Source: Dipteris shenzhenensis | Lineage: Eukaryota | Strand: one strand, 5' to 3' | DNA: 64,000 nt | Assembly: GCA_047967505.1 (NCBI GenBank) | Contig: CM106538.1 | Shown here: piece by piece, positions 1 to 64,000 of the stretch | Numbering within the stretch: the first letter of the stretch is position 1 | Layout of the letters: the number at the start of each line of letters is the position of its first letter | Position numbers and translations under genes: made by a program | The notes under the pieces: generated by a model | The model's input: the letters and a program-made list of their open reading frames with translations, nothing else | The model's database searches: none | What the model was told of the DNA's origin: nothing

Positions 1-12917: not shown

Positions 12918-14123
12918 CGTGGAGAAATAAATTGCAAATTGTGAGTTCTTGTTGTTTATTGTCCTTGTCATGTGTTTTAATGACAAAAAAGTTTCCTTCA
13001 ACTATTTCTTATTGTGAAGATGTGAGATTTGAATTGACTTTGGGCATGCGTTTTAACAAGATGTTGTATCCATTTCTTAAGTGATCTTGAATGAAGTAAA
13101 AATTTCACTTCACTTTAAACAAGTTGCTAATCATGGTGACACTTATCCACTAGCACTCAATGCATGAACTTTGACCAAATAAGACTTAATTCAGCCATGT
13201 AATATCTAGAATCTACAATGAATGCTCCATTTACTAGTCCCATCATCACCTCCGACACTACTTGTGCTGCCATCAGCAGAAAATGATACAGTATTTGATT
13301 TTGAATATCAGGATCCGGATAATCCAATTTGTACTCCCATGCCAAGTTCCAATGATGGGTATGATTTTGATGAGATACCACTTCCCAGTAACCCCATCAA
13401 GGAATAGCAAATATCTTGATATGAAAACTCGAGGTGGATGGACCCTGGACAACTTCCCTACCAACCTTCGTCAGCATCAAATTAGTGAAGATTGGATAAG
13501 CAAGTTGGATCCACAACCTAATTGGTGCCGTCCCAAGCTCTTTGATGTAATCTTCTTGAAAGAGTACCTACATGCACCTCCATGTCTCAGAACCTTGCAG
13601 GATTACGACGTAAAAAATGGGAAGCCAACATACACACTTTCGATGAAGATCGCACCATTAATTGGCCAATGATCGAACCATACTCTTGTGTAGAATGGAA
13701 TATCCAAGGCACAATGATTCGAGCACTTCAGCAGCATGAGCAAACAATGCGCAGCAACATTGATTGCTTCCTTCACCTAAGTGCTATCTTCTGCAAAACA
13801 TTGGAATTCATTCTGGACGTCCCACGTTACCTCAATACCCATTTGCCTCCACTCAGTTTCAATCCCAATGAATGGGCCGATGCTCAAATTACAAGCCAAC
13901 TCTCTCAAAGAGTAATCTTCTTAGAAGCACGCCACATATCTCTGTTCGAACAAATGGTGGATACACGCTACCTGGAAACTGAGCAAAAATTATATGGTGC
14001 CAAGGCTTTATAGCAGGATCAACTGGCATGACACAAGTTTCACAACCACTGGATTACACACATGGCAACCTAGGTACGTGCTCACAATAAGCCATAACCC
14101 GAGGACGGGTAATAAAATAAATT

Positions 14124-14664
14124 TCCATCAACATTGGTGTTCTGTGTGCTAACCTCATCAATTGTGAAACTAACAAATTCACTCCCTGGGGTTGGTGCTC
14201 AATTGGCGCTTGTCTCTTGCTCTCGTAGTAGTTCCTACCACAATCATCACATTATGCTCCCTTATCCTATCGGATACACCCAACAGCCTCATCGATTGAA
14301 ATTACACCACTGTAGGCTAAGCTGGCTTAGAATCCAACCGGGGATTCTCAAAAATTGAGACTGAATTGGTGAAGGCCAGTGAAATTTCCAAGTCCGTAAA
14401 GAATCCATGGCACCATTTCTTGGAGATCAGGAGATACCGGCCTCAACTTGTGATGGCATTATCCATACGGTTTTTCCAATAGCTCACTAGGATAAATGTC
14501 ATCACCTTCTGTGCCCTAGTGCTATTATAGATGGAGCAAACACTTCCCCATACTCTGATGTAATCATCGGGTGGGTAGCAATGATTGTCTCTGCAACTTT
14601 CATGGACAGATTTGGGTGTCGAAAGCTGTTCTTGGAGGGGGGCTGCATAATGCTAGCCTCACAG
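14124..14664 (+). pseudogene. Sugar transport protein (STP/MST hexose transporter) exon fragment
   Basis: Manual translation gives INIGVLCANLIN, WRLSLALVVVP, SDTPNSLID, RRYRPQLVMAL..FFQ*LTRINVITF and DRFGCRKLFLEGG..MLASQ, then a GTAAG donor at 14665. Contains stops and frameshifts. Confidence 0.85.
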
Positions 14665-16877
14665 GTAAGAATATGATTGATATCTACTCAATCCCTTTGT
14701 AGATCTCATCCTTGCATCACAAAAATAAATCTTCTAGAATCAAAAGAACAAGCAAACATACAATTGTGAAGTTACAAAACCAATCAAGCATAGCAGTAGC
14801 TAAGATGCAAAAGCATTTGTCTCTTGGATCTTGCATGCAAATTGATCATCTGATATTGCATTGAAGATTAAGCTAACATGCTGCTTTGGGCAGTTAGCAT
14901 CTTAGAGCTCGTTCCCACGTTGGCGCTGGTGAGCAAAATCGTTGTGAAATGCTCATGCTGGGAAGGTTCCCACGTGTTAATGTTCTGGATGCCATGCTTA
15001 GATTTGGCATTTCAAGGCTTTGCCGGAGACATGATTTTTGTCTCTCCAGGCAGGCATTGTGGTGCCACCTTTAACTCGACCTGGCCTAGCCGGTTTCAAT
15101 CGTTGCCCAACTGCTTGCCAGCCTCTGTAATTGCGGGTCGCAGCTTTTGGAAGGTTCATAGTCCCTTGGGAAACCTTCCATGGCAGGTTCCCCCCTCCGC
15201 TGGTGTTCTGATAGTGGACAGAAGGGTGGAGATGCGAGAACGTAATCTAGATACCTTTTGTTGGGAGTAGCATTTCGCCACCAATGGTGGGTGTGGAGCT
15301 GAGCCCATCACGGGAATGCACTCTTATATGACTCAACTAGAACAAGATAGATAGCATTCATATTCTTCTTAGATGAAATCTAACTAAGAAGATGAGATGG
15401 GCAAGCCATGCATCTCTCTGATCAGCTCTCGCCCACAACTAATTAGTTGTGAGCTTAGATCAGAGGCAACAATAAATTCCTTTCCAACAATCAGCTCTGC
15501 AAGGCAAGAGAAAACACCCAATCTGGAGCAATTGACCGAACAAGCGATGAATCAACCAAACATCAAGCGATGAATAACTAATAAATTATTCATGGCTGAA
15601 GGGCAAGTGATAGTTGTTATGAAAAGTCTCCCAAAAACATAAAAATGTACAGTGAAACAACTTTACAAGGGCTGCTTGCAAAACATTCAGACAAAGAGAA
15701 TTTGATAGAGGTGGAATTGAGCTGCATTATTATTTTGCTAGAATCAAGGACTTAAAGTCTTGAAAAGAAGCATGGATGTGATGTTAAAAAATGTATCATA
15801 GTCCTTGATAATAGCCACACACTTGTTAAATATAATTTGGATAGACTAGACCCATTAGATGAACATGCAATACCAGGATCCGATGACTTTGAATGAGATT
15901 CAAAAGCTCAGGGTAACATATTCTATGTCTTATTCTAAACAAATGGTGTATCCTTACACCACCTAATATACTATTCAATCAAATGGCATATCTGCATACC
16001 ACATGTATGTTGGATGCAACAAATGCTTTTCATATGTTGTCTTATTTCCACTATCAAAATAGTGAAGAAATATGTAGAGATAAGTTGCGTAGTGCCATAA
16101 TTGAACCAAAGTTTGGAGTTCACTACATCATTTGAGTGGGGTCACCACTTGCAAAGTTAGTGAATTATTAACTTTTTAAGGCCATATTTGTATGGAGGTG
16201 ACCCATGTAGTTTTGCAAATTTACCCAATTTTGGACTTTACCAATTGATATTGAGTGGAATTAACCATTTAAAAAAAAAGTCCAAATGAAGGGAGAAAGT
16301 GCAAATTGTCCTCCTCCAATGAAATATTTGAAATAATTTGAAATATTTCAAATAGAAAGTCTTTAGATATTTTCTCTATTAAATCCCATATGAATAAAAT
16401 GATATAAGACATGGAATATTGAAAGAAATACACTGCAATCTTGAACAACTATGAAAATAGAGACTCCATAGAATTGGCGTCAAACAGCATGAAGCCTTCA
16501 ACCTTTTTGGCAATCTACAAGACTATAGTAATAAGGCCTTCAAGATAGTGCAATGAACCAGTTCTGCTGATGAGAAGGCAACTTTAAGTATTAACATCCA
16601 CAAAATCTGACACATAAAGGAAGATGCGATTGTTGTGGTGTAAGAATGCAATGGAGAAAGAGCTTTATCCACTGTGGTACATCTCCAATATGTTGCAATT
16701 TTATAGAGAAAGGAACTTACAATAGTATAGTGATGAGCAGGCCTTTGAGAACCAAAGACTTGCTTGAATATTGTTAGAGAGAATGAGGCTCAAGAGTGTT
16801 CTCTAGCATTAGGCAAAAAAAAACTATTGCTACAAAGGAAAGCATAGAACAAATTCCTCTCTTGACAACCAACCCAT

Positions 16878-19800
16878 TGAGAGTGCTCTCAACAGAAGTA
16901 AGAACGGAAGAAGGAGAGAGAGAGATAGAGAGCCACACAAGTTTGGTGGGTGCAGAACCACCCTAATCTTCTTTTTCATTCATTTATATATGTGTTTGAG
17001 TATTGTACATAACTGGGGTAAAGGCACAGTGACCTTTAACCCCCACAACCTCCCACTTAAAGGACAATGTGCCTTTAAGGGAGAACAACCAGTGAGCATA
17101 CTATCCAATGCCCATCAATACACGACAATACTCAAACCGCTGACTAGGTAGACTCTTCGTCAGCATATCTGCAGGGTTATCATCTGTATGAACCTTGACA
17201 AGCTCTATGCGCTTGTCCTCAAGTACCTCCCTAATGAAATGGTACCTTTCCTCAATGTGTTTGGTCTTTGCATGAAAGACCAGATTCCGTGCTATAGCTG
17301 AATAGCACTCATGGAATCACTATGCAATGTCGGTACACCTGTATGAATCCCCAAATCTCCCACTAGCCGATCAAGCCATATAGCCTCCTTGCAACCCTCT
17401 GTGGCTGCAACATACTTAGCCTCTGTGGTAGACAAAGCAATGCACTTCTGTGCACGAGACATCCACGACACTGCACCACCTGCAAAGGTGAACACATAAC
17501 CAGAAGTGGATCTCCTACTATCCACATGCCCTGCATAGTCTGAATCTGTGTACCCAAGTACACGCATGTCTCCTGTACCAAAGCAAATGCACATCTCCTT
17601 GGTACCCTTCATGTACCTCATGATGCACTTAACTGCCTCCCAATGCCTCTTTCTTGGATTAGCCATATACCTGCTAACAACTCCCACTGCAAATGCAATG
17701 TCTGGTCTAGTAGCTATCATAGCATACATAAGACTCCCAACCGCTGATGCATAAGGAACCTTAGCCATCATGGCCCTCTCCTCTTCTGATTTGGGACTAT
17801 CTATATGACTCAGTTTCACATATGGAGGCAATGGAGTACTCACTGCCTTCCCCCCCTCCATATTGAAACGCTGCAATACTTTTGTAACATACTCTTTTTG
17901 TGAAAGCCAAAGGAGTTTCCTACTCCAATCACACGTGATGCGCATACCAAGAATATGACCTGCAAGTCCCAAATCCTTCATATCAAAGGCCTCATGCAAC
18001 TTGGCCTTTAATGCATCTAGCTCATAAGTATTCTTGCTAGCCAATAGCATATCATCCACATATAGTGCCAGGATTATCAGGCTATTATCCTTAGCCCTTT
18101 TAGTGTAGAGGCAGTGATCAATTTCACTCCTTCTAAAACCCTGGGACGGAATGAAAGCATCAAACTTCTGATACCATTCTCTAGGTGCTTGCTTAAGACC
18201 ATAGAGACTCTTCTTCAGCTTGCAAACTAAATTCTCTTTGCCCTTTTCTTCAAAGCCTTCCGGTTGCACCATGTAAATTTCCTCATGCAAATCCCCATGC
18301 AAGAATGCTGTCTTCATCCATTTGCATAAGCTCCATATCCTCTACTGCCACTAGTCTAAGCATGCATCTAAGTGTGGTCATCTTCAAAACCGGAGAGAAT
18401 ATCTCATCAAAGTCCACACCCTTCTCTTGCTTGAACCCTTTAGTGACCAAACGGGCCTTGTACCTAGGCACATCATCACCTATGACCTTCATTTTGTAGA
18501 CCCATTTACATGGCAATGCTTTCTTTCCATGTGGCAAAGAAACCAAGTCCCAAGTCTTATTCTTCATAAGTGAACTCATCTCTGATTGCATAGCATACTC
18601 CCACTTGCGTTGATCCTCACGCATCATAGCCTCTTTGTAGCAAGAAGGCTCCCCGCAATCAGTAAGCATCACATAGTCTACCCCTGGAACAAATCTATCA
18701 GGCGGTCTAGACACTCTAGATGATCTTCTCAAGGGCATTTCAGCTTGCTGTCCCACTTGCATATCAGCCACATTTGGCTCATCATTTCCACCAATAGATG
18801 GTCCATCATCTACCCTTGATTGTATACCTGTGGGAGTACTTGGTTGTACCATTTCTTGCACATTTGGTGCATGGACAGCTTGCTGTCTATCAACATATGC
18901 AGATGGATTCACATCCTGGAAAGTGATTCTCCTCATTTCCACATCCCTCATGGGTGCCTTATGCATCTTCTTCTCATTGAAGACCACATCATGGCTGCGT
19001 ATGATCTTCTTTGCTTCTGGATCCTAGAGACAATAGCCCATCTCTCCACTTTCACCATAACCCAGAAAGATGCATTTCCTAGACTTAGGATCTAGCTTCT
19101 TTCGAAGCTCTTTTGGCACATGTGCATATGCCTCACACCCAAATATACGCAAATGAGAGTAAGAGGGCTTCTTGCCACTCCATGCCTCTTCAGGAATACC
19201 ACCATCCAAACTCTTACTAGGTGATCTATTGATCACATGCACTGCAGTCTTCATTGCCTCAGCCCAAAAACCACCAGAAAGACTTGCATTGGAAAGCATG
19301 CATTGCAACCTTTCTTGAATGGTACGGTTCATCTTTTCTGCAACTGGATTTTGCTCTAGAGTACGAGCAGATGTGAGCTCCCTCTTAATCCCACGTGTAT
19401 CACAGAAATGCTGAAAGTCATGAGAGAGATACTCTCCACCATTGTCAGTCCGTAGGCATTTAAGCATTCTACCTGACTGATTCTCAACCAAGGCCAGCCA
19501 TTTCTGAAATACCTGGAACACATCACTCTTCCGAGCTATAGCATAAGCCCACACTTTCCTAGTTGCATCATCAATGAATGTCACATAGTATTCAGCCTCG
19601 CCTAATGACTGTGTAGGCATTGGACCACATACGTCTGAATGCACCAAATCAAGCATTTCAAACTCTTTCTTTCCCCTTCTTATATGGGCTGATTTAGTCT
19701 ACTTCCCATAGAGACAATGCTCACAAAATTCAAAATCAGAGAAACTCAAATGCGGTACATAACCCAAACGGCATAAGAGTTTCATTCCATTCTGGCTCAT

Positions 19801-22761
19801 GTGCCCCAACCTGCAATGCCACAAAGAAGTGCTTGGCTGCTCGGTTATTGCAACAACATGATCAAATACCCTTGATACATGTAAGGAATACAAAGTCCCA
19901 CACTTGGCACCCCTGGCCAAAAGCATAGAGCCCTTCTGAATTTTCCAACTTTGAAAGCCAAAAGTGGTGTGAAAACTAGCATCATCTAGCTGACCCACTG
20001 AAATAAGACTCTTGGGCAACTTAGGCACATGTCTCACATGTTTCAAAACAAATGCAGACCCATTTGCAAAAGAAAACTTTATGTCACCTGCTCCCACTAT
20101 GTCACATGCATAGTCATTTCCAAGATGCACACAACCTGTCTTTCCACTATCATAAGTGGAGAACCATTCCCTATGGGGAGTAACATGGAATGAAGCACCA
20201 AAATCCAAAATCCAATCTTGGGAATATGCATCATCTGAAGTGGTAAGCAACTCTGCAGATAAACTAGACATGAAGAGAACATCATTGTCACTATCATGTG
20301 TGACTGCATTGATCTCCTCGATCTTCACTTTTCCTTTGTCCTCCCTTGGACTCTCTTCCTTTTGATTTGCACCCCAATTTGCATTCTTTTTCTTATCCTT
20401 TTGCTCTCTTTTCAGCTTGTAGCAATCCTCTTTCATATGGCCCTTCTTGCCACAATGGTAACACTCAATGTTCCGTGCCTTGGATTTGCTACGAGACTTC
20501 CCTCTTTCTTGGGACTTCCCCCTAAACTGTGATCTGCCCCTTTGCACATTTAAGGCTGCATCCTGTTTGTTGCCATCCATAGACTTCTGTCTAATCTCCT
20601 CGGCCAACAAGCTACCCACAACATCATCAAATTTCAGTACTCCACCAGGTGCAGAGTTACTAACAGCTGTACGGAAGGTATCCCATGAGGATGGCAATGA
20701 ACATAAGAGAAATATTGCCTTAGTCTCCGCATCAAAATTCATCTTCTGAGCCTGAAGCTGGCTGAAAATAATATTGAATTCATTCAAGTGAGAAGCAATG
20801 GAGACCCCTTCCTTCATCTGCAGCTCAAACAACCTCTTCATGAGGTAAACTTTATTAGAGGCAGTTTCCTTCTCATAAGTGGCACACAGTTGCTTCCACA
20901 AATCTTCCGTAGTCTGCTCATTTACTACTGTGAAATAAATTGACTCTGCAAGATGAAGTCTAATAGTAGACTTTGCTAATGCATCCAACTCATTCCAATC
21001 ATCCTCAGACATATTTGCAGGCTTAGCTTCAATCCCTGCCAAGGGTTTAATCTGCTTCTTTTGAATAAGCACATCCCTTATTTGTTCTTTCCACAAAGAA
21101 AAGTTTGTCTCATCAAACTTTTTAATGCTGAAAAACTCCTTTTCAGACGTGGAAGAGGATGCCATGATGCAAATGAAACAAAATCCCAAATGCTAGTGCC
21201 TGCAAGAGAGAATCACACCAAATACTAGGTGCACCCAAATGTGTATGCCACAATAGACTGAAATATCACCAAAATTCAAAGCTCAAAGCATCAAAAGATG
21301 CATCTGACTCATGTGCATATACTATGCATCCATATGAGCAAATCTAGCCCAAAAGAAAATGCCAATAAGTGCCAAATGACTCAAGCATAAACACCGTCCA
21401 CTGGCGTATGCATCAATAATATCTCATCCAAGAGAGCATAGCACTATCAGTGCATCACCTGCAATGTGTCAAAGCTGTCCCTCAGCTTAAAATAGCATCC
21501 ATGTGCAAAGCGTCTATAAAAATAGCATCCCACAAGGCAATTTGGGCCTATCAGCGCATCCAATAAGGACCACAATGCATCCAAATGGCCTATGAATCAT
21601 CCACTACAACCCAATGCACACCACAAATGAGTGCACACTGCTCAAACTACAACCAGAGTGATCTGCATAAGGTATGCTCAAGAAATCATAGTCCCACGGT
21701 AATGAGCACTACTGAAAATAGAACCTGAGATGCCTCAAAACATGGGCGCCATTGCATAATCGGAATCAGCAAGAAAATCTGCAAATATCTCTCTGCTGCC
21801 AAAACTCCAAAATCCCAACCGATGAGTGAGAAATGGGAGTCAACACTTATCCACTGCCATGTGGCATAAATCTAAGGTTTCAAAACCTTAGAATGAAAAA
21901 TGCATAACAGAGAGACGAAATTGAATACACAGAGATCTATAACTTTGAAAATCCTCCAAGATTCTGACAGGTAGGGGTTTTTGGGCATCCGGAATGCAAT
22001 GGGACATACGGTTTTGGAAACTGTGGTCTCAATCACTGGGTCCAACACACAGACTGAAAAACGTTTTTGGAAACAGAGCTATCTGTAAACTCCACCGGAG
22101 TGCGAATGATGAGCAACATAGAAGTTTTAGGACCTCCTGAGTCCACCGGGATTGACAGATCTACAAATGGTTGCTCCAAACTTGAGTTTCAACACCCGGG
22201 CAAAAAACGCAGAAACTGAGACAGTGAGTCGAAATCCAATGAAATAATCCCAGATTCAAGAATGAAGGTGTTTCCAAGCTCCTGAAGTAATGTGGATACC
22301 AAAAGCAAGTAATAGTTGACTCTACAAGTCAATATGGAGTCTCTATCATCGAACAGAACAGGGAAAAGCTCAAAAAACGACTTTTTCTTTGAAACCACTT
22401 AACAGGCTCTCAAAACCACTTCGCAAAGCCAAAGTGACTTTTCCAAAGGTTCCTCCAAGGTCTTTGCATACTCGGATGCAAGTAAAGTCACCCACAAAGC
22501 TTCCCACAGAGCTTCTCCTTCCTCCCATAGAGCTGCTGAGCTTCTAGCATTCACGCACGCTCAGCTAGATCACTCGGGCTCTGATACCAGTTGAGAGTGC
22601 TCTCAACGGAAGCAAGAACGGAAGAAGGAGAGAGAGAGATAGAGAGCCACACAAGTTTGGTGGGTGCAGAACCACCCTAATCTTCTTTTTCATTCATTTA
22701 TCTATGTGTTTGAGTATTGTACATAACTGGGGTAAAGGCACAGTGACCTTTAACCCCCACA
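16878..22761 (-). mobile_element. Ty1/Copia LTR retrotransposon (Copia-2), full length, decayed
   Basis: 170-bp LTRs at 16878-17047 and 22592-22761 (about 3 differences); TSD CCCAT at 16873-16877 and 22762-22766; Met PBS (gctctgatacca on +) at 22578-22589; PPT complement acctcccactt at 17048. Confidence 0.97.
17101..21165 (-). pseudogene. Copia-2 gag-pol (gag, zinc knuckle, protease, integrase, RT, RNase H) with stops and a frameshift
   Basis: Motifs CYHCGKKGHMKEDC, WILDFGASFH, LVHSDVCGP, RTDNGGEY, KWVYKMK, LYVDDML, YTDSDYAG. In-frame stops at 19699, 19024 and 17292; frameshift at ~18310. Confidence 0.95.
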
Positions 22762-24252
22762 CCCATAGCTCTTAGACCCAAGCAAACAGAGCAATGTGAT
22801 AAACCTCTTTTCAATGAGGAGCAGCCAAGACATAGCCTCCCTTTAATAGACTTGCTCGTAATAAATTTTATTGACAAATGGCCTTCTCTAAGTCAAGACT
22901 AAATAAGGATGAGGATAAGCCTTTGTGAGCCCACATGATTCATGCATCTAGACTACATGCCTCCTTAGGAATGGTTCCTATGAAAGGGATATTTTAGCAT
23001 TCAGAACAAACATGATGAAGCCTTTATTCAAAAGAAAGACAACTTAAAATGGTTTAGTGCTACAACAAATTAGTGTATGAACACTAAAGTAACTACGAGC
23101 AAAACTTCCCAACATAGTAGCAACAAAGCACACTAGTACAATAGCAACAGTGTCAACAACTTCACCAACTACTACCATACGTGAAACAATCATAGCAACA
23201 ATTACAATAAGACTACAAAAGCAACTGATGAAAGAATGACATAGTGATCTCATACCAATACTTTCCTTTGCACTTTAGTACTTGCATTATAGTAAGTAGT
23301 ACATGAGCAGATATAAGCTAAGTACTAATCTTTGTTTCATTCAATAGATTAACCATAGCTCCATTAACCTTAATACATTAGGAAAATAATTAGAAAGGAT
23401 CCTATGTACATAGAAGTACACCATGCCCTTGCAAAACAAACTCAAGCGCACTTGCGTACACTAGAATTTCCCTTCATGTTCAACCTATATTCAATTACAT
23501 GACTTGCTTTTCAATAGAACCAATCTCAGAACACAAATTAGTGCACCATTGCAATCGAAACAAGTATTGCTTCACGATACTTTTAGATAACAGATGGAAA
23601 TTGCACATAGCAAACACGCCATTGCTAGCCAGAATGAACACAGTGACATTGTGACTAAAGGACAAGCACTGCTCGATAAAATCCCTTAATTAGAGTAGCC
23701 ATAAATACAAGTTGCTATGTAGATGCTCTCATTGATGTGAGGATTAAGGATAAAGGATCCTTATACGTGCCACAATGGCACCTAAGAAAACCCACAACAT
23801 CCAAGCATTTGAAGCAATAGTCCCAATCATGTACTCTTTTTCTTTCCAAATTTTCTTTCTTTTATCAAGTATACAAGTTTTAATTTTAGGCCCAGTGAGA
23901 AGAGGGCAAATCCAATCTCAAGCCAACGTTTCTTACATACAAACTACAATTACACCCACCAAGGATAAGACTTCAAAATTGAGTACACTCATGTCCATTT
24001 TCAGTGAATGCCACACCTTTCTATGAACTATAGTTTGGCTTATGAACGAAGAGCATTCTACAAGGACATAACATGCCCATGACCATCCCTAGTGCATGCA
24101 CCCCTTTCCATATACACTTAGGTACCTCTATTAGGCTTACATCTACATACATCAATACCCACATTGAGCTTATGTATAGATATGGTAACTTTTACACAGT
24201 GCTATTCCTTAAAGTAATTGTGATCTATTTATAAAAGTACTTGGGATTAAAG

Positions 24253-24286
<34 letters not shown>

Positions 24287-24641
24287 AAAAGGTTAAAAGG
24301 CAAACGTTGCAATGTTAGTGTACATAGTTCATAAGCTTTTTGTGAACACTGACATATACACAAACACGAGTCAGTTGGCAAAGTTGATGGGAGAATCTGA
24401 GTAAGCCTAAGGGGGAGTTGCCACCACATCAATAGGGGCTGGCACCGGTAAGGGTACAAACATGGATGAAGATGCAAGCCATGGAAATAAGGTGAATGAT
24501 ATATATCTATCATTCATTAGGCCTGCCTGTGGGTGAGTGAAATGCTTAAGAGAGAGCATAAAATTGGAGGAATGAAAAGGAAAGAGTGTACAAAGAGTAG
24601 TAAATGCAAATCGTGCAATAGTCAACAAGATGAATTTCATT

Positions 24642-24694
24642 GAGAGAGAGAGAGAGAGGGGGGGGGGGGGTTTTGCCTAGAGAGGAGAAGAAGA

Positions 24695-24738
<44 letters not shown>

Positions 24739-24873
24739 ACAAAGTCACTAAATGCATGCATTAAAGCCTTTTACAAGGAGCATACTTGGACCAATCACCT
24801 TTGTACCAAAGTCATAAATACCAGCCTAACCAATAGGAAATTCTCACCCCAACAAATAGAAATAATAGGATTT

Positions 24874-24929
<56 letters not shown>

Positions 24930-25068
24930 GAAGTCACTAAATGCATGCGTTAAAGCCTCTTACAAGGAGCATACTTGGACCAATCACCTTTGTACCAAAG
25001 TCATAAATACCAGCTGCCAAAGTTACTAGCAACCAATAGGAAATTCTCACCCCAATAAATAGAAATAA
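24642..25068. repeat. Tandem duplication of a (GA)n plus ~135-bp unit
   Basis: ggac(a/g)aagtcactaaatgcatgc...aaatagaaataat occurs at ~24737 and ~24926, each after a GA run. Confidence 0.9.
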
Positions 25069-25895
25069 TCAGGATTTTTAGCTTTGCAAAACTAGAACCG
25101 TTGCTAAGGCTACCTAGAGAGCAGGCCAAAAAGTGGAAAAAACAAGAGAGTACAAGTACTTATGACCACTGCCTTGTCTACTAAGCACTCTACCAACGTT
25201 GCTACATCCCACATAAAGAGACACCTAGATGTCTCTACATCGAATGTAATTGCAAAAATCCTTAGTTACTACAAGCACTAATAAACTAAACCAACACAAC
25301 TAGAGAAAATACAATAAAACTATGATAAAAATAAGAGAAATTAACAATGATCAATTAGCATTCTCTAAAATTTCCAAAATAGTTATTAAAGGCACAAGAC
25401 TCTAGTACTTGTACTCTCTTGTTTTTTTTTCCAAGGTGAAAAGGTATCTCATATTACCTAAAAGAAATATTTACAAAGAGAAGCACAGTTTTGGTAAGGC
25501 AGCATAGGTCTCGTTCTTCCTTCCAAAATTCCAACATACTGTATCGTTCTCCTAGCGTCCTCAATGGTCATTAAACCTAGGGACTCGGGTAATCTAAATG
25601 ACTTGAGTCTTGTACTCTCTTGGTTTCTTTACATTTTCAATCTACGGAGGGGTTGGTGACAGTCACGGTGTGGTTGAGAATCTCAAAAAGTGTAAAAGTT
25701 CTTTGACCATGGTGGTGTGAAGGGTCTCGTGATATCTTCTAAGGTTTGAAAAATTTCCCAGGAACTCACTGCTCGGTGTTGTGTTCATCTCCCTCCTCTC
25801 TTGTGCTTGTTGTGTTAGTGCTTTTGCTCCTTGTTAGAGTGTGCGCCTTGTTGTGCTAGTGCTTTTGCTGCTGCGAGCTAAGTTATAGTGCGTCA

Positions 25896-28577
25896 ATGGG
25901 AGTGGGAGGGATGGCAGGGAGATCAGTAGAGCTAGTATTAGTCTGTTGCGCTACGATGATTATGTTGAGATGCTTGGGCGAGAGGCTGAATTTCAAGATG
26001 TTTACGGTGGACGAGATAGAGGATCTGAACTTCAAGGTCTCGTTAGACAACTACCCAGGGATGCAGGCCTTCATACTCGATAAATGGGTCATCAACCAAA
26101 CGTCGGGGCTGGTCGCTTCGCTCTGCTTCATCTCTGCTTCTCCGTCCTCCTCTAATAACTCTGCTTCCTCCTCTTACGTTCTCGCCGTCTGCTTATGGAA
26201 TGCAAAGGACGACGTATTCCAGCATTCTGCGGCTGCGCTGGTGCTGTGGATCGCCAATCGCCACAACCCCGTCTCAGGCAACTTCTCGCTCTCTTTCCAT
26301 AACGCCAACCTCGCTTTGCATCACGGCGACGGCACCTTAGCTTGGTCTTCCAACTCCCCCTCCCTCCCCCACGCCTGGTTGGACCTCACCGTCGACCCTC
26401 GCACTCCTCCTGGTCTCGGAAACCTCGCCATTTACAACTATGCTCATGGCGTTCGCTCTCCATTGCCGCTATGGCAGAGCTCTGATCACCCGTCCGACAC
26501 CCTCGTTCCCCTTCAAGCCCTCCACCCCGGCAGCCTGCTTGTCAGCTGGGCTTCTTCCACCGATCCATCCCCAGGCCCTTACAGCCTCGTTATGAAGCCT
26601 TGTGGCCTCGTCCTCTACTGGAGCTTCCCCCATCCCCTCCCTTACTGGGTATGGACCTACGACAATGGCGCCAACGACACTTCTTCTGCCAGGAGCTCTT
26701 GCCATCAAAACGTCTCCGCCGTGATCGATCCGGACGCTTCATTCCTTTGGCTAGGCCCCAGCAACATTACTCTTCCACACGACTTGTCTTCCGAGGATTA
26801 CCAGGCTTATGTTTCCTACTTCAACAGTCAGCAGAACTCCAACCTTAGCTTCTTGCGGCTGCAGCCAGATGGAAATCTGGTTGCCTACACGGCGGATATT
26901 GACCGCTTCATTCCCCGTTTGGATGTGTTAAATGGTGATTCTTGCTCTCTTCCGAGCTACTGTGGACCTTATGGAGTATGTTCCACCAACAACAAATCGC
27001 CATGTGATTGTCCTGCAAACTCTACTGGTTCTTTTCTGTCGCAGTTCTTCGACCATAATCAGGGTTGCCCGCCGACTCACAACCTTGCATCTTGCAACAG
27101 TACTGGCATTTCGCAACGCCAAACGTTCCTCCGGCTAATTGGGGTGGACTATTTCTCCAATAAATACTTGCCCACGTTGCTTTTCGCCACAGAAGAGGCT
27201 TGCAAGGATGAGTGCTTACGAAACTGTTCCTGTCTTGCCGCTTTTTGGCATACACACACTTTGTCTTGCTTTCACGTCCATCAAAATATGGGCAGTTTAC
27301 AAGGCTCCTTGAACGCTAGCTATCTAGCTTATCTGAAGGTAGTAGATGTTGCGGAATCAACCAGCACTTCCAACGCAAGCCCAATTGTAGCCGGACTAGT
27401 TTCGAAGGCAAGCCCAATTGCAACCGGAGTGGTTTCCAGTATAGCTGCCCTTCTTACTGCAGTGACTGCTTTGGGAGTTTTTATCTACAACAAACTGCGT
27501 GCCAATACTTTGGACGATGAAGAACCTTCCTTCGAGTCTATTATACCAGGGTTGCCTTCAAGATACACGTATGAATACCTTTCTTCGATAACAAATGGAT
27601 TTTCTGAGACGCTGGGTCGCGGTGGGTTTGGTAACGTTTATGCTGGCGTTCTTCAGGATGGGACGAGAGTAGCGGTGAAGGAGTTAGAAAGCTTGAGGCA
27701 AGGGAGCAAAGAGTTCAGAGCAGAGGTAGCAATTTTGGGAGCAATCCATCACTACAATTTAGTTCGTCTGGTTGGATTTTGTGCGCAATCCACACACAGA
27801 CTTCTGGTGTACGAGTACATGTCTAAAGGGTCACTGGATCAGTGGCTCTTTGGTAGCAGCCGGACAGAAATTCCATTGGATTGGCAGATAAGATTCAACA
27901 TAATCCTGGGAGCAGCACATGGCGTTGCATACCTACACGAAGGGTGCAGAGACAAGATCATCCATCTCGACATTAAGCCCCAAAACATTCTTCTTGACGA
28001 CGATTTTGTTGCCAAGGTATCCGATTTCGGGCTTTCGCGACTCATGTCCAGGGATGAGACTCATGTTGTAACTACAATGAGGGGTACGCCTGGTTACTTA
28101 GCCCCTGAGTGGCTTACGCATGGGGCTATCACTGAGAAATGTGATGTTTACAGCTTCGGGATGCTGCTTATGGAGATAGTCAGTGGGCGTAAGAACCTTG
28201 ACTATGCAGCAGAGACGGAACGAGCCTACTTTCCAGGGTGGGCATTTGACGTCTTAGCCTCAAAACAAGGAAGACTGGCTGATTTGACCAACGCCCAGCT
28301 TGACACGCCAGAGAAGATCATGCAAGCGACACGGGTGATGAACACAGCTTTCTTGTGTGTTTTGGAAGATCCTGACTTACGGCCGTCCATGGGAACAGTT
28401 GTGCGGATGCTCGAAGGTCGAGTGCCTGGTTTGGATCTTCACCGCTCACATGTATTTCAGAGTCTTCGGTTCGCAATCAGGTTGCCGTGTCCTTTAGCCC
28501 GGACTCTGCTTAACGAAGCATTCGGTAACTTGTTTGATGCTTCTAGTGAACCCTGTATCTCGACCCAGACTGGTTGA
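25896..28577 (+). CDS. G-type lectin S-receptor-like Ser/Thr kinase (SD-2-like, non-RD), intronless, 893 aa
   Basis: N-terminal hydrophobic signal; bulb-lectin (WIANRHNPV, GNLAIY, LWQSSDHPSDTL); EGF-like CSLPSYCGPYGVC; PAN CKDECLRNCSC; TM helix; kinase GRGGFG, VAVK, HLDIKPQN, DFG, GTPGYLAPEW. The ORF is uninterrupted. Confidence 0.96.
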   Translation: MGVGGMAGRSVELVLVCCATMIMLRCLGERLNFKMFTVDEIEDLNFKVSLDNYPGMQAFILDKWVINQTSGLVASLCFISASPSSSNNSASSSYVLAVCLWNAKDDVFQHSAAALVLWIANRHNPVSGNFSLSFHNANLALHHGDGTLAWSSNSPSLPHAWLDLTVDPRTPPGLGNLAIYNYAHGVRSPLPLWQSSDHPSDTLVPLQALHPGSLLVSWASSTDPSPGPYSLVMKPCGLVLYWSFPHPLPYWVWTYDNGANDTSSARSSCHQNVSAVIDPDASFLWLGPSNITLPHDLSSEDYQAYVSYFNSQQNSNLSFLRLQPDGNLVAYTADIDRFIPRLDVLNGDSCSLPSYCGPYGVCSTNNKSPCDCPANSTGSFLSQFFDHNQGCPPTHNLASCNSTGISQRQTFLRLIGVDYFSNKYLPTLLFATEEACKDECLRNCSCLAAFWHTHTLSCFHVHQNMGSLQGSLNASYLAYLKVVDVAESTSTSNASPIVAGLVSKASPIATGVVSSIAALLTAVTALGVFIYNKLRANTLDDEEPSFESIIPGLPSRYTYEYLSSITNGFSETLGRGGFGNVYAGVLQDGTRVAVKELESLRQGSKEFRAEVAILGAIHHYNLVRLVGFCAQSTHRLLVYEYMSKGSLDQWLFGSSRTEIPLDWQIRFNIILGAAHGVAYLHEGCRDKIIHLDIKPQNILLDDDFVAKVSDFGLSRLMSRDETHVVTTMRGTPGYLAPEWLTHGAITEKCDVYSFGMLLMEIVSGRKNLDYAAETERAYFPGWAFDVLASKQGRLADLTNAQLDTPEKIMQATRVMNTAFLCVLEDPDLRPSMGTVVRMLEGRVPGLDLHRSHVFQSLRFAIRLPCPLARTLLNEAFGNLFDASSEPCISTQTG

Positions 28578-28911
28578 AATCTCTACCGGCGAGTCTACTC
28601 AATACAAATTGTGATAACCAGTAACATCACCCGACGATGAGCTAGAAACCTACCTTGGTCAAGTCTCAAGTTGGGATCATAGGTTGCCTTTCATTGCAAG
28701 AAAAAGTTTTACTTACAACCCTCAATATTTGAATTGCTTTTTTAAGAATTTCCTAATTTTAAACCTTAGCATTGCTTTTAGTTGGGGAAATGTATTTCCT
28801 AGCATTTCATACTCTCTCTTTCATAGATCCATTGAACATGTGTATCTATTTAAATACCAGTTAAGTTTTGACATTGCCTTTAGTTGGATTTTTTTTTTGG
28901 GTGGCAATCCA

Positions 28912-28955
<44 letters not shown>

Positions 28956-29124
28956 ATTGGATAACATGTAAGCCCATGGCCTGTACATCAAAGGACATGT
29001 ATCTAGTCAACTTTAGATTACTCTAATAGTGGCACTCCTAGAGAAATGCTTTCAATCATAGAATTCCAACCACCATGCCACAAATCTTTCCACAACGGAA
29101 GGACTCAACAATTTCAACTAACTT

Positions 29125-30373
29125 TACAACCCAATGGAAACCACAAAAAAGCGCACCTGGCTCATTTTGCAACTAGAGTGATCTGCATAAGGTATGTCCC
29201 AAAAATCATGGCCCTATGGCAATGACCGCTACTAAAAATAGGACCTGAGATGCCTCAAAACATAGATATCACTACATAATCAGACTCACTAGGAAAATCT
29301 ACAAATATCACTCTTCTCCTAGAACTCTAGGATCCCAACCAATGAATGGGAAATGGGGCGTCAACCCTTGCAATTGACCAAAAAGTAAAACCTTAGGAAA
29401 CTTAGAAACCTTAGCAAAAAAAGCCACGTGGTAATTGTGTGGAACTTGTGCAGAAAATCCAAATAGAGGAGAAAACATTGACACAAACTTCTGGAATTCC
29501 CTGAATACTCCACCAAGTCATGCAAAAATTTGCAGAGGTCAGTATTAGCCCATCCTTGAATCACCAAAATAGACAGATTTGGAACTAGTGGTCTGAGCGA
29601 GCGGGTCCAGTAGACGAGCATCCGAACATAGGAAGAGATCAAAGAAGATGAAATGCTTGATTCCATAGCTTATTGTTGGTCTTGTTCCTTCTCCCAAGCT
29701 GGTTGGAAGCTGAATGGAGGCTTGGAAGTTGAACTAGAGCTCATGGGTCACGAAATAGCATCAGTTGCAACACAGATTCACAAAAATGGGCTCCTTCCTT
29801 GCTCAAGGCTTTCACAAAGCTTGTGAAATGAGCAACAGAGTTCAAAGCCTGGGAATGCTAGCACCCACGACATGATTCCAAAAGAAATTAGCTCACTCAG
29901 GCTCAAAAATCATCACAGGCTCCAAAAAATGACTTTTGCTTCCAAGAGAACCACCTACACCTTGCAAAACCACTCAGAGACTTCCAAAAATCACTTGTAG
30001 GCTTCTACAATGTTCTAATACCACTTGGGAAGCTCAAACAAGAAACCACATGCTTGCTCTGTCCTACCACAGAGCTGCAGTAACAGACAACATGCACACA
30101 CACGGGCTCAGCTAGACCATACAAAAGCCTCAGCCAAACCACCCAGGCTTTGATACCAATTGAGAGTGCTCTCAACAGAAGTGGAACGAAAGAGAGTGAG
30201 AGAGAGGGAGATCCAGACGAGAGCCATACAAGTTTTGTGGGTGCAAAGTACCCCAATCTTGTATGTCATCCATATATATATGTGTGTATGTGTGTGTGTG
30301 CGTGCATGTGTGTGTGTGTGTTTGAGTATTGTACATCATCGGGGTTAAGGAACAGTGGCATATAACCCCCACA
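29125..30373 (-). mobile_element. Truncated Copia-2 relative: one LTR, PBS and 5' leader only
   Basis: LTR tgagagtgctctcaac...acccccaca at 30161-30373; PBS-like gctttgatacca at 30147-30158; 29125-29360 aligns to the Copia-2 leader at ~21605-21845. No second LTR or coding sequence. Confidence 0.85.
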
Positions 30374-31353
30374 AAATCCACCCCCCCCAACAACACGAGA
30401 AAACTCTTCATAGAGGCCAGCCCAACTTGCTACCTCCAAATTGTTGGAGACGATGGAGAGGCCTCGTGCACAAATGTAGGACTCAAAATCCCCCCCCCAA
30501 ACAACAGGGAAAACTCTACTCAAAACCCTTAGCCCTTCGTCAATGTCTCCAGCAAATCCATAGAGCACAGAAGACTGTATTAGATAATTCGGGAAAAACC
30601 TAATTCCCAGAATGGCAGTTTTGGAAGAAATTGTAGCCTTTCTCCATGAAAAAATAGGAGGAATATGTGAAAATAGACTAGATTGCCATTCATGAAGTAT
30701 GTAATATCTACTACATTCTCAAATAATAAATAGAATATCAGTGTCTCAACTACGTTATCATCAAGAAAATAATAAAATTCGAAATCCATTTGAGTGAGAT
30801 TCATCTCGTGAGCCATAGTGGTGTTCAAAAACACCGTCATAATAGCTCTCTAGAATTTCCATTGATATTGAAACTCGCTTTATTGTGAGCATTCTCATTT
30901 GAATGCAAGATATGTAGTTGATGTAAAATCAATGGGCAATGACAAGCATTTAATGTAAAATTAGGTGGCAATGACAATCATTTATCGTGCACTTTCAACG
31001 GTTAGACTGACTAGCATGATTGTAAAAGGATAACTTTACATGTCATGTTTATTACTCATTGCGAAGGAAAAAATACACTTTAGGATGAAAACATAACAAC
31101 TTGTTGATGCACCATTGAAAGCCTTGAAATAAATCATGATTACAAAGAAACTCTCAATGCCAGCTTTGCACAATCCATTAGAAAGAATGGCATGAGGGAC
31201 ACTCCGTCAAACTCCATTATGAATGTAGTTATGAACATGTTTGCATATTATTCACACACAACAATTATGCACCAATTTACACAGCTAGAAAGAAAGTAGT
31301 AATTTCCATAAGTAATGATTGCACAAAGAAATACAATGTTATTATTCAAAACT

Positions 31354-31897
31354 CATTGTAGCTCCTCTCCTACATGTATATCATTTATGGATTCAATACA
31401 AATATGACCATATTCTGCAATATCTATGTTCATCATGGGGTCATACCAAGGTGGAAAGCTAGGAGAAAATACATAACTAACATTTGGCTTTGCATACGGT
31501 ATTTCCATTGCTGTTAATAAACCCTACCACATTGCCATATTGAACATCACCAACAATATGCACCATATCCTTCATAGGGATAGTAGGGTCCTCTTGGATG
31601 GAGTAGTTCTTTAGCCTTGGATGAACTTGACATAATTCCTTCCAGTCTCTGTAGGAGTACTTGTCACCTCCATAATAGAGAATAGTGGTCCCTATCTTGA
31701 TGAAGTCATGCACAAACAAGCCCAAGCCAACTAATGGTTGACTCATGCACCTCGAAAGTCACATTTTTGATCCAGAACACTTTGTTGATAGGGATAGGTA
31801 GCTTTGGTGGTCTGAATGGATCTCGTTCTGGTATGTACCTACTCAAGCATGATTTGAACGCATATCTCTCTACATCAAAAAAGACAATTCCAATTAC
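31354..31897 (-). pseudogene. SET-domain protein remnant (frameshifted)
   Basis: Manual translation across frameshifts: TFEVHESTI/GLGLFVHDFIKIGTTILYYGG...GNVVGFINS.../PNVSYV...GHICIESINDIHVGEEL, matching SET motifs GxGLF, FINS(H) and DI..GEEL. Confidence 0.78.
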
Positions 31898-32097
31898 CTA
31901 CAACAACAGTTATATAGACTTGAGATAAAATGAAAAAACACTTTGACATCTGTACCTACATGGAAATTATGCATTCTGTAGTTGGTTTATGTAGGCCTTA
32001 GAAATGTGTTTCTTGATATAGAGACCTTTGTACCCTAGGTCTATAGCCAATTGAGAAACTTGCATAGCATTCATGCTAGAGAGTTGTGGAGCATTCC

Positions 32098-33110
32098 TTA
32101 AAAGTCTTCTTTGGGATGCATTGAGTTCAAGCACCTAGCTATCACCACCATGGGTTGACTAGGTTGTACACCCTTTGGTTCTGTATTTTCACCTATAGCC
32201 CTCTCTCTTAGTTGATCTGCAAGAGGAAGATTTCTTGTTTTATATTCCATTCTTGACCATGCATGACTTTCCTCCCTCCATTCATCAATTACTTTCTGGA
32301 CAAGGTTGAAATCCTTATGCCCCTCCATCACAGGTAATTGTCCATAGCAATCATGCTGCGCACATCTTTAGCCTCATTGAGTTGTAGTAAGTAAGGCATC
32401 AACTCTCCTCTAAGTAGAGTATTATCATCCTTGTCTTGTACATCAAACGTTGAATAAAATATGCAATTTGATAGAGGGCTAACGCAAGCCTTGTATGGGG
32501 AGTCATCAACAAGGATTGTCTTTCTTGCATCACATCCAAATGCCTTTGAGATTTTTGCTAAGGGTCTGAACATTGCCTCAACACCAACCTTGTCGGGCCT
32601 ATTTATCCTCGTCTTACTATAAGTGTAGCATCCTTGCTGAGACCATATAACAAATAAAGGGAGGCTCTCATTTGCATAATTTTGTAGTCCTACCATATCA
32701 AGTACGTTATGCTCCATTGTAGTTGACCAGATACGTACATTAAATCTTTATAGCAAGATTTTAAGGAATTCTATGCACCCAAGATGAACAACCATATAAA
32801 TATTTTTGTCATGCATAATAGATGGATGTATTGGCGACTTGAATAGGTAGTGACTCAATAGCAAGCCATTCAAGTCTAATATGATTGTTATTCTTGGCAT
32901 ATCCAAAGAAATTGTATGTGGATATAGATCCAAATTCTCCTTGAAGTTGCTAGCTTTTGACTCATCGAAATTGTTAGGTGCTACGTTTTCATACATGTTT
33001 GCAACAACAATAAGATTATCTAGTCTTATCCCCAATGTTGAGATAGTATGTTCATCCATGTTCTCTTCTAAAAGTATAGGATTAATGATATTCCTTGCAA
33101 TTGTCTCCAT
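32098..33110 (-). pseudogene. FCP1/SCP-like (NIF, HAD-family) phosphatase remnant
   Basis: IILDLNGLL...GCIEFLKILL*RFNVRIWST...IWSQQGC...KTILVDDSPYKA. One in-frame stop at 32748 joins ORFs 32748-33110 and 32328-32717. Confidence 0.8.
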
Positions 33111-33345
33111 TTTTGTGTTATGTTTTCTTCTATACCCCCTGTATCGATCGCATCATTAATAGTCCCCATTTTGGATGGTATGTTGTCCTCTACATTGATA
33201 GTCCCCATTTTGGGTGGTATGTTGTCTGCTACAATAGCACCTGATGCACTCCTTGATGATGCCATGCTTCACAACAGCCTCTTCTTCATACTCATCATCC
33301 TCATCCTCATCCTCATCCATTGGTGTTATTCTCCAACTATTCGCA

Positions 33346-36300
33346 TGAGGTTGTGGACAATGGCACCAGTGCCATTCATTACATGGATTGAAGAGAATTG
33401 CACTTAGAGTGCCATTCCCCATTCTCCATGTGATGAATGTCAATAGTTCCATTCTACCCACCATAATTTGATTATTTGGAGAATGGCACCAGTGCTAAAC
33501 TTCACAACTTCTTATGATCTTTTGGAGAATGGTACTAGAGTCATCCTCCATGTAGACTTTTCACAAGATGTCAATAGCACTAATGCTAATGTTCATGTGA
33601 GTTTGTAGAGAGTGGCATTGATGCCATTATTCAGATACCAAGGTTGTCACGTGAGATTTTTCTCATAAAAAAATTGGAGGAACCTTAATAAATGATGATT
33701 AGAGATTGGTAAATGTTCCATTCCCCACAACATATAATGGTTGGACAATGGCACCAGTGCCATTCTCCACAACATCATATGATTATTTGAAGAATGTTAC
33801 AAGTGTTATTCTCTATTCTCCATGTGATGAATGACACTGGTGCCATTATCAACAACACCATATGATTATTTAGATAATGGCACCAGTGACATTCATCACA
33901 TGGATTTTTGAGGATGGCACCAATTCCATCCTCCATCCTCCATGTGATGAATGGCACCAATGTCATTCTCTAAGTAACCACATGATGTTTTGGAGAACGG
34001 CACCAGTGCCATTATCCTCAAATTCATTTGAGCACTAATGCCAATCTCAATGGGAGTTTGTAGCCATACTCCATGAGAGTATGTGAAGAATCCTACATGA
34101 GAGTTTGTGGATAGTGGAATTGGTGCCATCCTCCATGATGTTGGTTCCATTGTCCACAACAATTCTATTCTCCACAACACATGATGGTTGGAGAATGGCA
34201 CCAGTGCCATTCTCCACAATATCATATGATTATTTGGAGAATGTCACAGTGCTATTCTCTGCTCTCCATGTATTGAATGGCACTAATGTCATTCTCAACC
34301 ACATCATATGATTATTTGGTGAATTGCACTAGTACCATTTCCCACAACACCATCAGACTTTTTGGAGAATGGCACCACTTACATTCATCACATGGATTGT
34401 GGAGGATGGTACCAATGCCATTCTCCATTCTCCATGTGATGAATGGCACTGATGCCATTGTCAAGTAACCTCATGATGTTTTGGAAAATGGCACCAATGC
34501 CAATATCCTCAAATTCATCTGTGAAATAATGCCGATCTAAATGGGAGTTTGTGGAGAATGGCACCCATGCCATACTCCATGAGAGCTCGTGGAGATTGGC
34601 AGTGGTGTCATCCTACATGACCTTGTGGATAATGACACTAGTGCCATTCATCCCATGGATTGCCAAGAATGGAACAAGTTCCATTCTCTAGATATCAAAG
34701 TTATCCTACCAGTGGAACACAAAACATGATATCAGGGTTATCACATTAGAGTCTTCACAAATAATATGTATAGGAACCTAACACATGATGACTATAGAAT
34801 GGTACTAATGCCATTGGTGACAACACTTTATGATTATTTGGAAAATGGCACCAGTGACATTCATCACATGGATTGTGGAGGATGGAACCAATGCCATTCT
34901 CCATTCTCCATGTGATGAATGGAACTCGTGCCATTCCCCAAATATTCATATAGTGTTGTGAACAATGGCACCAGTGTCATTCTCTAAAACTACATCTAAT
35001 CTTTTGGTGATAATGGTCCACTCATGATGGTAGGATCATAGTTCTAGTGTCATTTTCCAAAAAATCATTTGATGTTGTGTAGAATGCCCATTATCATGCT
35101 AGTGGAACATAACACATGATGGCTAGAGAATGGCACTGGTGCCATTGTCCAAAAAATCATATGATATTATGGAGAATGGCACCAGTGTCATTCATCACAT
35201 GGATTGTGGAGAATGGCATCAGTGACAATATTCATGCTCCATGTCATGAATGGCACTAACATCAATCTCCATTACATCATATGATTCTTTGAAGAATTGG
35301 CACTAGTTCCATTCTCCACAATTTCATCTGATGACCTTGAGAGAATGCCAGAACAACATATCTCCATGTGAGTTTGTGGAACCAGTGACAATTACCACAT
35401 GGATTGTGGAGGATGGCACCAATGCAATTCTCTATTCTCCATGTGATAAATGGCACTGATGCCATTCTCCAAGTAACCACATGCCAGTTTTGGAGAATGG
35501 TACCAGTGGCATTCTCCTAAAATTCATCTAAGAACTAATGCCAATCTCAATGGGAGTTTGTGAAGAATGGCACCAGTGCCATTCCATGAGAGTATGTGGA
35601 GAATCATGCATGAGCATTTGTGGATAGTGGAATTGGTTCCATCCTACATGATGTTGGTTCCATTCTCCACAACACGTGATGGTTGGAGAATGGCAGTGGT
35701 GCCATTCTCCACAACATCATATGATTATGTTGAGAATGTCACTAGTTCTATTCTCTATTCTCTATGTGTTCTATGTGTTGAATGGCAATGATGCCATTCT
35801 CAACCACATCATATGATTATTTGGTGAATGGCACTGGTACCATTGTCCACAACACCATCTGATTATTTGGAGAATGGCACTAGTAACATTCATGACATGC
35901 ATTGTGGAGGATGGAACCGATTCTATTCTCCATTATCCATGTGATGAATGGCACTGGTGTCATTCCCCAAATATTCATATAGTGTTGTGGACAATGGCAC
36001 CAGTACCATTCTCTAAAACTACATCTGATGGTAGGATAATAGTACTAGTTTCATTTTCCAAATAATCATCTGATGTTGTGTAGAATGTTCATGATCCTAC
36101 TAGTGGAACATAACACATGATGTGAGGTTATCACATTAGAGTCTTCCCAAATAATATGTATAGGAACCTAATACATGACAAGTATAAAATGGTATTGGTG
36201 CCATTGTCCACAACACCATCTTATTATTTGGAGAATGGCACCAGTGCCATTTATCACATGGATTGTGGAGGATGGAACATGCCATTCTCCATTCTCCATT

Positions 36301-38614
36301 TGATTAATGGTAGTGGTGCCATTCCCCAAGTAACCACATGATGTTTTGGAGAATGGCATTAGTGCCATTCTCCTCAAATTCATCTGACCATAATGCCAAT
36401 CTCAATCGGAGTTTGTGAATAATGACAATGGTTCCATACTCCACGGGAATATGTGGAGAATCCTGCATGAGAGTTTGTAGATAGTGAAATTGGTGCCATC
36501 CTCCATGATGTTGTCAACAATGGTACTAGGCTCATTCAACTATGGATTTAAGAGGATGGCACCAGTGTCATTCTCCAGGTGCCAACGTTGACACATGAGA
36601 GTTTTATCATAGGAAATTTGAGAGGAACCTAACACATGATGGTTGGAAAATGGTAGTAGTTCCATTCTCCACAACAGAGCTATTCTCCACAACACATGAT
36701 CATTCGAGAATGGCACCGGTGCCATTCTCCAAAACATCATATGACTATTTGGAGAATGTTACCACTGCTATTCTCTGTTCTCCCTGTGATGATGCCATTC
36801 TCAATCACATCATATGATTATTTGGCCAATGGCACTGGTACCATTGCCCACAACACCATTTGATTATTTGGAGAATGATATTAGTGACTGTCATCACATG
36901 AATTGTGGAGGATGGCACCAATGCCATTCTCCATTCTCCATGTGATGAATGGTACCAGTGTCATTCTCAAAGTAAACACATGATGTTTTGGAGAATGGCA
37001 CCAGTGCCATTCTCCTCATATTCATGAGGACTAAATCCAATCTAGATGGGAGTTTGTGGAGAATGGCACCGGTTGCCATACTCCATTAGAGCAAGTGGAG
37101 ATTAGCAGTGGTGCCATACTACATAACCTTGTGGAGAATGACGCCAGTGCCATTCATCACATGGATTGTCAAGAATGGCACAAGTTCCATTTCCAGATGT
37201 CAAACATAACAAATGATGGTTGGAGAATGGCAATGGTGCCATTGTCTAAAAACTCATATGATATTATGGAGAATGACACAGATTCCATTCTCCATAGCAC
37301 ATGATGGTTGGAGAATGGCACCAGTGCCATTCTTCACAACATCATATGTTCGGGGGGGTCACTATGTATAAACCCTCTATATCACGTGCATTCAAGGCCT
37401 ATATTTAAAGTCCCTTATCTGTAAAAAATTTCATTAATAAAATGTACCCCTTTCCTATACAAATCTGTAAATTTTTTCCAAAACTATTTTAAATAGTCTC
37501 TTATGTATATTTATTTCTATAAATTTTAGAAATTAAAAAAATCCTTCTGTTGAACTCACGTGATAGGGTTACATATGATGAGTGACCCCCCCGAGATCAT
37601 ATGATTATTCCGAGAATGTCACGAGAGCTATTCTCTATTCTTTATGTGATGAATGGCACTAATGTCATTCTCAACATCATATGATTATTTGGTCAATTGC
37701 TCTAGTACCATTGCCCATAAAACCATTTGATTTTTTGAAGAATGGCACCAGTGACATTCATCACATGGACTGTGGAGGATGGCACCAATGCCATTCTCCA
37801 TTCTCCATATGATGAATGGCACTGATGCCATTCTCCTCAAATCCATCTAAGGACTTATGCCAATCTCAATGGGAGTTTGTGGAGAATGGCACCGGTGCCA
37901 TACACTATGAGAGCTTATGGAGATAGCCAGTGGTGCCATCCTACATGACTTTGTGGAGAATGACACTAGTGCTATTCATCACATGGATTGCCGAGAATAG
38001 CACAAGTTCCATTCTCCAGATGTCAAAGTTATTCTACCAGTGGAACACAAAACATGATCTTAGGGTTATCACATTAGAGTCCTCCCAACTACTATGTATA
38101 AGAACCTAACACATGATGACTATAGAATTGGTACTAGTGCCATTGTCCATAACTCTTTGTGATTATTTGGAGAATGGAACTAGTACCATTCATCACATGG
38201 ATTGTGGAGGATGGAACCAATGCCATTCTCCATTCTCCATGTGATCAATGGTACTGGTGCCATGTCCAAATATTCATATAGTGTTGTGGGGACAATGGCA
38301 CCAGTGCCATTCTCTAAAACTAAATTTGATCTTTTGGTGATAATGGTTCTAACTCATGATGGTAGGATAATGTTACTCGTGTCATTATAATCATCTGATA
38401 TTGTGTAGAATGTCCATTATCATGCCAGTGGAACATAACAAATGATGATTGGAGAATGGCACTGGTGCCATTGTCCAAAAAATCCAAGTGATGAATGACA
38501 TTGGATTGAGAAGAATGGCACACATGGATTGAGGAGAATGCCGCATATGGATTGAGGAGAATGACACCAATGCCATTCTCCATTGTCCATGTGATGAATG
38601 TCATTGGATTGAGG
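33346..38614. repeat. Degenerate array of the palindrome GAGAATGGCAC-CA-GTGCCATTCTC (block A)
   Basis: Dozens of full and half copies embedded in longer recurring units. Confidence 0.92.
37349..37595 (+). mobile_element. MITE copy 1 (247 bp)
   Basis: TIR ttcgggggggtcact / agtgacccccccgag; 8-bp TSD ATCATATG at 37341-37348 and 37596-37603; AT-rich core. Confidence 0.92.
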
Positions 38615-38951
38615 CACTACTACACACGGATCCTATTGCGATGTTTATGTACCGATGTTTAGCGCCCGCTTAGCGTTAATCGTCGGTATGAAAAGCGGGT
38701 TTCCTAAATCGTCGCTATATAGCGACTGTTGCTAAAAGTCGCTATATAGCGACACTGATACAAAATATTATAGCGACGTTTTTACAGAGAGGTTTTTTTT
38801 TAAATATAGGCCTTAAAAGTTAGTTTTTTCCAATGACAAATTTTTTTAAATTTTCATACATGTTTGAGCTCATAGAGAATAAAAAAATGAGAGCATGTAC
38901 ATCAAGCCTTTGAAGCTCATATATTCATGTCCAAGTTTGAGATGAGAAAAA

Positions 38952-41900
38952 TCAAATAAGAGCATTTACATCAACTGTTTCATCTTGAGCCAAGTCTAAG
39001 GCGCCAAGCAAGTCTATCTCCAACTCTATACCGAGTTGATCTCCTATATCATCATCGTACTCTAGCATCGTACATTCACCTAAAAGTATTTGATCATCTT
39101 CTTCAATAAAGCTTAAGTGTGGTGATTGATCTTGATGATTGTTGTCTTCTTTGTCAATATCGTGATCTCCATCCTCCTCCCGTGCAATGTCATTATGCGC
39201 ATCTTCCTCTTGGCTCATATGGTGATCTACATCTTCTTCGCTAGATTCATCAATTGGATCCGGCATTGGTAGTGGCATCTCCATATCCACATCTCGATCT
39301 TCAAAAATTTGCTTACTTCGTGGTGCAACTTGGATCATGTACCACCATCTTGGATCAAAACGATCCGGATGAAAAACCACCTATATTGAAGATGGGTGCC
39401 AAATGTCGTCAATTATATATATGAAATTATGCTCAAGTACATGTATCAATGGACTTTAAAAACGAAAGCTTCGACTAATTAAATCATTAGTATGCACCTG
39501 CTCATAGTGCTCGGGAAGAACAAAAGTATCACTTTCATCGGTCCAATGTTTGGTGGAGTCTATTGCAAAGAGACCGCTACTATCTTTTCTCACTGTTGCA
39601 TGGGGACCCTTGTAAGTAGTTCTAAACCATTTTACATCAAGAATGAAAATAATAAATCGTCTGAAATCAATTTCATAGATGTCGCGTATGTTCCACAATA
39701 ATCCAACTGTGAGGAGAGAAGATTGGTATCTGAAGCACTTGCTCGGCTATCTTGTGTGAAGTTAGCCATGACTCCACAATCATACGTGACTCTCTTTGAA
39801 TCGATGCGTTCCACGAGAAAATGTCGTCCATATGACCATAATGCACTGTACTTTTTGTACTGTAAAAGAGCATCATTAAAACAATGAAGATACATCTATT
39901 TTATAGCATATATTGCCACAAATAATTACTTAATTACGTCAAGAGGTAAGAAACTTACATGCACCATACATCCAGATGATAACTCTCGCTCGCACTTGTT
40001 TATTGTCTCTCCATCATGTTCGGCTTTACGTAGAGCTAGTTGTAGCCAATCAAGTGACATGTGAGTAGGGAGAAGAGCCAGATCTTGTGGATATGGTTGT
40101 GATCGCCTGTACATTACTCTGAATCTCGTCCTTGCATTTATTCTTTCTGCTTTGGCCACTTCATATCTCTCAATCCACTTCTGCATCTCAGGGCTATTGA
40201 GGATACAAAACTTATTGAATTTCTCCATTTGCTCTTCGCTCATCTTTCTTTCAATCCCTTTTCCTTGGGGAATCTCGCCAACAATGCGATCATCATCCTT
40301 GTTGTGCCAAGCTTGCGGCATATCAGGATCCGTGGATGCAAGAAACTCTGTGATATATACTAATGACTCTTGCACAAGCCATCCCTCTGCCATGCTTGCT
40401 TTCGGTCTTGCTCTTTGTCTTACAAACCCCTTTAAAGTTTTCATAAACCGCTCGAGAAAAAACATCCATCGACTATGAACGGTACCTACTATAGCCACCT
40501 CATCAACTATGTGCACAAGCAAGTGGACTTGAGTTGTCATAATGCTCGAGGGAAAGTGCTTCTCAAGCAAGCATACGGCTTCGATGGATTCCACCCTAGC
40601 CTTCTCGATGCTTGATATAGAGATCTCTTTTTGAGATATCCACCTATTTCACATGTCCATGCATATGTAAGATATTTGAGATATCCACCTATTTCACATG
40701 TCCATGAAGAAAATACATAATGCGATTTGATAGTAAGCATACCTCACAATACCACAGATCTTGAATATAGCATTTCTAACATCTTCTTGTAAGCACTCTT
40801 TTATTGTAATTGGGAGGATGAACTATCAAAGCAACAATGAAGTCATGTCAACAATATAACATAATAATAATTGCGCTAACGCATCACGATTATCGGTACA
40901 CTAATTCTACTTAGAATACCTGTAAGACCTTGTGCTAATCATGGGACTTGAGGCCACTAAGCTTATTGTCCTTTGAAAATTCTCCTTTCAAGCAATGCAT
41001 GTACCCTGTTGGTGTTTGAAAAGAGGCAATGTCTGCCTTGACCGCTGCCTCCTCCCTCGTAAAGAGGATCCATGTTGCTTTTGGGAGGACAACTTTTCCC
41101 GAAGCATGCACTTGGGGCCACAAATGAGACATCCTATTCATAGCATGCAAGTCTTCTCGCACTCCTCTCGAGTCCTTGGAACCAACCAAGTGTGCCCAAA
41201 TAGTAGCCCCCACATTCTTGAAGATATGCATGGGATCCAAGAGATGATTGATTTGTAACTGACCCCAATAAGGAAGCTCGTGAAAGATCGATAGCCTCTT
41301 CATACCAGGAGGAGGTTCCTCTCCATTCGCCCTCCAAGCTTGAATCCAATCACTTGCCTTCAAATATGATGGTGGTGGATCAAGCTGACCTCCATGTGCG
41401 AGATGGTCGAGCGGAAGGTATCGAGCATGACCTTCATAAACATTTTTTCTCATATGTTTGGAGTAGCGTGCAAGCAATTTCAGAGCCGGTCCACAAACAG
41501 GACAAGCATGGTACCCACTTGTAACAAGTCCTGCACGCGTGCATGAATGTGTTAGTACAAGAAAGCATGCAAAAGAGAGTAAAAAAAGCATAATCCCTCA
41601 TTGTACATGTAAAGACACAACCACGTACCTGCGCACTCTCCATATCCTGGGTAGTCATGCATGGTCCACATCAAGATACCCCTGACCAAAATATCATTGG
41701 TATGTCTAGGAGCTCTGGAAATATCAAAGACCTGCACTCCTCTCCATAATATCTGTAACTCCTCTATCAAAGGTGCCATGTACACGTCCATGTTTTTTGC
41801 CTTGTACTTTCCTAGCACAAGTAGTGCAAGCATGAGGTGTCCCTTTTTTATTGTTAGCCATGGTGGGATATTGTAATTCACCACAACTATGGGCCATGTC

Positions 41901-43011
41901 GACCAAGATGTCGAGCGTAACCCGAAAGGATTCACGCCGTCCATGGCTAGCCCAAGATGTAAGTTGCGTGGCTCCCTCGCAAAGTCCGGCCATTGATTAT
42001 CTATGTGCTTCCAAGCTGCACAATCTGCGGGAATCCTCAATGTGTGATCAGTGGACCGATGAGATGCATGCCATGTCATCAACTCTGCTATGGATTTGCA
42101 TCAAAACATGTGTTGTATTCTTGCAATGATGGGAAAGTGTCTTAAGACCTTTACCGATACTTCAAGTCATCTCTATATCGTTGTTCCCCACACTTTGGAT
42201 AACTAGCCAAATCTCCATGCTCACGATGAAAGAGAATACAATCATTACGGCAAGCATGGATGGTATCATAATCCATACCCACCGTTGTTAGCATCTTTTT
42301 CGCTTCATCTCTTGATGCGGGCATGGTATTTGGTGCAGGCAACATCTTCTGGAGCAACCTATGACAAAGACACTGTCCAAATGATGATTCTCAAAACAAA
42401 CAATATCCAAATAATGAGTCAAATTAATGCAAGGGCTAACCTTATTAAGGCCGAGACACTTGTATCCGACCACCCATACTGTACTTGTAGATTCAAGATT
42501 GAGAGACAAGCATGTAGTTTAGACATCCTAGCACCCTCGTACAATTGTGTTGATTGCAACTCTCGCATTTTGACCTCAGACTCTGACATCACGTGTACGT
42601 GGGATGTAGTGCTCCTAAAAATGGAATCCATCATGTCGACCATACCCTCATCGTCATCCGGGAGACTATAGTCTTGCTGAAAGTGAGAAGGTATATGTGT
42701 ACCCTCGTCACCCTCCTCATCCTGTTTTAAGATTTCGTGTAAATAGAAGATCTTCTATTTCCTGGTATACAATAAGATTGCGAACTTAAATAGCTTTGAC
42801 TTACCGATGATCCATCAACATGTGCAACACCAACAGGGGGTACTGGTTCCGGCTCCTCCCCATACATCCGCAAGTGGTGCATGATAATACGATGTTGATG
42901 TCGTACTTCTCGCTTGCAATGAGTGCAATGATAGTATAACCTCTCCATAAGCCACTTCGTGCTCCCGGGCGTTGGCGCATCATTGAACGAGCTTCCACTC
43001 GTCCCTTCCAT
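38952..43011 (-). pseudogene. CACTA TnpD-type transposase (Transposase_21, DUF4218, DUF4216-like), multi-exon, disrupted
   Basis: IHACRNDCILF, LAMDGVNPF, WTMHDYPGYG, LDPMHIFKN, LSGLKSHD*, HLLVHIVDE..GTVHSRWMFFLERFMKTLK, FVLPEH. GT-AG introns, stops and frameshifts. Confidence 0.93.
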
Positions 43012-43894
43012 CTACACTTATAAAATCACAACATAAGCATGAAGAGGAGATATTAACAGTTATAAAATAGCATGTTTGAGCTTCTTTTGATGCCACATCA
43101 AAAAAGTGACTGTAAGCGTCGCTATATAGCGACGTTTTCCTCTGTTCTGTCACTATATAGCGACGTTTTTAATTAAAAACGTCGCTATATAGCGATGAAT
43201 AAGCGTCGCTATATAGCGACGCCGCTGTGGGTTAAAACCCAAAACACTAAACGCACGGCGTTTTGTTCATACTATTCCCTAATCTCTCAAGTAAGCAACC
43301 CAATATCTCCTCCCACCTATTTTTGACGACCTCCCACCTATTTCAAGCAACCTCCCACTCTATTTTCCACTCCTCACCCTTTCCTACCTCTTGTACTCCC
43401 TCTCTATCCTTTTCCCTCTTTGGTTTCTTGAAAGGAAGTTCTTCAAGAGGTGAGTTTGTTTCAACAATGTAGGTTGTTTGTTTGTTAGCTTTAGTTTTGT
43501 GAGTGTTTCTTCTTGTATTGCTAAACCTGTAAACTAGTTTTCATGCTTGTTTTGAAAGGATTGAAACAAAAAACGAGATTTCAAGAAAGAAAGAAAACTC
43601 ACCTCTTTTTTTTGTATTTCTCTTCCTTCTCTTTCTCCTTGTCTCCTCAATCTCCTCCTTTCCTTGTCTCCTCAATCTCCTCCCTTCAAGAAGTTGCTTT
43701 TGTAATCTCCTCCTTCCAGTAACATCTTATTTGAAAAAATGGGTTGTTTTCTCTCTTTTGTAGGGCCAGTCCACTACACCGAGCGGGACATACTATTTTA
43801 GGTAAGTGCTTCCTCTTTTTTCCATTTATTATTTTTGTTATTTGCATTGGCCTACAGCTAGCGCCTTAAGCGCTAGCTGCAGTGATGGGTGCCT

Positions 43895-46580
43895 CATGCT
43901 TATGCTTCTCTCATTCTCTATTTCCGCATGAGCTGAGCTTATGCGGACCTCTTTCCCCCTTCTCTATTTCCCCCTTCTCTCATTCGCATAAGCTCATGCT
44001 CATGCATGAGCATAAGCATGAGCTTATGCTTAAGTTTCCCCCTTCTTTATTTCTCTATTTCCGCATAAGCTTATGCTTATGCATGAGCTTATGTGGAAAT
44101 AGAGAATGAGAGAAGCTCATTCTCTATTTCCGCATAAGCTCATTCTCTATTTCCACATAAGCTCATGCTCTATTTCCACATAAGCTCATGCTTATGCATG
44201 AGCTTATGCGGAAATAGAGAATGAGAGAAGCATAAGCCATTCTCTATTTCCGCATAAGCTCATTCTCTATTTCCGCATAAGCTCATGCTTATGCTTCTCT
44301 CATTCCCCCTCATCTCTTTCCCCCTTCTCTATTTCCCCCTTCTCTCATTCGCATAAGCTCATGCTCATGCATGAGCTTATGCTCATGCATGAGCATGAGC
44401 TTATGCTTAAGTTTCCCCCTTCTTTATTTCTCTATTTCCACATAAGCTTATGCTTATGCATGAGCTTATGCGAAAATAGAGAATGAGAGAAGCTTATGCT
44501 TCTCTCATTCTCTATTTCCGCATAAGCTCATGCTTATGCATGAGCTTATGCGGAAATAGAGAATGAGAGAAGCATAAGCTCATGCGGAAATAGAGAATGA
44601 GAGAAGCTTATGCTTCTCTCATTCTCTATTTCTGCATAAGCTCATTCTCTATTTCCGCATAAGCTCATGCTTATGCATGAGCTTATGCGGAAATAGAGAA
44701 TGAGAGAAGCATAAGCATGAGCTTATGCTTCTCTCATTCTCTATTTCTGCATAAGCTCATTCTCTATTTCCACATAAGCTCATGCTTATGCTTCTCTCAT
44801 TCCCCCTCATCTCTTTCCCCCTTCTCTATTTCCCCCTTCTCTCATTCGCATAAGCTCATGCTCATGCATGAGCATGAGCTTATGCTTAAGTTTCCCCCTT
44901 CTCTATTTCTATATTTCCGCATAAGCTTATGCTTATGCATGAGCTTATGTGGAAATAGAGAATGAGAGAAGCATAAGCTCATGCTTATGCTTCTCTCATT
45001 CCTTAGGGGGGTCACTCATCATATGTAACCCTATCACGTGAGTTCAACAGAAGGACATTTTTAATATCTAAATTTTACAAAAGTTAATTTACATAAGGGA
45101 GTATTTAAAACAATTTTGGGAAAATTTACAGATTTGTAGAGAAAAAGGGTACATTTTATTAATGAAAAATTTACAAATAAGGGATTTTAGAAATAGGTCT
45201 TGAACGCACGTGATATAGAGGGTTTGTACATAGTGACCCCCTTGAGTCTCATTCTCTATTTCCACATAAGCTCATTCTCTATTTCCGCATAAGCTCATGC
45301 TTATGCATGAGCTTATGCGGAAATAGAGAATGAGAGAAGCATAAGCTCATGCTTATGCTTCTCTCATTCTCTATTTCCGCATAAGCTCATTCTCTATTTC
45401 TACATAAGCTCATGCTTATGCATGAGCTTATGCGGAAATAGAGAATGAGAGAAGCATAAGCTCATTCTTCTCTCCTTCTCTCCTTCCACATAAGCATATG
45501 CTTCTCTCCTTCTCTATTTCCACATAAGCTCATTCTCTATTTCCGCATAAGCTTATGCTTATGCTTCTCTCATTTCCCCTCATCTCTTTCCCCCTTCTCT
45601 ATTTCCCCTTTCTCTCATTTCCCCCTTCTCTATTTCCCCCTTCTCTCCTTCTCTATATTTGCATAAACTCATTCTCTATTTCTGCATAAGCTTATGCTTA
45701 TGCTTCTCTCATTCCCCCTCATCTCTTTCCCCCTTCTCTATTTTCCCCTTCTCTCATTTGCATAAGCTCATGCTCATGCATGAGCATAAGCATGAGCTTA
45801 TGCTTATGCTTATGCTTAAGCATAAGCATAAGCTGATTCTCATGCTTATGCTCATGCATGAGCATGAGCTTATGCTTAAGTTTCCCCCTTCTTTATTTCT
45901 CTATTTCCGCATAAGCTTATGCTTATGCATGAGCTTATGCGGAAATAGAGAATGAGAGAAGCATAAGCTCATGCTTATGCTTCTCTCATTCTCTATTTCC
46001 GCATAAGCTCATTCTCTATTTCTGCATAAGCTCATGCTTATGCTTCTCTCATTCCCCTTCTCTATTTCTGCATAAGCTCATGCTTATGATTCTCTCTTTC
46101 CCCCTTCTCTATTTCCCCCTTCTCTCATTCTCTATTTCCGCATAAGCTTAATAAGGGAAATAGAGAAGGGGGAAAGAGATGAGAGGGATTGAGAGAAGCA
46201 TAAGCATAAGCTTATGCGGAAATAGAGAATGAGCTTATGCAGAAATAGAGAATGAGAGAAGCATAAGCTCATTCTCTATTTCCGCATAAGCATAAGCTTA
46301 TGCGGAAATAGAGAATGAGCTTATGCAGAAATAGAGAATGAGAGAAGCATAAGCATGAAAATAGAGAATGAGCTTATGCAGAAATAGAGAATGAGAGAAG
46401 CATAAGCTCATGCTTATGCTTCTCTCATTCTCTATTTCTGCATAAGCTCATTCTCTATTTCCGCATAAGCTAGCTTATGCTTCTCTCATTCTCTATTTCT
46501 GCATAAGCTCATTCTCTATTTCTGCATAAGCTTATGCTTATGCTTCTCTCAATCCCTCTCATCTCTTTCCCCCTTCTCTA
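43895..46580. repeat. Palindromic minisatellite (gcataagctcatgc / ttctctatttcc / ggaaatagagaa) inside CACTA ORF2 intron
   Basis: Motifs occur in both orientations; perfect 43-bp stem 44491-44533/44538-44580. Confidence 0.92.
45002..45246 (-). mobile_element. MITE copy 2 (245 bp), opposite orientation to copy 1
   Basis: TIR cttaggggggtcact / agtgacccccttgag; 8-bp TSD TCTCATTC at 44994-45001 and 45247-45254; the interior is the reverse complement of 37349-37595. Confidence 0.92.
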
Positions 46581-46763
46581 TTTCCCTTATTCTCTCTAAC
46601 TCTTATTCTTTGTTTCCCTCTTCTTCCTCTTCTCTTTCCTTTCCCTCTTCTTTCCCTCTTTCCTTTCCCTCTTCTTTCCTTTCCCTCTTCTTTCTTCTTG
46701 CCTATGCCTATGCTTATGTTTGTTTTTTTGTTTTTTGTTTTCGTGTTTGTGTCTATGTTAGAC

Positions 46764-48247
46764 ATGGGATCACGTCACTCATCTGACGAGTACAGACAGC
46801 ATTGCAGGAGGAGAGCTCACGATCTATATGCTCTACAGGACTTTGATTCCTCTCAGACGACTACCCCGAGGACTATACCCCTGGTCCGACTCCTCTCGGA
46901 CCTAGCACTACGACTACTCCTGGTCCGACTCCTCTTCCACGTAGCACTGCGACTACCCCTCGGGGAACTCCTTTGCTAGCCACGCATGGCTTTGTCAGGA
47001 GTCCCGATGAGTTTGTAGTGTAGATGAGCGATGAGGAGGCAGTGAGATTCTTCTCTCTGCTCTCTTAGAGGACCTCAACAATTCCCTCCCCTACACTGAC
47101 GGGTGGACGTACTGCCCAGCCATCCCCTCGCACCCCTTTGACCGCGGGATCATCACCTGCGCATGCCTCTCGCAAGGGAAGGAAGAGTAGGACAGGTGGC
47201 TCATGTTGTGCTGACTCAGGGGATGTAGACGAGTCAGCACACTCATGCTCCTTTAGGTCTCCACTTGGTCTGGAGACACAGTATCAGTCAGGTCCCTTTC
47301 CCTCTCCTACTCCCACTGCTACTCCTCGCTCCGAAAGCACTCGCGTAGCTTCCACTCCTTCAGACTCTGCTACCGTCAGTCCTCCTTACTCATTAGGGGA
47401 TCTCTCCTATCAAATCACATCTGCTGGAGAGATAATAGAAGATAAAAAGGGCAAAGCAGTGATGGCCGCCATGAGGAGGTTGATGAGTCATCACTTCAAG
47501 AGCGTCATAAATACCGATTGGTGGTATCAAGATGCCCAAAAGAAGCAGGCGGTGATCGATGAGTTAAAATAAAGATACCCTAATCCGCCAAATGTGGAGT
47601 TTAATGACGATTATATGTGAGAGTGCATGGGTTTGGTCCTGAAGCATCGTAGATCAACCTTGCGTACTTCCATCACAAAGGGGTTGGCTAAACCCAGCTG
47701 GGCAGACAAAGCTGATTGGAAGTACTTCAAGAAGCAACGTAGGGACCATCTCGAAATGTTTGAGGGTCAGAGGAGGGCTGCGAAGAGATGGCTGGACGTC
47801 GTAGGTACTCCACACTTTGGTGCAGGCGGATGGTATGCGTTCGAGGCAACCGTGGTAAGTCTACTTCTTTTCATTTAATGTATTGTTCTATTTGTTTTAC
47901 TACATATTACATGCACTTTAGCTAACACATGCATTTCGGATAGGAACAAAGCCATGGTTCATTGAGCAAGAGGCAATGGGAGCGACGGTCGATTGGGTTG
48001 AGGTGGCTGCTCGCATGGTATAAGTTTACTCCTACTTGTAATCTCACTTTTCAATTTAAGTTCCAATCTAATTTTCGATTTATATGGTTCACTCTTAGGG
48101 TCAAAGCTCAAGCGTCCCATCATCGGAGGCGAGCGATTAACAGGGCCAAGGATCAGATGCAAGTGCGAGGATGAGGGAGAAGACGCAGGTGTCGAGGACC
48201 AAGGAACAGGCCAACAAGACAAGGATGATTCAGATTCGGATGAGTAG
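46764..48247 (+). pseudogene. CACTA ORF2 (TnpA/Ptta-like), multi-exon, disrupted
   Basis: Ser/Pro-rich N-terminus, then WWYQDAQKKQAVIDELK*...LKHRRSTLR...KPSWADKADW...HFGAGGW; splice signals at ~47855, 47943, 48018 and 48098; acidic tail. Confidence 0.65.
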
Positions 48248-48744
48248 TAGTGGTAGTGGCATTTTGTATATCTACTCGTTTGAGCAATTTTGTATCGCCC
48301 TTTTGAAAGGGTAATTTTGTTACAAACAATGTTGTATATGTCCGACATGTATATGCTTTTGTTGCTCATCATTTCACAAGAACGATTTCGTATCACCCTT
48401 TTCGCAAGGGAAATTTTGTTATAAAAAACTTTTTTTGTAATTACAAAAAAAAAAAAGGATTAGTGGGGCTAAACAGGGCCAAAAGGAAGCCCTGTTTAGC
48501 CCCACTAACCCTTTTTTTTTACTTCTGTTAATCGTCGCTATATAGTGACGTTTACCAGTGTCACTATATAGCGATGATTAACAGTGTCGCTATATAGCGA
48601 CGGTTGCCAGTGTCGCTATATAGCGACGGTCCTTTTCTGATGCTTTTAGCGACACTTATAGCGACGTTTGCACCCGTGAAAAAAAAAAATTTAATGTAAA
48701 AAGCGTCGGTATTTTCGTCGGAAAATGGCCTATGCCTTGTAGTG

Positions 48745-48900
48745 AGGAGAATGACACCAGTGCCATTCTCCATTCTCCATGTGATGAATGGCATTGGATT
48801 GAGGAGAATGACACACGTGGATTGAGGAGAATGGCACCATTGCCAATCTCCATTCTCCATTTGATGAATGGCATTGGTGCCATTCTCCAAATATTCAAAT

Positions 48901-48949
<49 letters not shown>

Positions 48950-49482
48950 GGTCAAAACCTTATCCATATGATGATAACCAATGAACTGTTTTATGGCCAA
49001 ATCTTTTTCTTATGGTGGAAATCAATTGCATGAATGGCATTGGTGCCATTCTTCAAATATTCATATGATGTTGTAGAGAATGACGCCAGTTCCATTCTCC
49101 AAACTTCAACTCATATAGAATTCAAATGATTTCCTGTATGTCAATGTTGTCACACATGATGGTTAGAGAATGGCACTGGTGCCATTTTCCACAGCACCAT
49201 ATGATTATATTGCAACTGGCACCTATGCCATTAATCACAAGGATTGAGGAGAATAGCACCAGTGCTATTCTCCATTCTCCATTTGATGAATGGCATTGTA
49301 TTGAGGAGAATAGCACACATGGATTTAGGAGAATGACACTAGTGCCATTCTCCCTTCTCCATGTGATGAATGGCATTGGATTGAGGAGAATGACATACAT
49401 GAATTGAGGAGAATGGTACCAATGCCATTCTCCATTTTGCATTTGATGATTGGCATTGGTGCCATTCTCTAAATATTCATAT

Positions 49483-49527
<45 letters not shown>

Positions 49528-51458
49528 GGTCAAAACCTTTTCCATATAGTGATAACCTATGAAGAGTTTTATGGCCAAATCTTTTTCTTATGGTGGAAAT
49601 CGATTGCATGAGGCCAAAGGATTAAGCCATGGTGGCAAATGCTCAAACATTTAATGCCATATGATCCAAATATTATGGTCCTAAGGTTTGAAAAGGTCTA
49701 AAAATCTTAGGTCATAATGTCCAAAAATTAGGCTAGATGGTCAATATTTTAACCATATAGTGATTAATCTCATGGATTGACACAATGGTTCAGGTCTGAT
49801 TCCCTAGATGTCAATGTTGTCAAAAATGATGGTTAGAGAATGGCACTGGTGCCATAGTCCACCACACCATATGATTATAATATTGAGACTGACACATGTG
49901 CCATTAGTCACAAGGATTGAGTAGAATGGCACCAGTGCCATTCTCCATTCTCTATGTATGAATGGCACTAGTGCCATTCTTCAAATATGCATATGATGTT
50001 GTGGAGAATGGCACCAGTGCCATTCTCCAAACTTCAACTCATATAGAATTCAAATTATTTCATGTATGTCAAATTATCACAGATGATGGTTAGAGAGTGG
50101 CACTGGTGCCATATGATTATATTCACAGTGGCACCTATGCCATTAATCACAAGGATTGAGGAGAATGTCACAAGTCCCATTCACCATTCTCCAGTCTCCA
50201 TGTGATGAATGGTATTGCATTGAGGAGAATGGCACACATGGTTTGAGGAGAATGACACACATGGATTGAGGAGAATGACACCAGTGCCATTCTCGATTCT
50301 CCATGTGATGATTGGCATTGGATTGAGGAGAATGACACCAGTGCCATTCTCCATTCTCCATGAGATGAATGCCAGTTGGATTAAGGAAAATGACACACAT
50401 GGATTGAGGAGAATGGCACCAGTGCCATTCTCCATTCTCTATGTATGAATGGCACTAGTGCCATTCTTCAAATATGCATATGATGTTGTGGAGAATGGCA
50501 CCAGTGCCATTCTCCAAACTTCAACTCATATAGAATTCAAATTATTTCATGTATGTCAAATTATCACAGATGATGGTTAGAGAGTGGCACTGGTGCCATA
50601 TGATTATATTCACAGTGGCACCTATGCCATTAATCACAAGGATTGAGGAGAATGTCACAAGTCCCATTCACCATTCTCCAGTCTCCATGTGATGAATGGT
50701 ATTGCATTGAGGAGAATGGCACACATGGTTTGAGGAGAATGACACACATGGATTGAGGAGAATGACACCAGTGCCATTCTCGATTCTCCATGTGATGATT
50801 GGCATTGGATTGAGGAGAATGACACCAGTGCCATTCTCCATTCTCCATGAGATGAATGCCAGTTGGATTAAGGAAAATGACACACATGGATTGAGGAGAA
50901 TGGCACCAGTGCCATTCTCCATTCTCTATGTATGAATGGCACTAGTGCCATTCTTCAAATATGCATATGATGTTGTGGAGAATGGCACCAGTGCCATTCT
51001 CCAAACTTCAACTCATATAGAATTCAAATTATTTCATGTATGTCAAATTATCACAGATGATGGTTAGAGAGTGGCACTGGTGCCATATGATTATATTCAT
51101 AGTGGCACCTATGCCATTAATCACAAGGATTGAGGAGAATGTCACAAGTCCCATTCACCATTCTCCAGTCTCCATGTGATGAATGGTATTGCATTGAGGA
51201 GAATGGCACACATGGTTTGAGGAGAATGACACACATGGATTGAGGAGAATGACACCAGTGCCATTCTCGATTCTCCATGTGATGATTGGCATTGGATTGA
51301 GGAGAATGACACCAGTGCCATTCTCCATTCTCCATGAGATGAATGCCATTGGATTAAGGAAAATGACACATGTGGATTGAGGAGAATGGCACTAGTTCCA
51401 TTCTCTATTCTCCATTTGATGAATGGCATTGGTGCCATTCTCAAAATATTCATATAAT

Positions 51459-51496
<38 letters not shown>

Positions 51497-52424
51497 GGTC
51501 AAAACCTTATCCATATAGTGATAACCTATGAAGAGTTTTATGGCCAAATCTTTTGGTTATGGTGGAAATCAATTGCATGAGGCTAGAGGATTAAGCCATG
51601 GTGGCAAATGGTCAAAAATATAATGCCATATGGTCCAAATATTATGGCTCTAAGGTCTAAAAAGGTTTTAAAATCTTAGGACATAATGTCTAAACATCAG
51701 GCTAGATGGTCAAAACTTTAGCCATATATTGATTAATCTCATGGATTACACACAATGGTTCAGGTCCCATTCCCTAGATGTCAATGTTATCGCAGATGAT
51801 GGTTAGAGAATGGCACCAATGCCATTGTCCACCACACCATATGAGTAAAATATTGATATTGGCACCTATGCCATCAATCACAAGGATTGAGGAGTGTGGC
51901 ACCAGTGCCATTCTCCATTCTCTATGTATGAATGGCACTAGCGCCATTCTTCAAATATTCATATGATGTGGAGAATGGCACCAGTGCCATTCTCCAAAGT
52001 TCAACTCATATAGAATTCAAATTATTCCATGCATGTCAAATTGTCACAGATGATGGTTAGAGAATGGCACTGGTACCATTGTCCATCTCTCTCTCTCTCT
52101 CTTGGTCAAAACCTTATCCATATGGTGATAACCTACGAAGAGTTTTATGGCCAAATCTTTTACATATGGTGGAAATCATTTGCATGAGGTCAAAGGATTG
52201 AGCCATGGTGGCAAATGGTCCAAACTATAATGGCATATGGTCGAATTGTTATGGCCCTAAGGTCTAAAAAGGTCTAAAAATCTTAGGTCATAAGGTCTAA
52301 AAATCAAGCTAGATGGTCAATTGAGGAGAAATTCTCCATGTGATGAATGGCATTGGTGCCATTCTTCAAATATTCATATGATCTTGTGGAGAATGGCACC
52401 AGTGCCATTCTCCAAACTTCAACT
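48745..52424. repeat. Palindrome array block B, with a 487-bp triplication and four (CT)n-ttggtcaaaacc units
   Basis: Same core palindrome as block A. Equivalent ORFs end at 50143, 50630 and 51117, giving a period of 487. Confidence 0.92.
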
Positions 52425-52590
52425 TGCCTTGTGAAAAAAATTCAAAATTAGGCAGGAAATTTGAATTTAGAATTCAAAACTTTCTCAAATTTAAAAATTT
52501 AAGTTCAAAAAATTATAATGTTAAAATGGAACATTTCAAATTTGAATTTGAATTTGCATTTGCAATACAATTTCAATTTGAAGTTGAGAG

Positions 52591-52593
<3 letters not shown>

Positions 52594-52659
<66 letters not shown>

Positions 52660-52703
52660 GCTCTCTCTAGGTGTGAGAGAGAGCGTGAGCGACGTGAGAG
52701 TTG

Positions 52704-52762
<59 letters not shown>
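52594..52762. repeat. (CT)n and (GA)n microsatellites in inverted arrangement
   Basis: Directly visible. Confidence 0.9.
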
Positions 52763-52766
<4 letters not shown>

Positions 52767-52855
52767 TTGTAGCAAAGAGTAGCTTTAGGAGAGAAGGGAG
52801 CGTAGGAGGGAGAGGAGAGCATCGTAGGAGAGGAGAGCGTAGGAGGAGGAATTTG

Positions 52856-53403
52856 ATGAAACCAAGTTGTAGGATGAGAGTCAAGAAAGCAAAATCCCAA
52901 GATGCCAAACCTACGTATCGATTCACCTCTTGCCAGGTGGATCGTTATCGCCTTCCTTCGGTTTCTAAACTTCTTGTGGATTGCACGGACGAAACCAATA
53001 GCTTCTCAAATCTCGTGAAGATTTGACATGACAAGCAGCACATATCGATTCCGGACTGTGGATGCAGATTTTCGAGAGGAGGATGATGATGATGAATTTC
53101 GGGAGCAGGCTAGACAGAGGTGCGAGAGGCAACGAAGGTAGCTTGGGGATTACGGAGCCCGAGGGCAGAGATGTGATGCAACCTCAATGCTCTCGAAATT
53201 TAGGATGTTGAATTTTGAGAGCAGAATGACGATGCCGTGAGCTTGGATGATGAATTCGAGAGCCAATTTTAATTCATTGAAGGGAAGCATGGATGACGAA
53301 ATTGAGATGTTGCTAGAAGTTGTGAGGGGAGGCCCCGGGCTGCGTCATCGTCGTATTAGAAAGAGAGGCCGTGCGGATTTTGACCTTGGAGGGAGAGGAG
53401 GAG
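52856..53403 (+). pseudogene. Putative decayed first coding exon of the giant element's rightward gene
   Basis: CpG-rich, acidic/basic coding-like sequence starting MKPSCRMRVKK and ending at a strong donor GAG|GTAAGG (53404). Its link to the exons at ~59.8 kb is inferred. Confidence 0.35.
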
Positions 53404-54459
53404 GTAAGGTCTTTTGATTTTTTTAGGGTTCTTTTTTTTTATCATTGCCTTTTTTTTTTGGCTTTCTTTTTGTTTTCATAAAACATTGCCTAAGCTAATA
53501 GTGGGCCTAGGCTTGGGATTTGAGCAATCATAGTGGCCACTAAAGGAAAATTCAAAATATAATTCTTCAAGCTATGTTGAAGAGTAATACTTGGACCCTC
53601 ATCTTGAAAAATCTTTGACTTTGCCTCTTAAGAGGTGGATTACAGTAATCATCCAAATTGATTACCACTTCTTTACGCTTTCTCATCTAGTCATCGAGAA
53701 CATTTGGACACCTCCTAGAAACTACTCCTCTCTTGGTAATACTCTTCTAGTTGTCTTTTTAGGAATTTTTCCGGCTTGTTGTTGCTCGTCTAAATGTTGA
53801 TCCTCCTAGGTATTGGATCTCTACCTCCACCAACTTAATGGAACGGACTACTCAGAGCTCTCCAAGGCAAAAACTATCCTTTTAATTGTGGAAAAGTACC
53901 TATGGATAGATGCCAGTACAAAATATTCAAGCTTCCTTGCCTTAATTGCATGTAGCCTAGAACAAAATTTTGCTATGATGGCTACGTGCACCTTAATAGG
54001 CCACTGAACCCACTATACTCTTGTTCAACTTCACCCACTGGTGGTATTCACCATCTTGGCCTGATAAGATTCATGCACTCCATGAGTAACTAATTCAGCA
54101 TTCAATGAGTTCCTCAATTGAGAATGCTTCTTACAGACCCCTTGTACTTAAAATCCCCTCATGCACAAAGCATAGGTGCTAGTGAGTGGAGTGGATAGGA
54201 GGATCCCCTCTAATGGAATTCGTTCTCTTGTGGTTGGTACAACCTTGCTATCTATAAAACCTAAGTGGGAGAGCCTCTAATGGACTTCCTTCTCTTGTGC
54301 TTGGTACAACCTTGCTATCTCTAAAATCTAGCTGAAGTCAATCTTAGGGTATTCAAACTTAACAAAGTGTCAAGGTTCGACTCAACAAAGTATCAAGGTT
54401 TGACTGAACAAAGGATCAAGGTTTAACCATTGTAGCCATCCATTGACTTCCCCCTTGTG

Positions 54460-54860
54460 ACCAAGGGGTTTGTATTGATGGAAGTTTTCAACTATAGTGA
54501 GACACTTGCTCCCATAGCTCAAATGAAGGCAATACCAATGATAATTGCAATGGTATCTTATTCAAAGTGGTACATCTTCTAGATGGACATGAATTGAGAA
54601 TTTTTAAATGGAGATATCAAGGACATTTATATGAGAGAAGCCACCTAGATTTTGAATGTAGGGTGACCAAACGGGGAAAGTGTGCATAGTCTCAGAAACA
54701 TTGTATGACTTGAAATAGGCCCCTTGAGCATCATACCAATGGATCTATGACTCCTTTGGAAGAATCATCTTGATATAGAGTGCATAAGATGTAAACATGA
54801 ATCTTCATTCAAAGGGGCCCAAGAAATAAATGATGATTTTATACATTGATGATTTGATCA
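54460..54860 (+). mobile_element. Highly degenerate Copia RT fragment
   Basis: Manual translation ETLAPIAQM..I..IIAM...MDM..EFLNGDI.DIYM...KVC....LYDLK*AP. Confidence 0.65.
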
Positions 54861-55127
54861 TAAAACAACCCACTAAAGGGATATTAGGTTCTTGACCATG
54901 ATTACACTAGCTCACCATGTCAATGATATTGATATCCATGTCACGGTAAAACCTAACCGTTCCAAAATTCTTGATCAAAACCCTCATCCTCATTCTCACA
55001 ATGTATATCTCATAGAAATTAGAGTATCCAAACTATGCAATTAATGAAATATCACATGCAATGTAAAAATCTGATTATGTAGAAGATTAAAGAGAAACTT
55101 ACATTAAAGGAGGGGTGGCCCTCTCTC

Positions 55128-55203
<76 letters not shown>

Positions 55204-56855
55204 TCTTACCAACAAATAATACCTACACACAAACAAATGCAAGGTCATGATGATGGTGGAAATAATTCATGCTTTAGAAAAAAGTTCTATCAAAATACCA
55301 AAATTTTTAGGGACTCATTCATAGATTCTGGAGATTGGCACTAGTGCCATTCTCCAAAAACCCACGAGGGGATTGGCATCACTACCATTTCTCTATGTGG
55401 GTTTGGGGAGAATGGCACAGGTGCCAATTTCCATAAACCCACATGGAGATCAGCACTAGTGCAATTGTACATAGGAAAGCTAGACTCATATGGAGAATGG
55501 CACTGGTGCCATTCTCCACAATCCTACATGGAGAATGGCAATGGTACCATTCTCCCCCACTTCACGGACATCTTTGTTGATCTTATGAAATTTTGCACAA
55601 TCCCACATGTCTCCCCCACTTCAGGGACATCTTTGTTGATCTTATGAAATTCTGCACAATCCCACATGGAGAATGGTACTGGTGCCATTCTCCATAGGAA
55701 AGCCAGACTCACATGGAGAATGGCACCAGTGCCATTCTCCACAATCCCACGTGGAGAATGGCACTGGTTCCATTCCCCATAGGAAAGCAAAACTCACATG
55801 GAGAATGGCACCAGTGCCATTCTCCACAATCCCACATGGAGAACGGCACTCGTTCCATTCTCCATAGGAAAGCCAGACTCACATGTAGAATGGCACTGGT
55901 GCCATTCTCTGCAATCCCACATGGAGAATGGGACTGGTGCCAGACTCACTTGGAGAATGGCACCAATGCCATTCTCCACAACCCCACATGGAGAATGGCA
56001 GTGGTGCCATTCTCCCCTGCCACAATGACATCTTTGTTCGTCTTATGAAATTCTTTGGTTGTAGTTTGTTCATAATTAACATCCTATAATTGTAATGAGA
56101 GGGGTTGGCTATCAGATGCGGTGACAAGGTCATGAGATCGTGGAAATCATTCACGCTTTAAAAAAAGTTTTATCAAATTACCAAAATTTTAGGGACTCAT
56201 TCATGGATCTTGGAGATTGGCACCAATGCCATTCTCTAGAACCTACTAGGGGAATGGCATCAGTGCCATTTCTCTATGTGGGTTTGGGGAGAATGGCATT
56301 GGTGCCATTCTCCATAAACCCACATGGAGATCCCCACTAGTGCCAATGTACATAGGAAAGCCATACTCATATGGAGAATGGCACCAGTGCCATTCTCCAC
56401 AATACCACATGGAGAATGGCAATGGTGCCATTGTCCCAAACTGCAAGGATGTCTTTGTTGGTCTTATGAAATTCTGCACAATCCCACATGGAGAATGGCA
56501 CTGGTGCCATTCTCCATAGGAAAGATAGACTCACATGGAAAATGGCACCAATGCCATCCTCCACAATCCCACATTGAGAATGGCAGTGGTGCCATTCTTC
56601 CCCAATACAAGGACATCTTTGTTGGTCTTATGAAATTCTTTCGCTGTGGCTTGTTCATAATTAATTTCTTTTAATCGCAATGAGAGGGGCAGATGCGGGG
56701 ACAAGGTCATGATGATGGTGGAAAGAAGTCATGCTTTAGAGAATAATTTTAGGGAAATAATTAATAGTTTCACAAAAAAATTGTATAGACTCATTCATGG
56801 ATTCTGGAGATTGGCACCAATGCCATTCTTCAATAACCCACTAGGGGATTAGCAT

Positions 56856-59496
56856 TGTTGGTAAATTGAAAGGAAAGCAAAGAGTGGACACAAACTCAGA
56901 ATACTTGCATTATAGAATGAAGAAGAGTGAGGTCCTTAAGTAGGCACCTCATACATGCTCACTGACATCACTGATGACTTCAGAGCTCCACAATCATCTC
57001 CTCAATCTGCTCCTAGATTCTCTCAATCATCCTATGTGGCTTTCCACCACCTAATTGTGCTTATGGGCACCTAACTGTGCCTCTAACACTCACACATAGA
57101 AACCAAGGTGTGCCTGAGGCATACACCTTGAGATATCCCAACATACCCCCCCTCAAGGGAATGCCTCAGGCTATGTCAAGGATACATCTAGTCTCATAGT
57201 TTCTCATGCCATCTCATGGTGGTCAAGGATAAATCTATGGCTAGGTTCTCATGCTAGCAAGGGTTCCCATGGGTGTAAGGTAAACAAAAGGGATACTAAA
57301 AGACCTTCCAATGGTTATCTCCCCTGCATGTACATGCACACAATGTCTGCAGGAGGTACCATGGAGCAAAAACACATACACATGGCCTACATCATATGGT
57401 GACAAGAGGTGTTTACAAAACACACAAAACACAATAGTTTATTTCATTCATTTTGGAGGACTATCTAGGCTGAGTACCTTGACATAAAAAGAGAGATCTG
57501 GACCATACATAGAGATGATTTAAAATGCATAATCTTCAAAGGATGCCTCATCTTGTGGAGGCCCTCATCAACTGAAAGTAGATTTGCATTTTCTGTCTTT
57601 GCTTTGGCTCTGCGAAATTTCTCATGATGGTTGTTCTTGCCACAGTGTTTGCATGGATTAATTTTGAAGCAGTCTTTTGAAAGGTGATTTGTCTTTTACA
57701 GTGATTGCAAGGGGTAAACTTGCCCTTCTGGACTTTTACAGCATAAACAGTGTCATTGCCTTTCTTGAGCTCCATATGCCTTTCTTCTTCTTGGAGAGCA
57801 GAGATAATACCTTCAAGATTAGGATTAGGAAGATTTTTCAAAGTGGTAACTATATGATCATAATCTTCAGGCATACTCTTAAGTAACACTGCCATAGCAT
57901 CATCTGGAGTAATAGGAGAGTTGATAGAAGCTAATTGAGTCATAAGACTCCACATGTAGTTGACATGAGCTACCAAAGTAGTGCCACTAACCATCTTCAA
58001 TTCAAAGAAAGAGATTTTAAGTGATAATTTAGAGATGTGACAGCTAGCACCAAAAATCATGTCAAGCTTCTACCAAGCTTCTGAAGGAGACTCTAAGTCA
58101 GAGATGTGGTGAATATAATCATCTCCTAAAGCAAGAGCAATGATACCATATGCTTTCTCCTCTCTAGCGGGATCCCTTGTCGGGCATGTCGGAGTTGAGG
58201 ATTCTCCAGCATTGGAGGCTGTAGAAGAAGCGGTTGGAGTCGGTTTGACAAGTCCCCAGAGGTTCTCCCTCATCAATGCAAATTTCACCTTCATCTGCCA
58301 TGTGTGGAAGCCCTTTCCATTGAACTTCTCTAGATTCAATAGGGTAGCCATGAGAAGGTCTAACCCAGATATTGGGCAGTGTCTTTCTCTCTTACAAGGC
58401 AAAAAATAACTGAAAGGCTTCCAAAATATAAGCACTTGATGTAGCAAAAACTAGTGACCAATATTCAATCAATGATGCTTTTTCTTACATATTTCATAGA
58501 GGTGGCTTAAAATGAGAACTTTCCAATCAAAACCAGGTATAGCAATTCAAAGCACAACTGAAGCTACACTGTACTGATGTTATTGAAAGTTTCAAAAAAA
58601 CAGAAATGCTAGAATAGCATCTTATGTAGCATCATCTTCAAAAAGCTTGTCAAAACTATCAAAACCAAAAGGCTGAAATTGGAGGGCTTGTAGCTTACTC
58701 TTCAGAGCAAAGGAAAAGGGGGTTTTTGAGGCAAAAGAGAGTTGATATACCACAGAAGGTCCTCTGGGAAGAAGAGGTGCAAAAACGCATCAGAACTCCA
58801 TAGCTTGCCCCTTCAAAGTCGACTGGTTTTTCATTGATTTCTCCTTGAATATGCAGCCATTACTACTCAGATTTCAGCACAAGATAGCCCAAGGCATGGA
58901 AAATCTACCCCTGAAAGGAATTAGAGGAAGATGAAGTATGCTGAGAGAAAACGCAGAAGCAAAAGTCGACGATCTTCGTGTAATGGTGACAAAACGAGGG
59001 CGTCTTTCTTCAATTCCTTTCAACCAGGGGTTCGCCCCTTTGAGGTAGATCTCCAGCAGGAAGGGCATGGGAAATGGTTGAGAACCGGAGGAGAACAAGC
59101 TTAAGCAAACTTTGGGAAGAAGAGGAAGAGATGGTGAAGAAGAAGATGAAGAAGAAGATGATGAAGTGGCAGAAATGGGCTCAAGGGGGATCAAAGGGCT
59201 CTGATACCATGTTGGTAAATTGAAAGGAAAGCAAAGAGTGGACACAAACTCAGAATACTTGCATTATAGAATGAAGAAGAGTGAGGTCCTTAAGTAGGCA
59301 CCTCATACATGCTCACTGACATCACTGATGACTTCAGAGCTCCACAATCATCTCCTCAATCTGCTCCTAGATTCTCTCAATCATCCTATGTGGCTTTCCA
59401 CCACCTAACTGTGCTTATGGGCACCTAACTATGCCTCTAGCACTCACACATAGAAACCAAGGTGTGCCTGAGGCATACACCTTGAGATATCCCACA
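56856..59496 (-). mobile_element. Non-autonomous gag-only Copia-type LTR element (TR-GAG-like), 2641 bp
   Basis: LTRs at 56856-57143 and 59210-59496, nearly identical; TSD AGCAT; Met PBS at 59198-59209; PPT complement tacccccc at 57144. Only gag lies inside. Confidence 0.95.
57548..58351 (-). pseudogene. Copia-type gag (UBN2-like plus zinc knuckles) with a premature stop and frameshift
   Basis: MATLLNLEKFNGKGFHTWQMKVK...AYGIIALAL...EAW*KLD...LLKSMPEDYDHIVTTL...CNHCK. Confidence 0.88.
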
Positions 59497-59814
59497 AGCA
59501 TTAGTGCCATTTCTCTATGTGGGTTTGGGAGGAATGGCACTGGTGCCATTCTCCATAAACCCACATGGAGATTGGCACTAGTGCCAATGTCCATAGGAAA
59601 GCCAGACTCACATGGAAAACGGCACCGGTGCCATTCTCCACAATCCCACATTGAGAATGGCACTACTGCCATTCTTCCCCACTACAAGGACATCTTTGTT
59701 GTTCTTATGAAATTCTTTGGTTGTGGCTTGTTCATAATTTATTTACCTATAATCGTAATGACATGGGATGGCTATCAAATGCGGGGACAAGGTCATGATG
59801 ATGGTGGGGAATAA

Positions 59815-60449
59815 AGTGGTTGGAATTGGTGTAGTGTGTGCAATAGATCCGGAGGGTCGAGGCCTACTGTAGAGGTGTGAAGATTGGGGCAGAAAATGTA
59901 TCGGTGATAATGGAGAAGTCTATCAATAGTAACATGCTCTTGCCATTTCCCACTATGGATGCAGTGCTTATTAGTGAGGCACTTTGGAGTGTTGTTAAGT
60001 GGTCTAAGGGCTCTCTAAAACATGTTGGTGATTCTTTAGATGATCCTATGACTCAAGAAGGCAGACAAAGTGAGCCTGAGCCACCTTATGTTGAGGCATT
60101 GCAAGTTTCTTCATTGAAAATGAAAATTTCATTTGTGAATCTTGGAAAGAAAAAGATTGTCTTGTGGGATGAGAGCAAAACAAAGACCATGGGGGAAGGT
60201 GTGATCTTGTATGTTTTCCCAGGTGACTCTATAAACTTTGACCTATTGGGTAACGATTGCATTGGTGTGGGTATTGAAAAGAAAGAAAAAATTACAAGAA
60301 GTGGGTCTTCTATGCAAGATGCTAGCTCTCTCAACCTAGTTAAGTGTCCCATCAAGCAGATTACCTTACTTGATGGAAGCCCATTGCAACAATATGTGCC
60401 CATGGACCAGTTGCTGGCATGGATGAGGTGGTCAATGATCGAATGTTGA
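59815..60449 (+). pseudogene. Two tandem Tnp1/En/Spm-like (TnpA C-terminal-like) domains
   Basis: IGAENVSVIMEKS...LLPFPTMDAVLISEALWSVVKW and KIVLWD...GEGVI...PGD...LGNDCIGVGI resemble the V..G....P...LG...V.V...LP.P....A....V.W pattern. Judged by eye. Confidence 0.45.
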
Positions 60450-60639
60450 AAAGGGGTGATCCATCTTCAAAGAAAAGAAGGTACACTTTCATTAATAAGG
60501 TGCCTAAACAAAGAGACCCGAAGTGTGTCATGGATGCCATGACAACTTCCATTGCAAGGGCTACATACACATGTACGAATTTGTTGCTGTCAAATACAAG
60601 AGAAAACCCACCCTCTTCAGAGGGAAGTGTTGTTGTTGA

Positions 60640-61830
60640 GCCACCATACCAAAAGTTGCCAGAGAACTTGCTACTCCAACTAGATAATTGTGGGTCTGAG
60701 AACAAAAATGTTTGCATACCTTTCTCTTCTTGTAGCAAGGGGCATTTTCAAGATAGTTCAATTGGTCTTCTTGATGGCAAGACACACCCATGAGGACATT
60801 GATGCAATGTTCAGTAGGCTCTATGAGACCTTCCAAGTGGGGACAAACATTCACTTTCCCTCATTTGATAGATACATTCAAAAAATGTACATCATCTTCA
60901 CCAACCCCATTTCTTCTTACATGGGTTCCTAACTTCAAGGATTATGTGGATTGCTACCTATGTGATGGGAAAGAAATGCTAGTTGGTCATGCAAAGCCAT
61001 TACAATTTCGATTTTGCATGCAAGGTGACAGACCTATGATGTAGTACAAGGTGCATCCAAAATCACCGAATCGGATGCCCACCACTGAAGGGGGAATTGA
61101 GCTGTGGAAGAAAGATAGTGAGGGTCGACCATTGTTGCCAACAAGTTGTCCAGATATACTGCCAATGGCTGCATTTGTGAGAAATCACTTGCAATTAATA
61201 TCTAGCATAAAGGATTACAGTAAGTTTTGGGAGAGATTTGCAAGTGGAAATAATGCATCGTATGAGTCCTACATTAGGCCAGTGATAGACTACTAGAAAA
61301 CCATGATTGTTGAGCTCGAACAAGAAAACATCTCAGAGATAGGAGTGTACAGAGACTTTTGGCCAAGAACACAATCGCCTCATGAGGAGGATGATATAGA
61401 TGCTTGCATTAATGAGTTCCAAGGCTATGAGGAATGGAATGATCACTATTGCAGGCCGCTACAAGGTAAACCAAGGGAAGAGTTTAGACCAATGGTGGAT
61501 GTTAAGCAAGGCGACTTCATCTTGGTGAGGCCATCACACCCTATATACCCCATATGACTTGGGGTTGCCGTATCAAGTGCCAAGATGTCCTAACTTTAAG
61601 AAATTATTAATTCAGTATTGGACACCATCAATTAAGAGAAAGGGGCTCACTAATGCAGATGCCTATTTTGACTACTAGAACAAGTATTGGGCATAGAATA
61701 GGTTGGATCCATAGGTATGGGAGTGTATTGATGCATTGGTCTAGTCATGGACATTAAAAGCCATAAATAGACCCAAGAAGATTAAGATTCCATGGAGTGT
61801 ATGTATCAAAGCATAGGAGAGTTTGCTTGG
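60640..61830 (+). pseudogene. DUF7869-type (Sola-like) DDD transposase, C-terminal portion, frameshifted
   Basis: LPENLLLQLDNCGSENKN / MFAYLSLLVARGIFKIVQLVFLMARHTHEDIDAMFSRL matches the QLDN..ENKN...GHTHEDID motif. Downstream ORF fragments continue it; no N-terminal catalytic segment is seen. Confidence 0.75.
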
Positions 61831-62487
61831 TATCAGAGCATAGAAAATGGTGATGATTTTCTCCCTCTTGATCTCCCAAACTTCCATTGTAATATGTGTT
61901 CTCATGTGATGTTTCTCAATTGTTGTTATCTTATCAAGGGATATTTGCATATTATTAATATGACAATTTTTAGAAGTTGTCTTTCACCACCAACAACTTT
62001 GTTTCTAGTGGTTCACTTTGCACGGTGTTTGTTAACACCACCAACTGGTGTTTATTAACACCTCAAATAAAATATACATGTTGTCCGCAAACAGTGTTTA
62101 TTAACACCACCAAATACATGATTTTCAAACTCTACCACAAATGCATGCTTTGTTTTGGTTATTATACCCAATGAAACTTTTCACAACCAATGAAGTTTTT
62201 CATAATCATTGAAATTTCCAAATATCAGCATATTCAATATTGGAAAAAATCCCACAATCAATGATTTTCCCAAATTTAATGAAACCTTTCCCAAATTTAA
62301 TGAAATCCACCCAATTTCAAAATTCCCAAAATGCAACTTTTGTCCCACTTTATCTAATACGGTGTTACAGCCATAAAAAGGCCAGTTGTGTGCATGCCAT
62401 TCAATGTGGTGACATGGAGATGTGGGGGAAGTCGATGGAGATTACGAAGAAATTCCACAAGAGCAGGCATTTCAAGGTAAAAAAATG

Positions 62488-62705
62488 ACCAGTAGCATCA
62501 CTCGACGATGAGCTAGAAACCTACCTTGGTCAAGTCTCAAGTTGGGATCCTAGGTTGCCTTTCATTGCAAGAAACGGGCTAGAAACCTACCTTGGTCAAG
62601 TCTCACGTTAGGTTGCCTTTCATTGCAAGAAAAAGTTTTACTTACAACCCTCAATATTTGAATTGCCATTCCTCCCAAACCCACATAGAGAAATGGCACT
62701 AATGC
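62488..62705. other. Junction filler made of templated fragments
   Basis: Three pieces of the kinase 3' flank (source 28617-28737), then a 42-bp inverted copy of 59498-59539. Confidence 0.9.
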
Positions 62706-63039
62706 ATTTGACGTCTTAGCCTCAAAACAAGGAAGACTGGCTGATTTGACCAACGCCCAGCTTGACACGCCAGAGAAGATCATGCAAGCGACACGGGTGA
62801 TGAACACAGCTTTCTTGTGTGTTTTGGAAGATCCTGACTTACGGCCGTCCATGGGAACAGTTGTGCGGATGCTCGAAGGTCGAGTGCCTGGTTTGGATCT
62901 TCACCGCTCACATGTATTTCAGAGTCTTCGGTTCGCAATCAGGTTGCCGTGTCCTTTAGCCCGGACTCTGCTTAACGAAGCATTCGGTAACTTGTTTGAT
63001 GCTTCTAGTGAACCCTGTATCTCGACCCAGACTGGTTGA
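62704..63039 (+). pseudogene. Duplicated 3' end of the S-domain kinase (5'-truncated)
   Basis: Identical by eye to 28242-28577; no upstream coding sequence. Confidence 0.95.
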
Positions 63040-63380
63040 AATCTCTACCGGCGAGTCTACTCAATACAAATTGTGATAACCAGTAACATCACCCGACGAT
63101 GAGCTAGAAACCTACCTTGGTCAAGTCTCAAGTTGGGATCATAGGTTGCCTTTCATTGCAAGAAAAAGTTTTACTTACAACCCTCAATATTTGAATTGCT
63201 TTTTTAAGAATTTCCTAATTTTAAAACTTAGCATTGCTTTTAGTTGGGGAAATGTATTTCCTAGAATTTCATACTCTCTCTTTCATAGATCCATTGAACA
63301 TGTGTATCTATTTAAATACCAGTTAAGTTTTGACATTGCCTTTTTAGTTGGATTTTTTTTTTGGGTGGCAATCCATCTCG

Positions 63381-63435
<55 letters not shown>

Positions 63436-63636
63436 TGGATAACATGTAAGCCCATGGCAAGCCACATCAATGTAGAAACTTGCAACAAAATGTACATCAA
63501 AGGACATGTATCTAGTCAACTTTATGATTACTCTAATAGTGGCACTCCTAGAGAAATTCTTTCAATCATAGAATTCCAACCACAATGCCACATAAATCTT
63601 TCCACAATGGAAGGACTCAACAATTTCAACTAACTT
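62704..63636 (+). repeat. Segmental direct repeat of 28242-29124
   Basis: Matches from gcatttgacgtc to caactaactt. Confidence 0.95.
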
Positions 63637-64000
63637 ATGATTGATCCCTGCTCTTTGATGCACCCAAAGACCGCTCTAGAAAAAAGATTGAACAGAATTC
63701 TTCCCTGTGATAACAATTTCAACTTTAAATGATTGATGATCCATGCTCTTTGTATGCCCCAACGACCGCTCTAGAAAGATCGAATTTCTTGGAGTTTGAG
63801 TTGCTCGGGATTGCCCAATAAGAAATGACGATAGCTTTCCAATCGTAAATCAAGATCATGGACCTTATCATTATGGAGAGATCCAATACTATCAAGCGAC
63901 ATATAGACGATTAAGAGTCATCCAGTCAAAGTAGCTCTCATCCTCTTTCCACAATTGCATAGGCCCTTTACTGTCTAAAGAGGCATCAATAGTGAGTACA

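Follow-up and report, generated by a model that had tools for sequence, protein, structure and literature searches.

Do the inverted repeats, genes and palindromic arrays found side by side in this part of the Dipteris shenzhenensis genome belong to one transposon, or do they come from several sources? The window, i.e., the whole stretch of DNA that was analysed, comprises 64,000 nt of contig CM106538.1 (assembly GCA_047967505.1), and all coordinates count from its first letter. We consider it probable that positions 30571-62366 are one giant, old, non-autonomous and cargo-bearing cut-and-paste transposon with terminal inverted repeats (TIRs) and a transposase of the DUF7869 family. Within a little-studied family the element would be unusual for its two additional chromatin-type genes and its >100 copies of a palindromic site. 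Its present length is 31,796 bp, and subtraction of the nested CACTA, LTR and MITE insertions leaves a core of ~18.8 kb, in agreement with the ~19 kb given in the preliminary description of the locus.

The imperfect 25-bp TIRs proposed there were confirmed by direct reading, with 20/25 identical positions between 30574-30598 and the reverse complement of 62339-62363. When both ends are shifted 3 bp outward, the left TIR (AAGACTGTATTAGATAA..., 30571-30598, plus strand) and the right TIR (reverse complement AACACCGTATTAGATAA..., 62339-62366, minus strand) pair at 22/28 positions and are flanked by a candidate 4-bp target site duplication (TSD), ACAG, at 30567-30570 and 62367-62370, where none had been thought visible. 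The duplication was noticed post hoc, after the shift, and a 4-bp match by chance is expected once in 256 per placement. The TIR (22/28) and flanking TSD (ACAG/ACAG) that characterize class II, subclass 1 transposons are both present, with a boundary that was likewise set post hoc. When the end regions, of ~630 bp each, were shuffled, an inverted pair of 22/28 or better arose in 2 of 500 trials, and the 22/28 pair together with a 4-bp duplication in none of 500. The background of random pairs across the window is much higher (93/2,000,000 pairs) and is dominated by repeats and microsatellites, while the real end regions contain a single such pair. Allowing up to 3 mismatches, AACACCGTATTAGATAA matches only twice in the window, once at each end, with 0.09 matches expected. 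The left TIR is decayed, with mismatches at 6 of 28 positions, and it terminates in AAGACT as against AACACC on the right, where the first six bases of the TIR are one half-site of a palindrome that recurs subterminally.

This subterminal palindrome underlies the 18/20 inverted match between 30818-30837 and 62022-62041, which we checked by eye. It is present once on the left (GGTGTTCAAAAACACC, 30820-30835, 249 bp from the terminus) and three times on the right as GGTGTT-N4-AACACC (62024-62108, starting at 62024, 62047 and 62093), the last two being the further copies previously placed at ~62046 and ~62091. A search for GGTGTTNNNNAACACC with at most 1 mismatch returned exactly these four positions in 64 kb, well above the 0.13 expected, and four matches were reached in 0/100 shuffles; the motif is thus confined in the window to ~250 bp inside each end. 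Among 80 related loci from other sources, GGTGTT-N4-AACACC occurs exactly in five, at six sites that always lie 3' of the transposase gene at a distance of 35-470 bp, with ~0.05 expected in the 829 kb covered.

The right end adjoins a transposase pseudogene (59768-61828, plus strand) with frameshifts and in-frame stops. The transposase noted there for its QLDNC..ENKN..HTHEDID motifs gave a Pfam match to DUF7869 (PF25273) of 54.4 bits on 60684-60929, against a cut-off of 26, with a second piece of 22.8 bits on 60374-60790, and the domain was found on all 27 relatives scanned. Full-length relatives are 1000-1180 aa long, and the pseudogene aligns only to their residues ~1-255 and ~632-1050; therefore ~375 residues have been deleted, including the IIHDKMD block with the first catalytic Asp, while LQLDNC..NKN and GHTHEDID are present. 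In the family, ~40 residues separate the second and third acidic positions. One relative, L001, is a metagenome contig of 5.6 kb with a DUF7869 element and an intact ORF of 1067 aa, and an AF2 model of its core of moderate quality (pLDDT 61.5) has the strand and helix order b-b-(b)-a-b-a-b-a, in which the invariant D36, D174 and D214/D216 are predicted at the places expected of an RNase-H-like fold. A Foldseek search with this model returned no match at E<=0.001, the best being a PIWI domain at 3.3e-3, under the trust level, and its best VIA Z was 5.5 (Mos1 4.8, Metnase 4.4), all under trust levels.

The best-matching segment of L001 has 72% identity, measured against the relative P0021, the first row of query alignment A1, and not against the window. 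It resembles the window element in its DUF7869 transposase, in GGTGTT-N4-AACACC 3' of the gene, in an array upstream of it and in the terminal pattern TATTAG-NN-AA-NNN-GGGA, which the two ends of the window element share with the right end of L001 and which is followed ~250 bp later by the subterminal palindrome. It differs in its intact ORF and in the palindrome of its array, which is of the TTTGGCCATATGGCCAAA type and present in ~10 copies at ~140-bp spacing. Neither a left end nor extra genes were found on the 5.6-kb contig, and most related loci are ~4-6 kb long.

The nested CACTA element, LTR element and MITE named in the preliminary description each have their own ends, and the first two also have a TSD. 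The CACTA element (38615-48744, minus strand, TNP2/DUF4218) has CACTAC.. termini and the 3-bp TSD AGG, and another copy of the MITE (45006-45241) as well as a hairpin (46150-46591) lie within it; the LTR element (56856-59496, minus strand) retains only a copia-type gag between LTRs of ~288 bp with 98.9% identity and is flanked by the 5-bp TSD AGCAT. With these set aside, a single palindromic family runs through the middle, as had been described: when 2 mismatches are allowed, ATGGCACNNGTGCCAT gives 135 matches, all within 33360-59672, where 0.36 would be expected, and a profile search of the window found no significant array sites outside this range. Array A (33360-38614) is built on the 28-bp palindrome TGGAGAATGGCAC-NN-GTGCCATTCTCCA and interrupted by the ~240-bp MITE (37354-37592), array B (48745-52416) holds 3.2 copies of a 487-bp unit with 98% identity, and array C (55326-56855) continues at 59497-59700 directly upstream of the transposase gene. 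Between B and C lies a spacer (52417-55325) that contains (CT)n/(GA)n microsatellites and in which no family was matched. The arrays extend from beside a NIF-like gene to the transposase gene, broken only by insertions. Since array sequence resumes across the empty sites of the CACTA and LTR insertions, each with its own TSD, the arrays predate both and are no part of them. The CACTA element was considered as their owner and is ruled out by its TSD AGG, the array unit restored across its empty site and the arrays on both its sides. Beyond the right end, at 62664-62705, there is a 42-bp stretch with exactly the sequence of array unit 59498-59539. That palindromic arrays are a trait of the DUF7869 transposon family is supported: upstream arrays of same-arm palindromes were seen in 5 of 18 relative loci examined, with a palindrome that differs from lineage to lineage.

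The left arm carries two decayed genes, both reading towards the left end. The NIF/FCP1-like phosphatase-family gene (31950-33065, minus strand) is interrupted by an in-frame stop (32748-32750) and changes frame ahead of its C-terminal tail, and matches Pfam NIF (PF03031) with 34.3 bits on 32331-32747 of the minus strand (cut-off 21.8); PF03031 is also present in four relatives at 45-58% identity. Phosphatases of the NIF/FCP1-SCP type have the catalytic motif DxDx(T/V). The window gene and 4/4 relatives have LDLNG(L/V)L at this site, DLNG standing where DxDxT would be expected, and because the second Asp is replaced by Asn, activity of the protein should not be assumed. The SET-like ORF (31350-31758, minus strand) shows GLGLF..I..G..I..Y.G, followed past a frameshift by ..GEEL. 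No Pfam family was matched at E<=0.05 by any of the 64 ORFs of 29.3-33.8 kb, including 31480-31758, and the ORF gave neither word-sharing homologues nor a significant solved-structure match; 28 of its 30 nearest Atlas clusters belong to the SET set (top score 0.94), with only 149 features shared. A diverged paralogue at 12651-12914 has a sub-threshold SET match (PF00856, E 9.7e-4, 20 bits vs 22.4), and EZH2 at E 1.3 among solved structures, which is not significant. The SET identity is weak, a resemblance in motifs read from the sequence. Of the outward-pointing gene pair reported earlier, the FCP1-like member on the minus strand is upheld by its Pfam match, whereas the SET member is upheld at motif level only. 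The decay of the copy, also reported earlier, is evident from the left TIR, the deletion, frameshifts and stops of the transposase, and the broken state of both these genes.

The diverged paralogue is part of a second NIF/SET relic at 11993-12914, in which the order is again NIF-tail, then SET. As this relic lies outside the element at ~12 kb, the pair also occurs beyond the interval between the TIRs. Contigs from two other runs, 80-95% alike, cover 30591-33394, i.e., the left arm with both genes, and X2 record 12 (31740-32113) is an example that bridges the two. These contigs leave the left flank uncovered (28000-28560, 28935-29121, 29683-30056 and 30244-30430), and the likeness in X2 breaks off at 30591, i.e., 20 bp before the proposed terminus is reached, with unlike sequence beyond. 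Queries with NIF and SET had no match next to the transposase in 78 of the 80 related loci and weak NIF-like matches of 30-38% identity in the other two (L041 and L048), in a set whose closest relatives come from contigs no longer than 5.6 kb and whose long loci are only ~30% identical. We regard the pair as most likely an accessory module of this lineage and not as host DNA trapped by chance; a role in the manipulation of chromatin or the RNA polymerase II CTD is speculation.

The claim that all these parts form one element is favoured by the pairing of the ends in TIR, TSD and subterminal motif and by arrays that are a family trait, and weakened by the failure to find the NIF/SET pair beside the transposase in any of the 80 related loci and by the weak SET assignment. 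Two separate relics might face each other instead, the left end of one non-autonomous DUF7869 copy and the right end with the transposase of another, with NIF and SET as host genes or older relics between them and ACAG as a coincidence. Such an encounter would suit a region that is a dense nest of transposable elements, a further NIF/SET relic (11993-12914) that lies outside any recognisable end, the lack of a related locus with NIF/SET next to the transposase, and a duplication whose placement was chosen afterwards (1 in 256 for each placement). We consider it unlikely, given that no other end-like sequence or subterminal motif occurs between the ends or elsewhere in the window, that the arrays start beside the NIF gene and continue as far as the transposase gene, unbroken save for insertions with their own TSDs, and that the left arm recurs without its flank in two other runs.

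The arrays, in turn, could be a satellite in their own right or part of a different element, so that the DUF7869 relic would consist only of the ~3-kb right part (~59.5-62.4 kb) with its left end lost. The size of most related loci (~4-6 kb), the 5.4-kb average of curated bivalve Sola1 elements (PMC10294476) and the 42-bp array unit beyond the right end speak for this. The upstream arrays in 5/18 relatives examined, the closest included, speak against it, as do the location of all 135 sites between the paired ends, the CACTA element that was inserted into the array and is not its source, and a family-type left end at 30571, so that we find this quite improbable. Hardly credible to us is that the interval is the immobile spacer of a local segmental duplication of a receptor-kinase 3' end, with incidental TIR-like ends. 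A direct 933-bp repeat does bracket the region (28242-29124 = 62704-63636, 94%), but its edges at 29124 and 62704 do not match the TIR positions, its copies would have been only ~1.8 kb apart before the insertion, and the ends carry family-specific features common to L001.

If the interval is a single DUF7869 transposon, as we think probable, an intact family member would have supplied the transposase in trans. This enzyme would be of the RNase-H-like DDD/E type with the invariant blocks IIHDKMD, LQLDN and HTHEDID, and a dimer of it may bind both GGTGTT-N4-AACACC and the half-site at the terminus, cut the element out and insert it again at a target cleaved with a 4-bp stagger. The arrays upstream of the gene most likely bind protein, with a regulatory or transposase-titrating effect, and have expanded to 135 sites in the window copy; they are comparable to the subterminal repeat arrays of En/Spm, which are bound by element proteins. 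A wider and rather doubtful reading is that a plant DUF7869 lineage, possibly of Sola type, acquired a chromatin module of two genes, one for a SET-like methyltransferase and one for a phosphatase that is FCP1/SCP-like and may be a pseudophosphatase. Diverged copies would have retained this module as a unit, its target would be the chromatin of the host or the RNA polymerase II CTD, and the lineage-specific palindromes upstream of the transposase gene would serve as binding platforms for an element-encoded protein. Were this true, the module would favour expression of the element or its escape from silencing.

With Sola, which reportedly has 4-bp TSDs (Bao et al. 2009), the window element shares its nature as a TIR element, a long transposase (1000-1180 aa in relatives) and a TSD length of 4 bp, that of the candidate duplication; the two are likened by description and not by transposase sequence. 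Clusters of DUF7869 proteins are known from Streptophyta, molluscs, echinoderms and arthropods, phyla with reported Sola, as for bivalves in PMC10294476, where the mean length of Sola1 is 5445 bp. The window element is ~6 times as long and has two extra genes and 135 palindromic sites in addition. Two sources already list Sola for plants, one as a DNA transposon superfamily that the angiosperms analysed there are said to lack (PMC9804982), the other among rare, recently active TIR families (PMC12973397). The suggestion that the type is not described in plants should be toned down accordingly. Of a giant, cargo-bearing form no description was found in the literature searched; a full-text search for 'DUF7869' gave no match.

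Zator, a second candidate, has a 3-bp TSD, and its relative TP36 is presumably Pfam PF07592. DUF7869 proteins resemble the layout of the IS630-Tc1-mariner group, to which the transposases of Zator and of bacterial TP36 (ISAzo13-type) belong, in having DN where the second catalytic Asp lies and ~40 residues from there to the third acidic block; they are far longer than Tc1/mariner transposases. PF07592 is annotated on 11% of the members of one Atlas cluster of DUF7869 proteins, a lead only. The relation was not supported, with PF07592 on 0/27 DUF7869 proteins (7 at E<=0.01, 20 at E<=0.1) and 3-bp flanks, AAG/GTT or CAG/ACA, that do not match. Zator derives from TP36 according to PMC7386202. In PMC6431247 a red alga is described as having En/Spm families that reach 16-20 kb and hold 4-5 ORFs, and plants as having Pack-MULEs. 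The CACTA element in the window is a separate nested insertion and not the giant element. Enlarged En/Spm (CACTA) elements and Pack-MULEs are, like the window element, large, with extra ORFs or host fragments between their TIRs, whereas the window element differs from them in its transposase family, in its termini, which are not CACTA, and in its TSD of 4 bp as opposed to 3 or 9.

The stretch 30571-62366 is likely to represent one giant, decayed and non-autonomous DUF7869 (Pfam PF25273) TIR transposon whose palindrome arrays have expanded and whose accessory arm holds two genes. The 25-bp inverted repeat reported in the preliminary description is present (20/25 identical). When both ends are shifted 3 bp outward, a boundary chosen post hoc after inspection, AAGACTGTATTAGATAATTCGGGAAAAA from 30571 and AACACCGTATTAGATAAAGTGGGACAAA (reverse complement, ending at 62366) agree at 22/28 positions and are flanked by ACAG at 30567-30570 and 62367-62370, a candidate 4-bp TSD where none had been thought visible. 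The 17-mer AACACCGTATTAGATAA with up to three mismatches occurs only at the two ends (0.09 expected), and when the two end regions (~630 bp each) were shuffled 500 times, two shuffles gave any pair of at least 22/28 and none did so with a 4-bp duplication. Random position pairs from the whole window reach the 22/28 level in 93 of 2,000,000 cases, far above the end-region shuffle background; we attribute this excess to repeat arrays and microsatellites, because the real end regions contain one such pair.

The motif described earlier near both ends proved to be the palindrome GGTGTT-N4-AACACC, which with at most one mismatch has four matches in the 64 kb, one near the left end (30820) and three near the right (62024, 62047, 62093), against 0.13 expected and with none of 100 shuffles giving four. 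The outermost sites lie 249 and 258 bp from their respective termini. AACACC, the terminal bases of the right end, is one half-site of this palindrome, and the corresponding bases of the decayed left end are AAGACT. The pattern TATTAG-NN-AA-NNN-GGGA was derived from three aligned ends, the two of the window and the right end of the related metagenome locus L001, and is thus circular for them; since it has no further occurrence in the window or in 80 related loci, the left end is of the DUF7869-family type and not a chance inverted match. On a contig of X2, one of two other public sequencing runs (X1 and X2) that match the element, likeness to the left arm stops at window position 30591, ~20 bp short of the terminus, and the last ~20 bp are replaced by unlike sequence ending ...CCCAATTCG, which together with the following bases forms a partial palindrome. 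Rearrangement of the end, or a join made in assembly, may account for this.

Near the right end, Pfam DUF7869 matches two overlapping ORF pieces (54.4 and 22.8 bits; cut-off 26), the stronger of which bears out the transposase proposed there. In tblastn with full-length relatives (988-1178 aa), 59768-60514 corresponds to residues ~1-255 and 60555-61828 to residues ~632-1050, with a gap of only about 40 bp between the blocks, and this jump in the residue map indicates that ~375 residues have been deleted. The deletion takes in the invariant block IIHDKMD and with it the probable first catalytic Asp, and the copy has several frame changes and in-frame stops; it is as decayed as had been described and cannot be autonomous. 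An 82-aa piece of the transposase gave 131 matches in a representative library, two of them at E<=1e-10. Across 13 relatives aligned over the core, D36/D39 (IIHDKMD), D174 (LQLDN) and D214/D216 (HTH-E/D-DID; L001 numbering) are invariant, and an AF2 model of the core (pLDDT 61.5, pTM 0.67) places the acidic residues on strands and helices that follow one another in an RNase-H-like order. Fold searches with this moderate-quality model returned mostly RNase-H-like structures (PIWI domains, integrases, Mos1, Metnase, Tn5, IstA), all below trustworthy scores.

Metagenome contigs scanned with a ten-relative alignment gave 587 candidate stretches, of which 457 were confirmed; 80 loci were retained. 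In L001 the 1067-aa ORF is intact, and its best-segment identity of 72% is to P0021, which heads the query alignment, and not to the window. Thirty bases past its stop codon stands GGTGTTTATAAACACC, and about 200 bp beyond this ...CCCTAATATGGAGTT, which aligns with the right terminus of the window's element. The exact GGTGTT-N4-AACACC occurs in 5/80 loci (L001, L004, L006, L008, L012; six sites), always 35-470 bp 3' of the transposase gene, where ~0.05 sites are expected in 829 kb.

The nested CACTA element, LTR element and MITE of the preliminary description were each located. The CACTA element (38615-48744) has CACTAC termini, GTCGCTATATAGCGAC subterminal repeats, TNP2 and DUF4218 and the TSD AGG, and an array unit is restored across its empty site. 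The LTR element (56856-59496) is of the copia type with gag only, LTRs 98.9% identical and the TSD AGCAT. A MITE of ~240 bp with GGGGGGTCACT termini lies at 37354-37592, and a second copy with the same termini at 45006-45241, within the CACTA element; 37354 and 45241 as CACTA borders were rejected, as they belong to these two copies. Subtracting the nested insertions leaves a core of ~18.8 kb, close to the ~19 kb estimated before. At the window start, a 340-bp fragment (443-782) is 89.5% identical to 41052-41394 in the TNP2 region of the nested CACTA, whose family therefore has other copies nearby.

The palindromic family noticed in the middle of the element is extensive: ATGGCACNNGTGCCAT with up to two mismatches has 135 sites, all within 33360-59672 (0.36 expected), and the full array unit is palindromic over 28 bp. 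A profile of 90 units gives 396 matches in the window; outside 33.3-59.7 kb, 62690-62705 alone falls below E 1 (0.16-0.21, both strands), and the match ranked after it has E 1.8. Degenerate units seen by eye in both flanks were rejected, because the nhmmer profile found nothing else there. The match at 62690-62705 sits just beyond the right end in a 42-bp piece, 62664-62705, that repeats 59498-59539 exactly in inverted orientation; we read the piece as filler copied in repair, and it is an untidy fact for the model. A 487-bp higher-order array unit present in 3.2 tandem copies at 49909-51461 (98% identity) marks a recent local amplification in an element that is otherwise old. The 2.9-kb spacer between the palindrome tracts B and C (52417-55325) belongs to no recognisable family, and its long (CT)n/(GA)n tracts form a perfect 58-nt inverted repeat (52593-52650 / 52706-52763).

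Upstream of its gene, L001 carries palindromes of the TTTGGCCATATGGCCAAA type, about ten in all and spaced ~140 bp apart. Upstream arrays, counted as at least three same-arm perfect palindromes, were found in 5/18 loci, with L009 and L022 left out of the count as their palindromes lie inside the gene, and the palindrome sequence differs by lineage among the five. In addition to L001 these are the distant relatives L017 (3-141), L024 (1111-1335), L018 (3797-4710) and L003 (632-908), all with the array upstream of the transposase gene; their palindromes are short and mutually unrelated with periods of ~22 to ~150 bp, and the array architecture is conserved while the sequence is not. Because L001 and the other loci of these 5/18 share them, upstream palindrome arrays are a DUF7869-family trait, greatly expanded in the window.

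At the left end, the claimed FCP1-like gene exists as a decayed NIF/FCP1-family gene (33065-31950, minus strand; Pfam NIF 34.3 bits, cut-off 21.8), which has four relatives at 45-58% identity and contains one in-frame stop and frame changes followed by a conserved C-terminal tail. The expected motif of the family is DxDxT, and LDLNG takes its position in the window and in 4/4 relatives, so phosphatase activity is not to be assumed. A SET-like ORF (31758-31480, minus strand) follows about 190 bp downstream and continues after a frameshift. An Atlas lead agrees with the proposed SET gene (28/30 nearest clusters in the SET set, top score 0.94, 149 shared features), but Pfam on 64 ORFs of 29.3-33.8 kb gave it no match at E<=0.05, a near-length search no homologue sharing words, and no solved-structure relative was found, which makes the SET identity thin. 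A second NIF-SET relic occupies 11993-12914 (plus strand), again with a NIF tail first and, 120 bp on, a SET-like ORF; it is diverged, has stops, lacks the N-terminal NIF half and shows no DNA-level likeness to the element's copy, and its SET piece scores 20 bits (cut-off 22.4). A second element around this relic was rejected, with no arrays, ends or motif in 7.4-16.9 kb.

The pair is most likely an accessory module of the transposon, with observations on both sides. It lies inside the TIRs and the TSD, an array begins about 300 bp from the NIF gene, and contigs of X1 and X2, 80-95% alike, cover 30591-33394 and so bridge both genes; several flank bins have no cover, and uncovered parts are not evidence. 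These two are the runs listed as matching the element, with a share of 0.06 each and no RNA run among them, and the assembled DNA of X1 is probably repeated, because its contigs total only 1.95 million letters. Against cargo, the X2 likeness ends 20 bp before the terminus, and the 12-kb relic indicates that the pair exists outside the TIRs too. Neither gene adjoins the transposase in the 80 related loci, weak NIF-like matches occurring in 2/80, and this neighbour test is weak because the contigs of the close relatives are short; across the 35 long related loci, only 19 ORFs reach 200 aa.

An intact ORF of 905 aa without introns (25860-28574, plus strand), 2 kb upstream of the element, encodes a G-type lectin S-receptor-like kinase (B_lectin, S_locus_glycop, PAN_2, Pkinase); no other host gene noticed in the window seems intact. 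The kinase 3' end with 550 bp downstream is duplicated at 94% (62485-63636 versus 28242-29124), 340 bp past the right terminus, and before insertion a distance of about 1.8 kb would have separated the two copies. The duplicate is preceded by a patchwork of two tandem ~90-bp copies of 28614-28737 and the 42-bp inverted exact copy of 59498-59539, which looks like filler DNA of break repair. Further left are copia-type retrotransposons at 16877-22764 (minus strand; long gag-pol ORFs 17295-21192, 174-bp terminal repeats, 97.7%) and 2676-7418 (plus strand; 734-bp direct repeats, 90%, on either side of integrase and RT). Immediately left of the element are LTR-like fragments (29125-29369, 30129-30374) akin to the former.

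The anatomy of the preliminary description was largely right, with Sola and SET as tentative labels. Together with the 80 related loci, our data provide an anatomy for the DUF7869 family, i.e., a terminal consensus, a subterminal palindrome, a 4-bp duplication and upstream arrays, in which the subterminal site is conserved and its half-site forms the terminus, while the array palindromes are lineage-specific. These are concrete search features for annotation pipelines. If the NIF-like/SET-like pair were regular cargo, this would be a rare plant TIR transposon with whole chromatin-type accessory genes and not captured fragments, which would bear on transposon counter-measures against host silencing.

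Plant DNA transposons are usually sorted into five or six superfamilies. A full-text literature search found no mention of 'DUF7869', and no giant or cargo-bearing Sola-type plant element turned up in the literature searched. An Atlas lead gave a weak tie between DUF7869 and PF07592, which we take to be TP36. A passage in PMC7386202 derives Zator from TP36. None of the 27 DUF7869 proteins scanned matches PF07592, and no 3-bp TSD fits the element's ends. Sola elements have a 4-bp TSD, in agreement with the candidate ACAG duplication of the element.

Follow-up and report, generated by a model that had tools for sequence, protein, structure and literature searches.

What is a phosphatase-like domain doing directly upstream of a SET domain in repeat-rich plant DNA, and what carries the pair? 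In the window analyzed here, a 64,000-nucleotide stretch from Dipteris shenzhenensis with a lectin receptor kinase and copia, gypsy and CACTA elements, the two domains lie on the minus strand, and an initial annotation had proposed that they might form one spliced fusion gene inside a transposon. We document the domains and their order, their recurrence, the clade that they form, selection on their relatives, the associated palindromes and the decay of the copy, and conclude that positions 31353 to 33330 are probably a dead, 5′-truncated copy of an accessory-gene cassette belonging to a multicopy mobile element family in a land plant. In the direction of reading, the copy and its flank comprise the following.

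33111-33330, minus strand: remnant of an acidic low-complexity (poly-DE) linker, frameshifted, recognized by translation and abutting the palindrome array
32358-32888, minus strand: NIF/HAD phosphatase-like domain (LDLNG, WST, FRP and DDSPYK) with an in-frame TAA at 32750-48 (Pfam NIF, E 1.9e-13)
32129-32357, minus strand: last part of NIF (the YGQLPV helix) plus linker, in which the frame breaks twice; tblastn matches of homologues carry on in the next frame
31967-32128, minus strand: small helical domain, conserved at the C terminus of the NIF protein, with TAA 31969-67 at its end (family HMM, E 9.4e-9)
31898-31955, minus strand: predicted GT-AG intron, 58 nt long, which begins shortly after the NIF stop codon (from sequence; relatives have donor-like sites at or just after the stop)
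31353-31897, minus strand: small stand-alone-type SET gene or exon (GLGLF, GNVVGFINS and GEEL; tblastn and family HMM)
30591-31352, minus strand: noncoding 3′ portion of the repeat, in which TRF finds a 32-bp tandem repeat (30921-30984)

The NIF domain matches Pfam PF03031 over residues 75 to 251 of the translation of 33110-32331 (X at one stop; E 1.9e-13) and carries the LDLNGLL and VDDSPYK motifs noted initially; the accompanying label "FCP1-like" holds at the level of the Pfam NIF family and no further. The SET domain is also real, as the tblastn match to the SET of the related locus L008 indicates (E 1.6e-20, 43.75% and 37.8% identity), and the family HMM finds it at E 7.5e-24 and 3.3e-10. 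Pfam alone scores it weakly (E 0.082, compared to 3.9e-9 for the L008 SET), and a word-based protein search with the broken window SET gave no match. An ATG scan found no in-frame ATG before the SET core of the window. The proposed splice signals, GT at 31955 and ttgtAG at 31898, are present at those positions. The "short linker" described between the domains does lie there, but it contains the conserved helical domain (32128-31970, E 9e-9), followed by TAA at 31969-67. Homology of the acidic remnant at 33111-33330 is assigned by composition and position, acidic linkers preceding NIF in intact relatives.

Both genes are interrupted by stops and frameshifts, on which the initial annotation was silent, and the window copy of the pair is nonfunctional. 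Its breaks include the in-frame TAA at 32750-48 and frame changes near 32346, within 32110-32190 and near 31734 and 31490, and the SET tail has further stops. By profile HMM, the ParB/methyltransferase gene found upstream in relatives is absent from 31353-33330. Contigs from all three DNA runs cover the copy at 80 to 99% identity. One of these runs assembled to only 1.95 Mb, which suggests that repeats are what was assembled; contig depth was rejected as a measure of copy number. The NIF stop at 32750-48 reads CAA in contigs of all three runs, indels relative to the window occur at 32346-7 and 32158-32190 and change the frame at two breaks, and the NIF frame holds 22 differences (8 silent and 14 not, with one a stop in the contig's copy) among the 40 of 152 differences listed. 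These copies are decaying independently of one another. One contig is gapless across the tail, intron and pre-SET region (31740-32113), with 31 differences. Contig matches end at 30591, towards a retroelement remnant, and loose contig ends lie at 30591 and 30900; the sequence at 29125-30317 is similar to the copia element at 16.9-22.8 kb.

The arrangement recurs on the opposite strand of the same window.

10778-12915, plus strand: second, diverged and internally deleted copy with a ParB-like tail, methyltransferase-like exon, NIF end, stop, intron and SET remnant (P0009 hits and HMMs)

Here the hits of gene model P0009 span 10778-12244 (best E 2e-99), and HMMs of the ParB part, the methyltransferase part and SET match at E 2e-14, 1e-69 and 1.8e-5, respectively. 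A NIF profile search returned 150 relatives, the closest of which carry the same small helical tail as 32128-31970, and nine of 80 metagenome loci matched at 37 to 49%. Eight of the nine were treated as cassette loci; L006 is host-like, and L007, which is partial, was left out of the trees. Multiple diverged copies therefore exist: two in 64 kb, contigs in three of three runs and the eight cassette loci. The intact-looking L008 encodes ParB-like and methyltransferase-like exons, an acidic linker, NIF with the helical tail, a stop, an intron and SET, which starts about 400 nt past the NIF stop. Both upstream parts precede NIF in L004, L008 and L009 (the methyltransferase part only in L005), and the ParB/methyltransferase part also precedes it in gene models P0009, P0012 and P0025. 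SET follows NIF in one of the eight cassette loci (L008), though several run on for 0.5 to 2 kb; in L001, a weak SET tail occurs upstream only (E 0.02). The second window copy, L008 and one contig repeat the NIF-then-SET order, in agreement with the original placement of the pair in a multicopy, repeat-associated family, and the pairing is no accident. A full cassette would thus contain a ParB-like domain, a helical region, a beta-class amino-methyltransferase-like domain, an acidic linker, NIF with its helical tail, a stop, a 3′ intron and a small SET. A PHROGs search with 15 proteins gave nothing under E 0.02, and the Atlas clusters nearest to one cassette protein are from Streptophyta. In L003, a second, very divergent NIF gene with a DLEG motif lies downstream of the first (3219-4037).

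The cassette NIF domains form one clade, with 19 rows and SH-aLRT support of 97 in a tree of 62 of the 140 domains and with 15 rows and 100/99 support in a second tree of 36 of them. Grouping of the window NIF with the host-like genes, a label that we infer, was rejected (p-AU 2.7e-6; the group was named after the first tree was seen, and long branches were flagged). The clade adjoins long host-like proteins within the plant DxNG family, and the window domain descends from the plant DLNG/DVNG NIF family. Estimates of dN/dS were 0.16 to 0.36 in the 15 of 28 pairs that could be measured (dS was saturated in the other 13), and the NIF family has evolved under purifying selection. Judged by copies, dN/dS and tree, the pair is neither single copy nor neutral nor nested among host genes, the outcome that the initial annotation had set against its own reading. 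P0024 and P0060, which have the cassette helical tail, branch beside the tailless host-like P0002, P0003, P0017, P0022, P0023 and L006, and these genes might have been domesticated from the cassette.

FCP1/SCP CTD phosphatases have a DxDx(T/V) motif I, and a BRCT or dsRNA-binding domain enters the definitions of FCP1/CPL/SCP. The window NIF shares the PF03031 fold motifs with the plant DLNG/DVNG NIF (HAD) family and with FCP1/CPL/SCP, but unlike the latter, it has DLNGL in place of DxDx(T/V), no BRCT or dsRNA-binding domain and an extra helical tail. DLNG had been singled out as a special variant. It is general in the plant NIF family, and an element-specific motif was rejected: in the 140 domains, motif I was DLNG in 53, DVNG in 46, DING in 16 and SLCG in 5, and none of the 129 parsed motifs was DxD. 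The SLCG subfamily (5 of 140) has lost even the first Asp. From established HAD chemistry, a domain without the second Asp would be expected to catalyze weakly or to bind phosphopeptides.

The SET family (20 hits among 56 candidates of 101 to 324 amino acids) is small, with INSS instead of NHS throughout and a GEELLCYY motif that is kept in relatives and broken in the window. SET lysine methyltransferases typically have the NHS motif and a C-terminal tyrosine. The Atlas neighbors of the SET family are small viral (including Nucleocytoviricota) and algal SETs (0.96 to 0.97). MLL1, vSET and SETD8 match its model fold about equally well, at E values of about 3e-5 to 2e-4 and a TM of about 0.4 by query; PDB sequence searches were uninformative, with E 1.2 as the best SET match. 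The domain upstream of NIF in relatives and in the second window copy has the fold of a beta-class amino-methyltransferase (Z 9.4 to 10.4, rmsd 3.6 to 4.8 Å over 153 to 190 residues, from a model with pLDDT 56), with MTA1c, M.MboIIA, M1.HpyAVI, EcoP15I Mod and CcrM as best matches, and a second fold comparison agreed. This PF01555-like assignment is by fold: Pfam gave no hit for the domain, whose catalytic motif IV is altered and has no DPPY-type motif. Its dN/dS was 0.10 to 0.18 in the four pairs above 50% identity and 0.48 and 1.03 in two poorly aligned pairs (22 to 26% identity), and four pairs were saturated. The ParB-like assignment, based on mostly phage Atlas neighbors at 0.81 to 0.82 (under 0.9 and treated as leads only) and a shared SGxH motif, is a weaker call than the methyltransferase fold.

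The surroundings of the pair bear on its carrier, which is likely a DNA transposon.

33300-38614, no strand: left part of an array of ~26-bp palindromes (GGAGAATGGCAC-YR-GTGCCATTCTCC), 34 palindromes versus 3.0 expected
38615-48744, no strand: CACTA/EnSpm element of its own, with Tnp2 encoded on the minus strand and a second gene on the plus strand, which has inserted into the array; CACTA...TAGTG ends, AGG on both sides
48745-52500, no strand: right part of the same array, past the CACTA insertion, 30 palindromes versus 4.0 expected
55200-61700, plus strand: another array, at 55.2-59.8 kb, whose commonest palindrome is the same and which a copia element interrupts; beyond it come an ORF without assignment (59847-60449) and the decayed remains of a DUF7869 gene

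The CACTA element, with its CACTA end at 38615, TAGTG end at 48744 and 3-bp AGG target duplication, is self-contained and encodes Transposase_21 (E 1.3e-47) and DUF4218 (E 3.8e-25). The NIF-SET pair is therefore not inside it, contrary to the original placement inside a transposon, if that means the Tnp2 element: positions 31354 to 33110 lie 5.5 kb outside its ends, and CACTA was rejected as the carrier. The element has divergent genes and, at 43.9-46.7 kb, long internal hairpin-rich tandem repeats; GTCGCTATATAGCGAC repeats occur near both ends and at 43.1-43.2 kb, and part of its transposase also matches window positions 443-857.

The NIF gene adjoins the left part of the palindrome array, which is 72% identical to the right part over 525 nt. 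Five of the eight cassette loci (L002, L003, L004, L007 and L009) are enriched in palindromes as well; L001, L005, L008 and the surroundings of the second window copy show no enrichment. Cassette subfamilies differ in the motif. The DUF7869 gene beside the second array (E 7.5e-5 and 2.3e-14) is a candidate for the carrier transposase of NIF-SET; its DNC..NKN motif presumably reflects a resemblance to Sola-like transposases, and no mention of DUF7869 was found in the literature searched. The two arrays are only 65 to 70% identical outside the motif and may therefore represent related families rather than one element. Between the SET flank and the DUF7869 end, no terminal inverted repeat beyond an 18/20 match was found. 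This match is a short GGTGTT..AACACC palindrome at both outer flanks (30818-30837 and 62020-62110, 18 of 20 nt) and hints only weakly at shared ends; the left end appears to be truncated. None of the cassette copies could be linked to a transposase, a terminal repeat or a target duplication; the contigs of the relatives are only 1.6 to 7.6 kb long.

Could the pair nonetheless encode one protein? The NIF and SET frames lie only about 70 nt apart in the window, a spacing kept in another copy (a contig), but TAA 31969-67 precedes the donor at 31955, and a join from 31955 to 31898 would be out of phase and meet a second stop immediately. Ten GT-AG pairs with donors inside the helical tail would give an open join, but each cuts this conserved domain, 0 to 9 residues beyond which 14 homologues end (9 of them used in building the HMM). 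The stop is at the same place in five of six loci and in the second window copy: in L001, L002, L003 and L008 a donor-like GT follows 0 to 3 nt after it, in the second window copy one follows after 5 nt, and L004 has the stop without a clear donor. The frame of L009 does run into its donor without a stop, but one comes six codons into the next predicted exon. Of 151 NIF homologues, none matched the SET profile below E 0.5, and a NIF search among longer proteins, a weak one that missed known relatives, gave two hits from 333 candidates, neither with SET. Many homologous proteins resemble unspliced ORF calls, so a spliced fusion could be hidden. With the stop before the intron and the homologues lacking SET, the single spliced fusion enzyme proposed initially is nevertheless unlikely, and we give it little credence. 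We predict instead that NIF and SET each form a product of their own, from a shared transcription unit or from neighboring ones, with SET either an ORF of its own (~160 to 180 amino acids) or an alternative last exon. A variant within this preferred explanation, possible but doubtful, makes NIF and SET alternative last exons of one gene, either module being spliced behind the ParB-methyltransferase protein. Among predicted splice sites (all sites here are predictions), the acceptor of the NIF exon has phase 1 in four of the eight cases examined (L002, L008, L009 and the window), has phase 0 in one and is missing at the threshold in three, the L008 SET acceptor is also phase 1, phase-1 donors lie near the ends of upstream ORFs, and the window SET lacks an ATG. 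Many SET relatives, however, have a methionine just before the core, reading in phase 0 gives the second window copy one too, and the window SET has no acceptor above threshold. Methylase and SET are not one protein in gene models P0009, P0012 and P0025; exon skipping may join the two.

The origin of the genes must likewise be weighed against capture of host genes by chance, decaying neutrally as Pack-type cargo, or a host multigene family without a role in an element. The NIF clade does sit inside the plant DLNG/DVNG family beside host-like genes, stops occur in both window copies and in the contig copy of run X1, and no transposase is linked. Against this stand open frames kept at 40 to 60% protein identity, dN/dS well under 1, a multigene order that recurs and palindromes that are specific to subfamilies. 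Among solved structures, moreover, no host protein is close to the SET in sequence (best E 1.2), and the Atlas clusters nearest to it consist of small SETs from viruses or algae (0.96 to 0.97). We regard a host origin of this kind as rather improbable. The viral neighbors raise another alternative, that the genes are left over from a giant DNA virus that became endogenous: SET, NIF and ParB-methylase genes are all known from such viruses or phages, Nucleocytoviricota are among the SET neighbors, and the ParB-methyltransferase neighbors (0.81 to 0.82, leads only) are mostly phage. This is scarcely credible for genes with spliceosomal-type introns and a plant-type NIF: scans of viral contigs found no SET relative and four NIF relatives at only 30%, and no viral core gene was seen among the ORFs scanned. 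An element-borne cassette remains the preferred reading.

Transposon cargo of this kind has been described elsewhere. The DNA-methyltransferase-like gene in intact relatives makes the cassette resemble the additional genes with which certain transposons of algae and oomycetes may control their own silencing. Giant Plavaka elements of Bostrychia carry PAG2 (methylase plus SET) and a ParB-like PAG3 beside inverted-repeat arrays, and self-modification by these genes is a proposal of the same source, which also cites SET capture by Helitrons and HarbingerS (10.1101/2025.02.11.637652). PAG2/PAG3 and the cassette would have in common putative N6-adenine methylase, SET and ParB-like cargo beside inverted-repeat arrays, which the present cassette has in five of eight loci, and the Plavaka cassette moves between transposable element superfamilies and has mostly degenerate copies, a further likeness (10.1101/2025.02.11.637652). 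In Plavaka, a single protein holds methylase and SET, and the partner of ParB is a putative 2OG oxygenase (10.1101/2025.02.11.637652). The present cassette instead links ParB to methylase-like and NIF domains and keeps SET apart, and no oxygenase was found. An alternative-exon SET form would parallel PAG2, the methylase-SET fusion of red algae. The present host is a land plant, no Plavaka transposase was recognized among the window ORFs scanned, the relatives' contigs being too short to show one, and the likeness is one of domain anatomy.

As cited in PMC12730594, Phytophthora HarbingerS and MuDR families have a SET accessory gene, which shares with our reading a SET gene as DNA transposon cargo; the passages on these families name no NIF or ParB-methylase, and no Harbinger or MuDR transposase is linked to the cassette here. 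VANC and its tandem targets (PMC5735166) offer another comparison, since VANDAL elements also have subfamily-specific short motifs arrayed in their noncoding parts, as expected if a cognate protein binds them. However, no VANC-type Pfam match was found among the proteins scanned, and the cargo here consists of enzyme folds. The red-algal Plavaka accessory cassette is the better analogue in anatomy. ParB-linked eukaryotic methylases, with inactive ones in DIRS1, are also on record (PMC4738411). By anatomy, the cassette would work like these systems, and its superfamily is left unassigned. What is new here is a land-plant version of a known kind of transposon cargo with a phosphatase-like module. 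No phosphatase-like module on a transposon was found in the literature searched, most subscription journals and Repbase Reports being outside its scope, and "SET domain," "phosphatase," "ParB" and "fern" do not occur in the main text of 10.64898/2026.08.24.746577.

An anti-silencing role is plausible by this analogy. The ParB-like protein would bind the palindromes of its own family and bring the SET and NIF modules to the chromatin of the element, where SET, NIF and the methylase-like domain would mark, bind or shield local chromatin and polymerase, and the element would thereby stay transcribed. Some modules may bind or shield rather than catalyze, given the altered catalytic motifs (methyltransferase motif IV, NIF DxN and SET NSS). 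We offer this self-targeting mechanism, drawn from anatomy, selection and analogy, as a tentative proposal that falls just short of an even prospect. Few counter-silencing systems encoded by plant transposons are known, namely, VANC, TnpA and the AtMu1 transposase (10.64898/2026.08.24.746577; PMC5735166), and the cassette would carry over to land plants what is seen in red algae and oomycetes, with a phosphatase-like module added. Enzyme folds, a candidate DNA-binding domain and the family's own palindromes make the proposal directly testable, as to which protein, which palindrome and which mark. A bolder reading, which we consider doubtful, is a new land-plant lineage of large DNA transposons, maybe with DUF7869 transposases, carrying a selected self-targeting chromatin kit for anti-silencing. 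The kit would comprise a ParB-like palindrome reader and, by splicing or cotranscription, a methyltransferase-like domain, a host-derived CTD-phosphatase-like module and a virus-like SET, and the host-like NIF genes of the sister clade may have been domesticated from it. If true, anti-silencing would act on histone or DNA marks and on RNA polymerase II phosphorylation together.

Several other features of the window were recorded. The 3′ end of the lectin receptor kinase, with its flank, is duplicated directly at 28242-29124 and 62704-63636 (93.9%), and the duplicates thus bracket the whole array region; at 62485-62703 lie short pieces in scrambled order, together with 38 bp of array sequence in inverted orientation. 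A young, internally deleted copia element lies in the second array (56856-59494), with 98.9% identical LTRs and an ATGCT target duplication. At 49909-51461, a 487-bp unit is repeated 3.2 times at 98% identity, through very recent expansion or as an assembly artifact. A MITE-like insertion of ~240 bp, bounded by GGGGGTCAC ends, is present twice, in opposite orientations (37350-37595 and 45005-45240). ORFs or remnants at 8636-9151, 13238-14013, 52766-53400 and 59847-60449 have no notable Pfam match, and those scanned have no PHROG match; we take the last to resemble a Tnp1/En-Spm accessory domain. By eye, 14400-14670 looks like a decayed sugar-transporter exon.
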